A stretch of 64,000 nt of DNA, from contig CP120464.1 of NCBI GenBank assembly GCA_034226945.1, forward strand, positions 496,001 to 560,000, in the 5' to 3' direction. The position numbers and the translations under genes are program-made. Origin of the DNA: Picochlorum sp. SENEW3. Its lineage: Eukaryota. Positions 1 through 64,000 of this stretch are shown in pieces. How positions within the stretch are numbered: the stretch's first letter is position 1; each line of letters begins with the position of its first letter. A model generated the notes under the pieces. That model saw nothing but the letters and a program-made list of their open reading frames with translations. It did not search any database and was not told where the DNA came from.

Positions 1-402
1 GAACCCCTTAACACGGGGCAAGTGACATCCATATCTAATATCGATGTGGGGACAGACGGCTATTTTAGTGTCAATGGGGGGAACTCTTACAGTGTCCAGT
101 GGCTAGGTTATTTCAGAGCTCCAACAACTGGATTTTATACATTCTATGTCAACTCAGATGATGCCAGTTATCTTTGGATCGGGTCTTCTGCAATGCAGGG
201 CTATACTGCAACCAATGCCCTGGCTAAAGTTCCAGGAATACATCCCATGAGAAAGAATGGGGGAACCGTATCCCTCGATCAAGGCACTGTGTATCGACTC
301 AGGATTCAATTCGGAGAAAATACTGGCGGTGACAATATGATTGTCAGCGTAGCGCCACCTGGAGATACCGAAACAACAGATTTAGCCCCATTCCTGGCTT
401 GA
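1..402 (+). CDS. 3' end of a PA14/GLEYA-like carbohydrate-binding domain protein (5' part outside window)
   Basis: YSVQWLGYFRAPTTGFYTFYVNSDDASYLWIG...YRLRIQFGENTGGD matches the PA14/GLEYA pattern; the frame is open back to the window start. Confidence 0.8.
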   Translation, partial: EPLNTGQVTSISNIDVGTDGYFSVNGGNSYSVQWLGYFRAPTTGFYTFYVNSDDASYLWIGSSAMQGYTATNALAKVPGIHPMRKNGGTVSLDQGTVYRLRIQFGENTGGDNMIVSVAPPGDTETTDLAPFLA

Positions 403-1106
403 ACTGCATAGACCATTTCCTCTACAAGTGATCAATAAATAAAGACAGGCTTGCAGCCACCAGCGCACATTTATTTCATTATAATCATCTGTCATTATGA
501 GGTACCACCTCCTATGAATGAAGTAGTAGATCAGCGTCTAGTAGTACAACATTCGAATGCCAATATGAACCGCTATGCTTTGATTGAAGGGTGCTCCCCA
601 TGTGAAGTCAAAGAAGGCAAGCGCCAAAGACAATCCTCTCGCTAATCATCGCCGGCGGTGCTTATTAGAATATTAATATCATTATTTGCTTCATTGTGAC
701 AATACTCTTTGTTTTTTGGACACTTTTACCCAACATTCGTTCTTCTTTCAGACATCAGCGCATCAGTCGACAGAGAGCAATACCTGTCGATATACCAAGA
801 ATGTAGGTTATATTGTCACATGAAATGTATTTGAAGCATGAATTAATGGCATTCGAGGCCTTGTGATGGTCCCAGTGTGAGTTGGTCAGCAGCCATGCGG
901 GAGAGTCGGCAGCAGTCGACGTCAAACAGGGTTGACATTGCAAATATGCCACAGTGTTGCATTATTTATATGTATATTTACACAAAAGTCCTTTTTCTGC
1001 AGTGATATTGAGTTTTGGGGCACTTGGGAGTGTTTTGTTTTTCGCAACGCGTGTTGAGGAGTCGGGGAGTCGTTCTGGGACTATTGCGGGATACTGATAG
1101 AGCAGG

Positions 1107-2573
1107 ATGGATACTTTAAGTAACTCAGGATTTGATCAGGACCAAATGCTGTTGGCTGCGCATGGAATGTCGTCGCTGGGAGCTGGTTTTGTTGGTCAAC
1201 AACATGAACTTGTGTCAGCACAGGCTGGGGCTATGCATCGCAGTCATCAGAAAACCCTGTGGATCGGAGATCTTGCACCATGGATGGACGAGGCGTTTTT
1301 GTATTCGGTATTCAGTCCCACGAAACAGCTGGTTTCTGTGAAGATTATCCGCAACAAGGCCACTGGAGCTTCCGAGGGGTATGCCTTTTTGGAGATGAGT
1401 TCCCACGAAGCAGCGGAGCAGGTGCTGCAGGTGTACAATGGTAGAAGCATACCAGGAACTAGTAACATGGCGTTTCGGTTGAACTGGGCTGCATATGGCG
1501 TGGGGCGAACATCGCAACCAACTCAGGAAGATCACTCTCTCTTTGTGGGAGACTTGGCTCCTGATGTTTCAGATCTGATCCTGCAGGAATACTTTAGGCA
1601 ATTCTATCCATCTGTTAGGAGTGCTAAAGTTATTACAGATGCAGCGACAGGAAGGTCAAAAGGGTATGGTTTTGTCAGGTTTTCTGCCGAGAATGAGCGA
1701 AACATTGCCCTGACAGAGATGAATGGGCATTTTTTGAGTCACAGGCCCATTCGAGTGTCTTTAGCAACTGCAAAGAAGAATGTACAATCTTCTCAAGTGC
1801 AGACGTTGCAGCCTCTTCATCCTTCAGACTTGGATCCCACAAACACAACGTTATTTATTGGTGGTCTGAGTAGTCAGGTGCTTGAGGATCAGCTCCGTGC
1901 GATTTTCAGTCAGTTCGGAGACATCATTTACGTCAAAATACCGCAAGGTAAAGGCTGTGGGTTTGTGCAGTATGTTTTACGGGCGTCGGCAGAGACAGCA
2001 ATGATGGCCATGAATGGAAAAATCTTGGGGAACAGTGCTATGAGGATCTCATGGGGTCGATCATCCAGTCGTTCTCCAAGCCAGCAAAATCTCAATGGAT
2101 CTTTTCAATCATTTGGGAGCGGGTCACTTGATGCAAGTCTGGTCAATGGATTCCACCAGAATGGATTCTCAGGCCATGGCCTCCCATCATCCTTGGCTGC
2201 CTCATTGACATCACAGTCATTGTATACAGCGGGGCAAACTGCTGCTGCTGCTCTTCCATCTGCAGACTTGCTGGCAAGAACGTATGCAGGAGATGGGGCG
2301 CACCCCTTCATTCCTGCAACTGATGGTGCACATCTCCCAGAACCAAACACGTTGCATGACGTGTTCCATGATTCAAGAAGAACGTCCATCAGGGCAAGCA
2401 CTGAGCTAGACAGTCTCCTTGCGGATGGATCAAATCATTCTAATCCATCAGATCCTGGTTCTCATGGCGACAGCGGCCTCCATGATTCCTCATTAGAAGC
2501 GGCATCCTTGCTGCAGAGAGAGTCCCACTCTTCTAGGGATGGGCAGGGTATATTCGGAAATATTGTTGCCTAA
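1107..2573 (+). CDS. RBP45: RBP45/RBP47 (NAM8/Ngr1-like) triple-RRM RNA-binding protein
   Basis: TLWIGDL, FRLNWA, SLFVGDLAPDV, RSKGYGFVRF, DPTNTTLFIGGL, MRISWGR. Confidence 0.9.
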   Translation: MDTLSNSGFDQDQMLLAAHGMSSLGAGFVGQQHELVSAQAGAMHRSHQKTLWIGDLAPWMDEAFLYSVFSPTKQLVSVKIIRNKATGASEGYAFLEMSSHEAAEQVLQVYNGRSIPGTSNMAFRLNWAAYGVGRTSQPTQEDHSLFVGDLAPDVSDLILQEYFRQFYPSVRSAKVITDAATGRSKGYGFVRFSAENERNIALTEMNGHFLSHRPIRVSLATAKKNVQSSQVQTLQPLHPSDLDPTNTTLFIGGLSSQVLEDQLRAIFSQFGDIIYVKIPQGKGCGFVQYVLRASAETAMMAMNGKILGNSAMRISWGRSSSRSPSQQNLNGSFQSFGSGSLDASLVNGFHQNGFSGHGLPSSLAASLTSQSLYTAGQTAAAALPSADLLARTYAGDGAHPFIPATDGAHLPEPNTLHDVFHDSRRTSIRASTELDSLLADGSNHSNPSDPGSHGDSGLHDSSLEAASLLQRESHSSRDGQGIFGNIVA

Positions 2574-2830
2574 TGAAACATGATACTGATGGTGCTTTTC
2601 CATTATTGCTTTTTCGATCACCAAGAACTGCAGTCGTGATTTTGTTCAGTATCATGATAGTTTGGATTATTCTTGCACTTTGAGAGTTATATTTACATTC
2701 GCATAGAGGAAAGGGGGACAAGAAGAAGAGAAACAACAACAGGTTATACAATACATAGTATATGTCTCAATCAATCCATTGGAATCGGATTGCTCATTTC
2801 GTTTTTTGAATCTTTACTTTCAGTGTGTTC

Positions 2831-3481
2831 TCAATACAGCCATGGTAACAATTTCTTCACCTTGCCCTGATATGCCACGTACTCACTGCCATACTTTTCC
2901 AGCAAAAACTTTTCCTCGTGGTCTGCCTTTCGATCCATCACGAAGAATAGCAACAGCACCAAAAAGAGTCTGGTAGCGTCATCTGTGCCCACAGCAAAAC
3001 CCAGCGAACCAATCAAAACACCTCCATACATGGGATGCCTCATATACGAGTACATACCATCCGTAATAAGAGTATGGTCACCATCTCGAGGCTTTGGCAA
3101 TGGCGTCAAATTATCCCCCAGCGAAATCGAACCGGCAACAATTGTTCCCAAGCCAAGGAACAAAAGGACCCAGCCAAGTGTGTTCACAATATCCGCCAAT
3201 CCACTAGGAGGAAACACCACGAGAAAGTTCAAAATCGCTTGAGCAATGAAATAGCCCTCCCCTCTCTTCCCAAACTCCTTGCCATCCACGAGTTCGTCAA
3301 ACAGCTTCCTGGACTCTGTCGGCACTTCTTGCTCCTGCTTCTCCTCCACCGCACGGCATCGGATATGCCTCTTTTTCGGAATATGTGTCCTAGGAAAACC
3401 AACGTATGGCCGTTTCACCGCACACGAGATTGTAACGCGTGCGAATCGCGTTGTTGCTGATGTAAGGACACGTGACACCAT
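2831..3481 (-). CDS. Isoprenylcysteine carboxyl methyltransferase/PEMT-family membrane protein, probable plastid transit peptide
   Basis: LGDNLTPLPKP, LITDGMYSYMRHPMYGG, EEKFLLEKYGSEY. Confidence 0.85.
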   Translation of the reverse strand: MVSRVLTSATTRFARVTISCAVKRPYVGFPRTHIPKKRHIRCRAVEEKQEQEVPTESRKLFDELVDGKEFGKRGEGYFIAQAILNFLVVFPPSGLADIVNTLGWVLLFLGLGTIVAGSISLGDNLTPLPKPRDGDHTLITDGMYSYMRHPMYGGVLIGSLGFAVGTDDATRLFLVLLLFFVMDRKADHEEKFLLEKYGSEYVAYQGKVKKLLPWLY

Positions 3482-3693
3482 GGCGCTATTGTTTGATATA
3501 AATCCGCCTTGTACTGTATTTTATGTTTATATATGAATTCAATGATCCAATTATGGCCCCAAATCTGAAAATCGTGACAAAAGTTTTGAAAATACAATGT
3601 CGTCAGTTCTCTCGTGTGTGGCCCACTTGTACGGAAGATGGAACCTTTCGATGATTAAAAAAATGAGCTACAAAAAGGCATCCGTCGGATACG

Positions 3694-5138
3694 ATGGATA
3701 TCGTTGTGGAAGGAAGTCATCGGTTGAAAGTCCGACGGACTGCGATTCTCGTGTCTTTGGTTGCAATCAACTGTTGCGCCATTGTTGAAAAGGCAGATGA
3801 GTCTGTCCTTCCTGCAGTGCGTCAAAATCAAGTTTATGAGCTTATCCTGGTTTACTTTTGAGTCATTATTTGCATTTCATGGTGTAGGTTTTGATTAATA
3901 TCAGAGAGAGTTTTCCTGAGGCGAGTTTGACGACGCTTGGGTTTGCAACGTTTATCAGAGCCATATTTCAGGCACTCGCGAGTCCAATCGCCGGTGTTCT
4001 CGGTGATGAGTATGACAGGACAAAGATCATACTGTATGGGTGCGTGATATGGGGAGTTGCGATGGGATGCATTGGTCTGTCGACGAATCTGGGTATTCTT
4101 CTCATCTCATGTGGTTGCAATGGCATTGGCCTGTCCCTGGCAATACCAACAATCACCTCCCTCTTGTCAGATTATTCTCATCCCAGTCAGCGAGGGAGGG
4201 TGTTTGGTATGATGGGTTTTGTTGCCAATATGGGGGGTCTCGTGGCTGCATTTTTTGCCACCGGTTTTGCAAGTGAGCACCATCATGGTGGCTGGAGACT
4301 GGTGTTTATCACCATGGCCCTTGTGTCAGTGGTGTGCGGTGTGGTTCAGAGAATACTTGCTGTAGATCCTAGAGATCCCAAGGTCCAAAAATTACGGAAT
4401 GCGGATGTGTACAGCAAATTGGTATCGATGTTCGAGAGTTTGCAAGTGTTGCTCAGAATCCCTAGCTTTCGATTGATTGTTCTACAGGGAATTGTTGGGT
4501 CAATGCCATGGGTATCAATGTCTCTTTTTACGCTATGGCTTCAAAATATTGGGTTTTCGGGTAGAATATCAGCCCATTTAGTCGCTATATTTAGTGTATG
4601 CTGTGCCTTGGGTGGCGTCCTGGGAGGTATCCTAGGAGATTATGCTGCATCAAACATTTCACAGCGCCATGGCCGCATAGCAGTTGGACAGACATCGATT
4701 GCGCTTGGGATACCTGTGTCCATACTGCTCTGTAGAAGAGGAATTTACAATCCTCCTCTGCTTACAGATGGAGCGGAGGCGTACTATCCCTTTGCAGTGT
4801 TGCTGGCACTACTTGGATTGGTGAGCTCTTGGTGTGGATCAAACAATTCTGCCATATTTGCAGAGATCGTGCCACCTACCATGATCACGAGAGTGTTTGC
4901 GTTTGATAGGACATTTGAGGGAGCTGTCGGTGCTCTTGGAGCTCCGCTTGTTGGAGTCATTGCATCGAGAGTGTACGGGTTCTCCTTTGACGATGACTCA
5001 CAAGGGTATGAAAATGGCAGGGCTATCTCTCAGTCTCTCATGTGGTGCCTCTGTGTTCCTTGGGCGATCTGCTTCATCTTTTATTCACTTTTACATAGAA
5101 CGTTTCCATCAGATCGGAGATATGGAAGCGAGAGATGA
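3694..5138 (+). CDS. MFS transporter (spinster-like), 2 exons
   Basis: Exon 1 MDIVV...EKADESVLPA, intron ~3817-3887 (gtgcgt...gtgtag), in frame with the 415-aa ORF; MFS motifs GVLGDEYDR and QRGRVFG; many TM segments. Confidence 0.85.
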
Positions 5139-5301
5139 CAGTACTGCGTTCTTGGACGCTCGTGCCCATCGATTGGTCCCAGGTCCTATGTCGACATCCC
5201 ATCATGCCTACGTACCCATGTGGCGTAAAGGCATTAAGTGGGCTAGTACGTCCGCTTGTACGTAGAAAATTGATATATATATTGAACAGAAAGACTACTA
5301 T

Positions 5302-8300
5302 ATGGTGCATTGGTACGATATGTCCGGAAATATCGCAGACCAATCTACCACTCTTGCCCCTTCTGTCGTGGAGCAGGAAAGTCACTGGGAGAGCCATGGA
5401 GATGAAATTGATACATTTGAGAATGACTGCGTGACTAGAAAAGTTTCCTTGGAACGGAGACTTGAGCAAGCAGAGCAAAGGCGACAGGTGTGTGCAGTTT
5501 GTTTTCGAGTGCCATGCGAAACCCCGTGAAAGAACAATGGAACACATGTCCAAGGGGAACGAAGACAGGGGACCCTCCTTTTTGGTCCCTGAACAAGCAT
5601 TGGGGATATTGGGCACAGTGTTTTCATTATTTATGTGAAGAATTGCCATGTATTGGCAGGAACTACTAGATTCGGGACATGTCGGAATTTTGCTCACATG
5701 TGTTCACTCGAATATTATGCAGGCATTCCTCACGAATATCCAACAGAGGGTGAAAATACATCATGAGAATATTAAAGAGATAATGGACAAGGGTAGGATG
5801 TCTCATGAATCTGCTTTGGAGACGCTCAACCTCAAGCTGGAGGAAGCAGGGCAGAAACGAGAACGGTTTTTGGAAACTGTAAAAGCGAAAGCATCTGTTC
5901 CATCTCAGCGGGTAGAGAAAGTTCGTGCTGCTCAGAAAATGCAAAAGAGACAAAAGGAGCAAAGCATTGAACAGTCTCTGAGCCAGGCAGAGCGGTTGAG
6001 ACGGGAGCGACTGGCAGAGGCTTCCATGTCTGCTGCCAAGCATTGCCAGCAGGTTGTCCAAAAGGCGCGTGAGATGCGAGAGAAGGAGCGTCAGGAGGCA
6101 GAAGATAAAATACGTTTGTATCATCAAAGGCAACAGGCTGCTGCGGACGCTCGGCGCAGGTTGACAGCGAATCAGCAGGAGTCGCTTTTGACTGCGGCCC
6201 TGTCGAATGGGAGACAGAAGGACAGGGTTCCGAAGACGCCAGAGAAAGATGAGACAAACAAAATTCAGCATGATAAGAAACGAGTCGTTCATAGATCACA
6301 GAGGCGCAGATCAGAGCTGACACTGGAGAAGGCCATTGCACAGTTTTATGAATCTGGGATTCCAACCATGATCCTAGGGAGAGGTATATTGAAGGATGAG
6401 AGCGGCCTACAAAGCTCTTTGACAGAATTATCGGAAAGTTTGGCATCCTCAATGGACTCTGGTAGAGCACCGGTGCCAATGACTCATCAAGTGTCAAACA
6501 GCACAATTGAAGAGGACTCTGATTCTGACAATGAGGGAATGTCTTTTGACAGGTTTGCGGAATTGATCGCTGATTTGCGTATTTTGAGATCTGTGCAAAA
6601 GATTTTGTCTGAAATTCAGTCAGTGCACGAAGAGGGGATTGGCGCTTCGAGCCAAAAGGCACGATATCCAACCAGAATATTTTTGTCAGCCTTTATGGTG
6701 GTCAACTACCCCGAGGTTGTTCTTTCTGGTATTGGCGCTCAAGAAACGAAACTGACCATGTGTGCTAGGGCAATGATTACAGCGTTCGATGATCTAGTCA
6801 AGGATGCAAAGCATGAAAATGTCATCATATTCAGCAAATCTATGGTGGAGAATTTTGATTCAACATGGATTGTATTTCAAGAGCAGTTTTGTGCTTGGAA
6901 ATCCCACGATGCTGCGGGCCTCGAGTCAGACTTGATTAAGGCTGCTGTTGAGCTAGAATCTTCTCGATTGTTGAAGATTGTGAATGTGACTGATAAGATC
7001 CGACACATGGCTGATATGGAAGCTCTCTCACAAGGCGTTGATCATGATCTCCAGTTGATTGAAGACAGAATTTCTTCTCTTACAGGCGAGGGGGGCGTGG
7101 CCAGGCTCAGAGCTGCACTCGAAGCCACGAGGTCCCACGTGCAGGAAACGAACAGCGAGGCATTCAGCTCTGGAAGCATCTCAACGAAGAACGCGTGCTC
7201 GCAGCCATCCCTTGCAGCACAAGGGAATGGCACCTGTGACTCTGCTCAAGAATGTGCCCTCGTGGACAAAACCATGCAGGGTGAAGGGGCCAGTGAGTGG
7301 GATAACTTGTCCCTTATATGGAATTTATTGTATGATCCAGAGTGGAGACTGCCAACAAAAGTTTTAGAGATGCAGTGGGATGATGCACTTGGAAAGTCAG
7401 ACCCCTTTATGGAGACTGCAGATGAAGAGGATGATGCAACTTTGAAGCTTTTGAGTACCAGAAAAAGAGAAATTGAGCGATGGAAAAGTCTCGAGGATAC
7501 ATTAAAGGATATAGATGGAACCGACAACAAGTTCAATACGCTATTGAACATTCTGATAACCTTTCTTGAGCGCCTGCAATCATTTGCACCCAAGTACGTC
7601 TCGCACGAATTTGCAAGTGCCTTTGGCTCTACAGAAGACATGAAAAGTGCATTGACTATGGTTCAAAACAGTGCAGTATCTTGGATCAATGTCTCAATAG
7701 CCTTTGACTACATTGAGTGGTGCTCCAAAACAATTGCACAACTGTGTGCTCCATACAGGGATTCTGAAATTCAGATTGCACAGAAACTCATGTCAGAACA
7801 GGTCAAGGAAGCTCTTGTTGCTCAGCATACTTGCGAAGCAATCTTGACAGCATTGGTCCAATGTTTGAGAATGACAGAACTCCAAATCAGGCTCCTAGGC
7901 ATGGACCTTGCCAATGCTCATTTGGAAGCCCTCACCTCGCACTTTTCAAGGCTTAGCCTGGCAGTCCGTGTGGCCTACGCTCGTCGCAAATTTAGTCACG
8001 AGCTTGATCTCACAGAAACCGAAGAAAACGAATATGACGCAGAAATTCTGAAGTCAAAATTGCCAAAGACAAGGGGCTGGCTCGCAATTGCCTCTGGAAA
8101 GCTCCCTCGAGTTGCAGCAGATTTGGGGCATTTGGACAACGCAGACTCCTCTGCGTCTCCAAATCAGATATCTACCGTACAAATGAGAACCGGATTTGAT
8201 ATCACACAATCTACTGTCCAGGAAGCAGGGCCTGACAGTGTAGAGATCCCAAAGCTCGCTCTCAAGCCCATCTCTAGCATGTCCTCATGGAAAGGCCTTG

Positions 8301-8926
8301 TGCGCATTGGCTTGGTACACCTTGTCTCTGGTGACGGCGCAATTGGGTCTCTAAGCTTACCAGAGACACTGAAGCGAGACTATGTACGACTATTCGAGAT
8401 GAAGAATAATTTCCAAATCATCACAGTGCTCGCCATCTGCATGAGCATCATCGACAGCAGTGTCTCAAAAAATGAGAGGACCAGCATGACAGACACAGTA
8501 CTACTGGATCAGAAAAAGACCGCCAAGGCTAGAATACAATCCATTTTGCAAGATCCTGGTGTATCCCTCAAGGACATCAGCCTTGAAGTAAGCAAATGTG
8601 TGATGACAGTAGACCCAACCGTCGAAAGCCTTGACGCTCTGGCAGCACATATGAGCACCATTCTAAAAGCATTATTGCACAGATCTAGTCAACAGGGCCG
8701 CCACATCACAGAAACCCTAAGCAGCATGCTCTTGCACCTTTTGACAAAACATGATTGCGATACACAAATTTACACACTATGTCAAAAGATCGGTGCGCCG
8801 GAAATATCACCAGAGGTGCTCTCTTTGGGCAAGGACATGAGACAGCTTGCGGCTGTCACTGAAGCCGTATGCAAACCTTGGTACCAATCCTTGTCCTCAG
8901 AATTCCTCAGAGATAACTCATCCTAA
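5302..8926 (+). CDS. T-complex protein 11 (TCP11/Sok1)-domain protein with N-terminal coiled coil
   Basis: RYPTRIFLSAFMV, FQEQFCAWKSHD, CAPYRD, LGMDLANAHL, LPETLKRD; probable exon 1 5302-5487 and intron 5488-5722. Confidence 0.8.
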
Positions 8927-8944
8927 ATATTCATTACATGATTT

Positions 8945-9730
8945 TCAATGTAAAATTTGAATTGTAGCTATACGGACAACACACCACAATGCTTGGATTG
9001 CACACACAAGAAGGAAAGACCCATCCCTCTCAATCCAAGCCTGTAACCTTGCATTCAATCCCGGATACTTCATCAACAGGGCAAAACTCGGCAGAATAAA
9101 ACCAAACACCAACGTCAACCATACATTCACCGACAAACATGCCGAACTATCAGTCGTCAACTCATCCAACACTCTCTGCGGGGATCCAGACATGAGGCGA
9201 AATGGCCAATCAAGCACAGTCATCATTGTTCGAAACTTGCCCATGTTCAAGGACGCAAAGGTATCCCCACCAACGCTCGACGAACTTCGACACGTGACTG
9301 GAGCTAATCGAAACGCTAGAATAGAATGAAGCGCTTGCATGATCAAGTGATACTTCATAGGCAACAGCCATCCGAAACAGCCCCAGCCAATCACCAGACT
9401 TCGAGAAAAATACAACAAATTCACGAGAAAAGATGGCCAGGGAAACAACCGGTGAGGAATATCTTCGTAATTGGCAGTCGTTCCAGCAATGAATGATAGC
9501 CTCAGTAACATGATTATCACATTCCTCCATCTTTCATAGAAATCAAAGTTCAAGTACATGATGACTGGGCAAGCAATGGCATTGAACACCATACCAATTG
9601 TCTGCTCCCATGGAAAAGATGTCTCTCGTTCTGGATTTGTTCCCTCATAATACACAAAAACAATGCAAATCAGACCACCAACTATCGATGATATGAGATC
9701 TATACGACTCAAAAGGCGTATAGAGTACAT
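8945..9730 (-). CDS. Multi-pass membrane protein of unknown function
   Basis: 261-aa ATG ORF with several hydrophobic segments filling the intergenic space. Confidence 0.65.
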   Translation of the reverse strand: MYSIRLLSRIDLISSIVGGLICIVFVYYEGTNPERETSFPWEQTIGMVFNAIACPVIMYLNFDFYERWRNVIIMLLRLSFIAGTTANYEDIPHRLFPWPSFLVNLLYFSRSLVIGWGCFGWLLPMKYHLIMQALHSILAFRLAPVTCRSSSSVGGDTFASLNMGKFRTMMTVLDWPFRLMSGSPQRVLDELTTDSSACLSVNVWLTLVFGFILPSFALLMKYPGLNARLQAWIERDGSFLLVCAIQALWCVVRIATIQILH

Positions 9731-10117
9731 TCTCTTGCCTTCTATTTCTTTCTTGCCGTAGCCCTATACTCTGTACTCCCGCAGCTTGTTCGTATGCGCT
9801 TGCACCCACCTAAGAATGGACCAAGAAATGTTCAAAATAAGAAATCTTTGGATACAGAGGGATTTGATCCAAGTTTTTGGGTGAAAAACGCATCTATCAG
9901 GTGTCGAACAAAAAGTACCGTGACCTTACTAGCATCCCTCTATTCCTCAATCAAAATGCTATATATCCAATTATTACTTTTGTGAATTAATAAATTATTA
10001 TTATTTGGGAACTGGAATGCGTATCAACGGCTGATATGAACACATCTGCTTGAGGAGCCATGACGGGGCAATTATTGCTCATCCAGGATGATCCATTTTC
10101 ATGAATAGCAGTGATCA

Positions 10118-12451
10118 CTAGGGCCCTGTTGTTGGCTTCCATTCTGTGTCAACCCATTTTGAGAATCTATTAGTATGGGGAATGCTATCAAACCACATGT
10201 CATACCAGACATGACCAGGTTGTCCCTGTGATGGTGGCTCAACACAGCACCACAGGCTGGTGCTTTGGGTATACCTGGCAGAGAATTTGTCAGCAGCCTC
10301 GTGGGAGGCAAAGCCTTTCCACAACTTTACTGGATTCTCGAATTCTAAGAGCTTGTATCTTGCTGCAATCGATGACAGGGCCGTCCTGATCTGCTCATCT
10401 GTTCTCTGAGCCTTGATCTTGACAAACTTTCCTTCAATGATGGTGGCTTCTTTGCTTCCATCGTCGCATACCTTGCTCTTTTCGGCACATGTAGTCACCA
10501 CTAATTTATTTGATTGGATATCAGAGGCTTTTGGATTGTCTAAAAATGAGTATTCTCTCCATTCTACCTTTGGGCCATGGGTGGCTTCATCGAGGTCCTT
10601 CTCCAGCCATTCAAGGTCCATGACGTGGTCCAATGGACAGACAAACGGCAAGTCGAGCGAAGACGCGCCTGGAATAATACCATCGTGAGGGGCCCACCAA
10701 CGATCCATACCACAGTATAATTTTGGCATGACGACGGCCCTACCGAGGGGTGTGCCCAATGCAAACAGGGTTCGAATAGTTTTGAGTTGGGCATTGACAA
10801 GATTGAAATGCGGGACTGTTGAGTTCAAATCAAACTGCCTCTCTCCTTCCCGGACTGCTCTCAAAAGCCTCTCAGAAACTTTATGAGGCGATGATATAAA
10901 CCCTGCTGCATGTTCAAAGTACGAATCTGGGTCATGCCAGAGGAGCTTTTCTCTGAATCTGTTCCTCTTGCCGGGAGTCCCACTGTACTGAAAGGTTGCA
11001 TGGACGACATATGGGTCCAAGCCAAGTTTTTCTGGCATATTTTGCACGAAATATGTGTGACCACTACAGAACATGGACACGGGAAGGATGCCCATGGTTA
11101 ATGTTGCATTATATCCTCTGCACAGAGAAAGACACACACAAACAGGTCAGAGATGGGCGACACTCCTTGCAGGCATACTGACGTACAAAAATAAGCGATC
11201 CTTGTCGTCTGATGTCGTTGTCGCTATTCTAAATAAATCATTGAACGCATTCTGATCCCAATAGTTTTCATCCTTCTCCAGAGCTGCCACCCATTTGTCT
11301 ACGAATTCTGCCGCCTTGGGTCTGAAGAGCATGATGCCAATATTGGCTGCAGAACCTGCGTCTGGGTATTTTTCTAATCCTCCATCATCTACCGTTGCTC
11401 CTAAATGATCCGAAGATACTAAAATATCTGCACTAGGATATTTGGTTAGATATGGTAGGGGGTTTTTCATCCACACTGTGTCAACATCTGATATGAGCAC
11501 TTCATATCCCCATTTCGTAAATGTCTGCAGCAAAGATATCTTTTCTCTCCCCATCTTAAAGAACGTTGAGGATCCCCATCCAAAATCATCCAAGCTTAGA
11601 CCACTAGACATGGCAAATGATGGAATATCCTTCTCCACAAGTACTTTTAGCAATTCATCATCCATGGCTCCTACCAAGTATGTCTCACACCCAGTGGCTT
11701 GTATATGATAGACCCAGTTTAACACAAAATCCAAGTAGTGGTAGTTTGCCCACGTCACCACCACTGGAGCAAGTTTCTCATCATTTGTAGATGATGAAGA
11801 CCCACGCTTGGCCACTGTCTCTATTAGCTCTTTGGTCAGCCTGCCACCGTTACTGGTGGTGGTATCCTTTTCATCTTGGCTCTTCTTCTTCTCCTTTTTA
11901 TGGCTGGTTGGAGCCATTGCAGGAGCGATTGCAGGGGCCATTCCCGGAGTCTCTGCAGCATGCTCCTCCTCCTCTGGATTCTTTTCTGCATCAGGAGAAG
12001 GAGAGGGAGCAACAGCAGCAGGTACTGTATCGTTCGTGGACTGATCCTGCTTTGTACTCTTCTGTTGCTGAACTTCACCTGCACCTAAAAGGAAATATCC
12101 AGTACCATATACACCTCATCCCCATGCAAGATCTCATCTTTCATAAAACAGTTTCCATTCTCATATTCGCAAGAATAGAATAAGAATAAAGGACGCACCA
12201 GGCACCGGAGCACTCACGCCCTCTTCAATCCCAACGCTCTCCGTCTGTCCCTCTCCAACCGATGATTCCGTCTCTCCTCCAAATTCAACCATGGGCTTGA
12301 CTTTATAATACGCATTTCTATATATCTCTCTGGTCGGAGCATGAAAAAGGTGCGAGAAGACGATAAACGTTGCAAAGACAAAGACCAACACAAAGATCAG
12401 GTTATATCCTGAACGACCATGGGTCGCATTGCGACCCAGCATGGCCCCCAT
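10118..12451 (-). CDS. XEG113: GT77 arabinosyltransferase, XEG113-like (multi-exon)
   Basis: N-terminal TM, Pro/Ala stem, VVTWANYHYLDFVLNW, SDVDTVW, WDQNAFN, FCSGHTYF, HATFQYSGTPGKRNRFRE, CPLDHV. Confidence 0.85.
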
Positions 12452-12795
12452 CCGATCCTTCTGTACAACAACAACTACTAGCAGAATATGACAAAGAACA
12501 TCATCGTAAATCAAACCCAGAGTTTGTACACAATCGCCCAGGACAGCACTATTCATGATGTAGACCATCAAAGGCTCAGTTTGATGGGCACATTCGCTTC
12601 CCGTCAATCATATCTATATGCCTTAATTAAGGCAAAGAGGCGCCCAAAATTGAAATCGGGCGGAACTAACAATGCATGTTTTGAATGCCCTTGAGCATCG
12701 ATACAAGCAGTGCCCATGCCAAATACATACTTGTAAAGTGTAAACTATTCATAATTTTGAAATTGAACAGTCTGCTGAGGTTCAAAGGTATACGA

Positions 12796-14784
12796 ATGAC
12801 TTCAACAACCTCATCCCTTGCTCATTTGAAACAACAGGGAGCATTTCCCTCTGAACAAGCTGCCGTATTGGCCAGTATTGAAAATCTTGAGAAAATTGAT
12901 GGTAAAATCAGGTGCATGCTGAACGATGGAAAGGAGCAGATGAAGGCTATTCTGACATCCCAGGTTGCCAAGGATTTCGGTTCTGAACTGAAACAGTCGT
13001 ACAGGGTCAAGGTTACCGATGGTATTTTGAATACTGATGGAGAGAATAATCATATTCTTGTCATCTCGAGTCTGGAAGTGGTGGCGACAGCGACGCACGT
13101 GGCCCCCAAGACTGGGGTGGACACGCCAGCGGCAGAGACTATGAAGACTCCAGCTCCGGCAGTTCGCAAGCCAGAGGCGATCAAGACACCGGTGTCCAAG
13201 GCACAGCCGATTTCGACATTGAATCCTTATATTCATGGATGGTCAATCAAGGCCAAGGTTGTGAACAAAGGAGCGAAGAGAACGTACAATTCAAAGGCTG
13301 GGGTGCCTCAACATGTGTGTACGATTGAAGTGGTGGATGAGGAAGGCACGAGCATTGAAGCCACGTTTTGGAGGGATGCTGCCGACAAGTATTTCGACAT
13401 GTTGGAAGAAGGAAAAGTGTACACGTTTTCCAGAGGGAATGTGAAGCCAGCGAATAAGAATTATAATCGCACAAGGAATGATTATTGTTTGCACTTTGAT
13501 GCGTCATCCTTTGTGGAAGAATGTGACGAGCATATCGATGCAAGTGCGATGACGACGCGAATGAATTTTGTCGCGATTGATCAGTTGCAAGCGTTTGTGG
13601 ATAAAAAGACGTTGATTGATTTGGTCGGGGTTGTGACGTCTGTGGGCGCTGCTGGAAGTATCAAGAGGAAGAGTGATTCATCAGAGCTGCAGAGAAGGGA
13701 TGTGACTATTGCCGACTCTTCGTACGTGTTATGTATCCTTGGTTGTGTTTGGTGGTATTCTAGTCTGTATAAGGAAGAATTCACATGTTTTGTCTCCGCT
13801 GCAGTATGAAGACCGTGTCTGTGACATTGTGGGGCGAGCGTGCCGAGTCTGATGGAGAGACATTGAACAGAATGCTCATGGCTGGGCAGAATCCTATTCT
13901 CGCCGTGTCTGCATGCAGAGTGTCGTCATACAACGGTGTTACAGTATCTGCTGGTATGCGAAGTACCATTCTCATCGATCCAGATCTGGAGGAGGCCAAG
14001 GCTCTCAGGTTGTGGTATGAATCAGAGGGTGCATCTGCAACTCTTGCTCCAGCAGGGGAAGGTCTCGTAACAGCTTCAAAGTACGATATATTATTGTTAT
14101 TATATATATTGCTTCTCGTGTGTTTGAATGTTTCATCCAACATTATGATAATGATGATAATGATTGTTGCAGGCCTGGTGCCAAGAAGAGATATTCTGAT
14201 ATAGCAAGTATGCAGGAGCAGGCACCTGCCACTCCTGATACACCTCCATTGTATGCAACTGTCAACGCCATGCTCGCTTCGGTCAACCCAGATCAATCAC
14301 TGTACTACCTTGCATGCCCAGAGAACAACAGAAAGGTGACTGAGCAGGGGCCAGGGGAATTCTTCTGTGAGTATGATGGCAAGACCTATCCTCATGCTGT
14401 CAGGAGGTATATTGCTACAGCAAGAATTGTTGACAGTTCCGGCATTCTTCTGACCCAGATTTTCAATGATCAAGCCGAGATCATCTTTGGGAAACAAGCA
14501 GATAGAATGCACGAGATTAGAGAATCGGATCCTGGGGTATACAAGGCAGCCCTTGCTAAATCAACCTGGAATGAATGGACCATGCGAGTCAAATGCCAAG
14601 CACAGTACGTTATCCTGTATATATATTTTTGTCATGAACATATATCCAACTATACGAGTTTTACATATAATGCAGAGAATATAATGGGGAAATTCGTCAG
14701 AGATATGCAATTGTGGATGTGAAGCCAATAAATTATGCATTTGAAACAAGGAGAATCTTGGATCAATTGATTGAGGCACATTGA
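12796..14784 (+). CDS. RPA1: Replication protein A 70 kDa subunit, 4 exons
   Basis: PISTLNPY..WSIKAKV, OB folds, YYLACP; introns ~13722-13804, ~14081-14172, ~14605-14675. Confidence 0.92.
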
Positions 14785-14792
14785 TTATAATA

Positions 14793-16004
14793 TCACAATA
14801 TGTTGCACGCATCAATAAATCCGCTTTTTCTTTTGTAATATTCATCTAAACGTACAGTAGCGTATTCCATGTAATCGAAATCGATACTCGACCACTTGGC
14901 CTGTAGGATTCCCCAAGCAGCCCAGTACAGATGTGATGCCAAAGAAAACAGGTTGGCCTCCTTCACCACTTGAGCAATCTCCTCTTGCGTCTGCATACAC
15001 ATGAATATGGGATCAATCAATCGATCACTAGAAACTAGATGTTTTCATACTATTGCATACGCACCGGTACACCACGACCTGCATGGTACACCTCCAAATA
15101 TGCTTTGATAAACTCGTTTGCCCGTTCTGGATATTTTGAGTAGTCCCCATCAAAGCCTGCGTACTCGCAGAAATGATTTCCCAAATCAAACCCTCGAGGA
15201 GCCCAATCAGCATATTCAAAATCAATAAATGTCATCTGCTTCACCCGACCATCCTTCACGTCCACCATGATGTTCCCACTCAACAAGTCATTGTGTGCAT
15301 ACACTGCTGGGCTGTCCAACTGGCATGCAACATGAGACAACATGTCAACCTCCCCCAGCACAGCATCAACATCAATCTTCTCCAACAACTTCATATGATG
15401 TTCATTATCACTAAAATCCAATTGTTTCGCCGTATGCAGCCATTCTTTGACTCGTTCAAAAGGAGTTGGCAGCGTTGTCGGTGGCTCCCATGCCTTGGAA
15501 ATCAAGTGAAACCTTGCAAGCGTTCTTGCAATGTCATACTTGAACATGTCTTTGGCAATGTCATCCGGATCTAGACACGTCAACTCTAAAAATGATTCAA
15601 TCCGCCCATTGTGAAAGGTCCCTACCACATGGGGCCCAAATCCATGAGAGTGCAGTGTGCTCATGGTTTTAACCTCCTCCTCCCTGTCTATGAATTTCTC
15701 AGTATTGTCCCCATACACCCTCAGAACGATACTTTTTGGAACAACAGATTCATCTCTTATTGAAATCTTGTACAGAGCATTACTAATACCGCCTGAAATC
15801 GTCGAAACCTGAAGAAATCAATTGAAATTACTTGGCAATGATTCTTCTTTATGCTCTTGATGCACATCAATGCAACCGTACCTCGATATCATCGAATCTA
15901 GCCTCTTTCCAAGTATCTATCAATGAATTGCAGACGGCAATGAGCTCTTTGTTGAGCTCAAGCCCTTGCAACTTGTGTTTCACAGCTAGTTCACAAGATC
16001 GCAT
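14793..16004 (-). CDS. Choline/ethanolamine kinase, 3 exons
   Basis: ISGGISN, LRVYGDNTE, HNDLLSGN, FIDFEY, FDLGNHFCEYAG, LASHLYWAAWG. Confidence 0.9.
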
Positions 16005-16137
16005 ATCAGTGCGATATAGAACGCTGAATCAATTTTAAAAGACAAATTATGAAATAAAATTATTCCATCCACGTGTAGAAAGTCAGGCTGAACCATCAGG
16101 CATGGATGGGATTTATAAAAGTTTCTTTTTTAGACAG

Positions 16138-19100
16138 TCAAGGACAGCTGTCCTGCAGGACAAGGTACACGAATGCGGCAATACTGGCCCTCAAGGTACC
16201 GCGATACGATGCCATGGAAGCTGTGGTAGTTTCCTGCGAAACTGGTGATCCTGAAGCATCTTCTTCAATGCCTGCGCTAATTGGAGCATCTGTGGCTGTT
16301 CCCTGATCTGAGTTGAATGCTGGGGACACCGGTGCTGTGGTGGTGGCAAGGGGTGGAATTGTCAAGGGATTCTGGAAATAATTTTGAGGGTCATACTGCG
16401 TCTTTATTGTTCTGAGTCTCTGTAAATTGGCTCCGTAATATCCCAAAAGGCTGGGAGTCTGGATATCAAGATAGTTGATGACTCTTGGAGGCTACAGGAC
16501 ACGGAAAATCTTTGTCATCATTGGTTAAATGCGAGTATTCAAACATGTAGAGCATTTGATCGAGTCAACGTACCGCTGGTTTGCTCAAGTATGGGGTCAT
16601 CTCATTGTCAAGCTTTACTGTCTGGCCAATGAGCTTGTTGGAATTCTGTTTCTTTTCCCATTCATTTCCAAATTGCACAGAGTATAGCGCAGTTCTGTAT
16701 GTGTATGCTGTTGCATCACTTGCGATTGATGCGATTTTGCCCTACAGGAGTGATATTATATTATGTGTGTCAACATCAATGTGGATATGCAACTACAAGA
16801 CTTAGTGATCACCTGTCAAATACAACATACCTTTGGTCCCATGAGATCGAATTCAATAAAGCCATCTTTATTCTGCTTTGCCCAATCCAACATTTTCTCA
16901 AACGCCTCTTTTGGAAGTGGCTTCGACGGAATAATGTAAAACGAATTGAGATTGAAATAGTCTCTGTATTTCGCTTCGATGTTTTTTGTTTTTGCCATGT
17001 CCTCTGGTTTTTTGACAGAAGGATACTCTGCAAATTTGATTGCTGACTCAATCCAGGACATCTGCTGCGAATTTATCTTGTTACTGAAGCCAAACATTTT
17101 GGATGATTTCAAGACATTATCAAGATTTGACTTCTCACCCAAATAGAGGCCCTGAACCTCTACCTGGCCGTCCTCGACATTCATCTGGACTCCACTGATC
17201 AATGGATCTGCAGCGTCTGGTACAACATTTTGCATGTGCTCCAGAAAAGCCACTAAATCTTTTCCTGCATCAAAGAAAAGCTGAAATTTATACTCTTGCG
17301 AAAAGATACCCTACATTTCAATAGAGAGACGTACTGACGACAAAGTCAAAGGTTGTCACTTTGGGTGGCACATTGACAGTCTTGATCGTATATTCTGTGA
17401 CGATACCAAAGTTTCCTCCTGCAGCATTCACATGCTTGGATTTATCACAATACAGATTCACAATATCATCTCATATGACATACCTCCTCCTCCACATGAT
17501 GCCCAGAACAGGTCTTTATTCTGAGAGGGGCTTGCCTGAATGGTTTCTCCTTGATAATTGATCATTGTGAGGCTCAGCACCTGATCGCATGCAAGTCCAA
17601 ACATTCTGTTCAAAAAGCCGATACCACCTCCTAACAAGTGTCCACCTACGCCCACAGCTGGACACGTTCCACCGACAACGGCATATTTTCCTTTGGATTG
17701 CTTCCAAATCTCATAGTACAGTTCGCCAAGAGTTGTGCCTCCTTGAACAAGAGCAGAGGAATCTTGGTTCAGAGTTACCTTTTTCATCTTGTTCAGATCT
17801 ATAGTCACAGCAGACGACAGCACGCTGAACCCATCGTATGAATGCCCTCCACTTTTGGGGACAGATCGGACTCCATTTCTGTACATGCAACCCACAGCCT
17901 TGCCAACATCTGCAGTGGATGCTGGCTCCACAACTGCCAAAGCCACAGTGTCATTCAGTTTATTCCACACCAAACTTTTTTCCTTGAGCCGAGGTCCACC
18001 TGTGATGACCGAAAGTTTCTCATCCTTCATACATTTCACAGCCAGGTTTAGCTTTTCTTTTGTCGTCAGCTCTTTTGCAGGAGGGGAACTGGGAGGTTTT
18101 TCAGCTGGTGGAGAGGGTACTGGCTTTGCAGGTACTGTTGGCGTTTGTGATGCGGGTATAAGAAGACCTGAATCATCAGAAGATGAAATAAAGTTGAATG
18201 CTGGATCATATCCCGGCGAACCTTTGACGATTTCTGGCCAAGGACACAGTGCTCGGCCAAGGTCAACAGCTTTCAAATAGATGGGCACCTGCTCTTTCTT
18301 GCCAGAATCAATACATTCAAGGGTAACCGTGGCATACCCTTCGTATTCTTTTGTGGTTGGCTGCAACAAGGACAAAAGTATAAGCAAACTGGTACAAAAG
18401 ACATGCTATATGACATAAAACGGCGTACATTATAGCAAGCTTTGTCTGTCTTTGTGCTCACATAAGCATTGCAGCCTTTATTGATATTAGCGAGGTCATA
18501 TTTGTATACATTTTCCACTTGATGTCTGAACTCCCAGTCTTGGGTAAAATCCTTGTCCTGATCCTTCTCAATGACCACTGCTTGTGTTCCAGCAGGGCAG
18601 TCGTCTACAAGCAACATCACATGCCAATTGTTATTCAAATCCAAAACATCAGCCTGTCTAACAAACAACTTACAGTTTTTCGGCATTTTGGCCTCCTTGC
18701 TTTGAAGCACGCGCATGGGGGACAATAAAGGATCCGCTTGTGCAAAACACTGCTTGGTCTGGAAAACAATTTCAAGATCCTCAACCTTCTTACTTCTGCA
18801 GTTCTTGTACCGGTATCTAGCAGTGTTTTTAGTCACACCCCCGCCAAGATCCTGAAAGATATGATAAGATAAAAAGTCTTAGTCACAAGTCAACGATCGC
18901 TGGTCAGGAACTCATTCAACGAAGGCAGGTGCCTTTGCCAACCTGAGAGTGTGTCTACTACATTCCAGGCAATGCAAGACTACGTACCTCCTTGCAAAGA
19001 CTCTGCGCTCGATAATTTATCGACTTTTTATCTCTTAAGAAATCACCTCCAGACTCGCATTTATCTTGTCGATTGTTCCATAACTCGAAAATATAACGGG

Positions 19101-19197
19101 CAAGCGAGGCGTCGTCTTTGGATACCTTGCAAGTCTTTTGTGCGAGGGATGATGATGCAAAGAGCAAAACTGCATGCAAAGATCTAATATTTATCAC
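16138..19197 (-). CDS. FAD-linked oxidase (berberine bridge enzyme-like) with a Cys-containing N-terminal extension; multi-exon, start codon unresolved
   Basis: KSGGHSYDG, GGTCPAVGVGGHLLGGGIG, DLFWASCGGGG|GNFGIVT, YYGANLQRLRTIKTQYDPQNYF; upstream exons joined through GT-AG introns. Confidence 0.85.
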
Positions 19198-20090
19198 CGT
19201 TTCAGTTAAATCATCAAAAGGATTCGGTGCGTACGGATGGAAACTCGCAGCAGCAAGCCCGCGGTCTTGCCCATGGTGTTCTACTTGGCCTTGATTCGTG
19301 GGAGACGGATTGTTTTCTCAGCGCAATATTCTTGAAGAATGCTGAAAATAAGATGGAAAATAAATGTGAATCGCACATTGCAATCATCACGGGTATCGTT
19401 GACCCTTGCGATGCATCAGCCATGGCGCGACGTCCCAATCGACTGCATGCAGTTTTCAAATATCAAGTTGCTTGTCAATCTTCTACTGTTGCGACGAACC
19501 CTGGTGGATTCCCTTGCTTATTCACGCATATATAGGGCAGGGTAGCAAAAAGGAGTCCTAGATTTGGAGAATACGTAAACAGAGATTGTCGTGCAGGGCC
19601 CTATATTCTAGATGTGCTCCTAGACAGACAAAGGGCCTTGCAGTTCATCACATGCTGCTTACTGTATCCGGTTGTCAGATCGCAGTAAATCGCATTGTAA
19701 AATCTTGAATGCGAAAAAATAAATGAATCGTAGATACAGAGTTAAATGCAGATCAGTGGCATGTTTGCATCCCACCAACTTGGAAGACTATTTTCTTTCC
19801 TTGTTGTGCCAGTCGTTTACTGCTGAAAACGCTCTAGATCAATACGATTATATTATTCTCTCTTATTATTCTCTCGAGAACAGTGGTCTCATTGCTGAAT
19901 AGAAAAGTTTGACTGATCACTGATTGCTTGTTTCATCAACCAAAGAGTCCCAAAGATTGGGCATCCTGCATGTCATGATCATGTTTTGAGTAATATACAT
20001 CCACAATACGACATGATGTGTGCTTGAAGACATCCACACCTTTTTCTCATCATCAGAAAATGGCAACACATGCCATTGCAAGCCTGGCCC

Positions 20091-20998
20091 TCAAGGACAT
20101 GTAGTAAAGGCATTGGATGGTGACCCTTTTGATAAGGCAGTGTATATATAAGAAGACACGTAGCATGTGTAATTGTCATTTGGCACGTAATTTGAGGCAA
20201 TGCTTGTAATCGTCAACGAAGTCTCTCCTGCAATTGCTGATCCTGAGACAGGGTCCGCTGAACCATCTCGAATGCAATTGATTAGATACCCAGTCGCTGA
20301 TGCAATGCTGTCCCAAGAAACTGTGAAACTCTGTTCAGCGCAGTTCAATATTACATTCACATTTGCAGGAGGCTGAATGATGGAACTGTTAAATGTTTCC
20401 TCAGGCTCGGGACACTCCAAGTACCCAGAATAATATCGAGTACTTTCCCTCAGATTCAGCTCAGATAAGCCTGATAGGAGAGTGCATTTTGCCGTTTTTG
20501 GATTGAATACAAAAGCTTCGCATGACTGTGTGCCTGTGAAAGCACCATTGATAATATTCTGCGAATCTCCATTCTGTTCCCAGTCCATCACACAGGCTTG
20601 ACCACATTTTGCAAGGGATCTACTGCCACTAGTTAAGGTGTAGATACCAACTATGTCACCATCTCTATAGTACCTGCATAAACAATATGAGTAGCTATCT
20701 TGTCAATACAACAATTATGCAAAAGAGGCTGAATACATGGTGTCTCCGGACCCAAGGAGTCAGTGTGCTTCCTGGATTAGGTATATCTTATAGATGGTTT
20801 AGATGGCACATACGTTTTCCCTATATTGTAGTTTACATAGCTCTGGTATTCTGAGCTAGAGACACCTTCGCAGACACCAGAAATCAAGGTTTCCCTTGAA
20901 CTTGATCCTTTCTGAGCAGTCACATTGCTCTCAACAAAAACTCCCAAGAGAAGCAAACACAAGGGAGCCACAATCGCGTTCCCGGGAAGAGTCGCCAT
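20091..20998 (-). CDS. Secreted PAN/Apple-like protein with C-terminal FN3-like domain, 2 exons
   Basis: Signal peptide; intron ~20813-20674; YYRDGDIV...KCGQAC...CEAFVFN...CTL; then PPANV...FTVSWD...GYLI...YTCYV. Confidence 0.7.
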
Positions 20999-21550
20999 CC
21001 TTTATGTATATATATTCGTCCCGATTTTACTCGTATATTCGTGAAGGGGCCAGTGAGGGGTCTGTGGGTCCTTGCTGCGCGGTCTTGTCAGAAGTTGGAC
21101 AGCCCCTATCGAGTTGAAGTATCCGACAGATATAACGCTGCAAACAGTTGGATAGGTGTCAAACTTTATGTATAACTATACCTTTTTTTATAGGGGATTA
21201 TTACACAGTCGAGAAATATGACGAATATCTTCCAAATCATACAAGCCCCACAGGAGGAAATCCCTAAATAAAATGTTGAGGAATTTATAAAGGGATACAA
21301 AACCTCCTGACCTGTACATTGTCCATTGGACATACTCCTCTGTAGTGTTTTGTTTGAGCGAGTGTAGCATAGTGAATGAAACAGATTTCCTCGACCTTCC
21401 ATATGACGACTGCTCCAGGTTGTGAAATTTTTACCATGGGTACCACTAAACCGTACAGGAGCAGTTGGGCCGTCATACTTCAGGCAAATCTGACTATAGT
21501 CTCTCTTGGAATGCTGATGTTTGTCCTGGAAGTGGCAAGCGCTTCCTTGT

Positions 21551-22015
21551 TCACTGCACGAGTGTCACTGATCTGTTTCTAGTCAGGGTCCATATCAGGG
21601 GTTTCTGTAACACCCAGCGATTGTTAGCAGGTTGCCATTTCAGGAATGGCAACTCTTTCATTGTTGGCGATGGTGGAGGGAAGCTTGGCTTTCGTTGTTT
21701 CAGCAGTTCCCAGAAGTACTGCTCTGCTGTGTGGCTGGCCTTTCTGATGATATCCTGTGGCTGTGGTGGATGTTCTGTGGTGGAGTGGTGGAGGAGTCTG
21801 TAGGCTGTTTTACGGCCCACATCCAAAGCATTGATGGTAATAATACTAATCTCAGTCCATATGGCATCGTCCACATCCTTTGGAGATGTGTTGCTCCATA
21901 TGTTGTGAAGAAGGAGTTGGAAATGGCTGTTTGTTCCAGCAAGCATGCTTTCTGGTTTGAGGAGGCTGTAGACATGTTTGGCAATAGGGCATTCTCGGGC
22001 ATAATGGTCCATTGA
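21551..22015 (-). mobile_element. 5'-truncated relic of a non-LTR (L1/Tx1-like) retrotransposon ORF2 C-terminus
   Basis: DHYARECPIAKHV (end of a zf-RVT-like motif), HNIW...W..I...INALDVGRK...FWELL...PFLKW pattern; no RT core, TSD or poly(A) seen. Confidence 0.55.
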
Positions 22016-22431
22016 TGCCTTCGAACCTTATATACAATAAAATAAGGCAGTTATTCTTGCCACCTTCAACGCGTAAATCTCGATAGTATGTTGAATCCCC
22101 TTCTTCGGGGACTCGTTGTTGGTTACGTTACGGCTTGCCTGCCGTCGCGTAATTTATGAATCATAGCCGACATGGATTTTTTTCAGCTAAAGTTTATCTG
22201 CTCAAAATGTACGATGGCAATGTGTGAGAAATACTAGGATGGCTGATTGTTTCATTCTACGTTTATGTCGCACTCTGCCAGGCGTTTAGGTTATTCGAAC
22301 AGATCCAGGCAATTCAAGGTTCTTGATTACAAGTCTTGATAGATGCAATAAATGTGTATGCGAAATGCGGCTGCATATGGCAGGCAGATATGAATGAGTA
22401 GAGTTGCAAATAATTATATATATGCTGTCCT

Positions 22432-23038
22432 TCAAATCTTTGGCACGAGGTCCTGGGTTAACACATGAATAACTGCATTATCAGCCCTCAGGTTCCTCTT
22501 ATACAATTTGACCTCGTTCTTCTTCTCATCGATGATTCTCTTGGACTTTCCCTTAATTTTCGTCGAGACTTGATGCCCACTCAGCTGAGAATCCCAGGCA
22601 CGGATACCTTTGGGCATATCTTTTGTCTTCAGACGCTCTGAGGGAATAATGTGGTAGTTCAGGAGATCTGCTAGCTCACCCATGTCCTCCACGCTCGCCT
22701 CCATCGCCTCTGCAGCTTTATCGGTTAGAGCAAACACCGTTCCTTTAAATTTCGGGTCATCCAAGAGTGTCTGAAACCCGTACTCGAGATCCAGCATATC
22801 AATGATCCCAATGAATTTGTTGAGATTCTTTTTTCTCAGCTTATCGTACACCGTCATAGCGTTTGTAACACCTGGAATACACAAAAAAACCGGTGGAAAT
22901 ATTATAATATTGAACGATGTTGTATCTTTCAGCAGGCAGCCAAAGGCACATGCATATAGTGCCCACCGGGCGAGTACCGGGCGAGCACCTACACATACCT
23001 GAGGCAAGGAGAGCAAAAACAAGAATTGACGCAAGCAT
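22432..23038 (-). CDS. Secreted fasciclin (FAS1)-domain protein, 2 exons
   Basis: Signal MLASILVFALLAS, intron 22998-22872, TVFALTDKA, LLNYHIIP, ADNAVIHVL. Confidence 0.85.
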
Positions 23039-23319
23039 CTTCGTGACAGTTACTAGTAGTTGAGAGAAATCTGGAATAGTTGATCACTTTGCAGAACTAT
23101 AGTACTGAAATTTTAGTATACCGCGACAGATAGAGGTCTCTCGAACGTAGATAGCCAATATCGAACGTGCCCGGATACGTGTGTCCTGGATTTTTTTCTT
23201 ATGAAAGGCGCTAAAACTTTGGCGCTACAACAATGGGCGTACACTGTTTACTAAATCTACAATATTTGATAATCACTGTAAAACAAATGAGGAGGAGAAT
23301 GAATGTAGGGTCTCTCTTG

Positions 23320-24207
23320 GCAATTACGTTACGCAAGGGCGATGTCACCTAACCCTTTACGCGACGTAACAAAAGATCATGTGGACATTTACGAGACGCA
23401 ACGTAAAGCCGATTGCACCAGAATTCTATAACTAGACGGGTGAACTTCTAATCTAATCAGTGTAAACATAATTATACATATCAAGCCCAAGTCAGTATAC
23501 ATAGAGAAGGTATACTTTGAAGTACTCGACCTTGAGCACCATGAAAGGCTCGTTCTTTATTCTCCTGGCCATCATCTGTGCCTCGTTTTGTCTGTGCCAT
23601 GGCACCTCAACCCGGAAGGTGCTGAATTCTGCTGCCCGGGAAGCGACACTGAGCGGCCGCTGCATGACGCTTGAGCATGAGACCTCCTTAACTGACGCTG
23701 AGGGGGATCTTCTTGCAGCAACAGCAGATGCTGACAATCAACTCCAAGAGTTGCGCTCCTCGTATGTGAAATACAATACAAAAAAGAGGTGTGATAACTT
23801 TGTTATGCAGTATCACTGACAAGCATTGAAAATGGCAAATTACCCTTGTATCATATGACCCTGCAGCATGTACCGTGATGGAGATGTCCTGGAAGTCTAT
23901 GAACTAAGAGACAGATACAGAAGTCTGGCCGGATGCGCGAATGCCTGCTTGCTTGATTGGGCAATGAATAAGAAATTGAATCAAACTAAAGCCATTACAG
24001 AGGGTACTGATTGGAATCCATCGAAAACAGAGATTGACCCGATCAGAGAGTGCGAGTATTTCAATTTCAACATTGACACTGGTAAATGCACTCTCATCTC
24101 GGGACAAACGTCAACGCAGCTCACCTCAAGTGACAACTATTGGTCTGGGAAGCTGATCTGCGCAGATCTTGACAATATTCAGGACTGGGCCGAGCAGGTG
24201 GTGGCTG
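23320..24207 (+). repeat. Direct segmental duplication, copy 1 (upstream region plus PAN gene)
   Basis: Aligns to 25314-26211, near-identical apart from divergent internal patches. Confidence 0.9.
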
Positions 24208-24212
24208 GATAA
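23541..24212 (+). CDS. Secreted PAN/Apple-like protein, copy A, 2 exons
   Basis: Signal peptide, intron 23789-23866, CANAC...CEYFNFN...KCTLI...YWSG. Confidence 0.75.
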
Positions 24213-25063
24213 GAAATAAACCCTGAGAAACACATCCCATGGATCACTCTTGCTGGGTCTTGTTCAATGGATTATTAACCCTAAGAATTAATATCTTGCA
24301 TAGATGTTCCTGGTTCTTTATGCAGCACTAATGCACCAAGTGCAATGCGGACCAAGACCATCTTTTGTTATTGCAACTTTGAAGGAGCTGTCAAGAAACA
24401 TTGAAGTTTGCAGCGCATGTCATCATATTTTTTTCGTTACGATGTAAGAAATATAAAAAATTGTGACCAGGATATATAGAGAGGCAATAGGCGGAACTCA
24501 AGCAATTATTATTTTTGTGGCTTCGTTGCCCTGTTCTGAACAGTGCTGCTGCATTGTTCAGTGTTGTCCTCATGTTTTTGTACATGAGGACAAAGCAGCG
24601 TAGTTGCACCGATGGAGCTGTAGGCCAAATGTCTTGAGGATTTCGTTGAGTAATTCTATGGATTTTCTTTTTGAGTATGGAATTGCTCGCAATGTTCCCA
24701 ACATTCGGGGATGAGATATTGCATAGCAAGGATCGTTTCTAAATATGGAATACCATGAACTCGATTTTCTCCTGCCAATTCAAATCAATACTAAGCTCCA
24801 GGGTATAGTGCATATAGTGCATGCAAAGTTCTCTTACAGAACAGATGTGCCCGGATTTGTGTTTTCTTCAAATACGATGTCCCCATGACCATGCAATATC
24901 TCCAAACCCTCCCAGATGCGCTGCGAGGAAGGGGGGATCGATCATCGCAAGAGCTGCGAAGAAGATTCCTTACCAGTTCGCAACTGTTTGTTTGCGGTTA
25001 GCCATCCTCAGGCCACTCCACGGCAGCAGCCAGGTGGATGAGGAAGGACCCCACCCGTGTCGA

Positions 25064-25301
25064 ACACATGTGTCCAAACTGTACAGTTTGGATCCTGACA
25101 AATTTGTCGGCTTTAATTAAAGCTTTATAAAGCCGGAGAACAGAATCGAATGTGCTAGGAACGTTCCTATCTGTCAACAGATATCTGTTCCTAATTCAAA
25201 TTCAATGCATCCTAATTAGCCCCGTGTGCAATGTTCTCTAATACCTCCTCAATTGTTTTTTTTTCAGAAACGAATGAATTCATGAAAACCCTGATCAGGG
25301 T
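25064..25301. repeat. Chain of short perfect palindromes
   Basis: acacatgtgt, tccaaactgtacagtttgga, gacaaatttgtc, gctttaattaaagc, gctttataaagc, taggaacgttccta, aacagatatctgtt, atgaattcat, accctgatcagggt. Confidence 0.9.
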
Positions 25302-25313
25302 GCATGTATTTTT

Positions 25314-26211
25314 GCAATTACGTTACGCAAGGGCCATGTCACCTAACCCTTTACGCGACGTAACAAAAGGTCATGTGGACGTTTACGAGACGCAACGTAA
25401 AGCCGATTGCACCAGAATTCTATAACTAGACGGGTGAACTTCTAATCTAATCAGTGTAAACATAATTATACATATCAAGCCCAAGTCAGTATACATAGAG
25501 AAGGTATACTTTGAAGTACTCGACCTTGAGCACCATGAAAGGCTCGTTCTTTATTCTCCTGGCCATCTGTGCCTCGTTGAGTCTGTGCCATGCCACCTCA
25601 GCCCGGAAGGTGCTGAGTTCTGCTGCTGTCCGGGAAGCGACACTGAGCGGTCGCTGCATGACGCTTACCGATGAGACAGCTTTGACTGGTGATGATGGAT
25701 CACTTGCTAACGGCGTTAATACTCTACAGAGGCTGCGCTCCGAATACGTAAAGTACAACACGAAAAAAAGGTACGACCAGTTTTGAAAAGATTACTGTGT
25801 GCGACTGGCAAATATGCAGTGGAAAATGTCAAATTCACGCTTGTGGTATGTGGTGCAGCATGTACCGTGATGGAGATGTCCTGGCAGTCTATGAACTATC
25901 TGCCCCATACCAAAGTTTGGCTGGATGCGCGAATGCTTGCTTGCTAGACTGGAGAATGGATAGCTCAGATAACCAAACCCAGACAACACCTGCCTACGAT
26001 GCTACTGATTCCCCGTGGAGCCCGTCAACAACAGCCATTGAGCCAATCAGAGAGTGCGAGTATTTCAATTTCAACATTGACACTGGTAAATGCACTCTCA
26101 TCTCAGGACAAACGTCAACACAGCTTACCTCAAGTGACAACTATTGGTCTGGAAAACTGATCTGCACAGATCTTGACAATATTCAGGACTGGGCGGAGCA
26201 GGTGGTGGCTG
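25314..26211 (+). repeat. Direct segmental duplication, copy 2
   Basis: Aligns to 23320-24207. Confidence 0.9.
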
Positions 26212-26225
26212 ATCCAGAGTCGTAG
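25535..26225 (+). CDS. Secreted PAN/Apple-like protein, copy B, 2 exons
   Basis: Paralogue of copy A; intron 25771-25858. Confidence 0.75.
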
Positions 26226-26419
26226 GAGAATGACCAAAAAATGGATATAAAGAGATCTACTAAAATGGGCAAATTCTACCTTGCGATGATTCATCACGCA
26301 TGTGTCGCCTGTCACCATGCAAGGTGTACCTGACAAAGGACCTGGAGGTTGAGCATATCAAACATGAAATGGAAACATAAATTGATTGATTTGCATTATG
26401 AATCTTGGCAACATGTTGT

Positions 26420-29023
26420 TTACAATGTCACATCTCTATCTGTGCTAATAATCAAAGACCTGAGGACTTCATCCAGTAATTGTGTGGCTCTTGAGTATGA
26501 AAATGTGCTCGCAATCTTTTCCAACCCATGGGAGGCGAATTGCCTGGCCAACTCAGGATTGTGTCTAAAGCTTGAGTACGATTCCACGTATTCATCCAAC
26601 TCTTCCGCCAAAAAACAATCGACATCAGTATTCAGTCCCATCCCTTCGAGTGCAATCCTACTCCCAATAACAGGAATACCATGCAAGTATGCAGCAGCCA
26701 CTTTGCCCTTGACGCCTGCACCAGTTGATAGAGGCACAATGGCACACATTACTTGCGAATACAATGCAGTGAGATCATCATCTGCCATGAACCCGTGAAA
26801 ACGAATTCCTCTATGGTTTTTGAGCTGCTTATGCAAATCTTCTGGAGGGTGGTGCGATCCTACGATGTGCATGACGAAATCTGGATGCCGTGTGCGAATG
26901 GCATCTGTGATTCGAATCAGATTTCTCACGGCAACTATGTTTGGCACGTGCTGGAAACTTCCCACAAAGATTCCACCATTTCTCTTTTCTACATATGAAC
27001 TCTCATCCTGCACAAGTTTCCTGCCCATGGAAATGGATTCATCAGGATAGATGTTTGAAATGAGCTTCATCTTTGATGCTGGCATCCCTTGTGACTGCAA
27101 CACATGATCTTCCACATCACTCATCACAAATGTCGTCACCGACCTCGTCACAATATCCAATTCGCTTTGTAATCTCTTGTATACTTTGGTGACATTCACC
27201 ACTAAATCAGCAGTCACTTCTGCACTAGGGTTTGTTGTCATAATCATATGCTCAATGCACTCCTTTGACTTTTCCAGATTTTTTCCTTTCCCACATAGGG
27301 CGAGTTGGACCGCCTCCTCTGGTGACGCATATCCTTCCTTGTTCTGCTGCAAAAGCTCTCTCGATTCTCGGAGGAAATGCAAATCCACCGTGTCGTACAC
27401 AATGGGCACACCAGAGCAACACCGATCAACCAGTTTAATCACCTCCTCAGCCGTGTTTGGTCGAGCAATGAATATAGCCTTGTATGGGCACATGGTCTTT
27501 CCACACAATGTCTCATTTTTATTGGGTTGCAATCGAATCCCACGAGACCGTATGAATGCCACATCAGCCAGCCATTCCTGAGGAATGAAATAATGAATTG
27601 GAAGAAAGTCAACTTGAACGTCAGAGTTTAATAAATACCGCAGAATTTCCCACATGCGTTGAGATCCAGAATCATACGAGGGCGTGGGTATCACTTGATC
27701 TATCCATAAGACCAAATTCGTCATGTACCTTTCCCTCGTCTCCAAGAATGGCGTTCCTTCTGGCATGTGATGCACTAATGCATCCTTCCACTTTTCTCTA
27801 AATACTTGTTTATTCTTGCTCATCAACGATCGCTTTTCCTTGGAATCTGCCCCAAATGTATTTCCTTCCTGATGATACACAACAGCAAATGGCTGAAGCA
27901 CCACCCTCAGTCCGATATGCCTCACAGCCATTGCTAAATCAGTATCCTCGTAATACCCACGGCCATAGGCTCGATCAAAGCCACCCAACTCTATAAAAAC
28001 ATCCTTCTCCATAGCTATACATGCAGCAGAAATATAATCTACCTGATGTGCCATAAGTAACTGTTTTGGCACCTGTGTATGCCCTCGAAACGCATTCGCT
28101 GCCCCTGCCTGATTGTAAATCACCCCACCAAGCTCTTGTATATCCCTCTGACCCAAAAACAGAGGACCTACAATTCCAGCTTTTGGATACGTCACCAACG
28201 TGTTTATCAACGCCCCGACAGCCCCATTACTCACAAACATATCATTATTCGCAAAAAGCAAAACACTTCCTCTCGCCATCTCTGCACCCTTGTTGCAGGA
28301 AAATGAATACCCTTCTGACACATCATTCCTCACATATGTGTATCTGAAATCATACCAGGCGCTCATGCCCCTCAAACACGACTTCACAATAGATACTTCC
28401 TCTAGGGAACTTTCATCATCCACCACAATCACTTCCATCTTGAACTTTGCAGAATCCTGTGCAAGTTCATGCACACTCTGACATGTCATCAGGCCTTGAT
28501 TATAGAATGGCATCACCACAGATATTAACGGATCGGCATCTTGGTCATGGTGATGATTCTTTTTGTCACGTTTTCCATCACGAATGACTGATACATCCTT
28601 GCCTATCTTGAGATTTTCCTTCAAGACAGAAAACTCAGTCTTCCCCAGACGACGATGCCATGGCACCACATCAGACTTTCTCAAAGATCCACGAGCACAA
28701 ATGGGCCCAAGCACCCTGAGAATGGCCTGATCCTCAAAGCATCCACCCAGGAATGGCTGCTGTCGAAGCTTATCATTCAAACGCACAATTTCAGAATATC
28801 GAGTCCAATACACAGCTGGTTTGAAAAAGACCAACCAAACCAGATAGGCGCTCAATCCAACTATACACACCCATATCAACCAAATGAGATATTTAAGATG
28901 TAAATAATCTTTGCAAATGTACCATGCATCGGAGAGAAATCGTGTGACAAATTTCCTCGATTCAATGATCCAGCGTCTTCTCGACTTTGCGAGGGATCGC
29001 TTGCGCTTTTGATGAAGGTACAT
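26420..29023 (-). CDS. Intronless GT2 + GT4(GT-B) bifunctional glycosyltransferase with N-terminal TM anchor
   Basis: ISVVMPFYN, VIVVDD, LFANND, GGFD...GYYEDTDL; then YDTVDLHFLRESR, FVGSFQHVPN, GAGVKGKV. First ATG at 29023; the ORF extends to a GTG at 29188. Confidence 0.88.
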   Translation of the reverse strand: MYLHQKRKRSLAKSRRRWIIESRKFVTRFLSDAWYICKDYLHLKYLIWLIWVCIVGLSAYLVWLVFFKPAVYWTRYSEIVRLNDKLRQQPFLGGCFEDQAILRVLGPICARGSLRKSDVVPWHRRLGKTEFSVLKENLKIGKDVSVIRDGKRDKKNHHHDQDADPLISVVMPFYNQGLMTCQSVHELAQDSAKFKMEVIVVDDESSLEEVSIVKSCLRGMSAWYDFRYTYVRNDVSEGYSFSCNKGAEMARGSVLLFANNDMFVSNGAVGALINTLVTYPKAGIVGPLFLGQRDIQELGGVIYNQAGAANAFRGHTQVPKQLLMAHQVDYISAACIAMEKDVFIELGGFDRAYGRGYYEDTDLAMAVRHIGLRVVLQPFAVVYHQEGNTFGADSKEKRSLMSKNKQVFREKWKDALVHHMPEGTPFLETRERYMTNLVLWIDQVIPTPSYDSGSQRMWEILRYLLNSDVQVDFLPIHYFIPQEWLADVAFIRSRGIRLQPNKNETLCGKTMCPYKAIFIARPNTAEEVIKLVDRCCSGVPIVYDTVDLHFLRESRELLQQNKEGYASPEEAVQLALCGKGKNLEKSKECIEHMIMTTNPSAEVTADLVVNVTKVYKRLQSELDIVTRSVTTFVMSDVEDHVLQSQGMPASKMKLISNIYPDESISMGRKLVQDESSYVEKRNGGIFVGSFQHVPNIVAVRNLIRITDAIRTRHPDFVMHIVGSHHPPEDLHKQLKNHRGIRFHGFMADDDLTALYSQVMCAIVPLSTGAGVKGKVAAAYLHGIPVIGSRIALEGMGLNTDVDCFLAEELDEYVESYSSFRHNPELARQFASHGLEKIASTFSYSRATQLLDEVLRSLIISTDRDVTL

Positions 29024-29437
29024 CAAAATAAAGTATCCAATCTGTGAGATATGGACATCGTTGCTACGTAGGAGTAAATAAACAAGATGAATTTTCGACG
29101 ACAACCGACCGACTTGCCTTATTCTTATACCTGAGATGGAAGCTTTGCTCCTACACAGTGCAGAGACTGCGGTGATTTCATGGGACACGATGCGATATCA
29201 AAGATGATGACGACCTAATTCTATACTATAAAAAACTTGGATGCAAGAGTGCATTCATCCACGTTACAAAACGTGCCAACTAATCTAAGAGGAAGAAATG
29301 CAAGATCATCATGAGCATACAAGAACAACAAAGAAAAACAATGCCTCCCAATGAATGACATGCATGCTCGCACGCCACGCCAGAGAGAAGATTCTAGAAA
29401 TTCATACACAGCTATAGACATCATGTACCTAGAAATA

Positions 29438-30256
29438 CTACGACCTTCCAGGTGTCAGGGATGCCACTAATTCCTTTCCACGTTCACTCTTTGACTGAAA
29501 TGCCAGTCCTTTGACTGCCATGGGATCCTTCACAAAGCCTAATTTCTCATAGAGTCCAACAACACCTGGTTCAGCATACAAAGTCACAGTTGGAATACCT
29601 TGTTGTACGAGATGGGCAGTCAATCGCTCAACAAGGCCCCTTCCAATCCCCCCTCGTTGCCATTGAGGAGCCACGGCAACATCCCATATGGTTGCAGACA
29701 ACGACCCATCAGACGTTGCCCTTCCAAAACCGAGCAACTGCCCCTCTTTAGCCAATCGACTCTTCCGCGCTGCTCGGACCCACACTGTTGTGTGCGTGTT
29801 GGCCAATGCTGTTGCAAGCCTCCCTGGATCCCTACGTGGGAAACCAACCTTCTCAAACAACATATTCAATTCATCCACCGATAAATCCTTTGTTCCCCAT
29901 ACAAACTCTATTCCATCTCCTAAAAACGCCTCATCTGATTTCGAAATCGGTGGCGGAGGTGGCGCACTGCCCTCCAGAGTGGACAGGACATCCACCTTTT
30001 GTGTACTCATTCCATCTGGTAGAACAATGGACTGTGCGGCATGACGAATCCCTCTGTATGACAACTTTGGCTTTATCGTTCCAAACGATGACCCAGCTGT
30101 TGTTGTGTGGTGTGCCACAATAGACAGTCTTTTCTGCACGTGAAACACCCCATCTCCAACTGCAGTCGAGACACGGTAGCGTTGCCCTCCACACATACTC
30201 TTCTGTTGACCGGGAAGCGAACCAAAATGCTGCTGCTGCATCTGAAACGTAAACAT
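29438..30256 (-). CDS. Plastid GNAT acetyltransferase (NSI/SNAT1, ycf52-like)
   Basis: LFEKVGFPRRD, GFGRATSDG, IWDVAV..WQRGGIGR, TLYAEPGVVGLYEKLGF. Confidence 0.88.
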   Translation of the reverse strand: MFTFQMQQQHFGSLPGQQKSMCGGQRYRVSTAVGDGVFHVQKRLSIVAHHTTTAGSSFGTIKPKLSYRGIRHAAQSIVLPDGMSTQKVDVLSTLEGSAPPPPPISKSDEAFLGDGIEFVWGTKDLSVDELNMLFEKVGFPRRDPGRLATALANTHTTVWVRAARKSRLAKEGQLLGFGRATSDGSLSATIWDVAVAPQWQRGGIGRGLVERLTAHLVQQGIPTVTLYAEPGVVGLYEKLGFVKDPMAVKGLAFQSKSERGKELVASLTPGRS

Positions 30257-30778
30257 TATTTTTTTCTAATCGTATTGTACGTGCTATAATGGACAATGGG
30301 CGATGTTCTTTTTCTTAGCAGAGTACGTCGTAGTAGTTCGCCATTCTTCTCTTCTAATGGGTGATATTTAGTATCACATGTATTTACGATGCAAGGAGCA
30401 TCCACTGTACACCCTAAAGTTCGTATATTCTTGTCGTAAGCCCGCAATTTCAGCCTTGTACTTGTCCCCATCCAGATCAGATTTTCTCAATATTTATATA
30501 CGGAACTTTGGTCCAATACCAATCGCCATGTCTAGCGCTGCATGAACACACTCCTATCTACATAACACATGCACAATAATGTAGCAGAAGGATCCATGCG
30601 ATTGCTGTCGATGGCTTGCAACGAGTTGCACGTATAGGTATTACAACGAATTCGTATTCTTGAGAAGAAGAATGCAGAAGTGTTTTCCAATTTCTTTGCT
30701 CCTTTTCCTTCTTCTTGAATGCTCTCAGAAAACAACATAACCGATAGCCATAAGCAATAGAAGAGACAGAGACAAAGA

Positions 30779-32422
30779 ATGGCCTCTGTTGTCCCACGAG
30801 TGCGTGTAGTAAAGTGCCATGCGTCTTCTGGGTCTTCCTCAAAGCCTTCCTCTGCCGTTCCATGGAATACGCGACATAGGCCGAAGAAGAAACAGCAAGA
30901 ATTACAATCGACAGATGTGATTGGATATAGAGCAGTGTTGCTGTCGAATAGACCCAACAGAACAAGGAAAAAGAAGAAGAATGCTCAACCAGGCTCCAGT
31001 GAAGAGCAACAAATAGTGTTGGGGATTGTAGATGACGTGATCGATATGGATGCTTCTGGAGGCTTACTTCGTATCATACATCCAGTTCATATACAACAGG
31101 AGGTAGATATGTACGTTGAAGAGGAGCATTTAGTGCCGTTTGTGGATTCTATTGTGCCCCATATTGATGTTGAGAATGAAGAGATTGTGATTGATCCTCC
31201 TGATGGGCTGCTCGAGCTGGGTAAACGGAAAGTTCTCATGGATATTATAGAATACAAGATTAGTCCTATAGTGGAAGAGATGGCGGCATCGAGAGGGCAG
31301 AATATTTCAGGTGAAAAAGTTCTCATGATGCCAACGCGAAGAGAATTAGAGGATATGGGGAGGCGAGATATTGTAAAACTTGTCATGAAGGCTGGTGGGT
31401 TCTTGGAAGTCGCTCAGTATTTGGGGTATACGTCTATTCGCCGCCCCCCTGGGTATTGGGAGGATGAGACCACCTTGGATAGAGAGCTGTCATTGTTTGT
31501 CGCTGCCAATTGGGTCAAGTTTCATGCAGAGATTCATGCATTCGACTTTCAAGATCAGCAAGCTGAGAGGAATCAAAATCATGATGATGAAAAAGAAGAA
31601 GAAAAAGGAAACGCATCCACTCATACCAAGGAAGAAGAAGGAGAAGAAGAAGAAGAAGACGCTGAAGAGTATTCCACCTATTGGTTTAATACAGTGACTC
31701 GACGCATGAAATGGACTCAGCCAACGCTACCCCGTGTCGTCCAAATAGATGATCAAGGTACAGAATTATTTGTAGAAACAGAAGAAGATAGGGCCATGCC
31801 TTCTAGGTCGGCCTTACTCGCAGCTGGAAGATACGACTTGCACGGAGCAATCGTGGCAGCAGGTGGGTACGCTTATGTTACAGAAATGCTTGACCGATGG
31901 CCAGCCTGGCCTCCCACGCATCGCTTCAAAAACCCAAAAACACTCAAGTCTGAAATAGAAGATTTTATTGAGGAGCATGACTTGCCGAAGAAAATACTCC
32001 CATCTGCCTCTGATTTTCTAAATCTTGGCAGACCAGATATGCATCAGGCCATCCTCCGAGCAGGTGGCTACTGCTCCGTTGCAACCCAGATCAAGTTCTC
32101 TAATCATAGGAAGCAGAGGGGTCTATGGAAGGACTTTGACTATGTGTGTGAACAAGTCCTGGACTATGCTCAATCAAAGGCCAAGGAGGCCAGTGGAGAC
32201 CCATCCATGCCAACCCATGAAGAGTTGCGACGTGCAGGCCGGCATGATCTTCGACATGCACTGCAAAAGCACGGCAGTAAGGCAGTGTCAGAAGCCACAG
32301 GTCTCCCTATGAATCGCCAGGGTGGAAAGAGCCGTGTGAATAGAGCATTTCGATCTCAGTTGGAATACGAGTTTGCATTGTCAGAAAAGAATGCTAAAGC
32401 TGAAAAGCCAAACAACGACTAA
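30779..32422 (+). CDS. Probable plastid protein: RimM-like C-terminal PRC barrel plus four helical MP..L...GR.DL..A...GG repeats
   Basis: HLVPFVDSIVPHIDVENEEIVIDPPDGLLEL; four internal repeats; WW-like YWFNTVTRRMKWTQP. Confidence 0.65.
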   Translation: MASVVPRVRVVKCHASSGSSSKPSSAVPWNTRHRPKKKQQELQSTDVIGYRAVLLSNRPNRTRKKKKNAQPGSSEEQQIVLGIVDDVIDMDASGGLLRIIHPVHIQQEVDMYVEEEHLVPFVDSIVPHIDVENEEIVIDPPDGLLELGKRKVLMDIIEYKISPIVEEMAASRGQNISGEKVLMMPTRRELEDMGRRDIVKLVMKAGGFLEVAQYLGYTSIRRPPGYWEDETTLDRELSLFVAANWVKFHAEIHAFDFQDQQAERNQNHDDEKEEEKGNASTHTKEEEGEEEEEDAEEYSTYWFNTVTRRMKWTQPTLPRVVQIDDQGTELFVETEEDRAMPSRSALLAAGRYDLHGAIVAAGGYAYVTEMLDRWPAWPPTHRFKNPKTLKSEIEDFIEEHDLPKKILPSASDFLNLGRPDMHQAILRAGGYCSVATQIKFSNHRKQRGLWKDFDYVCEQVLDYAQSKAKEASGDPSMPTHEELRRAGRHDLRHALQKHGSKAVSEATGLPMNRQGGKSRVNRAFRSQLEYEFALSEKNAKAEKPNND

Positions 32423-32543
32423 TGCTTCGTTATTTGTGGTATTATTAAACTGTATATTTCATCTTGTAATTATACTAGACAATTGTTTTATATCATAGAA
32501 GTCCAAACTGAAGAAAGGAGCGCGAGTGTAGTACAGTTTCCGG

Positions 32544-33047
32544 ATGGCAGGAATTTATAATGGTCCCACGAGAGGCGGAGCGAGGGGTGGCCGGGACCAA
32601 TTTAAATGGGAAGATATCAAAAATCAACCAGATAAGGATTATTATCTAGGAGCGAGTGTCAAAGCCGTGTCTGGACGTTGGCAGAAGGACAAGGATGTGT
32701 TTTGGTATACCAAGGAAAAGTCGTCTGGAGCAGCACGGCAAGACGAGATTCAGGCTGTGAAGGAGAAGGAGCAGGCTCTCATGAACCAAGCACTGGGGAT
32801 TACTCATAGTACTACTACTATTGGTAGTGGCGATGCTGATCGCAGAAGGAGACGAAGTGAGGAAGACGACATTGAGAGGAGGAACAAGAAGGAGGGGGAG
32901 AAGAAAAGAAAAAAGAAGAGACGGCATCATGATGGTGAAGAACGTGATCGCCGCCATCGACATCATTCTCATTCATCTCGTCGACATCGCTCACGGACTC
33001 TGGATGTAGAGAAGCGTGGAGAAAAGAAAAGGAAATTGTCAGATTGA
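32544..33047 (+). CDS. MMTAG2/C1orf35 homologue
   Basis: RGGARGGRDQFKWEDIK..YYLGASVKA..GRWQKDKDVFWY, then a basic tail. Confidence 0.9.
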   Translation: MAGIYNGPTRGGARGGRDQFKWEDIKNQPDKDYYLGASVKAVSGRWQKDKDVFWYTKEKSSGAARQDEIQAVKEKEQALMNQALGITHSTTTIGSGDADRRRRRSEEDDIERRNKKEGEKKRKKKRRHHDGEERDRRHRHHSHSSRRHRSRTLDVEKRGEKKRKLSD

Positions 33048-33165
33048 TGCATATCTCTAATTCTGAGGTTAGAAGAAAAGGAAATGGCGCCCAGCACCCA
33101 GCATGAGATGGTACCGTGCTTCGACATTGTCCTCAGCACATAAATAATATCGTGTGAATACATGA

Positions 33166-34533
33166 ATGGTTGTACGAGCACTCGTATCTCGTGCTAGGGT
33201 GCAGTTCTCGACATCGGCGTTCACTGGCCTCACACTGAAAAGACCCGAACAATCGGTTCGATTAACGCATCGCAGTTTTTCAAGGTCCACAATTAAGATG
33301 GTAGAAGGTCACCAGTGCCATCGAGTGGCCCATTTCCATCGAAAGAAGCTCTTGGGTAAGAGTTTTGCCTGTTCTTCACCTAATGGTAGATTTGAACAAG
33401 GTGCCAGCCAGATTGATGGAAAGTCTTTGACTCGGATCGAAATTCATGGGAAGAATTTATTCTATTTTTTTGGCCAAGGAGATGATACGGTCGTGCTTCA
33501 CATTCACTTTGGCATGTCTGGGAAATTTGCACTGTTTGACTCGAACGCTGATACGGATATCACACCGAAACCCACAACTCGATTGGAAATGAAAGGCCAT
33601 GGGATGGTTGCGCATCTGAGCGCTATGACGGTGCAAAATGGTGATCAAGGGTTTTACGAGGAGAAGAAGGCTGCGTTAGGGGAAGATCCATTGAGACAGG
33701 ATGCTGATCCAAACAGGGCGTGGGAGAAGATTCGAGGGAGTAAAAGCAGGTCTATTGGGTATTTATTGATGGATCAGAGTGTCATTGCGGGTGTTGGGAA
33801 TATTTATCGAGCTGAAATACTCTTCAAGGCAGGAGTGCATCCAGAGCAGCCAGGGAAGAGTCTGACACGGGATGTGTTTGACAAGATCTGGCATCATTCC
33901 GTGGACTTGTTGGAGAGAGGTTTTCGAACTGGTTCTATATTGACAGTTGACGAATCTGAGGGACTGCCTCCTCCGTGGACAAGGCGATATATATACAATC
34001 AGTCCAAATGTGGTCGATGTGGTGACCGAGTTAAATCATGGGATATAGCTGGAAGAACGGCGTATGCGTGTCCAACGTGTCAGCCGTTGACATCAGATGA
34101 GGTTCTTTCAGCTGATCGCATGGCGGCTGTGAAGCAGGCAAAGGGAGCAGTCGAGTTTGTGAGTCATTGTGCTGCCGACGATGTATCAGTTGCCATGATG
34201 TCTCCAGCCAAGCTGAAAGTGTCTCAGCTGAAGCGTGTGCTTGAAGAGATGAACTTGCCTACTCATGGTAAAAAGGCAGATCTAGTTGCGCGGGTTCTGG
34301 ATGCCCAAGTCGTCAAGAAGGAAGAGGTTGTGGCAACACCAGATCAAATGGATGAAGGAATTCAACGCCGATCAAAGAGGCGCACCGATGACAATGACCA
34401 GAAAGAGAGAATTAGACAAAAGATTGATTTCGTCGCAACGGCGGAGCAGGCTGCACGCGAGAAGATGGATGCAGGGGAGAAGGGCAATGTTGAACATGTT
34501 CCCCTGGGGATGGATGATGCCACAAATTATTGA
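33166..34533 (+). CDS. Fpg/Nei (endonuclease VIII-like) DNA glycosylase with zinc finger and SAP domain
   Basis: MVEGH at 33298, HGKNLF, HFGMSG, LLMDQSVIAGVGNIYRAEILF, CGRC...CPTCQ, LKVSQLK...GKKADLVARV. Confidence 0.9.
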   Translation: MVVRALVSRARVQFSTSAFTGLTLKRPEQSVRLTHRSFSRSTIKMVEGHQCHRVAHFHRKKLLGKSFACSSPNGRFEQGASQIDGKSLTRIEIHGKNLFYFFGQGDDTVVLHIHFGMSGKFALFDSNADTDITPKPTTRLEMKGHGMVAHLSAMTVQNGDQGFYEEKKAALGEDPLRQDADPNRAWEKIRGSKSRSIGYLLMDQSVIAGVGNIYRAEILFKAGVHPEQPGKSLTRDVFDKIWHHSVDLLERGFRTGSILTVDESEGLPPPWTRRYIYNQSKCGRCGDRVKSWDIAGRTAYACPTCQPLTSDEVLSADRMAAVKQAKGAVEFVSHCAADDVSVAMMSPAKLKVSQLKRVLEEMNLPTHGKKADLVARVLDAQVVKKEEVVATPDQMDEGIQRRSKRRTDDNDQKERIRQKIDFVATAEQAAREKMDAGEKGNVEHVPLGMDDATNY

Positions 34534-34542
34534 TTACTATGA

Positions 34543-35157
34543 TTACTCTGTTGCATCTATCGGAATGAACGCTCCTAAAACTTTTCGATCTTCTTGATTC
34601 AATATATTAAACGTGGCTACCGCGTTCTTTGTGTCCATGGCTTCCACTGATACATATCTCTTCCTAAGCTCCTGCATGAGATTGTCTGGCACCTGACGTA
34701 TACGATCCCCACACCCAAGTATGAGCAACTCTGGTATCGGCAAGGCCAAGTCTAATAACGATAAAGATTCGATTGTGATGTCACTGAAACGGTCAACTTT
34801 CCATCTCAACCATAAGTCACCTATGCACAGAATGGAGCCTCCAACCTGGACATCCCCAACAATGAACCCTCCATCAAAACACCCGTGGACCTGTACCAAC
34901 CCTACATCAGGAGGGAGGAGATTGAATGTATCAGTCACGCTTTCTTTGAATGAGACGCTCGAGGCGGAGATGCTGCGCTGTTGTGAAGTTCTGTAAGCTG
35001 CTGGGCCTGGCTCCCGTTCTGCTGTGAGGCTGCCAGATGCTGTATTGCCAAAGAAGAGACAATCTGTGCTTGTTATATGCCTAATGCATGCAAATTGATG
35101 TTTCAAGCTTCGTCGTAGAGCCATTATAAGAGAAGCCCGTTGTCCATGCGAGTTCAC
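34543..35157 (-). CDS. NDUFAF3: NDUFAF3/Mth938 (DUF498) protein
   Basis: PELLILGCG, VEAMDTKNAVATFNILNQEDRKV. Confidence 0.88.
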   Translation of the reverse strand: MNSHGQRASLIMALRRSLKHQFACIRHITSTDCLFFGNTASGSLTAEREPGPAAYRTSQQRSISASSVSFKESVTDTFNLLPPDVGLVQVHGCFDGGFIVGDVQVGGSILCIGDLWLRWKVDRFSDITIESLSLLDLALPIPELLILGCGDRIRQVPDNLMQELRKRYVSVEAMDTKNAVATFNILNQEDRKVLGAFIPIDATE

Positions 35158-35545
35158 TCGTGCTTGCGTACTGGACTGGTTTCTCTACGGACGTGATTCA
35201 ATGCACTGAACATCGAAAATATATAGTTTTGATCAAATGGGTACCCTGCGAATCGTCCATATATCGATCTTGGACTAATCCAGATGAGGCATGTTTTAAA
35301 TTCCCTCAGAAGGATGTGTGCCATGGTTGCTCATGTATATTACCGTGATGCTTCGGAGGAACGGTTGTCGATTAGAAAGATCTAATTATATCACGATCGA
35401 TAGTACCTGTGACGTATTGGAGGTTGGACGGCGGGGAGAGCGACCTTTGTGGGCTGCTTAAAAGAAGTCTTCCTTTTGCTCAGTATTTCTTACCCGCTGC
35501 CGTTCTTCGTATAGCAAAGCAGTCTAACTATTTAATAGAGAATAT

Positions 35546-37123
35546 ATGAACGGTGGTACCGGTATGACGACTTTGCTGCCAGGAGCATTTCTAAGGACTA
35601 CAGGTGGTGGGTCGTTCCTCTGCAGCAGTGCATTGTATCCCAGTCGAAGACGAGCTCTTGGACCAGAAAGACATCTCTCTAGTAGGATATGTTCATCTAG
35701 AAATCGTGCAGGTATTCCAGATATACTGAATGCACCTGGCTTTCTTCCTAGGGAAGGGAATACTGATGGCATGCCACAAGTTATCCAGCAAATGCTGCCT
35801 TCATGGGCGCCACCTGAGCTCGTGAAAAGAATCTCAGTAACATTTTTAATGCTATTGCTAGCTCGGATAGGACATTACATTGCTTTACCAGGTTTGGATC
35901 TTGGTGTTTTAGCAGCGGCAACAGCAGGAGATGGGTCAGTTCCACAATCACTGACATCCTCATTGACTGGCACGGCCTCTGAACTCGGTGGGAATATATA
36001 TTTGCTTTCCATCACCCCTTATATGACTGCGGGATTAACCTTGGCGGCGCTTCAATTGATACCGGAGATTAAAAGGCATATTGAATTGCTGAGAGAGGAG
36101 GGTCGGTCGGGTCGAGAGACAATCAACCATTATACAAACACTCTATTTGTAGGAGCTGCTTTAGTGCAAGCGATCACGAATGCGTCTCAGTTGTCTTTTG
36201 CAGCAAAATCAGCCGGGAAGTTTTTCAAGATCCAGTCCATTGTGACTCTAATGGCAGGCGCAGTGCTGTGTAAATTTGCTGTCCAAAATATTGACCAACA
36301 TGGCCTTGGGGATGGCACTGGTGTTGTAATTGGTGCTGGGATCGCCCTAAGCTATTCAGAATATCTTTCCAAAGCATTTCAGGCCTTTATAAGAGCGCCA
36401 CTACCTCCTATGGTCAACATTGCAGCGGCTGTTCTGTTGTGCTTTGCTAGTGTCGTTCTTGTGACATGGGTCCAAGGCATGGAGTTGAGGCTTCCTCTGA
36501 GTTTCTTCTCCGCCCGGCGGACTGAGAATACAAATCAAACCCACCATCCAGTCGTAGAGAAACTTTCCTCATCATCGATTGACATGCAATCTCTCTTTCC
36601 TTTGAGACTGAGCCCCTCTGGTACAAGACAACTCCTATTTGCGAATTTCTGGGCAAGTTTACTCGATGCCCCACTGTCTGCAATTGGGTTTCCTGGACTC
36701 TTGAATAACCCGTTCATGTTTGCTGCTGTGGTTTTCATATTTGAAGCGTTAAGTTTCGCAGATGCCACACCAAAGCAAATAGCCAGCTTCTTGGCTCAGA
36801 ATGATGCAGTGATTGTTGGTCTGAGTCCTGGGGATGCCACAAAATCGTTCCTTCGGCGCAGAAAGGCTCAGTTAAAATTCAACAATGCAGCTTTTATCGC
36901 ATCAATTTCCCTAGTGTCTAGATTGATTGATGCGATTTGCTTTGCATTGATTGGAGTTGCTCCAGGAATGTTGAACTTGTTATTGCTGGTCAGCACTATC
37001 TTGGGTGGTGCGCGGCAGGTCCAGGCGCTTGCAGCTGGAAACTCGGTCGAAGCAACGCTCAAATGCGAGTCAAAGAAGCTTGAAATAATCGCGCGGCATG
37101 GTTTCTATCCTCGTGCCACATGA
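35546..37123 (+). CDS. SecY-family preprotein translocase, likely plastid SCY2-type
   Basis: RIGHYIALPG, LSITPYMTA, GLGDGTGVVI, GLSPGDATKSFL; many TM segments. Confidence 0.75.
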   Translation: MNGGTGMTTLLPGAFLRTTGGGSFLCSSALYPSRRRALGPERHLSSRICSSRNRAGIPDILNAPGFLPREGNTDGMPQVIQQMLPSWAPPELVKRISVTFLMLLLARIGHYIALPGLDLGVLAAATAGDGSVPQSLTSSLTGTASELGGNIYLLSITPYMTAGLTLAALQLIPEIKRHIELLREEGRSGRETINHYTNTLFVGAALVQAITNASQLSFAAKSAGKFFKIQSIVTLMAGAVLCKFAVQNIDQHGLGDGTGVVIGAGIALSYSEYLSKAFQAFIRAPLPPMVNIAAAVLLCFASVVLVTWVQGMELRLPLSFFSARRTENTNQTHHPVVEKLSSSSIDMQSLFPLRLSPSGTRQLLFANFWASLLDAPLSAIGFPGLLNNPFMFAAVVFIFEALSFADATPKQIASFLAQNDAVIVGLSPGDATKSFLRRRKAQLKFNNAAFIASISLVSRLIDAICFALIGVAPGMLNLLLLVSTILGGARQVQALAAGNSVEATLKCESKKLEIIARHGFYPRAT

Positions 37124-37193
37124 CGCAAAGCGGTATTGGAATTAACAAATGAATGAATGCATCAACACAAATGCCTCATATTATACACATAGT

Positions 37194-37731
37194 TCAACCA
37201 AACAAAGCAGATATTGAGAGTTTTTGAACTTCAGACACAGTTTGCGGATAGTCGTCTTGATTATCCAGACGGCATGATTTGGCAGATTTGTACACAGCCT
37301 TCCCAACACCTCTTCCTTCTTGCTTCTCGACAGCCTTTTTCATTCTCCATTTGCATCCATTAATTATGCTTTCCAATTCACGTAGCGGGTCTGAGGAAGC
37401 CATGATCTTTTGTATGTCGACATAATCAAAAACACCGCCATCCATTGCGTCTATAATCGCGGCCCAGCAACGATCACAGTCGCTTGTCTTGCTAAAATCA
37501 CCTACACACCGACACAAAGTAAACGCGTCAATTCAAAATTAAGAGGCATCTCCCTCGGAAGACCTCACCTTTTTCACAATTGGATTTCAAACCCGACATG
37601 TCCAACGAATCAAAGTATGATCTGCTAATGGGACATTTGTTTTTCTTCTTCCCCGCGACAAGACCAAACGCGGCAGTTGCCACGATCAGCTGCAGCAGCA
37701 ATATGGCACCCCCGATATCTCTGACTCTCAT
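37194..37731 (-). CDS. Small secreted Cys-containing protein, 2 exons
   Basis: Signal peptide, donor gaaaaag|gtgagg near 37565, acceptor gtgtag|gtgat near 37502; Cys pairs. Confidence 0.6.
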
Positions 37732-38180
37732 TTATACAGTTCAATATGAATGATAGTAAATGTTGGATATCGTGTGAAGAGTGTTGGGCTCTGCTCCGCA
37801 CATATATAATGGCGTGAGTGTTGTATTGGCATTTGTGGCGCCACGTGGCATTGTGCACAATGGGACGCTGGAGGCGCCAATATTGTCAGGTATTTACATT
37901 CAAATCCCAAGTGCATGCACATCAATCGTCACGCAACAGATTATTTGCAGTTGTGAGAATATTTAATCGAACGCTACAGGGAAATCTTGCAATGATCCCT
38001 GCTTTGTTCTCTTCAAACAAATTTGCATCTAACATCTCAAATTCCAGTTCAGCTATACAATATCAGATCCATCCACGGCTTGGACGGATTATGTTTGGTC
38101 ATAACTTTGATCGCTGGTCAAAGTCATGCCATGAAGAAAAAGAAACATATTGCCACATGGACTTTGAAGGGTTTGGCAGT

Positions 38181-38738
38181 TCAGTCATCATAGGAACCAA
38201 TGATGATGATATCATCCTCTCCTTCAGCATCAGATTCTTTCTCTTTCTTATTATCTTTTGTGCCAAGGCTTATTTTCACGTGGGAAGGTCTCTTCACGTG
38301 CAGGAAGTCTTTCAATTCAGAGGGTTCCTCGACCTCAGAGGATTTCTTCACATCTTCATCACACACATCTGTCTCCTTAAGCGCCACCCCATACGACGAA
38401 GCAAGATCGGGATGCATTTTTCGCAAATGTGTCAAAAGTTTGCGACGCTCGAATTTCCGAGGACTTTGGAGAAGCATGTTTTCAAAGCATTTTGGACAAG
38501 GGTCCCCTCCAGCATCATTCCCAAAGGGACAATACACCTGGCTATACACCTTTGTAGGACCCTTGTCAACTCGCACAACCTTTGTTTTCCGCCCTCCTTT
38601 ATTCTGACGAATCATCTCCAAAAAGCCCTGCCACAATTTGTTAATCTGCTTGCAAGACACCCGTCGTCTCTTCACGCCGTCCTTTGCGACCCCCAAACCG
38701 ACCTTGCCGACAGAGGGTTCGCCACCCTTTCCCATCAC
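38181..38738 (-). CDS. Hypothetical protein with a possible atypical C2H2 zinc finger
   Basis: YCPF...CPKCF...KLLTHLRKMH, acidic tail. Confidence 0.45.
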   Translation of the reverse strand: MMGKGGEPSVGKVGLGVAKDGVKRRRVSCKQINKLWQGFLEMIRQNKGGRKTKVVRVDKGPTKVYSQVYCPFGNDAGGDPCPKCFENMLLQSPRKFERRKLLTHLRKMHPDLASSYGVALKETDVCDEDVKKSSEVEEPSELKDFLHVKRPSHVKISLGTKDNKKEKESDAEGEDDIIIIGSYDD

Positions 38739-39207
38739 GTCCCGTCAGCACCCAAGAAGTAATAAAGATATATCTTTGTATATAATTGATGCGATTTAGA
38801 GCCTTGCAGAACAAACAGACTGTGATCGCGTCGACCTAGAGCAGAACTGGACAGACGTCTCTCGACACTCACGAGTCGCCAAACAGTCACTCTGTGTTGG
38901 TGCGCAAGTACTGTGAATATAAACCTGGTAATTATAGTAGATAGATTCACCACATTTTAAAGTAAAATGGAGGCAAAACCTCGGCGTTTTCGTACTCAGA
39001 ACGAGTACGGCCCATGACGTATGCGAGATGTGAGCCTTCGGTCGCGCATCATGTACGACCGATTCAGATCTGCAACTGTCGCAACAAGACGGCTCAAGTT
39101 CCTTAAATAACATATATAAGATATTCGTCACCAATAGGACTTGCATCGTAGAAAGCCCCTCGTCACCCATATGTTTTCAATATCAACATTCGAAATTACA
39201 TTTCAGT

Positions 39208-39948
39208 ATGAATCGGGTAGGGAAACAGTGCATGAGAAGAGCGTGCCAGGCTCTACAACAGCACGAGAACCAAGCACAAAGTCTCTTTTCCTCCAGTAGC
39301 CTTTACCGACCCAATACAATGCCATTATCACTTGTATCAAAAGATGTATATGTTATGCGGACATTCTCCTCGCATGGAAGCGCGAACTCACTGTCTCCTC
39401 CACGAGTGGCCTCGTCCACCTACTACCACTCCATAGGTTTAGGTCCAGCTCGCCATGCGTCGAGTGAGGCAAGCGCCATGCGCGCAGAGAAAGATGATGA
39501 TGCTACTACTACGTCATCAGGTTCCCCAGAGAACAAGAAGCTGACCATGACGATGGCTGCTGTGGATAGATTGAAAGGCTTGAGGGAAAAAAAGGGTGAG
39601 GTGGACCTCAGAGTGCTTGTCGATGGTGGAGGATGTTCAGGATTCCAGTATGTATTTGAGATTGACTCGAATGGACCAAAAGATGATGATTATATTCTGG
39701 AAGAGAATGGAGTGCGCCTACTATGTGACTCTGTGTCCATGGAATTTCTGCATGGGTCTACCATTGATTTTGAGTCAGATCTGATGAAGTCCAAATTTGT
39801 GGTACGTCTAATACACTTTATATGTTATCATCAATACCAGTAGATATTTATAGTGCACATATGAATGATTCTGTAGGTGTCTGAGAACCCCAATGCTGAA
39901 ATGGGATGTGGATGTGGTAGTTCATTTGCAGTTGGATCAATGGCATGA
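39208..39948 (+). CDS. ISCA2: Mitochondrial A-type Fe-S assembly protein ISCA2, 2 exons
   Basis: LRVLVDGGGCSGFQY; intron ~39802-39876; ENPNAEMGCGCGSSF. Confidence 0.92.
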
Positions 39949-40311
39949 GAGCCTCTTTGCTTCCCAACCCAAACCCATTTTGTTGTCTCATTTGATCTAT
40001 TTGTTTGTAATATATATTAAAATATACGTACTTGCATGTGTATCGAGAGTCTTTTCTTAGCGAGTGTTGTTGAGTTCAGGGACTCCGAGGAGTAAACGTT
40101 GGCAATACTGACTCAATTCTTCTCCCATAGCAATGATCCATCGCAAATAGGCTTTTAAATACTTATTACAGTAGAGAAGAACGAAAGGATACAGTATGGG
40201 TCTCAGTGGCCGACGTTTGAAGCGGGGTACGAGGTCGTACCGCTCAAGTTCGATGCAGCGCTTCGTATGTGCGTTTTTCATCTCTATAGATGGTTGATAT
40301 GGATATAATTG

Positions 40312-42607
40312 ATGTCGAATGGGTGTGCAGTGCCTTCAAAGATGACACAGATTCCTTTCGAGCCCTCCCGGACTGTGGTGGTGTCTTTGGCCACCTACAA
40401 GCATATGGAGGATCCAGAGGGGCATCCTAGAGATCACGAGCATGTATTTGATCGGATGATGACGTATCTATTCTCTGGTATGATGACTAAGTACCCCTAT
40501 TTGCATTCGTACGTGGTATTCTGTTTGGAGTAGTAGTTGACTTCCTTTCATCTCCTTCAGAGACGCATGTTGATATCTGTGTGTTTGTAGGGAGAAGCAT
40601 AGGTCTCTCCTGGGTATACCAATGCTGCGTCCAGATTCTTCCATTATTCATGTGTGGACTGGAGTGATAACTTTTGTTGACTTGACATATACAGCGTTTT
40701 TGGTGCCCTTGTCTATTGCGTTTGATGATATTGTGCAAGGGACGTCTCTATCATGGTTGACAATCACAGATATTGTGGGAAGTACGTGAAAATTTGTATC
40801 GCTTTATTTTATAAATCCGTACCAATTTTGTACATCTTGATCAAGTTTTACACACAAATTTTCCATGGCGTGCAGCATCGTTTTACCTTGTTGATATGGT
40901 GATTGAGTTTCACACTGGCTTTATAGCTGCCTATGACATACGTCGGCAACTCGTGATGCGGAGGGGATTTATTGCGGAGAATTATATGCGCCGAGGAGGA
41001 TTCGTGATTGACGCCTTATCGAGTACGCGATTGTCCCTTTTTTGTTTGGTATACCATCCACCCATGGATGCATCATCTGTTTCCATATTGTCATTATTAT
41101 CATTATTATTATTGCAGTCTTGTCTGTTGTGCCAGAGCTTGCTGGAGCGCTCATTGATAATGCATCTGGTCAATTGTACAAGATTCTATTTTTCTTCAGG
41201 TTGTTGAGATTACTGCGAGTGGTGAGATTATTGGGAGGGGCATCTGGGATTTCCTTTCTTGCAAGCCCCATCAGTACACCAGTGATGAGGGTCATCAACA
41301 CGGCAACATTCTTCTTGCTGAATATCATCTTTACCATGTTTGTATTCATTAACCTTTTAGGATGCATATGGTGGTTTGTCGCTGTGATAGAAGGGCTGCC
41401 GAATTCGTGGGTGGCAGAGGCAGGTGTTAGCTTTGATCTAGAAACAGCAAGTGCTCCATCACAATATGTGACAAGCGTGTACTTTGCCATGACTGTGATT
41501 ACCACGGTTGGTTTCGGAGATATCACTCCTCAAACAACAGCTGAGATGATTGTTGTGACCATCTTTATGGGCTGTGCTGTCTTTTACTTTGGTTACATTG
41601 TCAATGCTGTTGCACAACTGACAACAATGGTGAGCAGCAAGGCACGAGGAACGCAAGTCGTGAGAGAAAAATTAGAAGAGATTGATATCTGGGCGAGTGC
41701 ACGACACATCCCTGAATCTCTAAAGCAGCAAGTGAAAACATATTACCTAGAGGTGTGGGCACCTCACTTTGGAGCACACTTGGATGATGCCGCGCATTTC
41801 AAAGAACTGCCTGTTGCTCTTCGAGCAGAATTGGTTCTCAGTCTAGCTGGAGAAGCATTGCAAAACAGCCACATGCTCTCATCGTTGGACGATGATTTGA
41901 TGGAATTTTTAGCAACCCTTGGAGTGCCTCATCCTGTTATCGCAGGTCATGATTTATTCCGAGAGGGGCAGCCATCCGACTCCTTTTGGGTGCTCCAAGA
42001 AGGAGAAATGGCTGTTCTCCGAGGAATCAAACAGATTGGTGTCATCACAGGACCAGCTGTGCTTGGTCAGGCAGCCATCTTTGCTGGTATGCTTACTGAT
42101 TGCGAGAATCGGATGCACACCATTCGCGCATCAACCAACTGCACCTTGTGGGAGTTCCCAGGAATCTCGTTTGGTCAGGTACTTAGATATCGCCCCAAAG
42201 CTCTCGTTCGAATCGCTCTTCGATACAGAGAAAGCCTGATGCATCTTCAATGGAAATATGGAACACAGCTTCCACACCGCATTGCACGCATGATTGATGA
42301 ACTCGGCCACATTGCGCATCAAGTCTCATCGCAACAATCATTCGTCACATCCTCTGGAAAGACCGTTCATATCCATGAAGATGCACTAGACAAGGGCCAT
42401 GAGGACATATTCCATTTCCCTGAGAGTGCTGAGAGTGGATCATCATACAAGGATCTCAGAGACATTGAAAAACAGAATACAATCATCCACCATGCCAGAA
42501 AATTCGCTGGAGACATCGATGAGGACGACGAAGCTCAGAATGACGTTGCCATTAGAATCAACAAGGATCTTGTTGGCCAGGACTCGACAGGGTCAGAAAC
42601 TCAATAG
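40312..42607 (+). CDS. Voltage-/cyclic nucleotide-gated K+ channel (multi-exon; start approximate)
   Basis: S4 RLLRLLRVVRLL, pore TVITTVGFGDI, cNMP domain FREGQPSDSFWVLQEG; upstream exons include DLTYTAFLVPL. Confidence 0.88.
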
Positions 42608-42615
42608 ACTCATCT

Positions 42616-43146
42616 TTATTTATTTTCACTACTTACGAGAGATTTGGTCACTCTGTGACACAGTATACACCAAGGTATCAATCCAATTACCCCATCAGAA
42701 GCCCCATGCCCCGACAAGAGGGATAGCCATCGCCCCAATGGCCACAGAGTGCTAGGATCCATAAAGCACACAACCTTGGTGTGACCCGTCAGGGCAACAA
42801 ACACGGCCCCGACGAACAACACCATCCTCATTGTCCTAGGCAATGTCACCATATAATGCATCCCAGCAATCGAACGATTCCTACGCATCGTATCCAACTC
42901 CTTCTCCAGAGCTATTGCTTTCCTCTCTGCCTTTGCCGACGCAGCAAACGTCTCCGGTGTCATCAATTTTGCTGCCTCCTTCTTCAAATCTTCTATAGAT
43001 CTAGTCAGCTCCATCTCCTTCTCTCGAGTATCCGGAACCTTCCATTCGAAGGCAAAGCGTTCGAAGAGATTCAGCAAGAAACTTCCGAGGAGAACAGCCA
43101 TTGCAACAATGGCAACGTCATGGGGACTTTTCAAACTATCAAACAT
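42616..43146 (-). CDS. GET1: GET1/WRB-like tail-anchored protein insertion receptor
   Basis: TM, coiled coil (LKKEAAKLMTPETFAASAKAERK), TM, ...WPLG...IGLIPW. Confidence 0.7.
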   Translation of the reverse strand: MFDSLKSPHDVAIVAMAVLLGSFLLNLFERFAFEWKVPDTREKEMELTRSIEDLKKEAAKLMTPETFAASAKAERKAIALEKELDTMRRNRSIAGMHYMVTLPRTMRMVLFVGAVFVALTGHTKVVCFMDPSTLWPLGRWLSLLSGHGASDGVIGLIPWCILCHRVTKSLVSSENK

Positions 43147-43435
43147 TGTGAAGGATTATTTTACATCAATTGCGTGGTTTCGTTGGGCAGATGGACACAT
43201 TGCTTTTTGCTGTTCTAATGTATTTTAATACGGATTTTGAGATGCTCCGCATGGTTTTGTTTTGCACGCAAGTCCGTCTAGAGCATCGCACTGATAATTG
43301 ACCAATGTACTGATTACAGGAATAAATCTGCTGTTTTTGGTACTGCAACGAGATCTGTTGTTCTTATTGTAGTATCAGCTTCCTCGGGAGTACCCCAGCA
43401 TTGCAACGTTGATCACGTCACCTTGAAACAGGACC

Positions 43436-44584
43436 ATGATATCATGCAATCAGCGTTCTCATAGACATACTATGGATATATTTACTCAAAAACATGGAGG
43501 GTTGTGTCCTCACGCCGAAGATTTGGTAGAAGGAGCGGTAGCTCAGTGTCCCTTCCTGAAACGCGTTTCAGAGAAACAGGGCAAAGATTTCGCCAAGAAC
43601 CTCGCACTGAATCCATTTAGTGCAATAAATGGTGTGAAGGAGCAGGGTCGGTCTCCCGAGAAGGCAGCACACCGGCCCTTGTTTCCTGAAGACGAGGGAC
43701 ACAGTTTCCAAGTGGTAATGGACTTGTTCCACGGGCCTCGAGGCTGCGTGCCATTGCATGATACCAATGAAGGTATTAGTGATGAGCAACCTGAGATGCC
43801 ATTGATGGCGTCCATGAGTTTGTCCGGGTTCTCAAATCTCCCAAACTCTGCTGCTAATATGATGCGGAGGCTCCGCTCCAAGAGGAAGCAGCAGCAGCAG
43901 AAACAGAAGAGGCAATTGAAAAACAGCAATCAGGGAGGAAATGCTGTATCGACAAATACAGGCACTGGGTCTTCATCATCTCATGTCTCTGTTGATAAGC
44001 GCCAGGATGGTTTTATCACGCCTCCATCTCATTCTCGGAAAGAGAATCCATCCAAGTATCGGCATAGCAGCAGAGGATTCTCAATCGGCAACTTTTTGTC
44101 GAGCTCTGCGAGTGGAGTGATCGCGTTAGGTGGTGCGAAGCAGCTGCAATGTCCTCCTGCCATAGTTGCCATGCGTGCTGCTGTTGCTCGCATGAAGGCT
44201 GTCAGGCAGTTGAAGCCCCAGGCTCTCCCTATACGAGCCCTTGCTCTCTCGAGTGTGGCCATATCTTTTAATCTTCCGTGTGGCATGCTGAGAGAACATA
44301 CCAAGAAGTTCAGTCCGGGTTGGATCCTGGCAGTGCATGCCACCGTGCCATTTGTTGCCATGCTTCGCAAGGCTGTCATGATGCCTACCTGGGGGCTTGG
44401 TCTGACTGTGGTAGGATCTATCATAGGGCAACAGATCGGAAGCTCTATAGAGAAGAAAAGATTGCGTGGGGAGTTCTCTATACGAATGCCAAGGCCAAAA
44501 GATGTCGCTGCACTTCCTCAGACACTTGTCAAGAGCTTGCTGCCAGATGGTCACCCCGCATCTCCAGCCATCAAAGCATGCTGA
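43436..44584 (+). CDS. Conserved green-lineage protein of unknown function
   Basis: CPFL...FHGPRGCVPL; CPPAIVAMRAAVA..LKPQALP; NLPCGMLREHTKKFSPGWILAVHATVPFVAMLRK. Confidence 0.8.
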   Translation: MISCNQRSHRHTMDIFTQKHGGLCPHAEDLVEGAVAQCPFLKRVSEKQGKDFAKNLALNPFSAINGVKEQGRSPEKAAHRPLFPEDEGHSFQVVMDLFHGPRGCVPLHDTNEGISDEQPEMPLMASMSLSGFSNLPNSAANMMRRLRSKRKQQQQKQKRQLKNSNQGGNAVSTNTGTGSSSSHVSVDKRQDGFITPPSHSRKENPSKYRHSSRGFSIGNFLSSSASGVIALGGAKQLQCPPAIVAMRAAVARMKAVRQLKPQALPIRALALSSVAISFNLPCGMLREHTKKFSPGWILAVHATVPFVAMLRKAVMMPTWGLGLTVVGSIIGQQIGSSIEKKRLRGEFSIRMPRPKDVAALPQTLVKSLLPDGHPASPAIKAC

Positions 44585-44654
44585 TGGGCGTATTACTACT
44601 ATTTTATTATTATTATTCTATCAGAATTTGTATACTAGTATGTTTTTGTAACAT
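44336..44654 (+). repeat. 319-bp direct repeat, left copy (3' CDS plus 3' UTR)
   Basis: Matches 46315-46633 with 2 substitutions. Confidence 0.95.
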
Positions 44655-44830
44655 GGGCTCATTGTTAATACCATAGAATGACTTGGGGTGGCTCTAAGAC
44701 CTGAATCGGAATTCCGGTCATGACTGGACTGATCAGTCATGAGCATCGCCAAATGTATCCGGAGGCTATACGGCATAGAACGTGAAAATCTAGGTAATAG
44801 TTCCTGTCACTACGTATATTTTAGTGCAGA

Positions 44831-45871
44831 ATGAAGAAAAGATTCAACATTTCTGCGTTGTTGATCGTGGCAATCCTTCTCTTGGTAAACTTTATCTGTA
44901 GGAGGAACTGCAAGGCAGAAACTGCAGCTTTGGACGTCTCGCCAATGGCATCGCACGAAAATCTCGAAGAAAGAGATATAGTAATAGTTCAATTTGTTAG
45001 TGCTTCAGTGGTTGGCACATATATGAGAAATTTTCATGAAAATGAGAAGCATTTGTTGTTGCACTTGAACAAGGCGGCACTGCTCATCTGCTCTCCGATA
45101 TCAGACGTGCTAGATGTGCAACGACACCTCATCACGGCTCTCAATTGGACTCATGTTGCATCATACTCTCATATCCATCAGTACACAAATGGTACTATAG
45201 AGGAATATGTGAGTCCGAGGGGCATTCGTATTTTGTTCCAGGCAATGCATGTTAACCTCCCTCCAAAGGTTTTGCAAAACCACCAAATTAAACCATCATG
45301 CGCGGGCAGGACATTCCAGATCTCGTATGCTTTGTACAGTGGGGCAGTTTTTAGCCATCATATTCTCCAACTACCTATTATAGACAAATTCAAGGTCTTT
45401 GTCAAAGTAGATGCAGACCTGACGTTCACTCAGGATGTGTCGTTTGATATCGGGCAAAAGATGATTAGTCAAGGGTGCTCTGTGATGCACTCTGTTTTAG
45501 AGGCTGTCTGGTCAGGTTGCGAAGACGGAAACTTAGAAGCAATCCGAACTTTTGCTGCATCCACAGGTGCCCAACAGCCCTTATCAGATTCATATGAGTG
45601 GTGTAATAAGGATATGCAAGGTAAAAGCACGAGTTCCATCATATATGGTAACTTCATGGGATATTCCCGCGATTTGATACAGCGCATACGTCCGCTAGCC
45701 TCTTGGTTGTATTACGAGTGGCAGATGGGATATTTTGTGAACAGATGGGGTGACCAGGGAGCATCCATTGCATTTGTGTGCTATGCTCTAGACATCCCAG
45801 ACATTACGAATGATCAGAAAGTCTGCGATTTTAGCAAATTAAGAAGTAATGAGTTTATCCACGCTGGATAA
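44831..45871 (+). CDS. Type II membrane glycosyltransferase-like protein (GT15/KRE2-like motifs), intronless
   Basis: N-terminal TM, FVKVDAD (DxD), IYGNF, GYFVNRWGDQ. Confidence 0.65.
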   Translation: MKKRFNISALLIVAILLLVNFICRRNCKAETAALDVSPMASHENLEERDIVIVQFVSASVVGTYMRNFHENEKHLLLHLNKAALLICSPISDVLDVQRHLITALNWTHVASYSHIHQYTNGTIEEYVSPRGIRILFQAMHVNLPPKVLQNHQIKPSCAGRTFQISYALYSGAVFSHHILQLPIIDKFKVFVKVDADLTFTQDVSFDIGQKMISQGCSVMHSVLEAVWSGCEDGNLEAIRTFAASTGAQQPLSDSYEWCNKDMQGKSTSSIIYGNFMGYSRDLIQRIRPLASWLYYEWQMGYFVNRWGDQGASIAFVCYALDIPDITNDQKVCDFSKLRSNEFIHAG

Positions 45872-46314
45872 TCAAGAATAAGAAAAAGACTAGGATGATG
45901 CAAGGAGAGATTACCAATTTTGACCATGTCAGGTAGTACATTACGTGGTACTCTGTACATGTGCAGCTTCCAGGCCATAATTTTTATCCTCCAAGATGAA
46001 GCCAAATCTTTATTATTTGCATGATAGCACAATCATATAGTTGGGACTAACAAACGAACCAAACACTACGTGATAACCAATCATGGTTCTCCACAGTAGC
46101 CACTGGATTCTATTCTTGATAATTCACGATGTCATTTATTTATCCAGCTTGCAGTAGCATCTAAGTTGTCTATTGCCATGCCTTACTTTGAATATAGGCT
46201 CGTGCGGAAATAGCAGTAATAATGGTACACTAATAATGCTACTTACATCCAGAAAGCTGGCTGGAACCACTGCGCATGCGCTGACATGAACTCTAGCAAG
46301 GACATCATTCATGC

Positions 46315-46633
46315 CATGCCACCGTGCCATTTGTTGCCATGCTTCGCAAGGCTGTCATGATGCCTACCTGGGGGCTTGGTCTGACTGTGGTAGGATCTAT
46401 CATAGGGCAACAGATCGGAAGCTCTATAGAGAAGAAAAGATTGCGTGGGGAGTTCTCTATACGAATGCCAAGGCCAAAAGATGTCGCTGCACTTCCTCAG
46501 ACACTTGTCATGAGCTTGCTGCCAGATGGTCACCCCGCATCTCCAGCCATCAAAGCATGCTGATGGGCGTACTACTACTATTTTATTATTATTATTCTAT
46601 CAGAATTTGTATACTAGTATGTTTTTGTAACAT
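46315..46633 (+). pseudogene. Promoterless 3' fragment of the 43436-44584 gene (right repeat copy)
   Basis: Encodes HATVPFVAML...AIKAC* only. Confidence 0.9.
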
Positions 46634-46637
46634 AGTC

Positions 46638-47813
46638 TCATGCACTATGCAATGAAGAGGAAAAATGTGCAGATAATGCTTTGAATTTTGTATGAGAGGA
46701 TGCAGCATGGCACTGATGCAGTTTCCCTTGAATATCCTGTAATAATGCTCGTGTGTCAGCATCTAATGCAGCCGCGTCCTCCGCGTTTCCACACGCCTGC
46801 ATTGCATCAGCAACTTTGGCCTGACTCGTGGCAACATCCAGCATCAAGGACACTTCAATTTCAGGTTGGATCTCCTCTGACTGTTTTAGATAGGTGTCCA
46901 GACGCTCCCGCCTCACATCTAATGCTCGCTGATAGTATGAGAGCGCTTCCTGCAGCTCGCCCTGAATATGATGCAATTCACCAACCTTGTTCAGAGAAAC
47001 ACTCAGTGCATGCAGCGTCTCATTGGTTGAAGACCCAGTCCTGTGTTCATCCGAAGAACTATACCGCAAAGATTCCTGTACTGCGTCAATGCTTTTTGTA
47101 TAATATTCCTTGGCCTCCTCAACATGCCCACTGTTCCTCTCACAATCCCCCAGACACCCATACACTGCCCCCAACTGAGGCAAGACTGCCGTCCTCTCAG
47201 CAGAATCACCCCGCACATACTCTTCAAAAACACGCTTGGATTCCGTAAATTTATGCCGTGCATTCGGGATATTCCCCCCCGACATGGCCCGCATCCCAGC
47301 CTGCAGATGAAAATATGCTCTATCCTGTACCCTCTCCAATGCTGTCTTGTTGGTCATCTCCTTCCCGCCCACAAACCCAACATCTTCCAACTCCCAAAAG
47401 CTCACATCCCCCGCATGAGCTGCTACAAACTCATCTATCGCCTCCTGAATCTCTATATTCGGCTGTATATCGGTGATATCTGCTCCACAAGCAGGACAGT
47501 CTCGACACTTTTCTATACAGTGTTTGCAGAATGTATGCCCACAATTCGTTATCGATGCCTCAAACATGATTGATTTACAAATAATACAATGGAAAATACC
47601 CATTCGAGGCCCCTCCTTTCCAGACCCAAACCCGAGTGGACATGTCCCAACTTCTGCGGAACGCTCTCTGGAAGAATTCGATCCTGTTTCTTGCTCATCG
47701 CTGTCTATATTTCTTTCTGAAGATTTCCTCTTCGATTCTGATGCTTCATGAGGTGAGCCCTGTGTATCAGTCTTGTTCTCCCATAGGTACGAAAACGGGC
47801 ACTTGGAGGCCAT
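46638..47813 (-). CDS. NCA1: NCA1-like RING + TPR catalase chaperone
   Basis: KCPFS/CPLGF, RING CIIC...CGHTFC..C..CPAC, QLGAVYGCLGDC, HALSVSLNKVGEL. Confidence 0.85.
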   Translation of the reverse strand: MASKCPFSYLWENKTDTQGSPHEASESKRKSSERNIDSDEQETGSNSSRERSAEVGTCPLGFGSGKEGPRMGIFHCIICKSIMFEASITNCGHTFCKHCIEKCRDCPACGADITDIQPNIEIQEAIDEFVAAHAGDVSFWELEDVGFVGGKEMTNKTALERVQDRAYFHLQAGMRAMSGGNIPNARHKFTESKRVFEEYVRGDSAERTAVLPQLGAVYGCLGDCERNSGHVEEAKEYYTKSIDAVQESLRYSSSDEHRTGSSTNETLHALSVSLNKVGELHHIQGELQEALSYYQRALDVRRERLDTYLKQSEEIQPEIEVSLMLDVATSQAKVADAMQACGNAEDAAALDADTRALLQDIQGKLHQCHAASSHTKFKALSAHFSSSLHSA

Positions 47814-47943
47814 TTTGTTGCTATTGTGTTACCGAATTCTTTACACTTGCGAGACTATTGCTTTGGTCATGTCAATAATATATTTAAATACGTTATTATG
47901 TAGTACATGCATGGCCCTCTTTGCCGAGAGGCAAGTAAAAAAA

Positions 47944-48621
47944 TCAAAATGACCGAATTGTCCCATCGGCCAATCCCTTGGCTTCTTCTGCTGTGTTTTC
48001 TCGACCTAGAATCGCATTGCGGTGGGGAAATCTCCCATACTGTTCCACGATATCTCTATGCAGTACAGCATAATTCAGCGTTTGGGTCAGAAATTTCACG
48101 GCCGCTTCCTCATTCGCTTTTTTTGCAGCATCTAATAGGGTTTCAAACTGGGCAACACACTCTCTCTGATCCTCGACAGATTCCGAGTGCATCAGTGGTA
48201 GCAGGACGAAGAACTTTTGAAAAAGAGGCATTTGGACCTTATCATGCAATAATCTCTTCGCCAACGGGAGAACAAGAGGATCAGCTTGGTACATTGTTGC
48301 AGAATTCCTGTGCACGTTTCTGCAGAACTGATCCCCGAGGAGAATATATGCCATCTTATGGTCGAAGGGTGCACTCGCATCACTCCAGTGACTATATGTC
48401 CCATCTAATACACGGTCAATGTGCTTGCCAAACTTTAATGCGATTGTAGCGTCAGTTGCATCATTTTTTTCCATCCACATGGGAAGATGCTGTGTCAGGG
48501 GATCCCATTCGCTCGCATTTCTCCATGAGGCTGTTCCATCACCAAACCAAAAGTCTAAAATCTCTTCTGCAACGCCATGCTCTTCATGAGCTGCCTCAGT
48601 CTTACTTTCGCTATTTCCCAT
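47944..48621 (-). CDS. DUF924 family protein
   Basis: EILDFWFG, ILLGDQFCRNVHR, LPLMHSE, HRDIVEQYGRFPHRNAILGRENT. Confidence 0.9.
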   Translation of the reverse strand: MGNSESKTEAAHEEHGVAEEILDFWFGDGTASWRNASEWDPLTQHLPMWMEKNDATDATIALKFGKHIDRVLDGTYSHWSDASAPFDHKMAYILLGDQFCRNVHRNSATMYQADPLVLPLAKRLLHDKVQMPLFQKFFVLLPLMHSESVEDQRECVAQFETLLDAAKKANEEAAVKFLTQTLNYAVLHRDIVEQYGRFPHRNAILGRENTAEEAKGLADGTIRSF

Positions 48622-49049
48622 GGCACTCGGATGACTGCTGTATTTTGTATACGGGGGCGTATAGGGATGGGTTTGTTTTTCTAAAGTACGTATAGGGTTT
48701 ATGATACACTTTTTACCGGTGTATAGTACTCTTATAGACGCAGCACGTATACACGACAATGGTTGCAATTGTAAGATCATTCAAGAAAACCTCGGAACTA
48801 TCGACACTACTGCTATTCTAGAAAATCTACAGCATTACTATCGATTTAAAAGTATTTATTTCTATATTTTCATCTGCTGTGTGGATTCTGTCAATGATGT
48901 TTGAGCAAATGAGGGGCATGCCCCCATGAGGCCATGGCCTTACATAAGGCTCCACTCCTGGGGGATCTGGATCCCTCTGCCCCTTTAATCAAGAGAATGT
49001 CCGTGTACGGTACAAACAATGTTTCTACTCCTGAAGCGGTGGTTTCTAT

Positions 49050-50195
49050 TTATTCAATAGTATACCTGCTGCAGAACTTGTTCATTTCCTGTGCATCAGA
49101 TTCAAAGTACTTTTGTAGATGTAAATGATATTGCTGGAGTTCCTGCCTCTGTGGGTCTGTCCCATTCAGATCCAAAAGTCTGTTGATCCCCAAAGAAGGC
49201 ATGGCGAATGGTTCGACACAAAGATCGTGGTGCGTCAAGTTTGCTACCGTCTGAATTCCATCCATGACTTGGCTGCACATTGTTATCAGCTTTGAGTGCA
49301 GGACGCAAATTTTTGGAAAGTCCGGTAGCCACTTCTCCCAATATGGCAATGTTTCTGAATATCTATACTGAGCCACGCCCTCATGGTAATACTTACTGCA
49401 TCGATCAGTGACTGATATTCTTGCCATGTCACTGAACATTGTTGTTGGTTCCACTGGATACCCCAAGGATTTCCATGCAGATGCAATACATGATTTCCAT
49501 GCATCAAACGAAAGCAGTGACAACTGGCTCCATCGAAAAAAATCTGGTAGTGTCAGGTTCTTTCCCAGATTTCGATGAAAAAACAGAGAGATGTGTGCAT
49601 CAATGGGATCTCTCAAAGTGAATACTAGCAGAGTATTGGAGGGATGAAGCAGTTGCATGATTCTTGTTGGTGTGAGTGGATTGTCGTGATAATTTGGAGT
49701 CTTCTCCGCTAGATATTTGATAGTGGGTGGGCTGCTCTGCACTTTTGAGAAATATCGACCATATTCATAATAATAATTCTTTAATGGCCATCGCTGTGAG
49801 AAAAAGTACGATTCTGATCCACAGCAACCTTTCTTGGCAGCTCTTGCATCCGCAAGCCCAATTTCAGGATGCCCCCCCAACATGGAAAATAGTGCTGTAC
49901 TGCCAGTCTTTGCTGGACCTACTCCTAGGATAAGAGGATAATATCTGCTTCCATTACCCATAGGGATTCCACTCATCTTTCGGAAGCACGTCTGCCTCCA
50001 GCCTCTGTAGACGCAAACTTGATCCCCTATGTTGGGCACTCGTACTCTTTCAAGGCTACTGCTCTGTTGAATCTCAGGAAATAGTTTTGAGTGCGCTTGA
50101 TGTCTCTCCATGAAAAAGAAGACAGATAGATACAGAAATAGCATCCCTAATGCAAAAGCAAACTGCAAGATATTTGAGGTTTGGACTACCCACAT
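49050..50195 (-). CDS. Type II membrane sulfotransferase (heparan sulfate sulfotransferase-like), intronless
   Basis: 5'-PSB GPAKTGSTAL, EKTPNY, 3'-PB LRDPID...S; N-terminal TM. Confidence 0.85.
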   Translation of the reverse strand: MWVVQTSNILQFAFALGMLFLYLSVFFFMERHQAHSKLFPEIQQSSSLERVRVPNIGDQVCVYRGWRQTCFRKMSGIPMGNGSRYYPLILGVGPAKTGSTALFSMLGGHPEIGLADARAAKKGCCGSESYFFSQRWPLKNYYYEYGRYFSKVQSSPPTIKYLAEKTPNYHDNPLTPTRIMQLLHPSNTLLVFTLRDPIDAHISLFFHRNLGKNLTLPDFFRWSQLSLLSFDAWKSCIASAWKSLGYPVEPTTMFSDMARISVTDRCSKYYHEGVAQYRYSETLPYWEKWLPDFPKICVLHSKLITMCSQVMDGIQTVANLTHHDLCVEPFAMPSLGINRLLDLNGTDPQRQELQQYHLHLQKYFESDAQEMNKFCSRYTIE

Positions 50196-50913
50196 GGCTG
50201 GTACAAGACAAGATTAGATACATCTGGTATCACCAAAAAAGATATGAGTGCAATCTCCACGACTCGTTAGCTCCCTAGCACTATTAGCGTGAATACATAC
50301 AAGGAATCAAATCATCTGAAGCGGCCCTTGGGGAACGTTGTTGCATCAGCAGACTACTTTTTACAAGACGCATGAACCTGCAAGGCAATCCTTGTGCAGC
50401 AGTAGCCTAAGAAGAAAATTGGAATTTACTCTACCCCAATCCCCAAAATCTCATGCACCAATCTTCACTCATCCATATCGATATATGCTATGGAACCTTC
50501 GTAACCTTGAAACTTTGAAGTTTCAAACTCGGGTCCCTCCAGAGGCTTAAGCCGAGGAAGTTGGATCCAAGGGAGTCAACCAAAATTAAACAGGACTGGA
50601 CGACAAAGAATATGGCCATTGATTGTCGTATAGTTGTTGTTAGATAACATGCGCTGATCCCATACTGGCCGTGCCATGACAATAAATGCATACCTATTCC
50701 TTCAATTTTACGTGACGTGCACAGCATGTCACGTAATGACGATCAAGCGCTTCTAGAAGAAGTACCGCATTTCCCCGTCAACGCGAATCATCAATGCGAG
50801 ACACGGCCTCAATATATTGTATTTCCTATTGGAGCCTCTAGTCCGGCTGACGGGTTCAATGGGTATCCAGCCTGCAACCTACCTTTTCCGTGCTGTACAC
50901 TGCTATTAGACGT

Positions 50914-52395
50914 ATGTGGAAAAGGTGGAAGCGTTCGTTCGTCTGCAACGCAAAATTGACATATGCAGTACCAGCACTCGTGCTGACATTTGTTATCGTT
51001 TCATCTTTAGTGATATCGTGTAAAGATACGAGAGTCTTGACTTTGAATAGAAAAGATGTGGGTCGAGACAAAGAGACCTCGAGGAACACGATCGTATCAC
51101 TTGCTGAGATTCGAGATCAACAACAGAATTACTGCGAGAGACTAGAGTCGATTCCTGACACAATATCTTCAAGGAATCTCGGTAGGTCATTCGAGAAAGG
51201 CGTTGGCACGATGAATCTTCGAAAGTCAGCGCTTCGTACAAGAAATGGGTCCTATGCAATTTACACTCTGAGTCAAAAAGGATATCATGATATTGTCAGT
51301 CACTCTATTCACAATTCCCAGGCAAGTCGGTCGGATACGTATTTCGAAATGAAGAAACCACGTTTCTCAGATATTGGTCGTCTGCTGTAACCTGTCCCGA
51401 ATATGATAAACTGTGTTGAATTCGTCTGCAGCGATGGGAAATGGCTGACGTGACTGCAGTATTACAAAAGTTACGATTAGCTGCGGAGGGAAAAAGTCCC
51501 AAAGACATATACCTTCTCGACATTGGTGCAAACATTGGTGTATTTACACTTAATGCAGCTGCTTCAGGTTTTAATGTTCTCTCCTTTGAGGCATTTAGAC
51601 CAAATCAAGAAGCTTTGCTGATGTCCATCTGTGCAAACAAGATATTTGACAGGGTGACCATACTCAAACATGCTTTAGGTGATGGAAAAGCATGCGGGCT
51701 CTACTCCGATAAGAACAATGCTTTGAATGGATTTATAAGCTGCTCAGAGAGAGAGCACTTCAGTGGGTACGCATCATACCTTTGGAATACTCACACTATG
51801 TGATATGCTGGGCGCACATTGATTTTCTTTCCACATCTCTATAGATCCAACTTCATGCATGAGGTAAAAACATATGCGCTTGATGAACTAATGCTGAATA
51901 GTGTCGACAAATTGGCAGGGAGAGTAGGGGTATTGAAGATTGATGTTGAAGGCTTTGAGCCAAAGGTGAGTACATTCCTGCAGCATGTCAACGCATGTTT
52001 GACAAGAAGTCCATCATTCAATATGACATAACTGTATGTATTATTTATACCCTTCAGGTCTTTCAAGGAGGCTCAAATTTTATTAGCCTCATCAAGCCTC
52101 GCTACATTCTCACTGAAATCAACTCCGAAATGCTTTCCAGAGGCTCAAATACAACTGTCAAGGAATACATTCACCAGGTTTGTCTTATAATCCTTGTCCT
52201 TCAACAATGTTATATATATGACTTAGTTGTACCATGTATGTTGCGTAGATCATGCGCTTGGGTTATACACCAAAGAAAAGAAGTTTTGATGGTCCAGAGT
52301 TGACAGAAAAAGACATTGATGGTCTAGACATGAAGCAGCAATCTCTAGCGCATAACGAGACTATCTTATTGAACATGTACTTCGAAGCAATGTAA
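50914..52395 (+). CDS. Membrane-anchored FkbM-family methyltransferase, 5 exons
   Basis: TM, DIVSHSI..|RWE, LLDIGANIGVFTL, SFEAF, VLKIDVEGFE, YILTE. Confidence 0.88.
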
Positions 52396-52747
52396 ACAAA
52401 ACCTTCCAAGAACCCAACAACTACATATGCTCAACCTCTTAAGAGTCTTATCTGAAAAGAAAAAAAGTCAAAGTTTTCATCCAGTTGTCTTCCAAAGCAA
52501 GAGCGCGCCAACCACCTATTTGGCATCCTTTCCATTTATGGTTTTTGCCGTGTGCACTATTCTTTCATTATTGATGTATTTTTCAACCTAAATCTGCCTC
52601 AGATGGAGAGATTCGACTTGTCGATGAAGAAGAAGAATGCGACACTCCAGTAGTAGAGTCCAGTTTGATAGAAGCGCTCAGGATCCGTATCGATAAGACA
52701 TAGATTTACTACTAGAAGAAGAACATAAAAACAAGACCTACCGAGTC

Positions 52748-53449
52748 ATGGCTGGAAGAAATCTGAGTCACCCACGCCAGACAGTCAAGCTCTTGGCCTT
52801 GCATAGCTTTCGAACATCCGGTGCGATATTAGAGAAACAAATGGCACTATCAGGCTTCTCCAAGGTACTACAGGAGGAATGCAATGCTGAGATTGTCTTT
52901 ATCGATGCGCCGAATGTCGCATCTGGGCCCATTCCCAATGATGTTGTGGCTGCCTTCCCGAAGACCTCATACTATGAATGGTGGAATGCCACCCAGCGAG
53001 AGGAGGATGGGCAGTGGGAGTACGTGAACGCTGATAGATCGTTGGAATATATTGAAAGGGTATGGAATGAGCATCACGGGTTTGACGGCATTGTCGGGTT
53101 TTCTCAAGGAGCTGCCATGGCAGCGCTGCTTGCGGGGCTGCAACATTCGGGGCAGGCCTTGACAGGATTCTCAAAGCTCAAGTTTATCATTTGCATCGCT
53201 GGCATTCGAGTGCGAGATCCCAGATTTTCAGCATACTATGATAATCTTGCCCATATACCCTCGGTGCACATCATTGGGCAGAATGATCCCATCAAGAGGC
53301 TTACCAACCAGTTGATCAGGAGCTTTCAAGCCCCTGTTGTGTTGACTCATGACCGTGGGCATGTGGTTCCTCGAATACACGATGATATGAAGCGTATTCT
53401 TGTCCAATTCATCGAAAAATCACATTCGCCACGACAGGCACACCTGTAA
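52748..53449 (+). CDS. Serine hydrolase FSH1/OVCA2 family
   Basis: LALHSFRTSG, FIDAP, FDGIVGFSQGA, SVHIIGQND, HDRGHVVP. Confidence 0.92.
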   Translation: MAGRNLSHPRQTVKLLALHSFRTSGAILEKQMALSGFSKVLQEECNAEIVFIDAPNVASGPIPNDVVAAFPKTSYYEWWNATQREEDGQWEYVNADRSLEYIERVWNEHHGFDGIVGFSQGAAMAALLAGLQHSGQALTGFSKLKFIICIAGIRVRDPRFSAYYDNLAHIPSVHIIGQNDPIKRLTNQLIRSFQAPVVLTHDRGHVVPRIHDDMKRILVQFIEKSHSPRQAHL

Positions 53450-53502
53450 TCCATGCTATGTATAGTAATGCTAGAAGAAGGGTGGCATGCTGCTGCTGAC
53501 TC
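52877..53502 (+). repeat. ~626-bp direct repeat, left copy (3' 80% of FSH1 CDS plus 3' UTR)
   Basis: Matches 59431-60058 with 7 coding substitutions and a small difference in the 3' UTR. Confidence 0.95.
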
Positions 53503-53804
53503 ATGGTACGTACATCTGGTATTTGTGGTGGAGGTCTGTGTGGATATAGAAGTATATTTGCTCGGTATTAGACATTGCTGCCGAATGCAGTATAATAATA
53601 TCTTGATAGAGTCACCCGGCTAATAAGATATAATTCACACGTAGAGTACATGTTTTCATTTATCATGAAAATGTTATTTGCATTCCATGGAGCAGTTACG
53701 ATTCATAGCACATGAACTACAATTGTAAACGCGACAGAAGGGTTACACGGTACCAAGAAAACGAGTCCGGATCCAAAAGAATCATTTATCACATAAGTAT
53801 TCTT

Positions 53805-54788
53805 CTAATCAGATACTGTACTGCAAAAAGCATGCAGCGTAAATTTCTCTGCAGGATAGCTGGTGCGATTTGCCTGCAATGCTGCTGGGCAATCATTGGC
53901 CAAACGATTAGGCCACGTATATAGATTCTCAGAAAAGCAATCTTGCTCATCTTTTTTCTGTAATATGACAATATTTGATCCAAACATGATTGATTTCACC
54001 CAGTGATCCACACTCCCAAATACAGTCCTATCATTATCAATGAATTTCTTGTTCACAACTTCTGTCAGACGCTGCATGGCCCTGAACATTGTATCTTTGA
54101 TCTCACAACCACCTCTAGTTATACTAGAACCATACAGTGCCTGACCCTTGCCCCAGAAAGATGTCTCGATATCTTCGATGATGTACCATCCACCTGGCTT
54201 GAGAGCTTTCTCAAACAGAACTTGGTATGAAAGTGATTGCTGCTCAAAATGATGGCCACCATCATCAATAATAATATCAAATCCACCTCCTGTCACAGAA
54301 AGAAAGTCAGTTTCTAGAAAGGACCTATTTGATTGCGAGCCAATAACCATTGAAATCGATTGACCACCCTTGGTTTCCAAGGTTGCCTGGTTCATATCCA
54401 GTCCCCACAAGTCAACAAGAGGAAAATAATCTTTCCAAAGCAAACTGCCACTCCCAGTATCAATACCGATTTCAAGCATTTTGAATTCTTTATCCCTGTA
54501 CGGCTCAAAAATAACCGGATAGAATCGCTGGTAAGCAGCATGACTGAATGTAAATTTGCTAGGCTTGTATATTTCTGCCAGTTCAGCCAGTGCTTTCCTG
54601 CTCTTGACATCACGGTGTGACACAACCGTGGTAGATTCTACACCATACATGGGGTTCAAACCTTGCATTCGTCTCATGCCATATCCGATCAATATCCCAA
54701 GTAAAAGAAACAAAGGTGGTGAGGAGAACCACCAAGGCACTTTCCTCACAGACCAAAAAAGGGGCTGCTCCATTATAATTTGTGACAT
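53805..54788 (-). CDS. Membrane-anchored class I SAM methyltransferase (MycE/TylE-like sugar O-methyltransferase motifs), intronless
   Basis: MLEIGIDTGSGS..W, WGLD, FDIIIDDGGH, LKPGGWYIIEDI. Confidence 0.8.
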   Translation of the reverse strand: MSQIIMEQPLFWSVRKVPWWFSSPPLFLLLGILIGYGMRRMQGLNPMYGVESTTVVSHRDVKSRKALAELAEIYKPSKFTFSHAAYQRFYPVIFEPYRDKEFKMLEIGIDTGSGSLLWKDYFPLVDLWGLDMNQATLETKGGQSISMVIGSQSNRSFLETDFLSVTGGGFDIIIDDGGHHFEQQSLSYQVLFEKALKPGGWYIIEDIETSFWGKGQALYGSSITRGGCEIKDTMFRAMQRLTEVVNKKFIDNDRTVFGSVDHWVKSIMFGSNIVILQKKDEQDCFSENLYTWPNRLANDCPAALQANRTSYPAEKFTLHAFCSTVSD

Positions 54789-55537
54789 GAAAATTCTTCC
54801 ATACAATCTTCTGACACAAATCTAATATGTTGCAGTCATGCTGGTGGGCCGGTATATTTCTGCCCAGGTTTCCTGTCTCGCTTCCTTGGTCAAGTGTTGA
54901 AACTGGTGGCACGGTACGCCAGGAACTGCTGATACAAAATCCTTGTCTCACAGAAGAAAAGACTTCAAAGAAGATCTACTGCCAGATTCAAATCCGATCA
55001 TCGGATGGGGGTTAAAGAAGGCTTCTCTTCAATTGTGACTCACAATTGCGATATGCTCAAATGGCCCGTTCGTCATACAAGTTGTACCGGACCCCGCTTG
55101 CAATTGGGCCCGTGCCCCAGTACCATCATCGGCAGATGCGCTACATTCTGTATATCTCGTAATTAATTACAGTACCATTTTATTCAGTTATGAGTCTTTC
55201 GGAGCTTTACGGTATCTGATTACGGTAAATTATGACAGAGGTTAGGGGACGACAAAAAATATAGTGTCAAAATCAAAATGAAAGTTGGGTTTCTGGGAAG
55301 TACGCTTATGTCTCGAGTGCTCGCCTGACCGCGAGGGTTCAGGAATCTGACCAAAGAATTCTGCAGATTTGGTCACCTCGATTTGATTCTGACACCCACA
55401 TCTGGCAGTAGTAGTAAGGAGGTAATTGCTGTACCCGTAAGACTAGAACTGTCTCACTTTTGCAGAGGATATCTCGGACTATGATAGATAGATTCACGTG
55501 GATATATAACATATATATATATGAGTACAGAGATACG

Positions 55538-56674
55538 ATGAGAGCACTAATTTCTGGATCAGTCCCGCCAAATTCGGGACAATCCTGGCAGAGAAACATG
55601 CTGCTGTTTCTGTTGCTGGCATGTTTCGTCTCGTTTGTCATGTTTGGAACGCAGATACCACGTCGGTTGTCGATTCAATCTTGTATTCTGAATTCTTATG
55701 GAGACAGTATGACGTATAGGTTCATCAACTACACCCCATCTATTCTGGAGGAAGCATGGTACCGCAACAGAGGACTGTATATTGACAATGCATCACGCAT
55801 CTGCTCTGACCTTGATACACATGCCAAGGAACTGGCATCATGGGTCTCTTTCAATACAAATCATCTAAAGAATAATACATATGATGAAACCTCATGGAGT
55901 GGCATAGATAGTGTGTTCTCTAAATTTGTGTATGAGAAGAGTAATGGAGAAACTTTTACACGAATCATAGAGCCATTGGTGGGGCATTTCCGACATCCGT
56001 ATGCTTTACCACACTGCAAACCGATGAGCGTAGAAGCAGTTAATGTCCAAGATAGATCTTATGTTGCTTTTGGAGGCTTGAAGCCATTGGATAACGATGT
56101 ATTCTTTTCCGGTAAACATTACTTATTTGATTTGGGAACCGCTGATTTTCCAACATCTTTGGGATATCTGATAGCAACGTATGCTAAGATTGGGGTGGAC
56201 TTTGACAGGATATGGGCCTGGGAGTCTACTCCAAGGCCAAAGTACTGGGATTCTGTCCCTTCAGAAGTGCAAGGAAAACTTCACTTTTATAACAAGGGGA
56301 TATCATCTGATATCGACGCTCAGTCCCATCCGCTACAAATTCTGTCAAAGTTCTACCAGCCAGGGGACTATGTGGTACGTGTGATACATGAGTATTATAT
56401 ATTCTGGCTCTGATGTGTATTATCTGTGCGAAACCACGACATGCAGGTGTTTAAATTGGATATTGACAACAGCGAATTGGAAATGTCTGTGATGAAGGAA
56501 ATCATGGAAGATGAACATCTGCAGCACATCATATCTGAACTGATGTTCGAAATGCATTATGACTCTCCAGATATGGAACGGTACTTTGGCAAGCCCAACA
56601 TGTCCTACATCAATGTCTTGGAAACATTCCGTTCATGCAGACAGAAGGGCATCTTCTTGCACTACTGGCCATAA
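55538..56674 (+). CDS. Membrane-anchored putative methyltransferase (FkbM-like fold), 2 exons
   Basis: TM, IEPLVGHFRHP, YLFDLG, IWAWE, DYV|VFKLDIDN..E, ELMFEMH; intron 56375-56446. Confidence 0.65.
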
Positions 56675-56743
56675 CTGATCTATATCCAGCAGCCATAGGA
56701 TATGACAAGCTTTTTCATAATAGGACGTCAGTGTATATTGCAG

Positions 56744-57742
56744 TTACATTTCTTTCCTGAAATATGCTGAATGATCGTCTATATATGTCAATTCTATGTC
56801 CAACATACGCACTTTCTGGAAGTCATTCCATGCCCTCTGGACATCTGGATGGGACTTTATGTCGTCAAAAATAACAAATCCATTCTTGGTCACATGATCA
56901 TACAAATTCTCAAGCACGTCATAATATGAATCATAAAAATTTCCATCTATTCGCAGCACAGCAAGCCTCCTTCCATTCCTATCCAACTCTCTCCTAAACT
57001 GTGGTGCAGTGTCTTGAAATAAACCTTGATGAAACTGAACCCTATCATGATTCAGCAAACCATACTTCCAAAAGTTGAATTTGACTTGTGTTTGACTCAC
57101 AGCAAGATAATCATTGTTGTTCCCATACCCACCGACGTCAGAGCTCAACTTTCCGAATGCATCAAAAACATGCACCATCCTCTCCCTCTCGTTCAAAATA
57201 TCAAAGAGACCAGCAGCAAAGATGCAACTCCCACCCCTCCACACACCAAACTCTGCAAAATCCCCTTTTGTTTGAGTTTGAATCACATCAAAAAGAATTT
57301 CCTTAATGTTCCGTATCCGAAGGTGGCCAACCATTGTATGTCCAGTCTCCCCTGGCCAGTCGTTTCCACGCATCCTTTTCTCATCCAATGCAAATTCACT
57401 CTCACTCATATCAGTTATATTCACATGTGTTTTCAGCGTGACATCATTATACAAACTACCCGTGACAGCATTCTCCAACAATGTCAAATATTTTTCAACG
57501 GTTTCCTCAAGAGGGACATGTGGTTGTTTGTTCGTCATCTTCGTATCCGCCTGAATGCCCTGACCGGAGATGGGAATTATTTCTGCTATTTTCAGATCCT
57601 TGAGTGACGTCGTAATCATGACCGCTAGCACTAGTCCGAGAAGCACCGTGAAGACAGCGACCAACGTGCTTTTCTCTCTTTGAACACGATCAACCAATTG
57701 GTTGATTGCATTACCACCGGAAATAGAATTCAAGTAACTCAT
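56744..57742 (-). CDS. TylF/MycF/NovP-family O-methyltransferase with TM anchor, intronless
   Basis: DWP...TMVGHLR, GDFAEFGVWRGG, VFDAF, GLFQDT, LRIDGNFYDS, LYDHVTKNGFVIFDD. Confidence 0.9.
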   Translation of the reverse strand: MSYLNSISGGNAINQLVDRVQREKSTLVAVFTVLLGLVLAVMITTSLKDLKIAEIIPISGQGIQADTKMTNKQPHVPLEETVEKYLTLLENAVTGSLYNDVTLKTHVNITDMSESEFALDEKRMRGNDWPGETGHTMVGHLRIRNIKEILFDVIQTQTKGDFAEFGVWRGGSCIFAAGLFDILNERERMVHVFDAFGKLSSDVGGYGNNNDYLAVSQTQVKFNFWKYGLLNHDRVQFHQGLFQDTAPQFRRELDRNGRRLAVLRIDGNFYDSYYDVLENLYDHVTKNGFVIFDDIKSHPDVQRAWNDFQKVRMLDIELTYIDDHSAYFRKEM

Positions 57743-58036
57743 GTAGGCCGGGTACGCACTTCTGCCATGGTTGTTGCCAGTGGGGAGGCCACAGTCGCCA
57801 AGAGTACTCACCAAACGTATGGTAGTACCAATTCACACCGTCCAAAATATCCTCCCACAATGCAAATATACCAGAACTGCCTGATATACGGATGATAGGC
57901 CAGAGAAATGGTGGCTATTTCACATCATGCCTTACATGCGAAATGCGTACATCTTCAATTCACACATGCTGCAGGTGACCTGCATCATCTCAGTATCCCG
58001 AATCTGGATTCCAGATCTGCTGCTCTGTGTATCAAT

Positions 58037-58948
58037 TCAACCAAAGCATTCAGAGCTCGCATTTCGGACACGCATCACACTGTTCTGGTAATGGTTGATT
58101 CTGATCCTTTCCTTCCTTGGATGGTTTACATGAGACGGGAAATAAAAGGGGCACATGCTTCTCAGAATTGCACCATATCTTTTCATAGCAAATGCTGCCA
58201 CATTCTCTGATCCCCAGTAGAAACGAGGGAAAATCATCAGGTCAAGCGCACTTCGATTTATGTTTTGGAAAACGAATCCATCAAAAGACCCTATAGATCT
58301 ATATTCATCACACCCTTTTATGACATTACCAGAGGAATCGATTTCAGACCTAGATAATGCATACACGACATCACGATTTCCTTCCTGAAAAGAGCAATTG
58401 AATTTCCAGCGAGGAAAAATATTATCAATGCTTGAAGCAACTTTTGGTCCTCGGTACAAAGATCCAATTAGAAATGTTGTTCCATAATTTATAGAACAGC
58501 AGTGCCAAAGATCAAATGTTGTACCAAAAGAGAAACTCTGAAGGGAGGATAACACCTCTAGGGATTCTGAAACAATGACGTAGGTAAAGTTCTGGTTTTT
58601 AGATACAGTTTGTTTGATTGCATCCTTTATAGATGAGAACACTTCATTATCTACAGCATAATCAATCTGGCCAACAACTTTTACATTGCTGGAATCATCC
58701 TTGGCTATTGACCTGTAATAGTTTCGACAGCAATTCCCCTTACTACTGACCTCACACATGAACCCGATACCATCTTCATTCGAAGTTGAAAATCTGTAGA
58801 GAGCCATGCATCCAATCAAGAATACGCCGGACAAAATGAACAGAGTCGCACGTTTGGTACGAGTTCGTAACGAGAATATCTCGTTTACTGTGCCTCGAAC
58901 CAAATCGCATTTCTCACGCGTCTTCCAAAATCTTTCATTCGTAAACAT
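58037..58948 (-). CDS. Type II membrane protein, possibly glycosyltransferase-related, intronless
   Basis: N-terminal TM; YALSRSE...SFDGFVF...YWGSENV...H; 303-aa ORF. Confidence 0.5.
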   Translation of the reverse strand: MFTNERFWKTREKCDLVRGTVNEIFSLRTRTKRATLFILSGVFLIGCMALYRFSTSNEDGIGFMCEVSSKGNCCRNYYRSIAKDDSSNVKVVGQIDYAVDNEVFSSIKDAIKQTVSKNQNFTYVIVSESLEVLSSLQSFSFGTTFDLWHCCSINYGTTFLIGSLYRGPKVASSIDNIFPRWKFNCSFQEGNRDVVYALSRSEIDSSGNVIKGCDEYRSIGSFDGFVFQNINRSALDLMIFPRFYWGSENVAAFAMKRYGAILRSMCPFYFPSHVNHPRKERIRINHYQNSVMRVRNASSECFG

Positions 58949-59430
58949 AGCATACTAGTAATGATAGTTGATTTGTTTGGGGAGATTTTGATTTGGGTGG
59001 GTGTGTCGCCAACTCGGCAGTGACTGGTATGAAGGCATCATCGGTGCAGCAGAGACGCTGCTTGTCACAATACCAACGTATATACGTTAACTTTTACGCA
59101 ATGCAACGTTGCATACCGTAAGGTCCAGGTTGTAGCCCTGCGAAGGGCCTCACAGAGCTCTGTAAATTACGAGACGCAACGTAATATTATGCGACGAATC
59201 ACTCAGTCATGCCGCAATATTTTACAGCGGTACGTGAACGAGTATAGATAAAAGCATCTGCATTTAGAGTTCTTATCAATGCATGCATCGCTCCCATACA
59301 ATATACAACATACATGTAGATACCATGGTGTGTCTCACACGAGGGAAAAGCCAGATGCTTTGCAACGCAACATCAGCCACAAGCATGTGTTTGTAGATAG
59401 ATTAGGGTACAGTTTGAGGGATATATTCAA

Positions 59431-60058
59431 GAATGCAATGCTGAGATTGTCTTTATCGATGCGCCGAATGTCGCATCTGGGCCCATTCCAAATGATGTTG
59501 TGGCTGCCTTCCCCAATACATCATACTATGAATGGTGGAATGCCACCCAGCGCGAGGAGGATGGGCAGTGGGAGTACGTGAACGCTGATAGATCGTTGGA
59601 ATATATTGAAAGGGTATGGAATGAGCATCACGGGTTTGACGGCATTGTCGGGTTTTCTCAAGGAGCTGCCATGGCAGCGCTGCTTGCGGGGCTGCAACAT
59701 TCGGGGCAGGCCTTGACAGGATTCTCAAAGCTCAAGTTTATCATTTGCATCGCTGGCATTCGAGTACGAGATCCCAGATTTTCAGCATATTATGATAATC
59801 TTGCCCATATACCCTCGGTGCACATCATTGGGCAGAATGATCCCATCAAGAGGCTTACCAACCAGTTGATCAGGAGCTTTCAAGCCCCTGTTGTGTTGAC
59901 TCATGACCGTGGGCATGTGGTTCCTCGAATACACGATGATATGAAGCGTATTCTTGTCCAATTCATCGAAAAATCACATTCGCCACGACAGGCACACCTG
60001 TAATCCATGCTATGTATAGTAATGCTAGAAGAAGGGTGGCAGCTGCTGCTGCTGACTC
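59431..60058 (+). pseudogene. 5'-truncated FSH1 copy (right repeat)
   Basis: Lacks the first 43 codons and the start; the rest is intact to AHL*. Confidence 0.9.
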
Positions 60059-60591
60059 GGATTCCCATGGTCAACGGGATGATTTTCCACCTGTCCCGAG
60101 TGGCGCCTGATTCGCGTCAACGTGGCGGGAAACAACGTACGTGTACAAATACCCTACTACTTTCATCTAGGCACTCATTTATAATATAAATACGAGTACA
60201 ATAGTGTACATAAAGGGATTTGTGCGTGATTTACGCTGAACCTTGGAGTACTACGAGTCGCGAGTGACGAGAGCTCGGGGTGTTTGGATTGGACAATCTG
60301 TATGTGTTCTACATCCAATTATCCATCAGAGTTACATAATTAAGTATAATTGGGACAATTGATCGAGGTATGGGGCATTAGGATGGTAGGGAGGGGAGAT
60401 TGTCGTTGTTGGAATTTGGAACTTTTCAGGCTCTAGGGTCTCGGATGGATGTCGTGGTGGTCGAGGGATTGTCCTCGAGAATAAACAAGGGTGATTTATA
60501 CGTGTATACGTTGAGGTGGGACGAGGTGGAGTCTACCACGTGTCGTCGGGTGGTTGACCACGTTTGGGTCTTTGTGTTGTAGGAGGGTCAT

Positions 60592-61704
60592 ATGGCGATG
60601 GAGACTGGCAGAAAGAACAGTTTTCCATCGCATGAGAAGCAGGGTGGTTTAGAGGGGTATGCGGCTGTGGCTGCTGCTGGGATTGGGCATCATGAACCGA
60701 GTCCTGTGGGGTCTCAGACACAGAGACAGCGTGCGAATGCATCATCGAAGAAATCTGTTGTACCAAAAGAGCAAATTTGCTTTGATTTTACAAAAGGGCA
60801 ATGCCGGCGTGGGGAGAATTGCAAGTTTAGTCACGATGTGGGGTACATTATTGAGGTCAATTCACAAGAAAAGGGCATCTGTTTTGACTTTTTGAAAGGG
60901 ACCTGTACTCGCGGCGTGATGTGTCGGTTTTCGCATGATTTGAACAATTTAAAGCCGATGATTGATCAGTCGACGCCGAAGAAGGAGACGATTGGAAAGG
61001 GAAAGAAAAAGGCACCAATTTGCTATGATTTTGTGAAGAATATGTGTTCCAAAGGGCAGCATTGCAAGTACTCTCACGATTATTCGTCACTGTTTCAGCA
61101 AGTGCACAAGCGTTCTTCTACTGGAGAAGTTGAGCAGAATCCAAATACGGTGTGCAGTGATGTTTGCGTGGACTATCTGAGAGGGCAGTGTCGCCATGGA
61201 GATGGATGCAGTTTGTATCATGTGGGGGTGTCGGGGCAGCATTCGGACATCCCCGCGTCTGCAGGGTTGTGTCGTGTGCAGACTCATGATTCAAATCAAG
61301 AAACGTTGGAGAATCTACTGGCGCGATTGAAAAGGGCTCAGTTGCAAGATGATCTCATGGTACCTGCATCTGGTGTGTCATACCCACCCCCATCAATGCC
61401 TTCACAGGGCGCTCTGTTGATGGATGCCTATGCGAAAGACTCTGCAAACAGGTTGATGCCTATGAATAATACAATGGCGATGTCTCCACCTGTGACGCAT
61501 ACGGAAAAAATGGCGATGAAACAGTATTTGGCCAAGGAGCATGAAGCAAGAGATTCTCCAACAATTGGAGCAGGATGGCATGGAGGGCTCGCACATGCTC
61601 CTCGTCAGAGTTTATTTGGCAGCACGGAAGACTCGATGCAGCGACATGGGCAAAGCTTGCATGAGTTTCTAGCAGTTCAGTCAATTTGGTCACAAAAGTG
61701 TTGA
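60592..61704 (+). CDS. Tandem CCCH zinc-finger protein
   Basis: Four C-x7-C-x5-C-x3-H motifs (CFDFTKGQC.., CFDFLKGTC.., CYDFVKNMC.., CVDYLRGQC..). Confidence 0.9.
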   Translation: MAMETGRKNSFPSHEKQGGLEGYAAVAAAGIGHHEPSPVGSQTQRQRANASSKKSVVPKEQICFDFTKGQCRRGENCKFSHDVGYIIEVNSQEKGICFDFLKGTCTRGVMCRFSHDLNNLKPMIDQSTPKKETIGKGKKKAPICYDFVKNMCSKGQHCKYSHDYSSLFQQVHKRSSTGEVEQNPNTVCSDVCVDYLRGQCRHGDGCSLYHVGVSGQHSDIPASAGLCRVQTHDSNQETLENLLARLKRAQLQDDLMVPASGVSYPPPSMPSQGALLMDAYAKDSANRLMPMNNTMAMSPPVTHTEKMAMKQYLAKEHEARDSPTIGAGWHGGLAHAPRQSLFGSTEDSMQRHGQSLHEFLAVQSIWSQKC

Positions 61705-61987
61705 ATTTTGATGCATGTACAGAAATAACAACCATGGCATGATGCAAGCAGGCCTGCATGGTTGTTGAGATTTTGAAATAGATTCATATCATCAAAGGAT
61801 TGAATTATTATTGGCTAGTGGTCATGTATGTACGGGGGAAATGGTTGGCAACGCATGACTGGATACAATGATTTGTTTTTCTTGTTCATTAATGTTTGTT
61901 TTCATTGGTTCATACAACCGTGAGATACGCAAGTAGATGTAAATACTTTGGATACTAAATATATATATATATATATTATTCGAAAAC

Positions 61988-62789
61988 TTACTGAAATCCT
62001 TTGGCATCGACGTCACCTCCTCTAGATGGCTTGGGACTGCTACCCTTGAGTGCATCACGTCTGTCCAGAATATACTGCTGCAGCTCGCGGAACTTTGGCA
62101 CAGCTCTCATCTCTACCTTGGATCCATCTTTCAGTGTCACCACCATGTCTCCCCATAATCCAATTCCACGGCCGATGGATTTCACATCGACCACTTCTTC
62201 GTAGGCAGCATCCAATTGCTCATTCTTCCATGGAGCAGTCGTGATTGCGGACAAGCGTCGATCAGTAAACCTGTACTTGACGAATGCAGATCTGCCTACT
62301 GCGGCAACAGATAAGGGGAGCCACACCAGAGTCGTTCCCAAGGCTACATTGATGGCCAAATCCCCCATATGTGGACCAGATTCAAAATACAATGTTTCAT
62401 CAGAGTAATCACGCACTGGAGCACTCTTCTCTGTTGCTGAAGAATCGCTTTCACCTTTTCCCTTCTTCACACCAGCTCCATACGGTGTCTCACCTTTTGC
62501 CTTCTTCAGAGCAGCCAAGCGTGCTTCGAAATCGTCATCATCTGCAGGCACATGATCAATCTGTGAGCCCTGTTCTACTCCTACCACATACAACACATTG
62601 TCTCGCGATGCCATGGCCTACGCCCGTACCTGATGCTCTAACTATAACATGTGCTCGTGATGTGCGTGGAACCACGGATGCAGGGGCCAATGAGCGAATC
62701 CTCTGCTGTTTTTGTGGACCAACAGAGGAAGTCCCCTGTCCATTGACTGCCACAACGGGAGTCGTCGATCGCGCAACTTTTGTCAGCAT
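61988..62789 (-). CDS. Plastid bacterial-PH (bPH_2) domain protein, 2 exons
   Basis: Transit peptide exon, intron 62629-62542, YFESGPHMGDL...YRFTDRR...RGIGLWGDMVVTLKDG. Confidence 0.8.
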
Positions 62790-63227
62790 TATTTTTTGAG
62801 TGCAATGCATTATGAATGCGACTGTGTGGAGATTGCGCAATCGTCAAGTGAGTGGTGGAGATCACCATAGTCTGACGATTGGGACAAGGTATTCGGGAGT
62901 CATGCAACTTGCCGCCATATATGACATGAACAGACTTCGCTTTTCACAAACAAAACACAAAACTTTATATTTCTGATCTATTTATACCCCTTATCGCTTG
63001 AAGGTACGAGTTTGTGACTATTGCGCTGAGAGCCACCTTTGTCGGCGCCTACACATGGCTGTGTTCTTGAGAAATCGCTGCCATTTCATTATCTGTGGTG
63101 AAAAATACTTTCAAATAAGGATAATCATGGATATTAATGAGGTTATGTGGCTGATGTAGGGCTATTCGAGATTGCCCTGTGGTAAAAGCGTGCAATTGCT
63201 CAAGTCAATTAACTACACAAAACAGAG

Positions 63228-63398
63228 ATGGGCCACGACGCTGTTTGGAACTCTCATCCAAAGAATTACGGAAAGGGATCTCGTAAGTGCCGTGTGTGCT
63301 CAAACCAGGGAGGTTTGATCCGCAAGTATGGCATGAACATTTGCAGACAGTGCTTCCGTCACTATGCCAAGGATATTGGATTTAACAAGTATCGTTAA
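63228..63398 (+). CDS. RPS29: 40S ribosomal protein S29 (uS14); below the ORF-track size cut-off
   Basis: [56 protein letters not shown]. Confidence 0.97.
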
Positions 63399-63445
63399 AC
63401 AATATTACGTATGTAATTCATCTCCTATATGTATCTATATATAAT

Positions 63446-64000
63446 CTACCAAAACGTGTTCCGATCGTGGGATACTGCCTTTGTCTGTTTATCCACGGAT
63501 GGCTGATCTTGTCCATGTCCAACAAGTGACCTCTCCACAGATGCTCGAGTAGGCATGCTTGGAATTGCACCGGCGGCCTGAATGCATAACGCCGCAGCTT
63601 TGCTTGCCCATGCCATTGATTCTTGATCGGATTTTCCTTGGAGCATACCGACAGCAAATGCGGCTGTGAAACAATCACCAGCTCCAGTTGTGTCCACCAC
63701 ATGCAGCACTTTGTCTGCCTTTTGCCTGATTGTGTTTCCGTAAATATCAACAAGTACGGACCCCTTGGAGCCCAATTTTAGCAACACTTTGTTGACTCCT
63801 TGGTGAACTAATGCCTCGGCGGCTTTGATGCACTCTTTCTCTGTCTTCGTTGGCATCCCCGTAAGGCGCTCAAGTTCCGTCTCATTTGGACTCAATATGG
63901 AAATATTGGCAAGTAAATCACTGGCAAGTGGCTTCTCGGCACCCCCTGCATCAAGAATGACTGGAACACGTGCCGATGTTGCTAATTTCGCAAATATAAC
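63446..64000 (-). CDS. Ribokinase (PfkB family), 3' part
   Basis: VILDAGG, SPNETEL, VLLKLGSKGS, VVDTTGAGDCFTAA. Confidence 0.9.
   Translation of the reverse strand, partial: VIFAKLATSARVPVILDAGGAEKPLASDLLANISILSPNETELERLTGMPTKTEKECIKAAEALVHQGVNKVLLKLGSKGSVLVDIYGNTIRQKADKVLHVVDTTGAGDCFTAAFAVGMLQGKSDQESMAWASKAAALCIQAAGAIPSMPTRASVERSLVGHGQDQPSVDKQTKAVSHDRNTFW

Follow-up and report, generated by a model that had tools for sequence, protein, structure and literature searches.

Integrative plasmids, bacterial islands and prophages that enter a chromosome by Campbell-type integration restore the 3′ end of the gene that they target. Bacterial insertions with long target duplication, described for restriction-modification genes, carry no mobility genes and are bounded by repeats of up to approximately 420 bp (Furuta, Abe and Kobayashi 2010, PMC2853133), and a duplication in a human case was attributed to a fork switching back to a more proximal position (PMC5120786). 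In the alga Ostreococcus, a small outlier chromosome rich in glycosyltransferases is rearranged in virus-resistant lines (PMC6116238). Here we analysed a window of 64,000 nucleotides from Picochlorum sp. SENEW3 (contig CP120464.1) that holds two cassettes, each lying between an intact gene and a second copy of the 3′ end of that gene. We read them, at a probability of roughly one half, as two separate recombinase-free insertions with long target duplication behind gene stop codons.

Comparison of the window, which is free of N, with itself by blastn revealed three repeat pairs; a separate repeat search recovered two of them, R1 and R2, and found no inverted repeats. The copies of R1 align over 327 bp at 98.8% identity, with a clean core of 319 bp (44336–44654) that holds 2 differences, and those of R2 over approximately 626 bp (628 alignment columns) at 98.6%, the differences being 7 coding substitutions and a 2-bp indel within the tail (Table 1). 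The gene start is absent from the second copy in both pairs, so that the central observation of the first-pass annotation, the same architecture twice with promoterless gene ends of 319 bp and approximately 626 bp, was reproduced. Upstream of R2 copy 2 lies unrelated sequence with an in-frame stop, and on the opposite strand R1 copy 2 corresponds to the tail of the convergent RING-TPR gene, whose stop codon abuts the end of the copy. The third pair (23317–24207 and 25311–26211, 83.6%) is an unrelated tandem gene family. A protein self-search with 401 stop-to-stop open reading frames (ORFs) of at least 60 amino acids detected no other remnants of gene ends in the window. The description of the duplicated genes as 'housekeeping' is loose, as gene A has no Pfam family and is restricted to Picochlorum: its 90% cluster contains Picochlorum proteins only, and it is 96–97% identical to five relatives.

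Table 1 Features of the two insertion sites (positions in the window)
Feature	Position	Strand	Description
Gene A	43436–44584	+	Intact left neighbour of insert 1; hypothetical protein, 382 aa, no Pfam family
R1 copy 1	44336–44662	+	Last 249 bp of gene A coding sequence and ~70–78 bp past stop
Insert 1	44663–46314	+	1652 bp, single gene
Cargo 1	44831–45871	+	346 aa; N-terminal membrane anchor and GT-A glycosyltransferase
R1 copy 2	46315–46641	+	Promoterless gene A end
RING finger/TPR gene	46638–47813	-	Right neighbour of insert 1
FSH1-type serine hydrolase (esterase) gene	52748–53449	+	Intact left neighbour of insert 2; PF03959, E 1e-44
R2 copy 1	52877–53502	+	Hydrolase residues 44–233 and 53 bp past stop
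Insert 2	53503–59430		5928 bp, four genes
Cargo 2a	53805–54788	-	MycE/TylE-like sugar O-methyltransferase, weakly hydrophobic N-terminal stretch
Cargo 2b	55481–56674	+	Membrane-anchored, family without Pfam model; one intron, exon 2 ~56440–56674
Cargo 2c	56744–57742	-	TylF-type (macrocin) O-methyltransferase, N-terminal anchor
Cargo 2d	58037–58948	-	Membrane-anchored, candidate GT-A-like (GT2-like) fold
Stretch absent in other strains	58163–59374		1212 bp, right end 56 bp short of R2 copy 2
R2 copy 2	59431–60058	+	Promoterless hydrolase fragment and tail, then ancestral downstream sequence
CCCH zinc-finger gene	60592–61704	+	Right neighbour of insert 2

Picochlorum strains are reported to be diploid, with assemblies issued as primary and haplotype sets (PMC11092101, PMC12633428), which speaks for an assembly artefact in which two haplotypes were joined end to end. 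Short-read contigs, however, leave that explanation scarcely credible and already largely refuted. In run X1, the best short-read match to the window and perhaps its own sample, contigs break off where the repeats begin or end, as expected of a de Bruijn graph. There insert 1 (contig 44625–46344) had a depth of 60.8 and insert 2 (contig 53458–59460, 6003 bp) of 64.6, which is full rather than half depth against flanks of 58.8–62.4, and the collapsed R1 (319-bp contig) and R2 (611-bp contig) reached 94.3 and 104.2. Repeat depths of approximately 1.5–1.6 times the flanks indicate two copies, words that differ between the copies being counted once. Both ends of each insert continue into repeat sequence in the X1 contigs, and cargo proteins are recorded on two contigs. 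In run X5, from another study, contig 44611–46344 crosses the junction between R1 copy 1 and insert 1, 44 of its letters lying in that copy, and enters R1 copy 2 by 30 letters, one below the junction bar of 31 letters in the repeat, and contig 58014–59466 of run X12 crosses the junction between insert 2 and R2 copy 2, reaching 36 letters into the repeat. A concatenation of haplotypes, which the first-pass annotation had named as the finding that would undo its proposal, is thus contradicted by single-copy inserts and repeats at approximately 1.6-fold depth. The short-read graph fits the integrated form and an empty site plus an equimolar circle equally well, and integration rests on the assembly of the window.

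Empty sites, which the first-pass annotation had suggested seeking in sister strains, were recovered at both loci, at site 2 directly in DNA and at site 1 through the numbering of genes and the lengths of contigs. On a contig of a relative (L001), the hydrolase gene is joined directly to the zinc-finger gene, with one hydrolase gene and no insert 2: L001 597–1283 matches window 52761–53453 and L001 1304–2823 matches window 60068–61578. At site 1, gene A and the RING-TPR gene carry adjacent locus tags on both haplotypes of Picochlorum sp. BPE23 (2485/2484 and 4393/4392), just 4 tags separate the CHD5-like gene from the hydrolase gene in P. renovo, and JGI records place proteins of gene A, RING-TPR and DUF924 on contigs of 2910 and 3833 bp. 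From the equal lengths we infer that each such set lies on one contig; contigs of this size are too short for an extra 1979 bp and therefore represent the empty site. As judged from these sequence comparisons, both blocks are true insertions into formerly adjacent gene pairs. Insert 2 is the older and is common to several Picochlorum strains, its position being shared by BPE23 (hydrolase 2481, cargo 2a 2480, TylF 2478) and P. renovo (tags 2502, 2503, 2505 and 2506). Insert 1 is young; it is not fixed, since its depth in X5 (8.89) lies below that of the flanks (approximately 17–28).

The cargo of both inserts was described at first as five genes for type II membrane proteins that modify glycans. 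An N-terminal hydrophobic stretch is present, once per protein, in all five, and for four of the five a role as a glycan-modifying enzyme is supported, cargo 2b being the exception. The families nearest to cargo 1 are GT15/Kre2-Mnt1 and GT8: PF01793 is matched by 3 of 10 family members, structure matches include Kre2p/Mnt1p (TM 0.53) and XXYLT1 (E 2.9e-8), and the invariant residues D194 and D196 are compatible with a DxD motif. Among 5.8 billion clusters only one is close to cargo 1, with 3 members, and none of its 10 hits derives from an NCBI-annotated genome. Cargo 2a matched the PDB entries 3ssm (E 1.2e-17) and 8ia9, a demethylmacrocin O-methyltransferase (E 2.1e-8), with Pfam matches below the cut-off and an N-terminal KD19 of 1.52, and has orthologues in BPE23, P. 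renovo and P. oklahomense. Cargo 2c (PF05711, E 4e-61; anchor at residues 27–45) has orthologues in BPE23 and P. renovo. For cargo 2b, 625 relatives were found at E ≤ 0.001; of 18 scanned, 16 showed no Pfam family and two had GT61 upstream of the domain. Its predicted model (pLDDT 82) gave no Foldseek match at E ≤ 0.001, and the best VIA Z score, 6.9 over residues 191–307 against the tool's bar of 8, came mostly from methyltransferases, so that it possibly contains a Rossmann/methyltransferase-like domain. Cargo 2d belongs to a tiny family (4 clusters) outside Pfam, and its predicted similarity to glycosyltransferase clusters in the Atlas structure search (TM 0.50–0.60) provides a lead only to a GT-A-like fold. 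The 1212-bp deletion within insert 2 takes away codons 1–262 of cargo 2d together with the region upstream of that gene; its joint (58162 to 59375, with one extra A) occurs in runs X5, at a depth of 14.8 versus 5.16 for the undeleted contig, and X9, at a depth of 4.2 with 82 letters on the shorter side. Codon use in the cargo is host-like and GC content only approximately 2–3 points lower. The glycosyl- and sugar-methyl-transferases probably alter cell-surface or secreted glycans; no positive evidence emerged for the initial idea that surface glycans are switched as a defence against viruses or grazers.

The search for a mobility function agreed with the initial impression that recombinases, long terminal repeats and terminal inverted repeats are lacking. 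None of 80 extra ORFs (at least 45 amino acids) of the two inserts matched a recombinase or transposase family, one stray sub-threshold match aside, and no tRNA gene was detected in 40000–64000. Neither terminal inverted repeats at the insert ends nor similarity between the inserts emerged, all six comparisons falling within shuffled scores, and microhomology at the junctions is weak and ambiguous, amounting to no more than a few bases, with no common core. A mobile element that makes very long target duplications, prefers gene 3′ ends and has its enzyme encoded elsewhere would explain two events of the same design close together and right borders that both lie shortly behind a stop codon, 78 bp for R1 and 53 bp for R2. 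We regard it as very improbable: the inserts have neither ends nor motifs nor inverted repeats in common and encode no enzyme for movement, the repeats differ two-fold in length (the inserts are also of unequal length), and the three-member cluster of cargo 1 is unlike a multiplying element.

Differences between the repeat copies suggest exchange between haplotypes, because the copies differ by alleles of the kind found in working genes. In R2, six of the seven coding differences are synonymous (P = 0.0007–0.0025), the fragment is ancestral at four of the five sites that L001 can polarise, and Lys72 of the gene and Asn72 of the fragment both occur in other strains; in R1, Lys366 of gene A is Met in copy 2, and both alleles are present in relatives. 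This signature comprises 7 sites in R2 and 2 in R1 with a single outgroup 13–16% diverged, and could equally stem from later recombination or gene conversion.

Different natural alleles would also be expected if, as the first-pass annotation proposed, a circle carrying cargo and a piece of the target gene, excised from another strain or haplotype, had entered by one crossover, restoring the gene and leaving its arm as the second copy, with loop-out as the reverse. The architecture is exactly that of a single crossover, repeats of 319–626 bp at 98.6–99.4% identity are good substrates for recombination, homologues of RAD51, DMC1 and RAD54 are reported in Picochlorum (PMC6811619), and both the unfixed state of insert 1 and the ambiguity of the short-read graph would suit such a cycle. 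We nevertheless consider it unlikely. An arm can lie beside cargo only after an illegitimate insertion at the same spot, so the circle adds steps instead of replacing them and is the less economical model. No circle was seen, the X1 inserts have chromosome depth, no strain carries cargo beside a single repeat, and it is the more distant relatives that lack insert 1, which makes its absence look ancestral rather than the result of loop-out. A preprint, moreover, describes transgene entry in Picochlorum as non-targeted and efficient homologous targeting as rare in green algae (PMC12633428). Positive evidence was found neither for a circular intermediate with a homology arm nor for single-crossover entry or present-day loop-out.

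Two steps could also have produced the arrangement, either a tandem duplication of the gene end followed by a cassette, or an insertion followed by end-joining between homologues, in which a cargo end joined to mid-gene adds the second copy. Small tandem duplications are common and a spare copy is a safe landing place, and joining between homologues accounts for the allelic differences. Yet each insert fits exactly between two full-length copies and has no partial repeat beside it, an outcome that a chance landing at a later date would seldom give in both islands, and neither a bare tandem repeat nor cargo without a second copy appeared in the runs or relatives examined; we judge such a history improbable.

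Insertion with long target duplication would begin with a break in the short gap behind a stop codon, repaired by joining foreign or ectopic DNA without homology, while 0.3–0.6 kb of the target is copied and comes to stand on both sides of the insert. The duplication may arise by filling in of staggered ends or, as we hold likelier, by repair synthesis that switches back, upstream of the break, onto the homologous chromosome in a manner resembling FoSTeS/MMBIR; such a switch would yield copies with different working-gene alleles. In a compact genome only events of this design may survive, because both neighbours retain their gene ends: at site 1, where the stops of the convergent genes are approximately 75 bp apart, the duplicate would supply each gene with its own tail. 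Against this reading, copying from a template would be expected to leave a donor locus behind, yet the 10 hits of cargo 1 include no relative from an NCBI-annotated genome; the junction microhomology is weak and ambiguous; and the recurrence of one design within 16 kb, each time with glycan enzymes, shows more order than random break repair would give unless the selection filter is strong. If it holds, a kind of insertion known from prokaryotes has here been found twice in a eukaryote.

Like Campbell-type integrants, the cassettes leave the target gene intact, with its 3′ part duplicated beyond the cargo, and are reversible in principle by recombination between the repeats; unlike them, they show no integrase, short shared attachment core or circle, and the long arms of one event bear no relation to those of the other. 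The prokaryotic insertions (PMC2853133) resemble them more closely: mobility genes are likewise lacking, the direct repeats far exceed transposon and integrase footprints, and in the cases described the repeat occurs once in the genome that lacks the insert, varies in length from case to case and often overlaps a gene 3′ end. The present sites differ in lying in a eukaryotic nuclear genome, in repeats of 319–626 bp, at or above the top of the lengths in the table rows examined from that study, in glycan enzymes in place of restriction-modification genes, and in copies whose alleles differ, which points to the involvement of a second haplotype. The human FoSTeS/MMBIR cases, as presented in PMC5120786, share the insertion of a foreign segment, the return of the fork upstream with duplication of the target, and junction microhomology of zero to a few bases; those inserts copy a locus of the same genome, whereas no template is known here, and the events described here are of kilobase scale in a 13-Mb genome. 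Ostreococcus belongs to a different algal class and involves a whole atypical chromosome with large rearrangements (PMC6116238), whereas the cassettes described here sit singly among ordinary genes of almost the same GC content. Both are cases of variable glycan-enzyme genes in a picoalga, for which a link to virus adsorption has been proposed in Ostreococcus (PMC6116238).

Alignment of the window to itself by blastn returned three repeat pairs, two of which, R1 and R2, flank insert 1 and insert 2, respectively, as direct repeats. A separate repeat search of the window again recovered R1 and R2, and no inverted repeats. At both sites the order is the same, with a complete gene followed by the insert and then by a headless copy of the gene end in direct orientation. 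R1 consists of the final 249 bp of the gene at 43436–44584, encoding a hypothetical protein (gene A), together with its tail, and has a clean core of 319 bp (44336–44654) with 2 differences between the copies. R2 comprises residues 44–233 of an FSH1-type serine hydrolase and a 53-bp tail, and of the differences between its copies 7 are substitutions in coding sequence and one is a 2-bp indel within the tail. Repeat lengths vary between the two events (319–327 versus 626–628 bp) and exceed 30 bp in both. A protein self-search with all 401 open reading frames (ORFs) of at least 60 aa revealed no other remnant of a gene end anywhere in the 64 kb. The repeat-bracketed double architecture proposed in the first-pass annotation was borne out and sharpened by self-alignment, repeat search and ORF comparison. 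The third repeat pair (23317–24207 and 25311–26211, 83.6%) was set aside as a tandem gene family of another design than R1 and R2. This pair represents an intron-containing gene with weak PAN-like hits, and an fn3-containing ORF (20094–20702) has 38% protein identity to the tandem pair at 23.3–26.2 kb, making up a small local family.

Repeats, inserts and genes discussed in the text, in window coordinates
Feature	Position (strand)	Length or match	Remark
R1	44336–44662 and 46315–46641	327 bp, 98.8%	blastn
R2	52877–53502 and 59431–60058	~626 bp; 628 alignment columns, 98.6%	blastn
Insert 1	44663–46314	1652 bp	
Insert 2	53503–59430	5928 bp	
Gene A	43436–44584 (+)		hypothetical protein
RING-TPR gene	46638–47813 (−)		right neighbour of insert 1
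FSH1-type serine hydrolase gene	52748–53449	PF03959, E 1e-44	
Cargo 1	44831–45871		insert 1
Cargo 2a	53805–54788		insert 2
Cargo 2b	55481–56674		insert 2
Cargo 2c	56744–57742		insert 2
Cargo 2d	58037–58948		insert 2
Sulfotransferase-like gene	49050–50195		no flanking repeats
Methyltransferase-like gene with introns	50914–52303		no flanking repeats
GT2+GT1 fusion	26420–29023		no flanking repeats
Nucleotide-sugar transferase	11147–11941		no flanking repeats

Exact look-ups showed that the window proteins cluster with those of Picochlorum sp. BPE23, P. renovo and P. oklahomense, and the source organism is a trebouxiophyte green alga. Compact genomes of ~13–15 Mb with ~46% GC and diploid strains are described for the genus in the accessible parts of PMC11092101 and PMC12633428. 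In its gene content, which includes RPA1, SecY, a DNA glycosylase and choline kinase, the window is ordinary nuclear DNA, and four nearby glycan-enzyme genes have no flanking repeats. In one of these, ORFs 50914–51390, 51441–51803 and 51995–52303 look like exons of a single membrane-anchored methyltransferase-like gene, which is merged with the hydrolase in a 494-aa 'esterase' of one public annotation (P0250), probably a fused gene model. The replication protein A large-subunit gene (12685–14722) is spread over three ORFs and hence contains introns, so that the long intronless form of cargo genes is not the rule for every gene here.

The assembly was checked in public short-read runs, of which the best match, X1 (contigs totalling 13.3 Mb), may come from the same sample as the window. 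The X1 contigs end at the repeat borders, and each insert is recovered as a single contig (44625–46344, depth 60.8, for insert 1; 53458–59460, depth 64.6, for insert 2), with flanks at a depth of 58.8–62.4. The collapsed repeats form contigs of 319 bp (R1, depth 94.3) and 611 bp (R2, depth 104.2); by our own calculation two copies are expected at ~1.5–1.6×, words that differ between the copies being counted once. Stitching of haplotypes would leave a heterozygous insert at half depth, and the full depth therefore argues against it. An assembly artefact, a poorer fit than one-step insertion given the full-depth inserts of X1, is hardly credible. A contig from another study (X5, 44611–46344) spans the junction between R1 copy 1, of which it includes 44 letters, and the insert, and enters R1 copy 2 by just 30 letters, and in a third study (X12, ~2–6% diverged) contig 58014–59466 leads from insert 2 into R2 copy 2 by 36 letters. 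The X12 depth sums over R2 resemble two copies and were set aside, as depth does not equal copy number. The short-read graph fits the integrated form and an empty site plus an equimolar circle alike, and integration is read from the window's assembly only.

Insertion into an empty site, as proposed earlier, was confirmed at DNA level for site 2 by a 2823-bp contig of a relative (L001), obtained from a metagenome scan and 84–87% identical to the window. Its positions 597–1283 correspond to window 52761–53453 and hold one complete hydrolase gene, and positions 1304–2823, beginning ~20 bp past the hydrolase, correspond to window 60068–61578 and include a CCCH zinc-finger gene. The hydrolase thus runs straight into the sequence that trails R2 copy 2 in the window, indicating an ancestral order of hydrolase and zinc-finger gene with neither an insert nor a second copy. 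BPE23 (tags 2481 for the hydrolase, 2480 for cargo 2a and 2478 for TylF) and P. renovo (tags 2502, 2503, 2505 and 2506) have insert 2 at this position too, and one P. oklahomense transcript contig bears both the hydrolase and cargo 2a; this shared placement implies that insert 2 is old within the group.

Site 1 appears to be uninterrupted in relatives, as read indirectly from adjacent tags and from contigs too short for the insert. Both BPE23 haplotypes have adjacent tags for gene A and the RING-TPR gene (2485/2484 and 4393/4392), and in P. renovo the CHD5-like gene is separated from the hydrolase by 4 tags, versus 6 genes, including cargo 1, in the window. Gene A, RING-TPR and DUF924 proteins are reported from JGI contigs of two lengths, 2910 and 3833 bp (one shared contig per trio being inferred from equal lengths), which they fill and which leave no space for 1979 bp. 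The close cluster of cargo 1 has 3 members only, and the depth of the cargo 1 contig in X5 is 8.89 versus ~17–28 in the flanks, which indicates that insert 1 is young and not fixed. Cover of 44902–46169 is nil in X12 and almost nil in X9, as would suit an empty site 1; this was not counted, there being no joining contig.

The first-pass annotation took all five cargo genes to encode putative glycan-modifying enzymes, which is supported for four of them (cargo 1, 2a, 2c and 2d) and not for cargo 2b. Each of the five has a single hydrophobic stretch near the N-terminus (best 19-residue Kyte–Doolittle scores of 2.59, 1.52, 2.31, 2.65 and 1.84). Cargo 1 (346 aa) has no Pfam match of its own, and 3 of 10 family members match GT15. 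Its model (pLDDT 73, pTM 0.75) matched XXYLT1, CmsA/Ktr4 and Kre2p/Mnt1p in Foldseek with E values of 2.9e-8 to 1.6e-7 (TM 0.53 for Kre2p/Mnt1p), and D194 and D196, invariant in 10 sequences, form what we take to be a DxD-type motif; cargo 1 is predicted to have a GT-A glycosyltransferase fold with this motif. Cargo 2c is a TylF-type O-methyltransferase (PF05711 at 206.9 bits, cut-off 23, E 4e-61), and the matches of cargo 2a are 3ssm, a solved sugar O-methyltransferase (E 1.2e-17), and 8ia9, a demethylmacrocin O-methyltransferase (E 2.1e-8). In tylosin synthesis, the two enzymes that lent these types their names methylate adjacent hydroxyls on a single deoxysugar, and by analogy cargo 2a and 2c may be a pair building a di-O-methyl sugar. 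For cargo 2d, a GT-A-like assignment is a lead only (TM 0.50–0.60 in Atlas's own model).

The family of cargo 2b is wide (625 hits) and has no Pfam model, and its domain sits after a GT61 domain in 2 of the 18 relatives scanned. The cargo 2b ORF (55481–56413) is incomplete, as relatives extend into a conserved KLDID stretch that corresponds to a second exon in the window, separated by one short intron and extending to 56674. Cargo 2b and the TylF gene are convergent. The cargo 2b model, which is without the last exon, gave no Foldseek match at E ≤ 0.001, its profile gave nothing below E 0.4 against PDB sequences, the VIA comparison reached a best Z of 6.9, under the bar of 8, and the Atlas feature search returned unnamed fungal clusters. 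Two further observations concern related genes. Stretches 53868–53903 and 54431–54464 of cargo 2a match X1 and X12 contigs that then diverge from the window; the sequences suggest cargo 2a paralogues elsewhere in the genome. In addition, a 4101-bp Logan contig is the reported location of both a 75%-identical relative of cargo 1 (P0002) and an orthologue of cargo 2a (P0065), which, if it is one contig, hints at a cargo 1-like gene within the insert 2 region of another strain. Together with the empty sites, the cargo assignments support the reading of both units as insertions of glycan-enzyme cassettes.

The stated absence of a transposase, integrase, LTR or TIR also held. None of the 80 extra ORFs in both inserts matched recombinase or transposase families, no tyrosine or serine recombinase gene was present at an insert end among the main genes and extra ORFs scanned, and the insert ends have neither inverted repeats nor likeness between the two inserts. 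No tRNA was found around the inserts and no common motif or attachment core at the four junctions, where microhomology is 0–1 base at both R2 junctions and those of R1 show a doubled CATGC and an imperfectly matching CTCAT. A mobile element of unknown type fits less well than one-step insertion and is very unlikely. Cut-and-paste and rolling-circle transposons and LTR elements do not match the inserts: terminal repeats or hallmark ends are absent, and the target duplications, at 319 and 626 bp, are neither short nor of fixed length. Virus origin of the cargo was rejected, no relatives having been found in viral contigs with cargo 1 and TylF singly or with family alignments of cargo 1 and 2d. 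Atlas structure matches of cargo 2d name giant-virus clusters and are leads only. Foreign composition was likewise rejected: cargo GC is 40–43% versus 44–50% in neighbours, ~2–3 points under the neighbourhood, yet synonymous codon use is equally host-like. Overall, the sequences give no clear sign of a distant donor. Under a FoSTeS/MMBIR templated insertion, the inserted DNA would be copied from a second, surviving locus, and the junctions would carry microhomology or small insertions. Outside its own cluster, none of the 10 cargo 1 relatives comes from an NCBI-annotated genome. Relatives of cargo 1 at 63–75% identity are P0002, P0003, P0004 and P0260.

Comparison of the repeat copies revealed that 6 of the 7 coding differences in R2 are synonymous (P = 0.0007–0.0025 under random change). 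When polarised with L001 as the outgroup (5 sites), the ancestral base is in the fragment at 4 and in the gene at 1. A dead fragment would be expected to evolve faster than a working gene, and not more slowly. The sole amino-acid difference in R2 is Lys72 in the gene and Asn72 in the fragment; the variant of the window gene also occurs in the gene of another strain (P0254), all other relatives having Asn. In R1, gene A has Lys366 and the fragment Met366, both alleles occur among relatives, and both are present across the two BPE23 haplotypes, which are without insert 1. On the basis of synonymous bias, polarity and shared variants, the two copies of each repeat resemble naturally occurring alleles of a functional gene and not an original with its decayed twin. 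Either a second haplotype would have been involved from the outset, or alleles would have been swapped afterwards by recombination or conversion; the sites are few, and the R1 signature (2 differences) may be chance.

A circular donor carrying a homology arm and cargo and entering by a single crossover, as the first-pass annotation envisaged, would yield the same design and also fits this allele signature. It first requires an illegitimate insertion to bring arm and cargo together, and neither a circle nor excess depth nor an intermediate with a single repeat was observed; we consider it unlikely. The content of insert 2 is still changing between strains, as indicated by three variant runs. 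In X5 and X9 a joint with one extra A and no repeat at the junction skips 58163–59374 (1212 bp), a loss that takes most of cargo 2d and stops 56 bp short of R2 copy 2, and the deleted form is the major one in X5 (depth 14.8, full form 5.16). In X12 other letters replace 57692–58013, and a minor joint runs across 56740–57570.

We favour one-step, recombinase-free insertion accompanied by duplication of a long piece of the target at both sites, to which we assign a probability of about 0.5. A break would arise in the short gap that follows the stop codon, a cassette would be joined in without homology, and repair would resume in the target 0.3–0.6 kb upstream, with the homologous chromosome as the probable place, which would leave this stretch in two copies. 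The accessible part of PMC5120786 explains a human case by a fork switching back to a more proximal place. Two-step routes fit less well than such a one-step insertion and have a slim chance. Selection acting as a filter would account for the tidy look. Gene A and the RING-TPR gene converge, with ~75 bp between their stops in the empty state, and their transcript tails must therefore overlap there on opposite strands; at site 1 both genes would stay intact only after an insertion that provides each with a tail of its own. This argument is weaker at site 2, as the zinc-finger gene starts 534 bp past the repeat.

Taken further, one-step insertion could feed a recombinase-free cycle of gain, loss and exchange of surface-glycan cassettes in Picochlorum, and perhaps in other compact diploid algae, which we regard as quite improbable. 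A cassette would enter with a long duplication of the neighbouring gene end, the repeats would later allow its release as a small circle bearing one repeat as a homology arm, and the circle would re-enter a chromosome without the cassette in the other haplotype or another strain. Such a cycle would explain the like-built islands, the presence and absence of insert 1 and the differing repeat alleles, and, if true, would give eukaryotes an integrase-free equivalent of the genomic islands of bacteria.

There is little description of the way in which accessory genes enter small, gene-dense genomes of algae while sparing their neighbours, and here two gains are legible to the base, one old and one still strain-variable. 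The enzymes of both gains probably decorate surface sugars, and the accessible part of PMC6116238 links the class of glycan-enzyme genes to virus adsorption in other picoalgae. If the design is common in phased Picochlorum genomes, a short direct repeat with one copy being a gene end would serve as a simple search key to genes gained recently, and the design would offer a testable route to reversible glycan variation in aquaculture and biotechnology strains; if there are only two cases, they are a tidy but ordinary pair of structural variants. The literature searched, which did not extend to subscription papers on gene transfer in Picochlorum, contained no description of the design in this genus.

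Among known systems, integrase-driven islands and prophages differ from both units in having a recombinase gene and a short shared core, often within a tRNA gene, which are absent here. The layout of intact gene, cargo and truncated direct copy matches that of a Campbell-type single-crossover product. The same footprint has a name in prokaryotes, insertion with long target duplication, for which the accessible part of PMC2853133 supplied our measure of a repeat longer than 30 bp that varies between events; as in that system, we find an uninterrupted empty copy, a long variable repeat and no mobility genes. What is new here is that this known prokaryotic footprint occurs twice, with repeats of 0.3–0.6 kb, in a eukaryotic alga.
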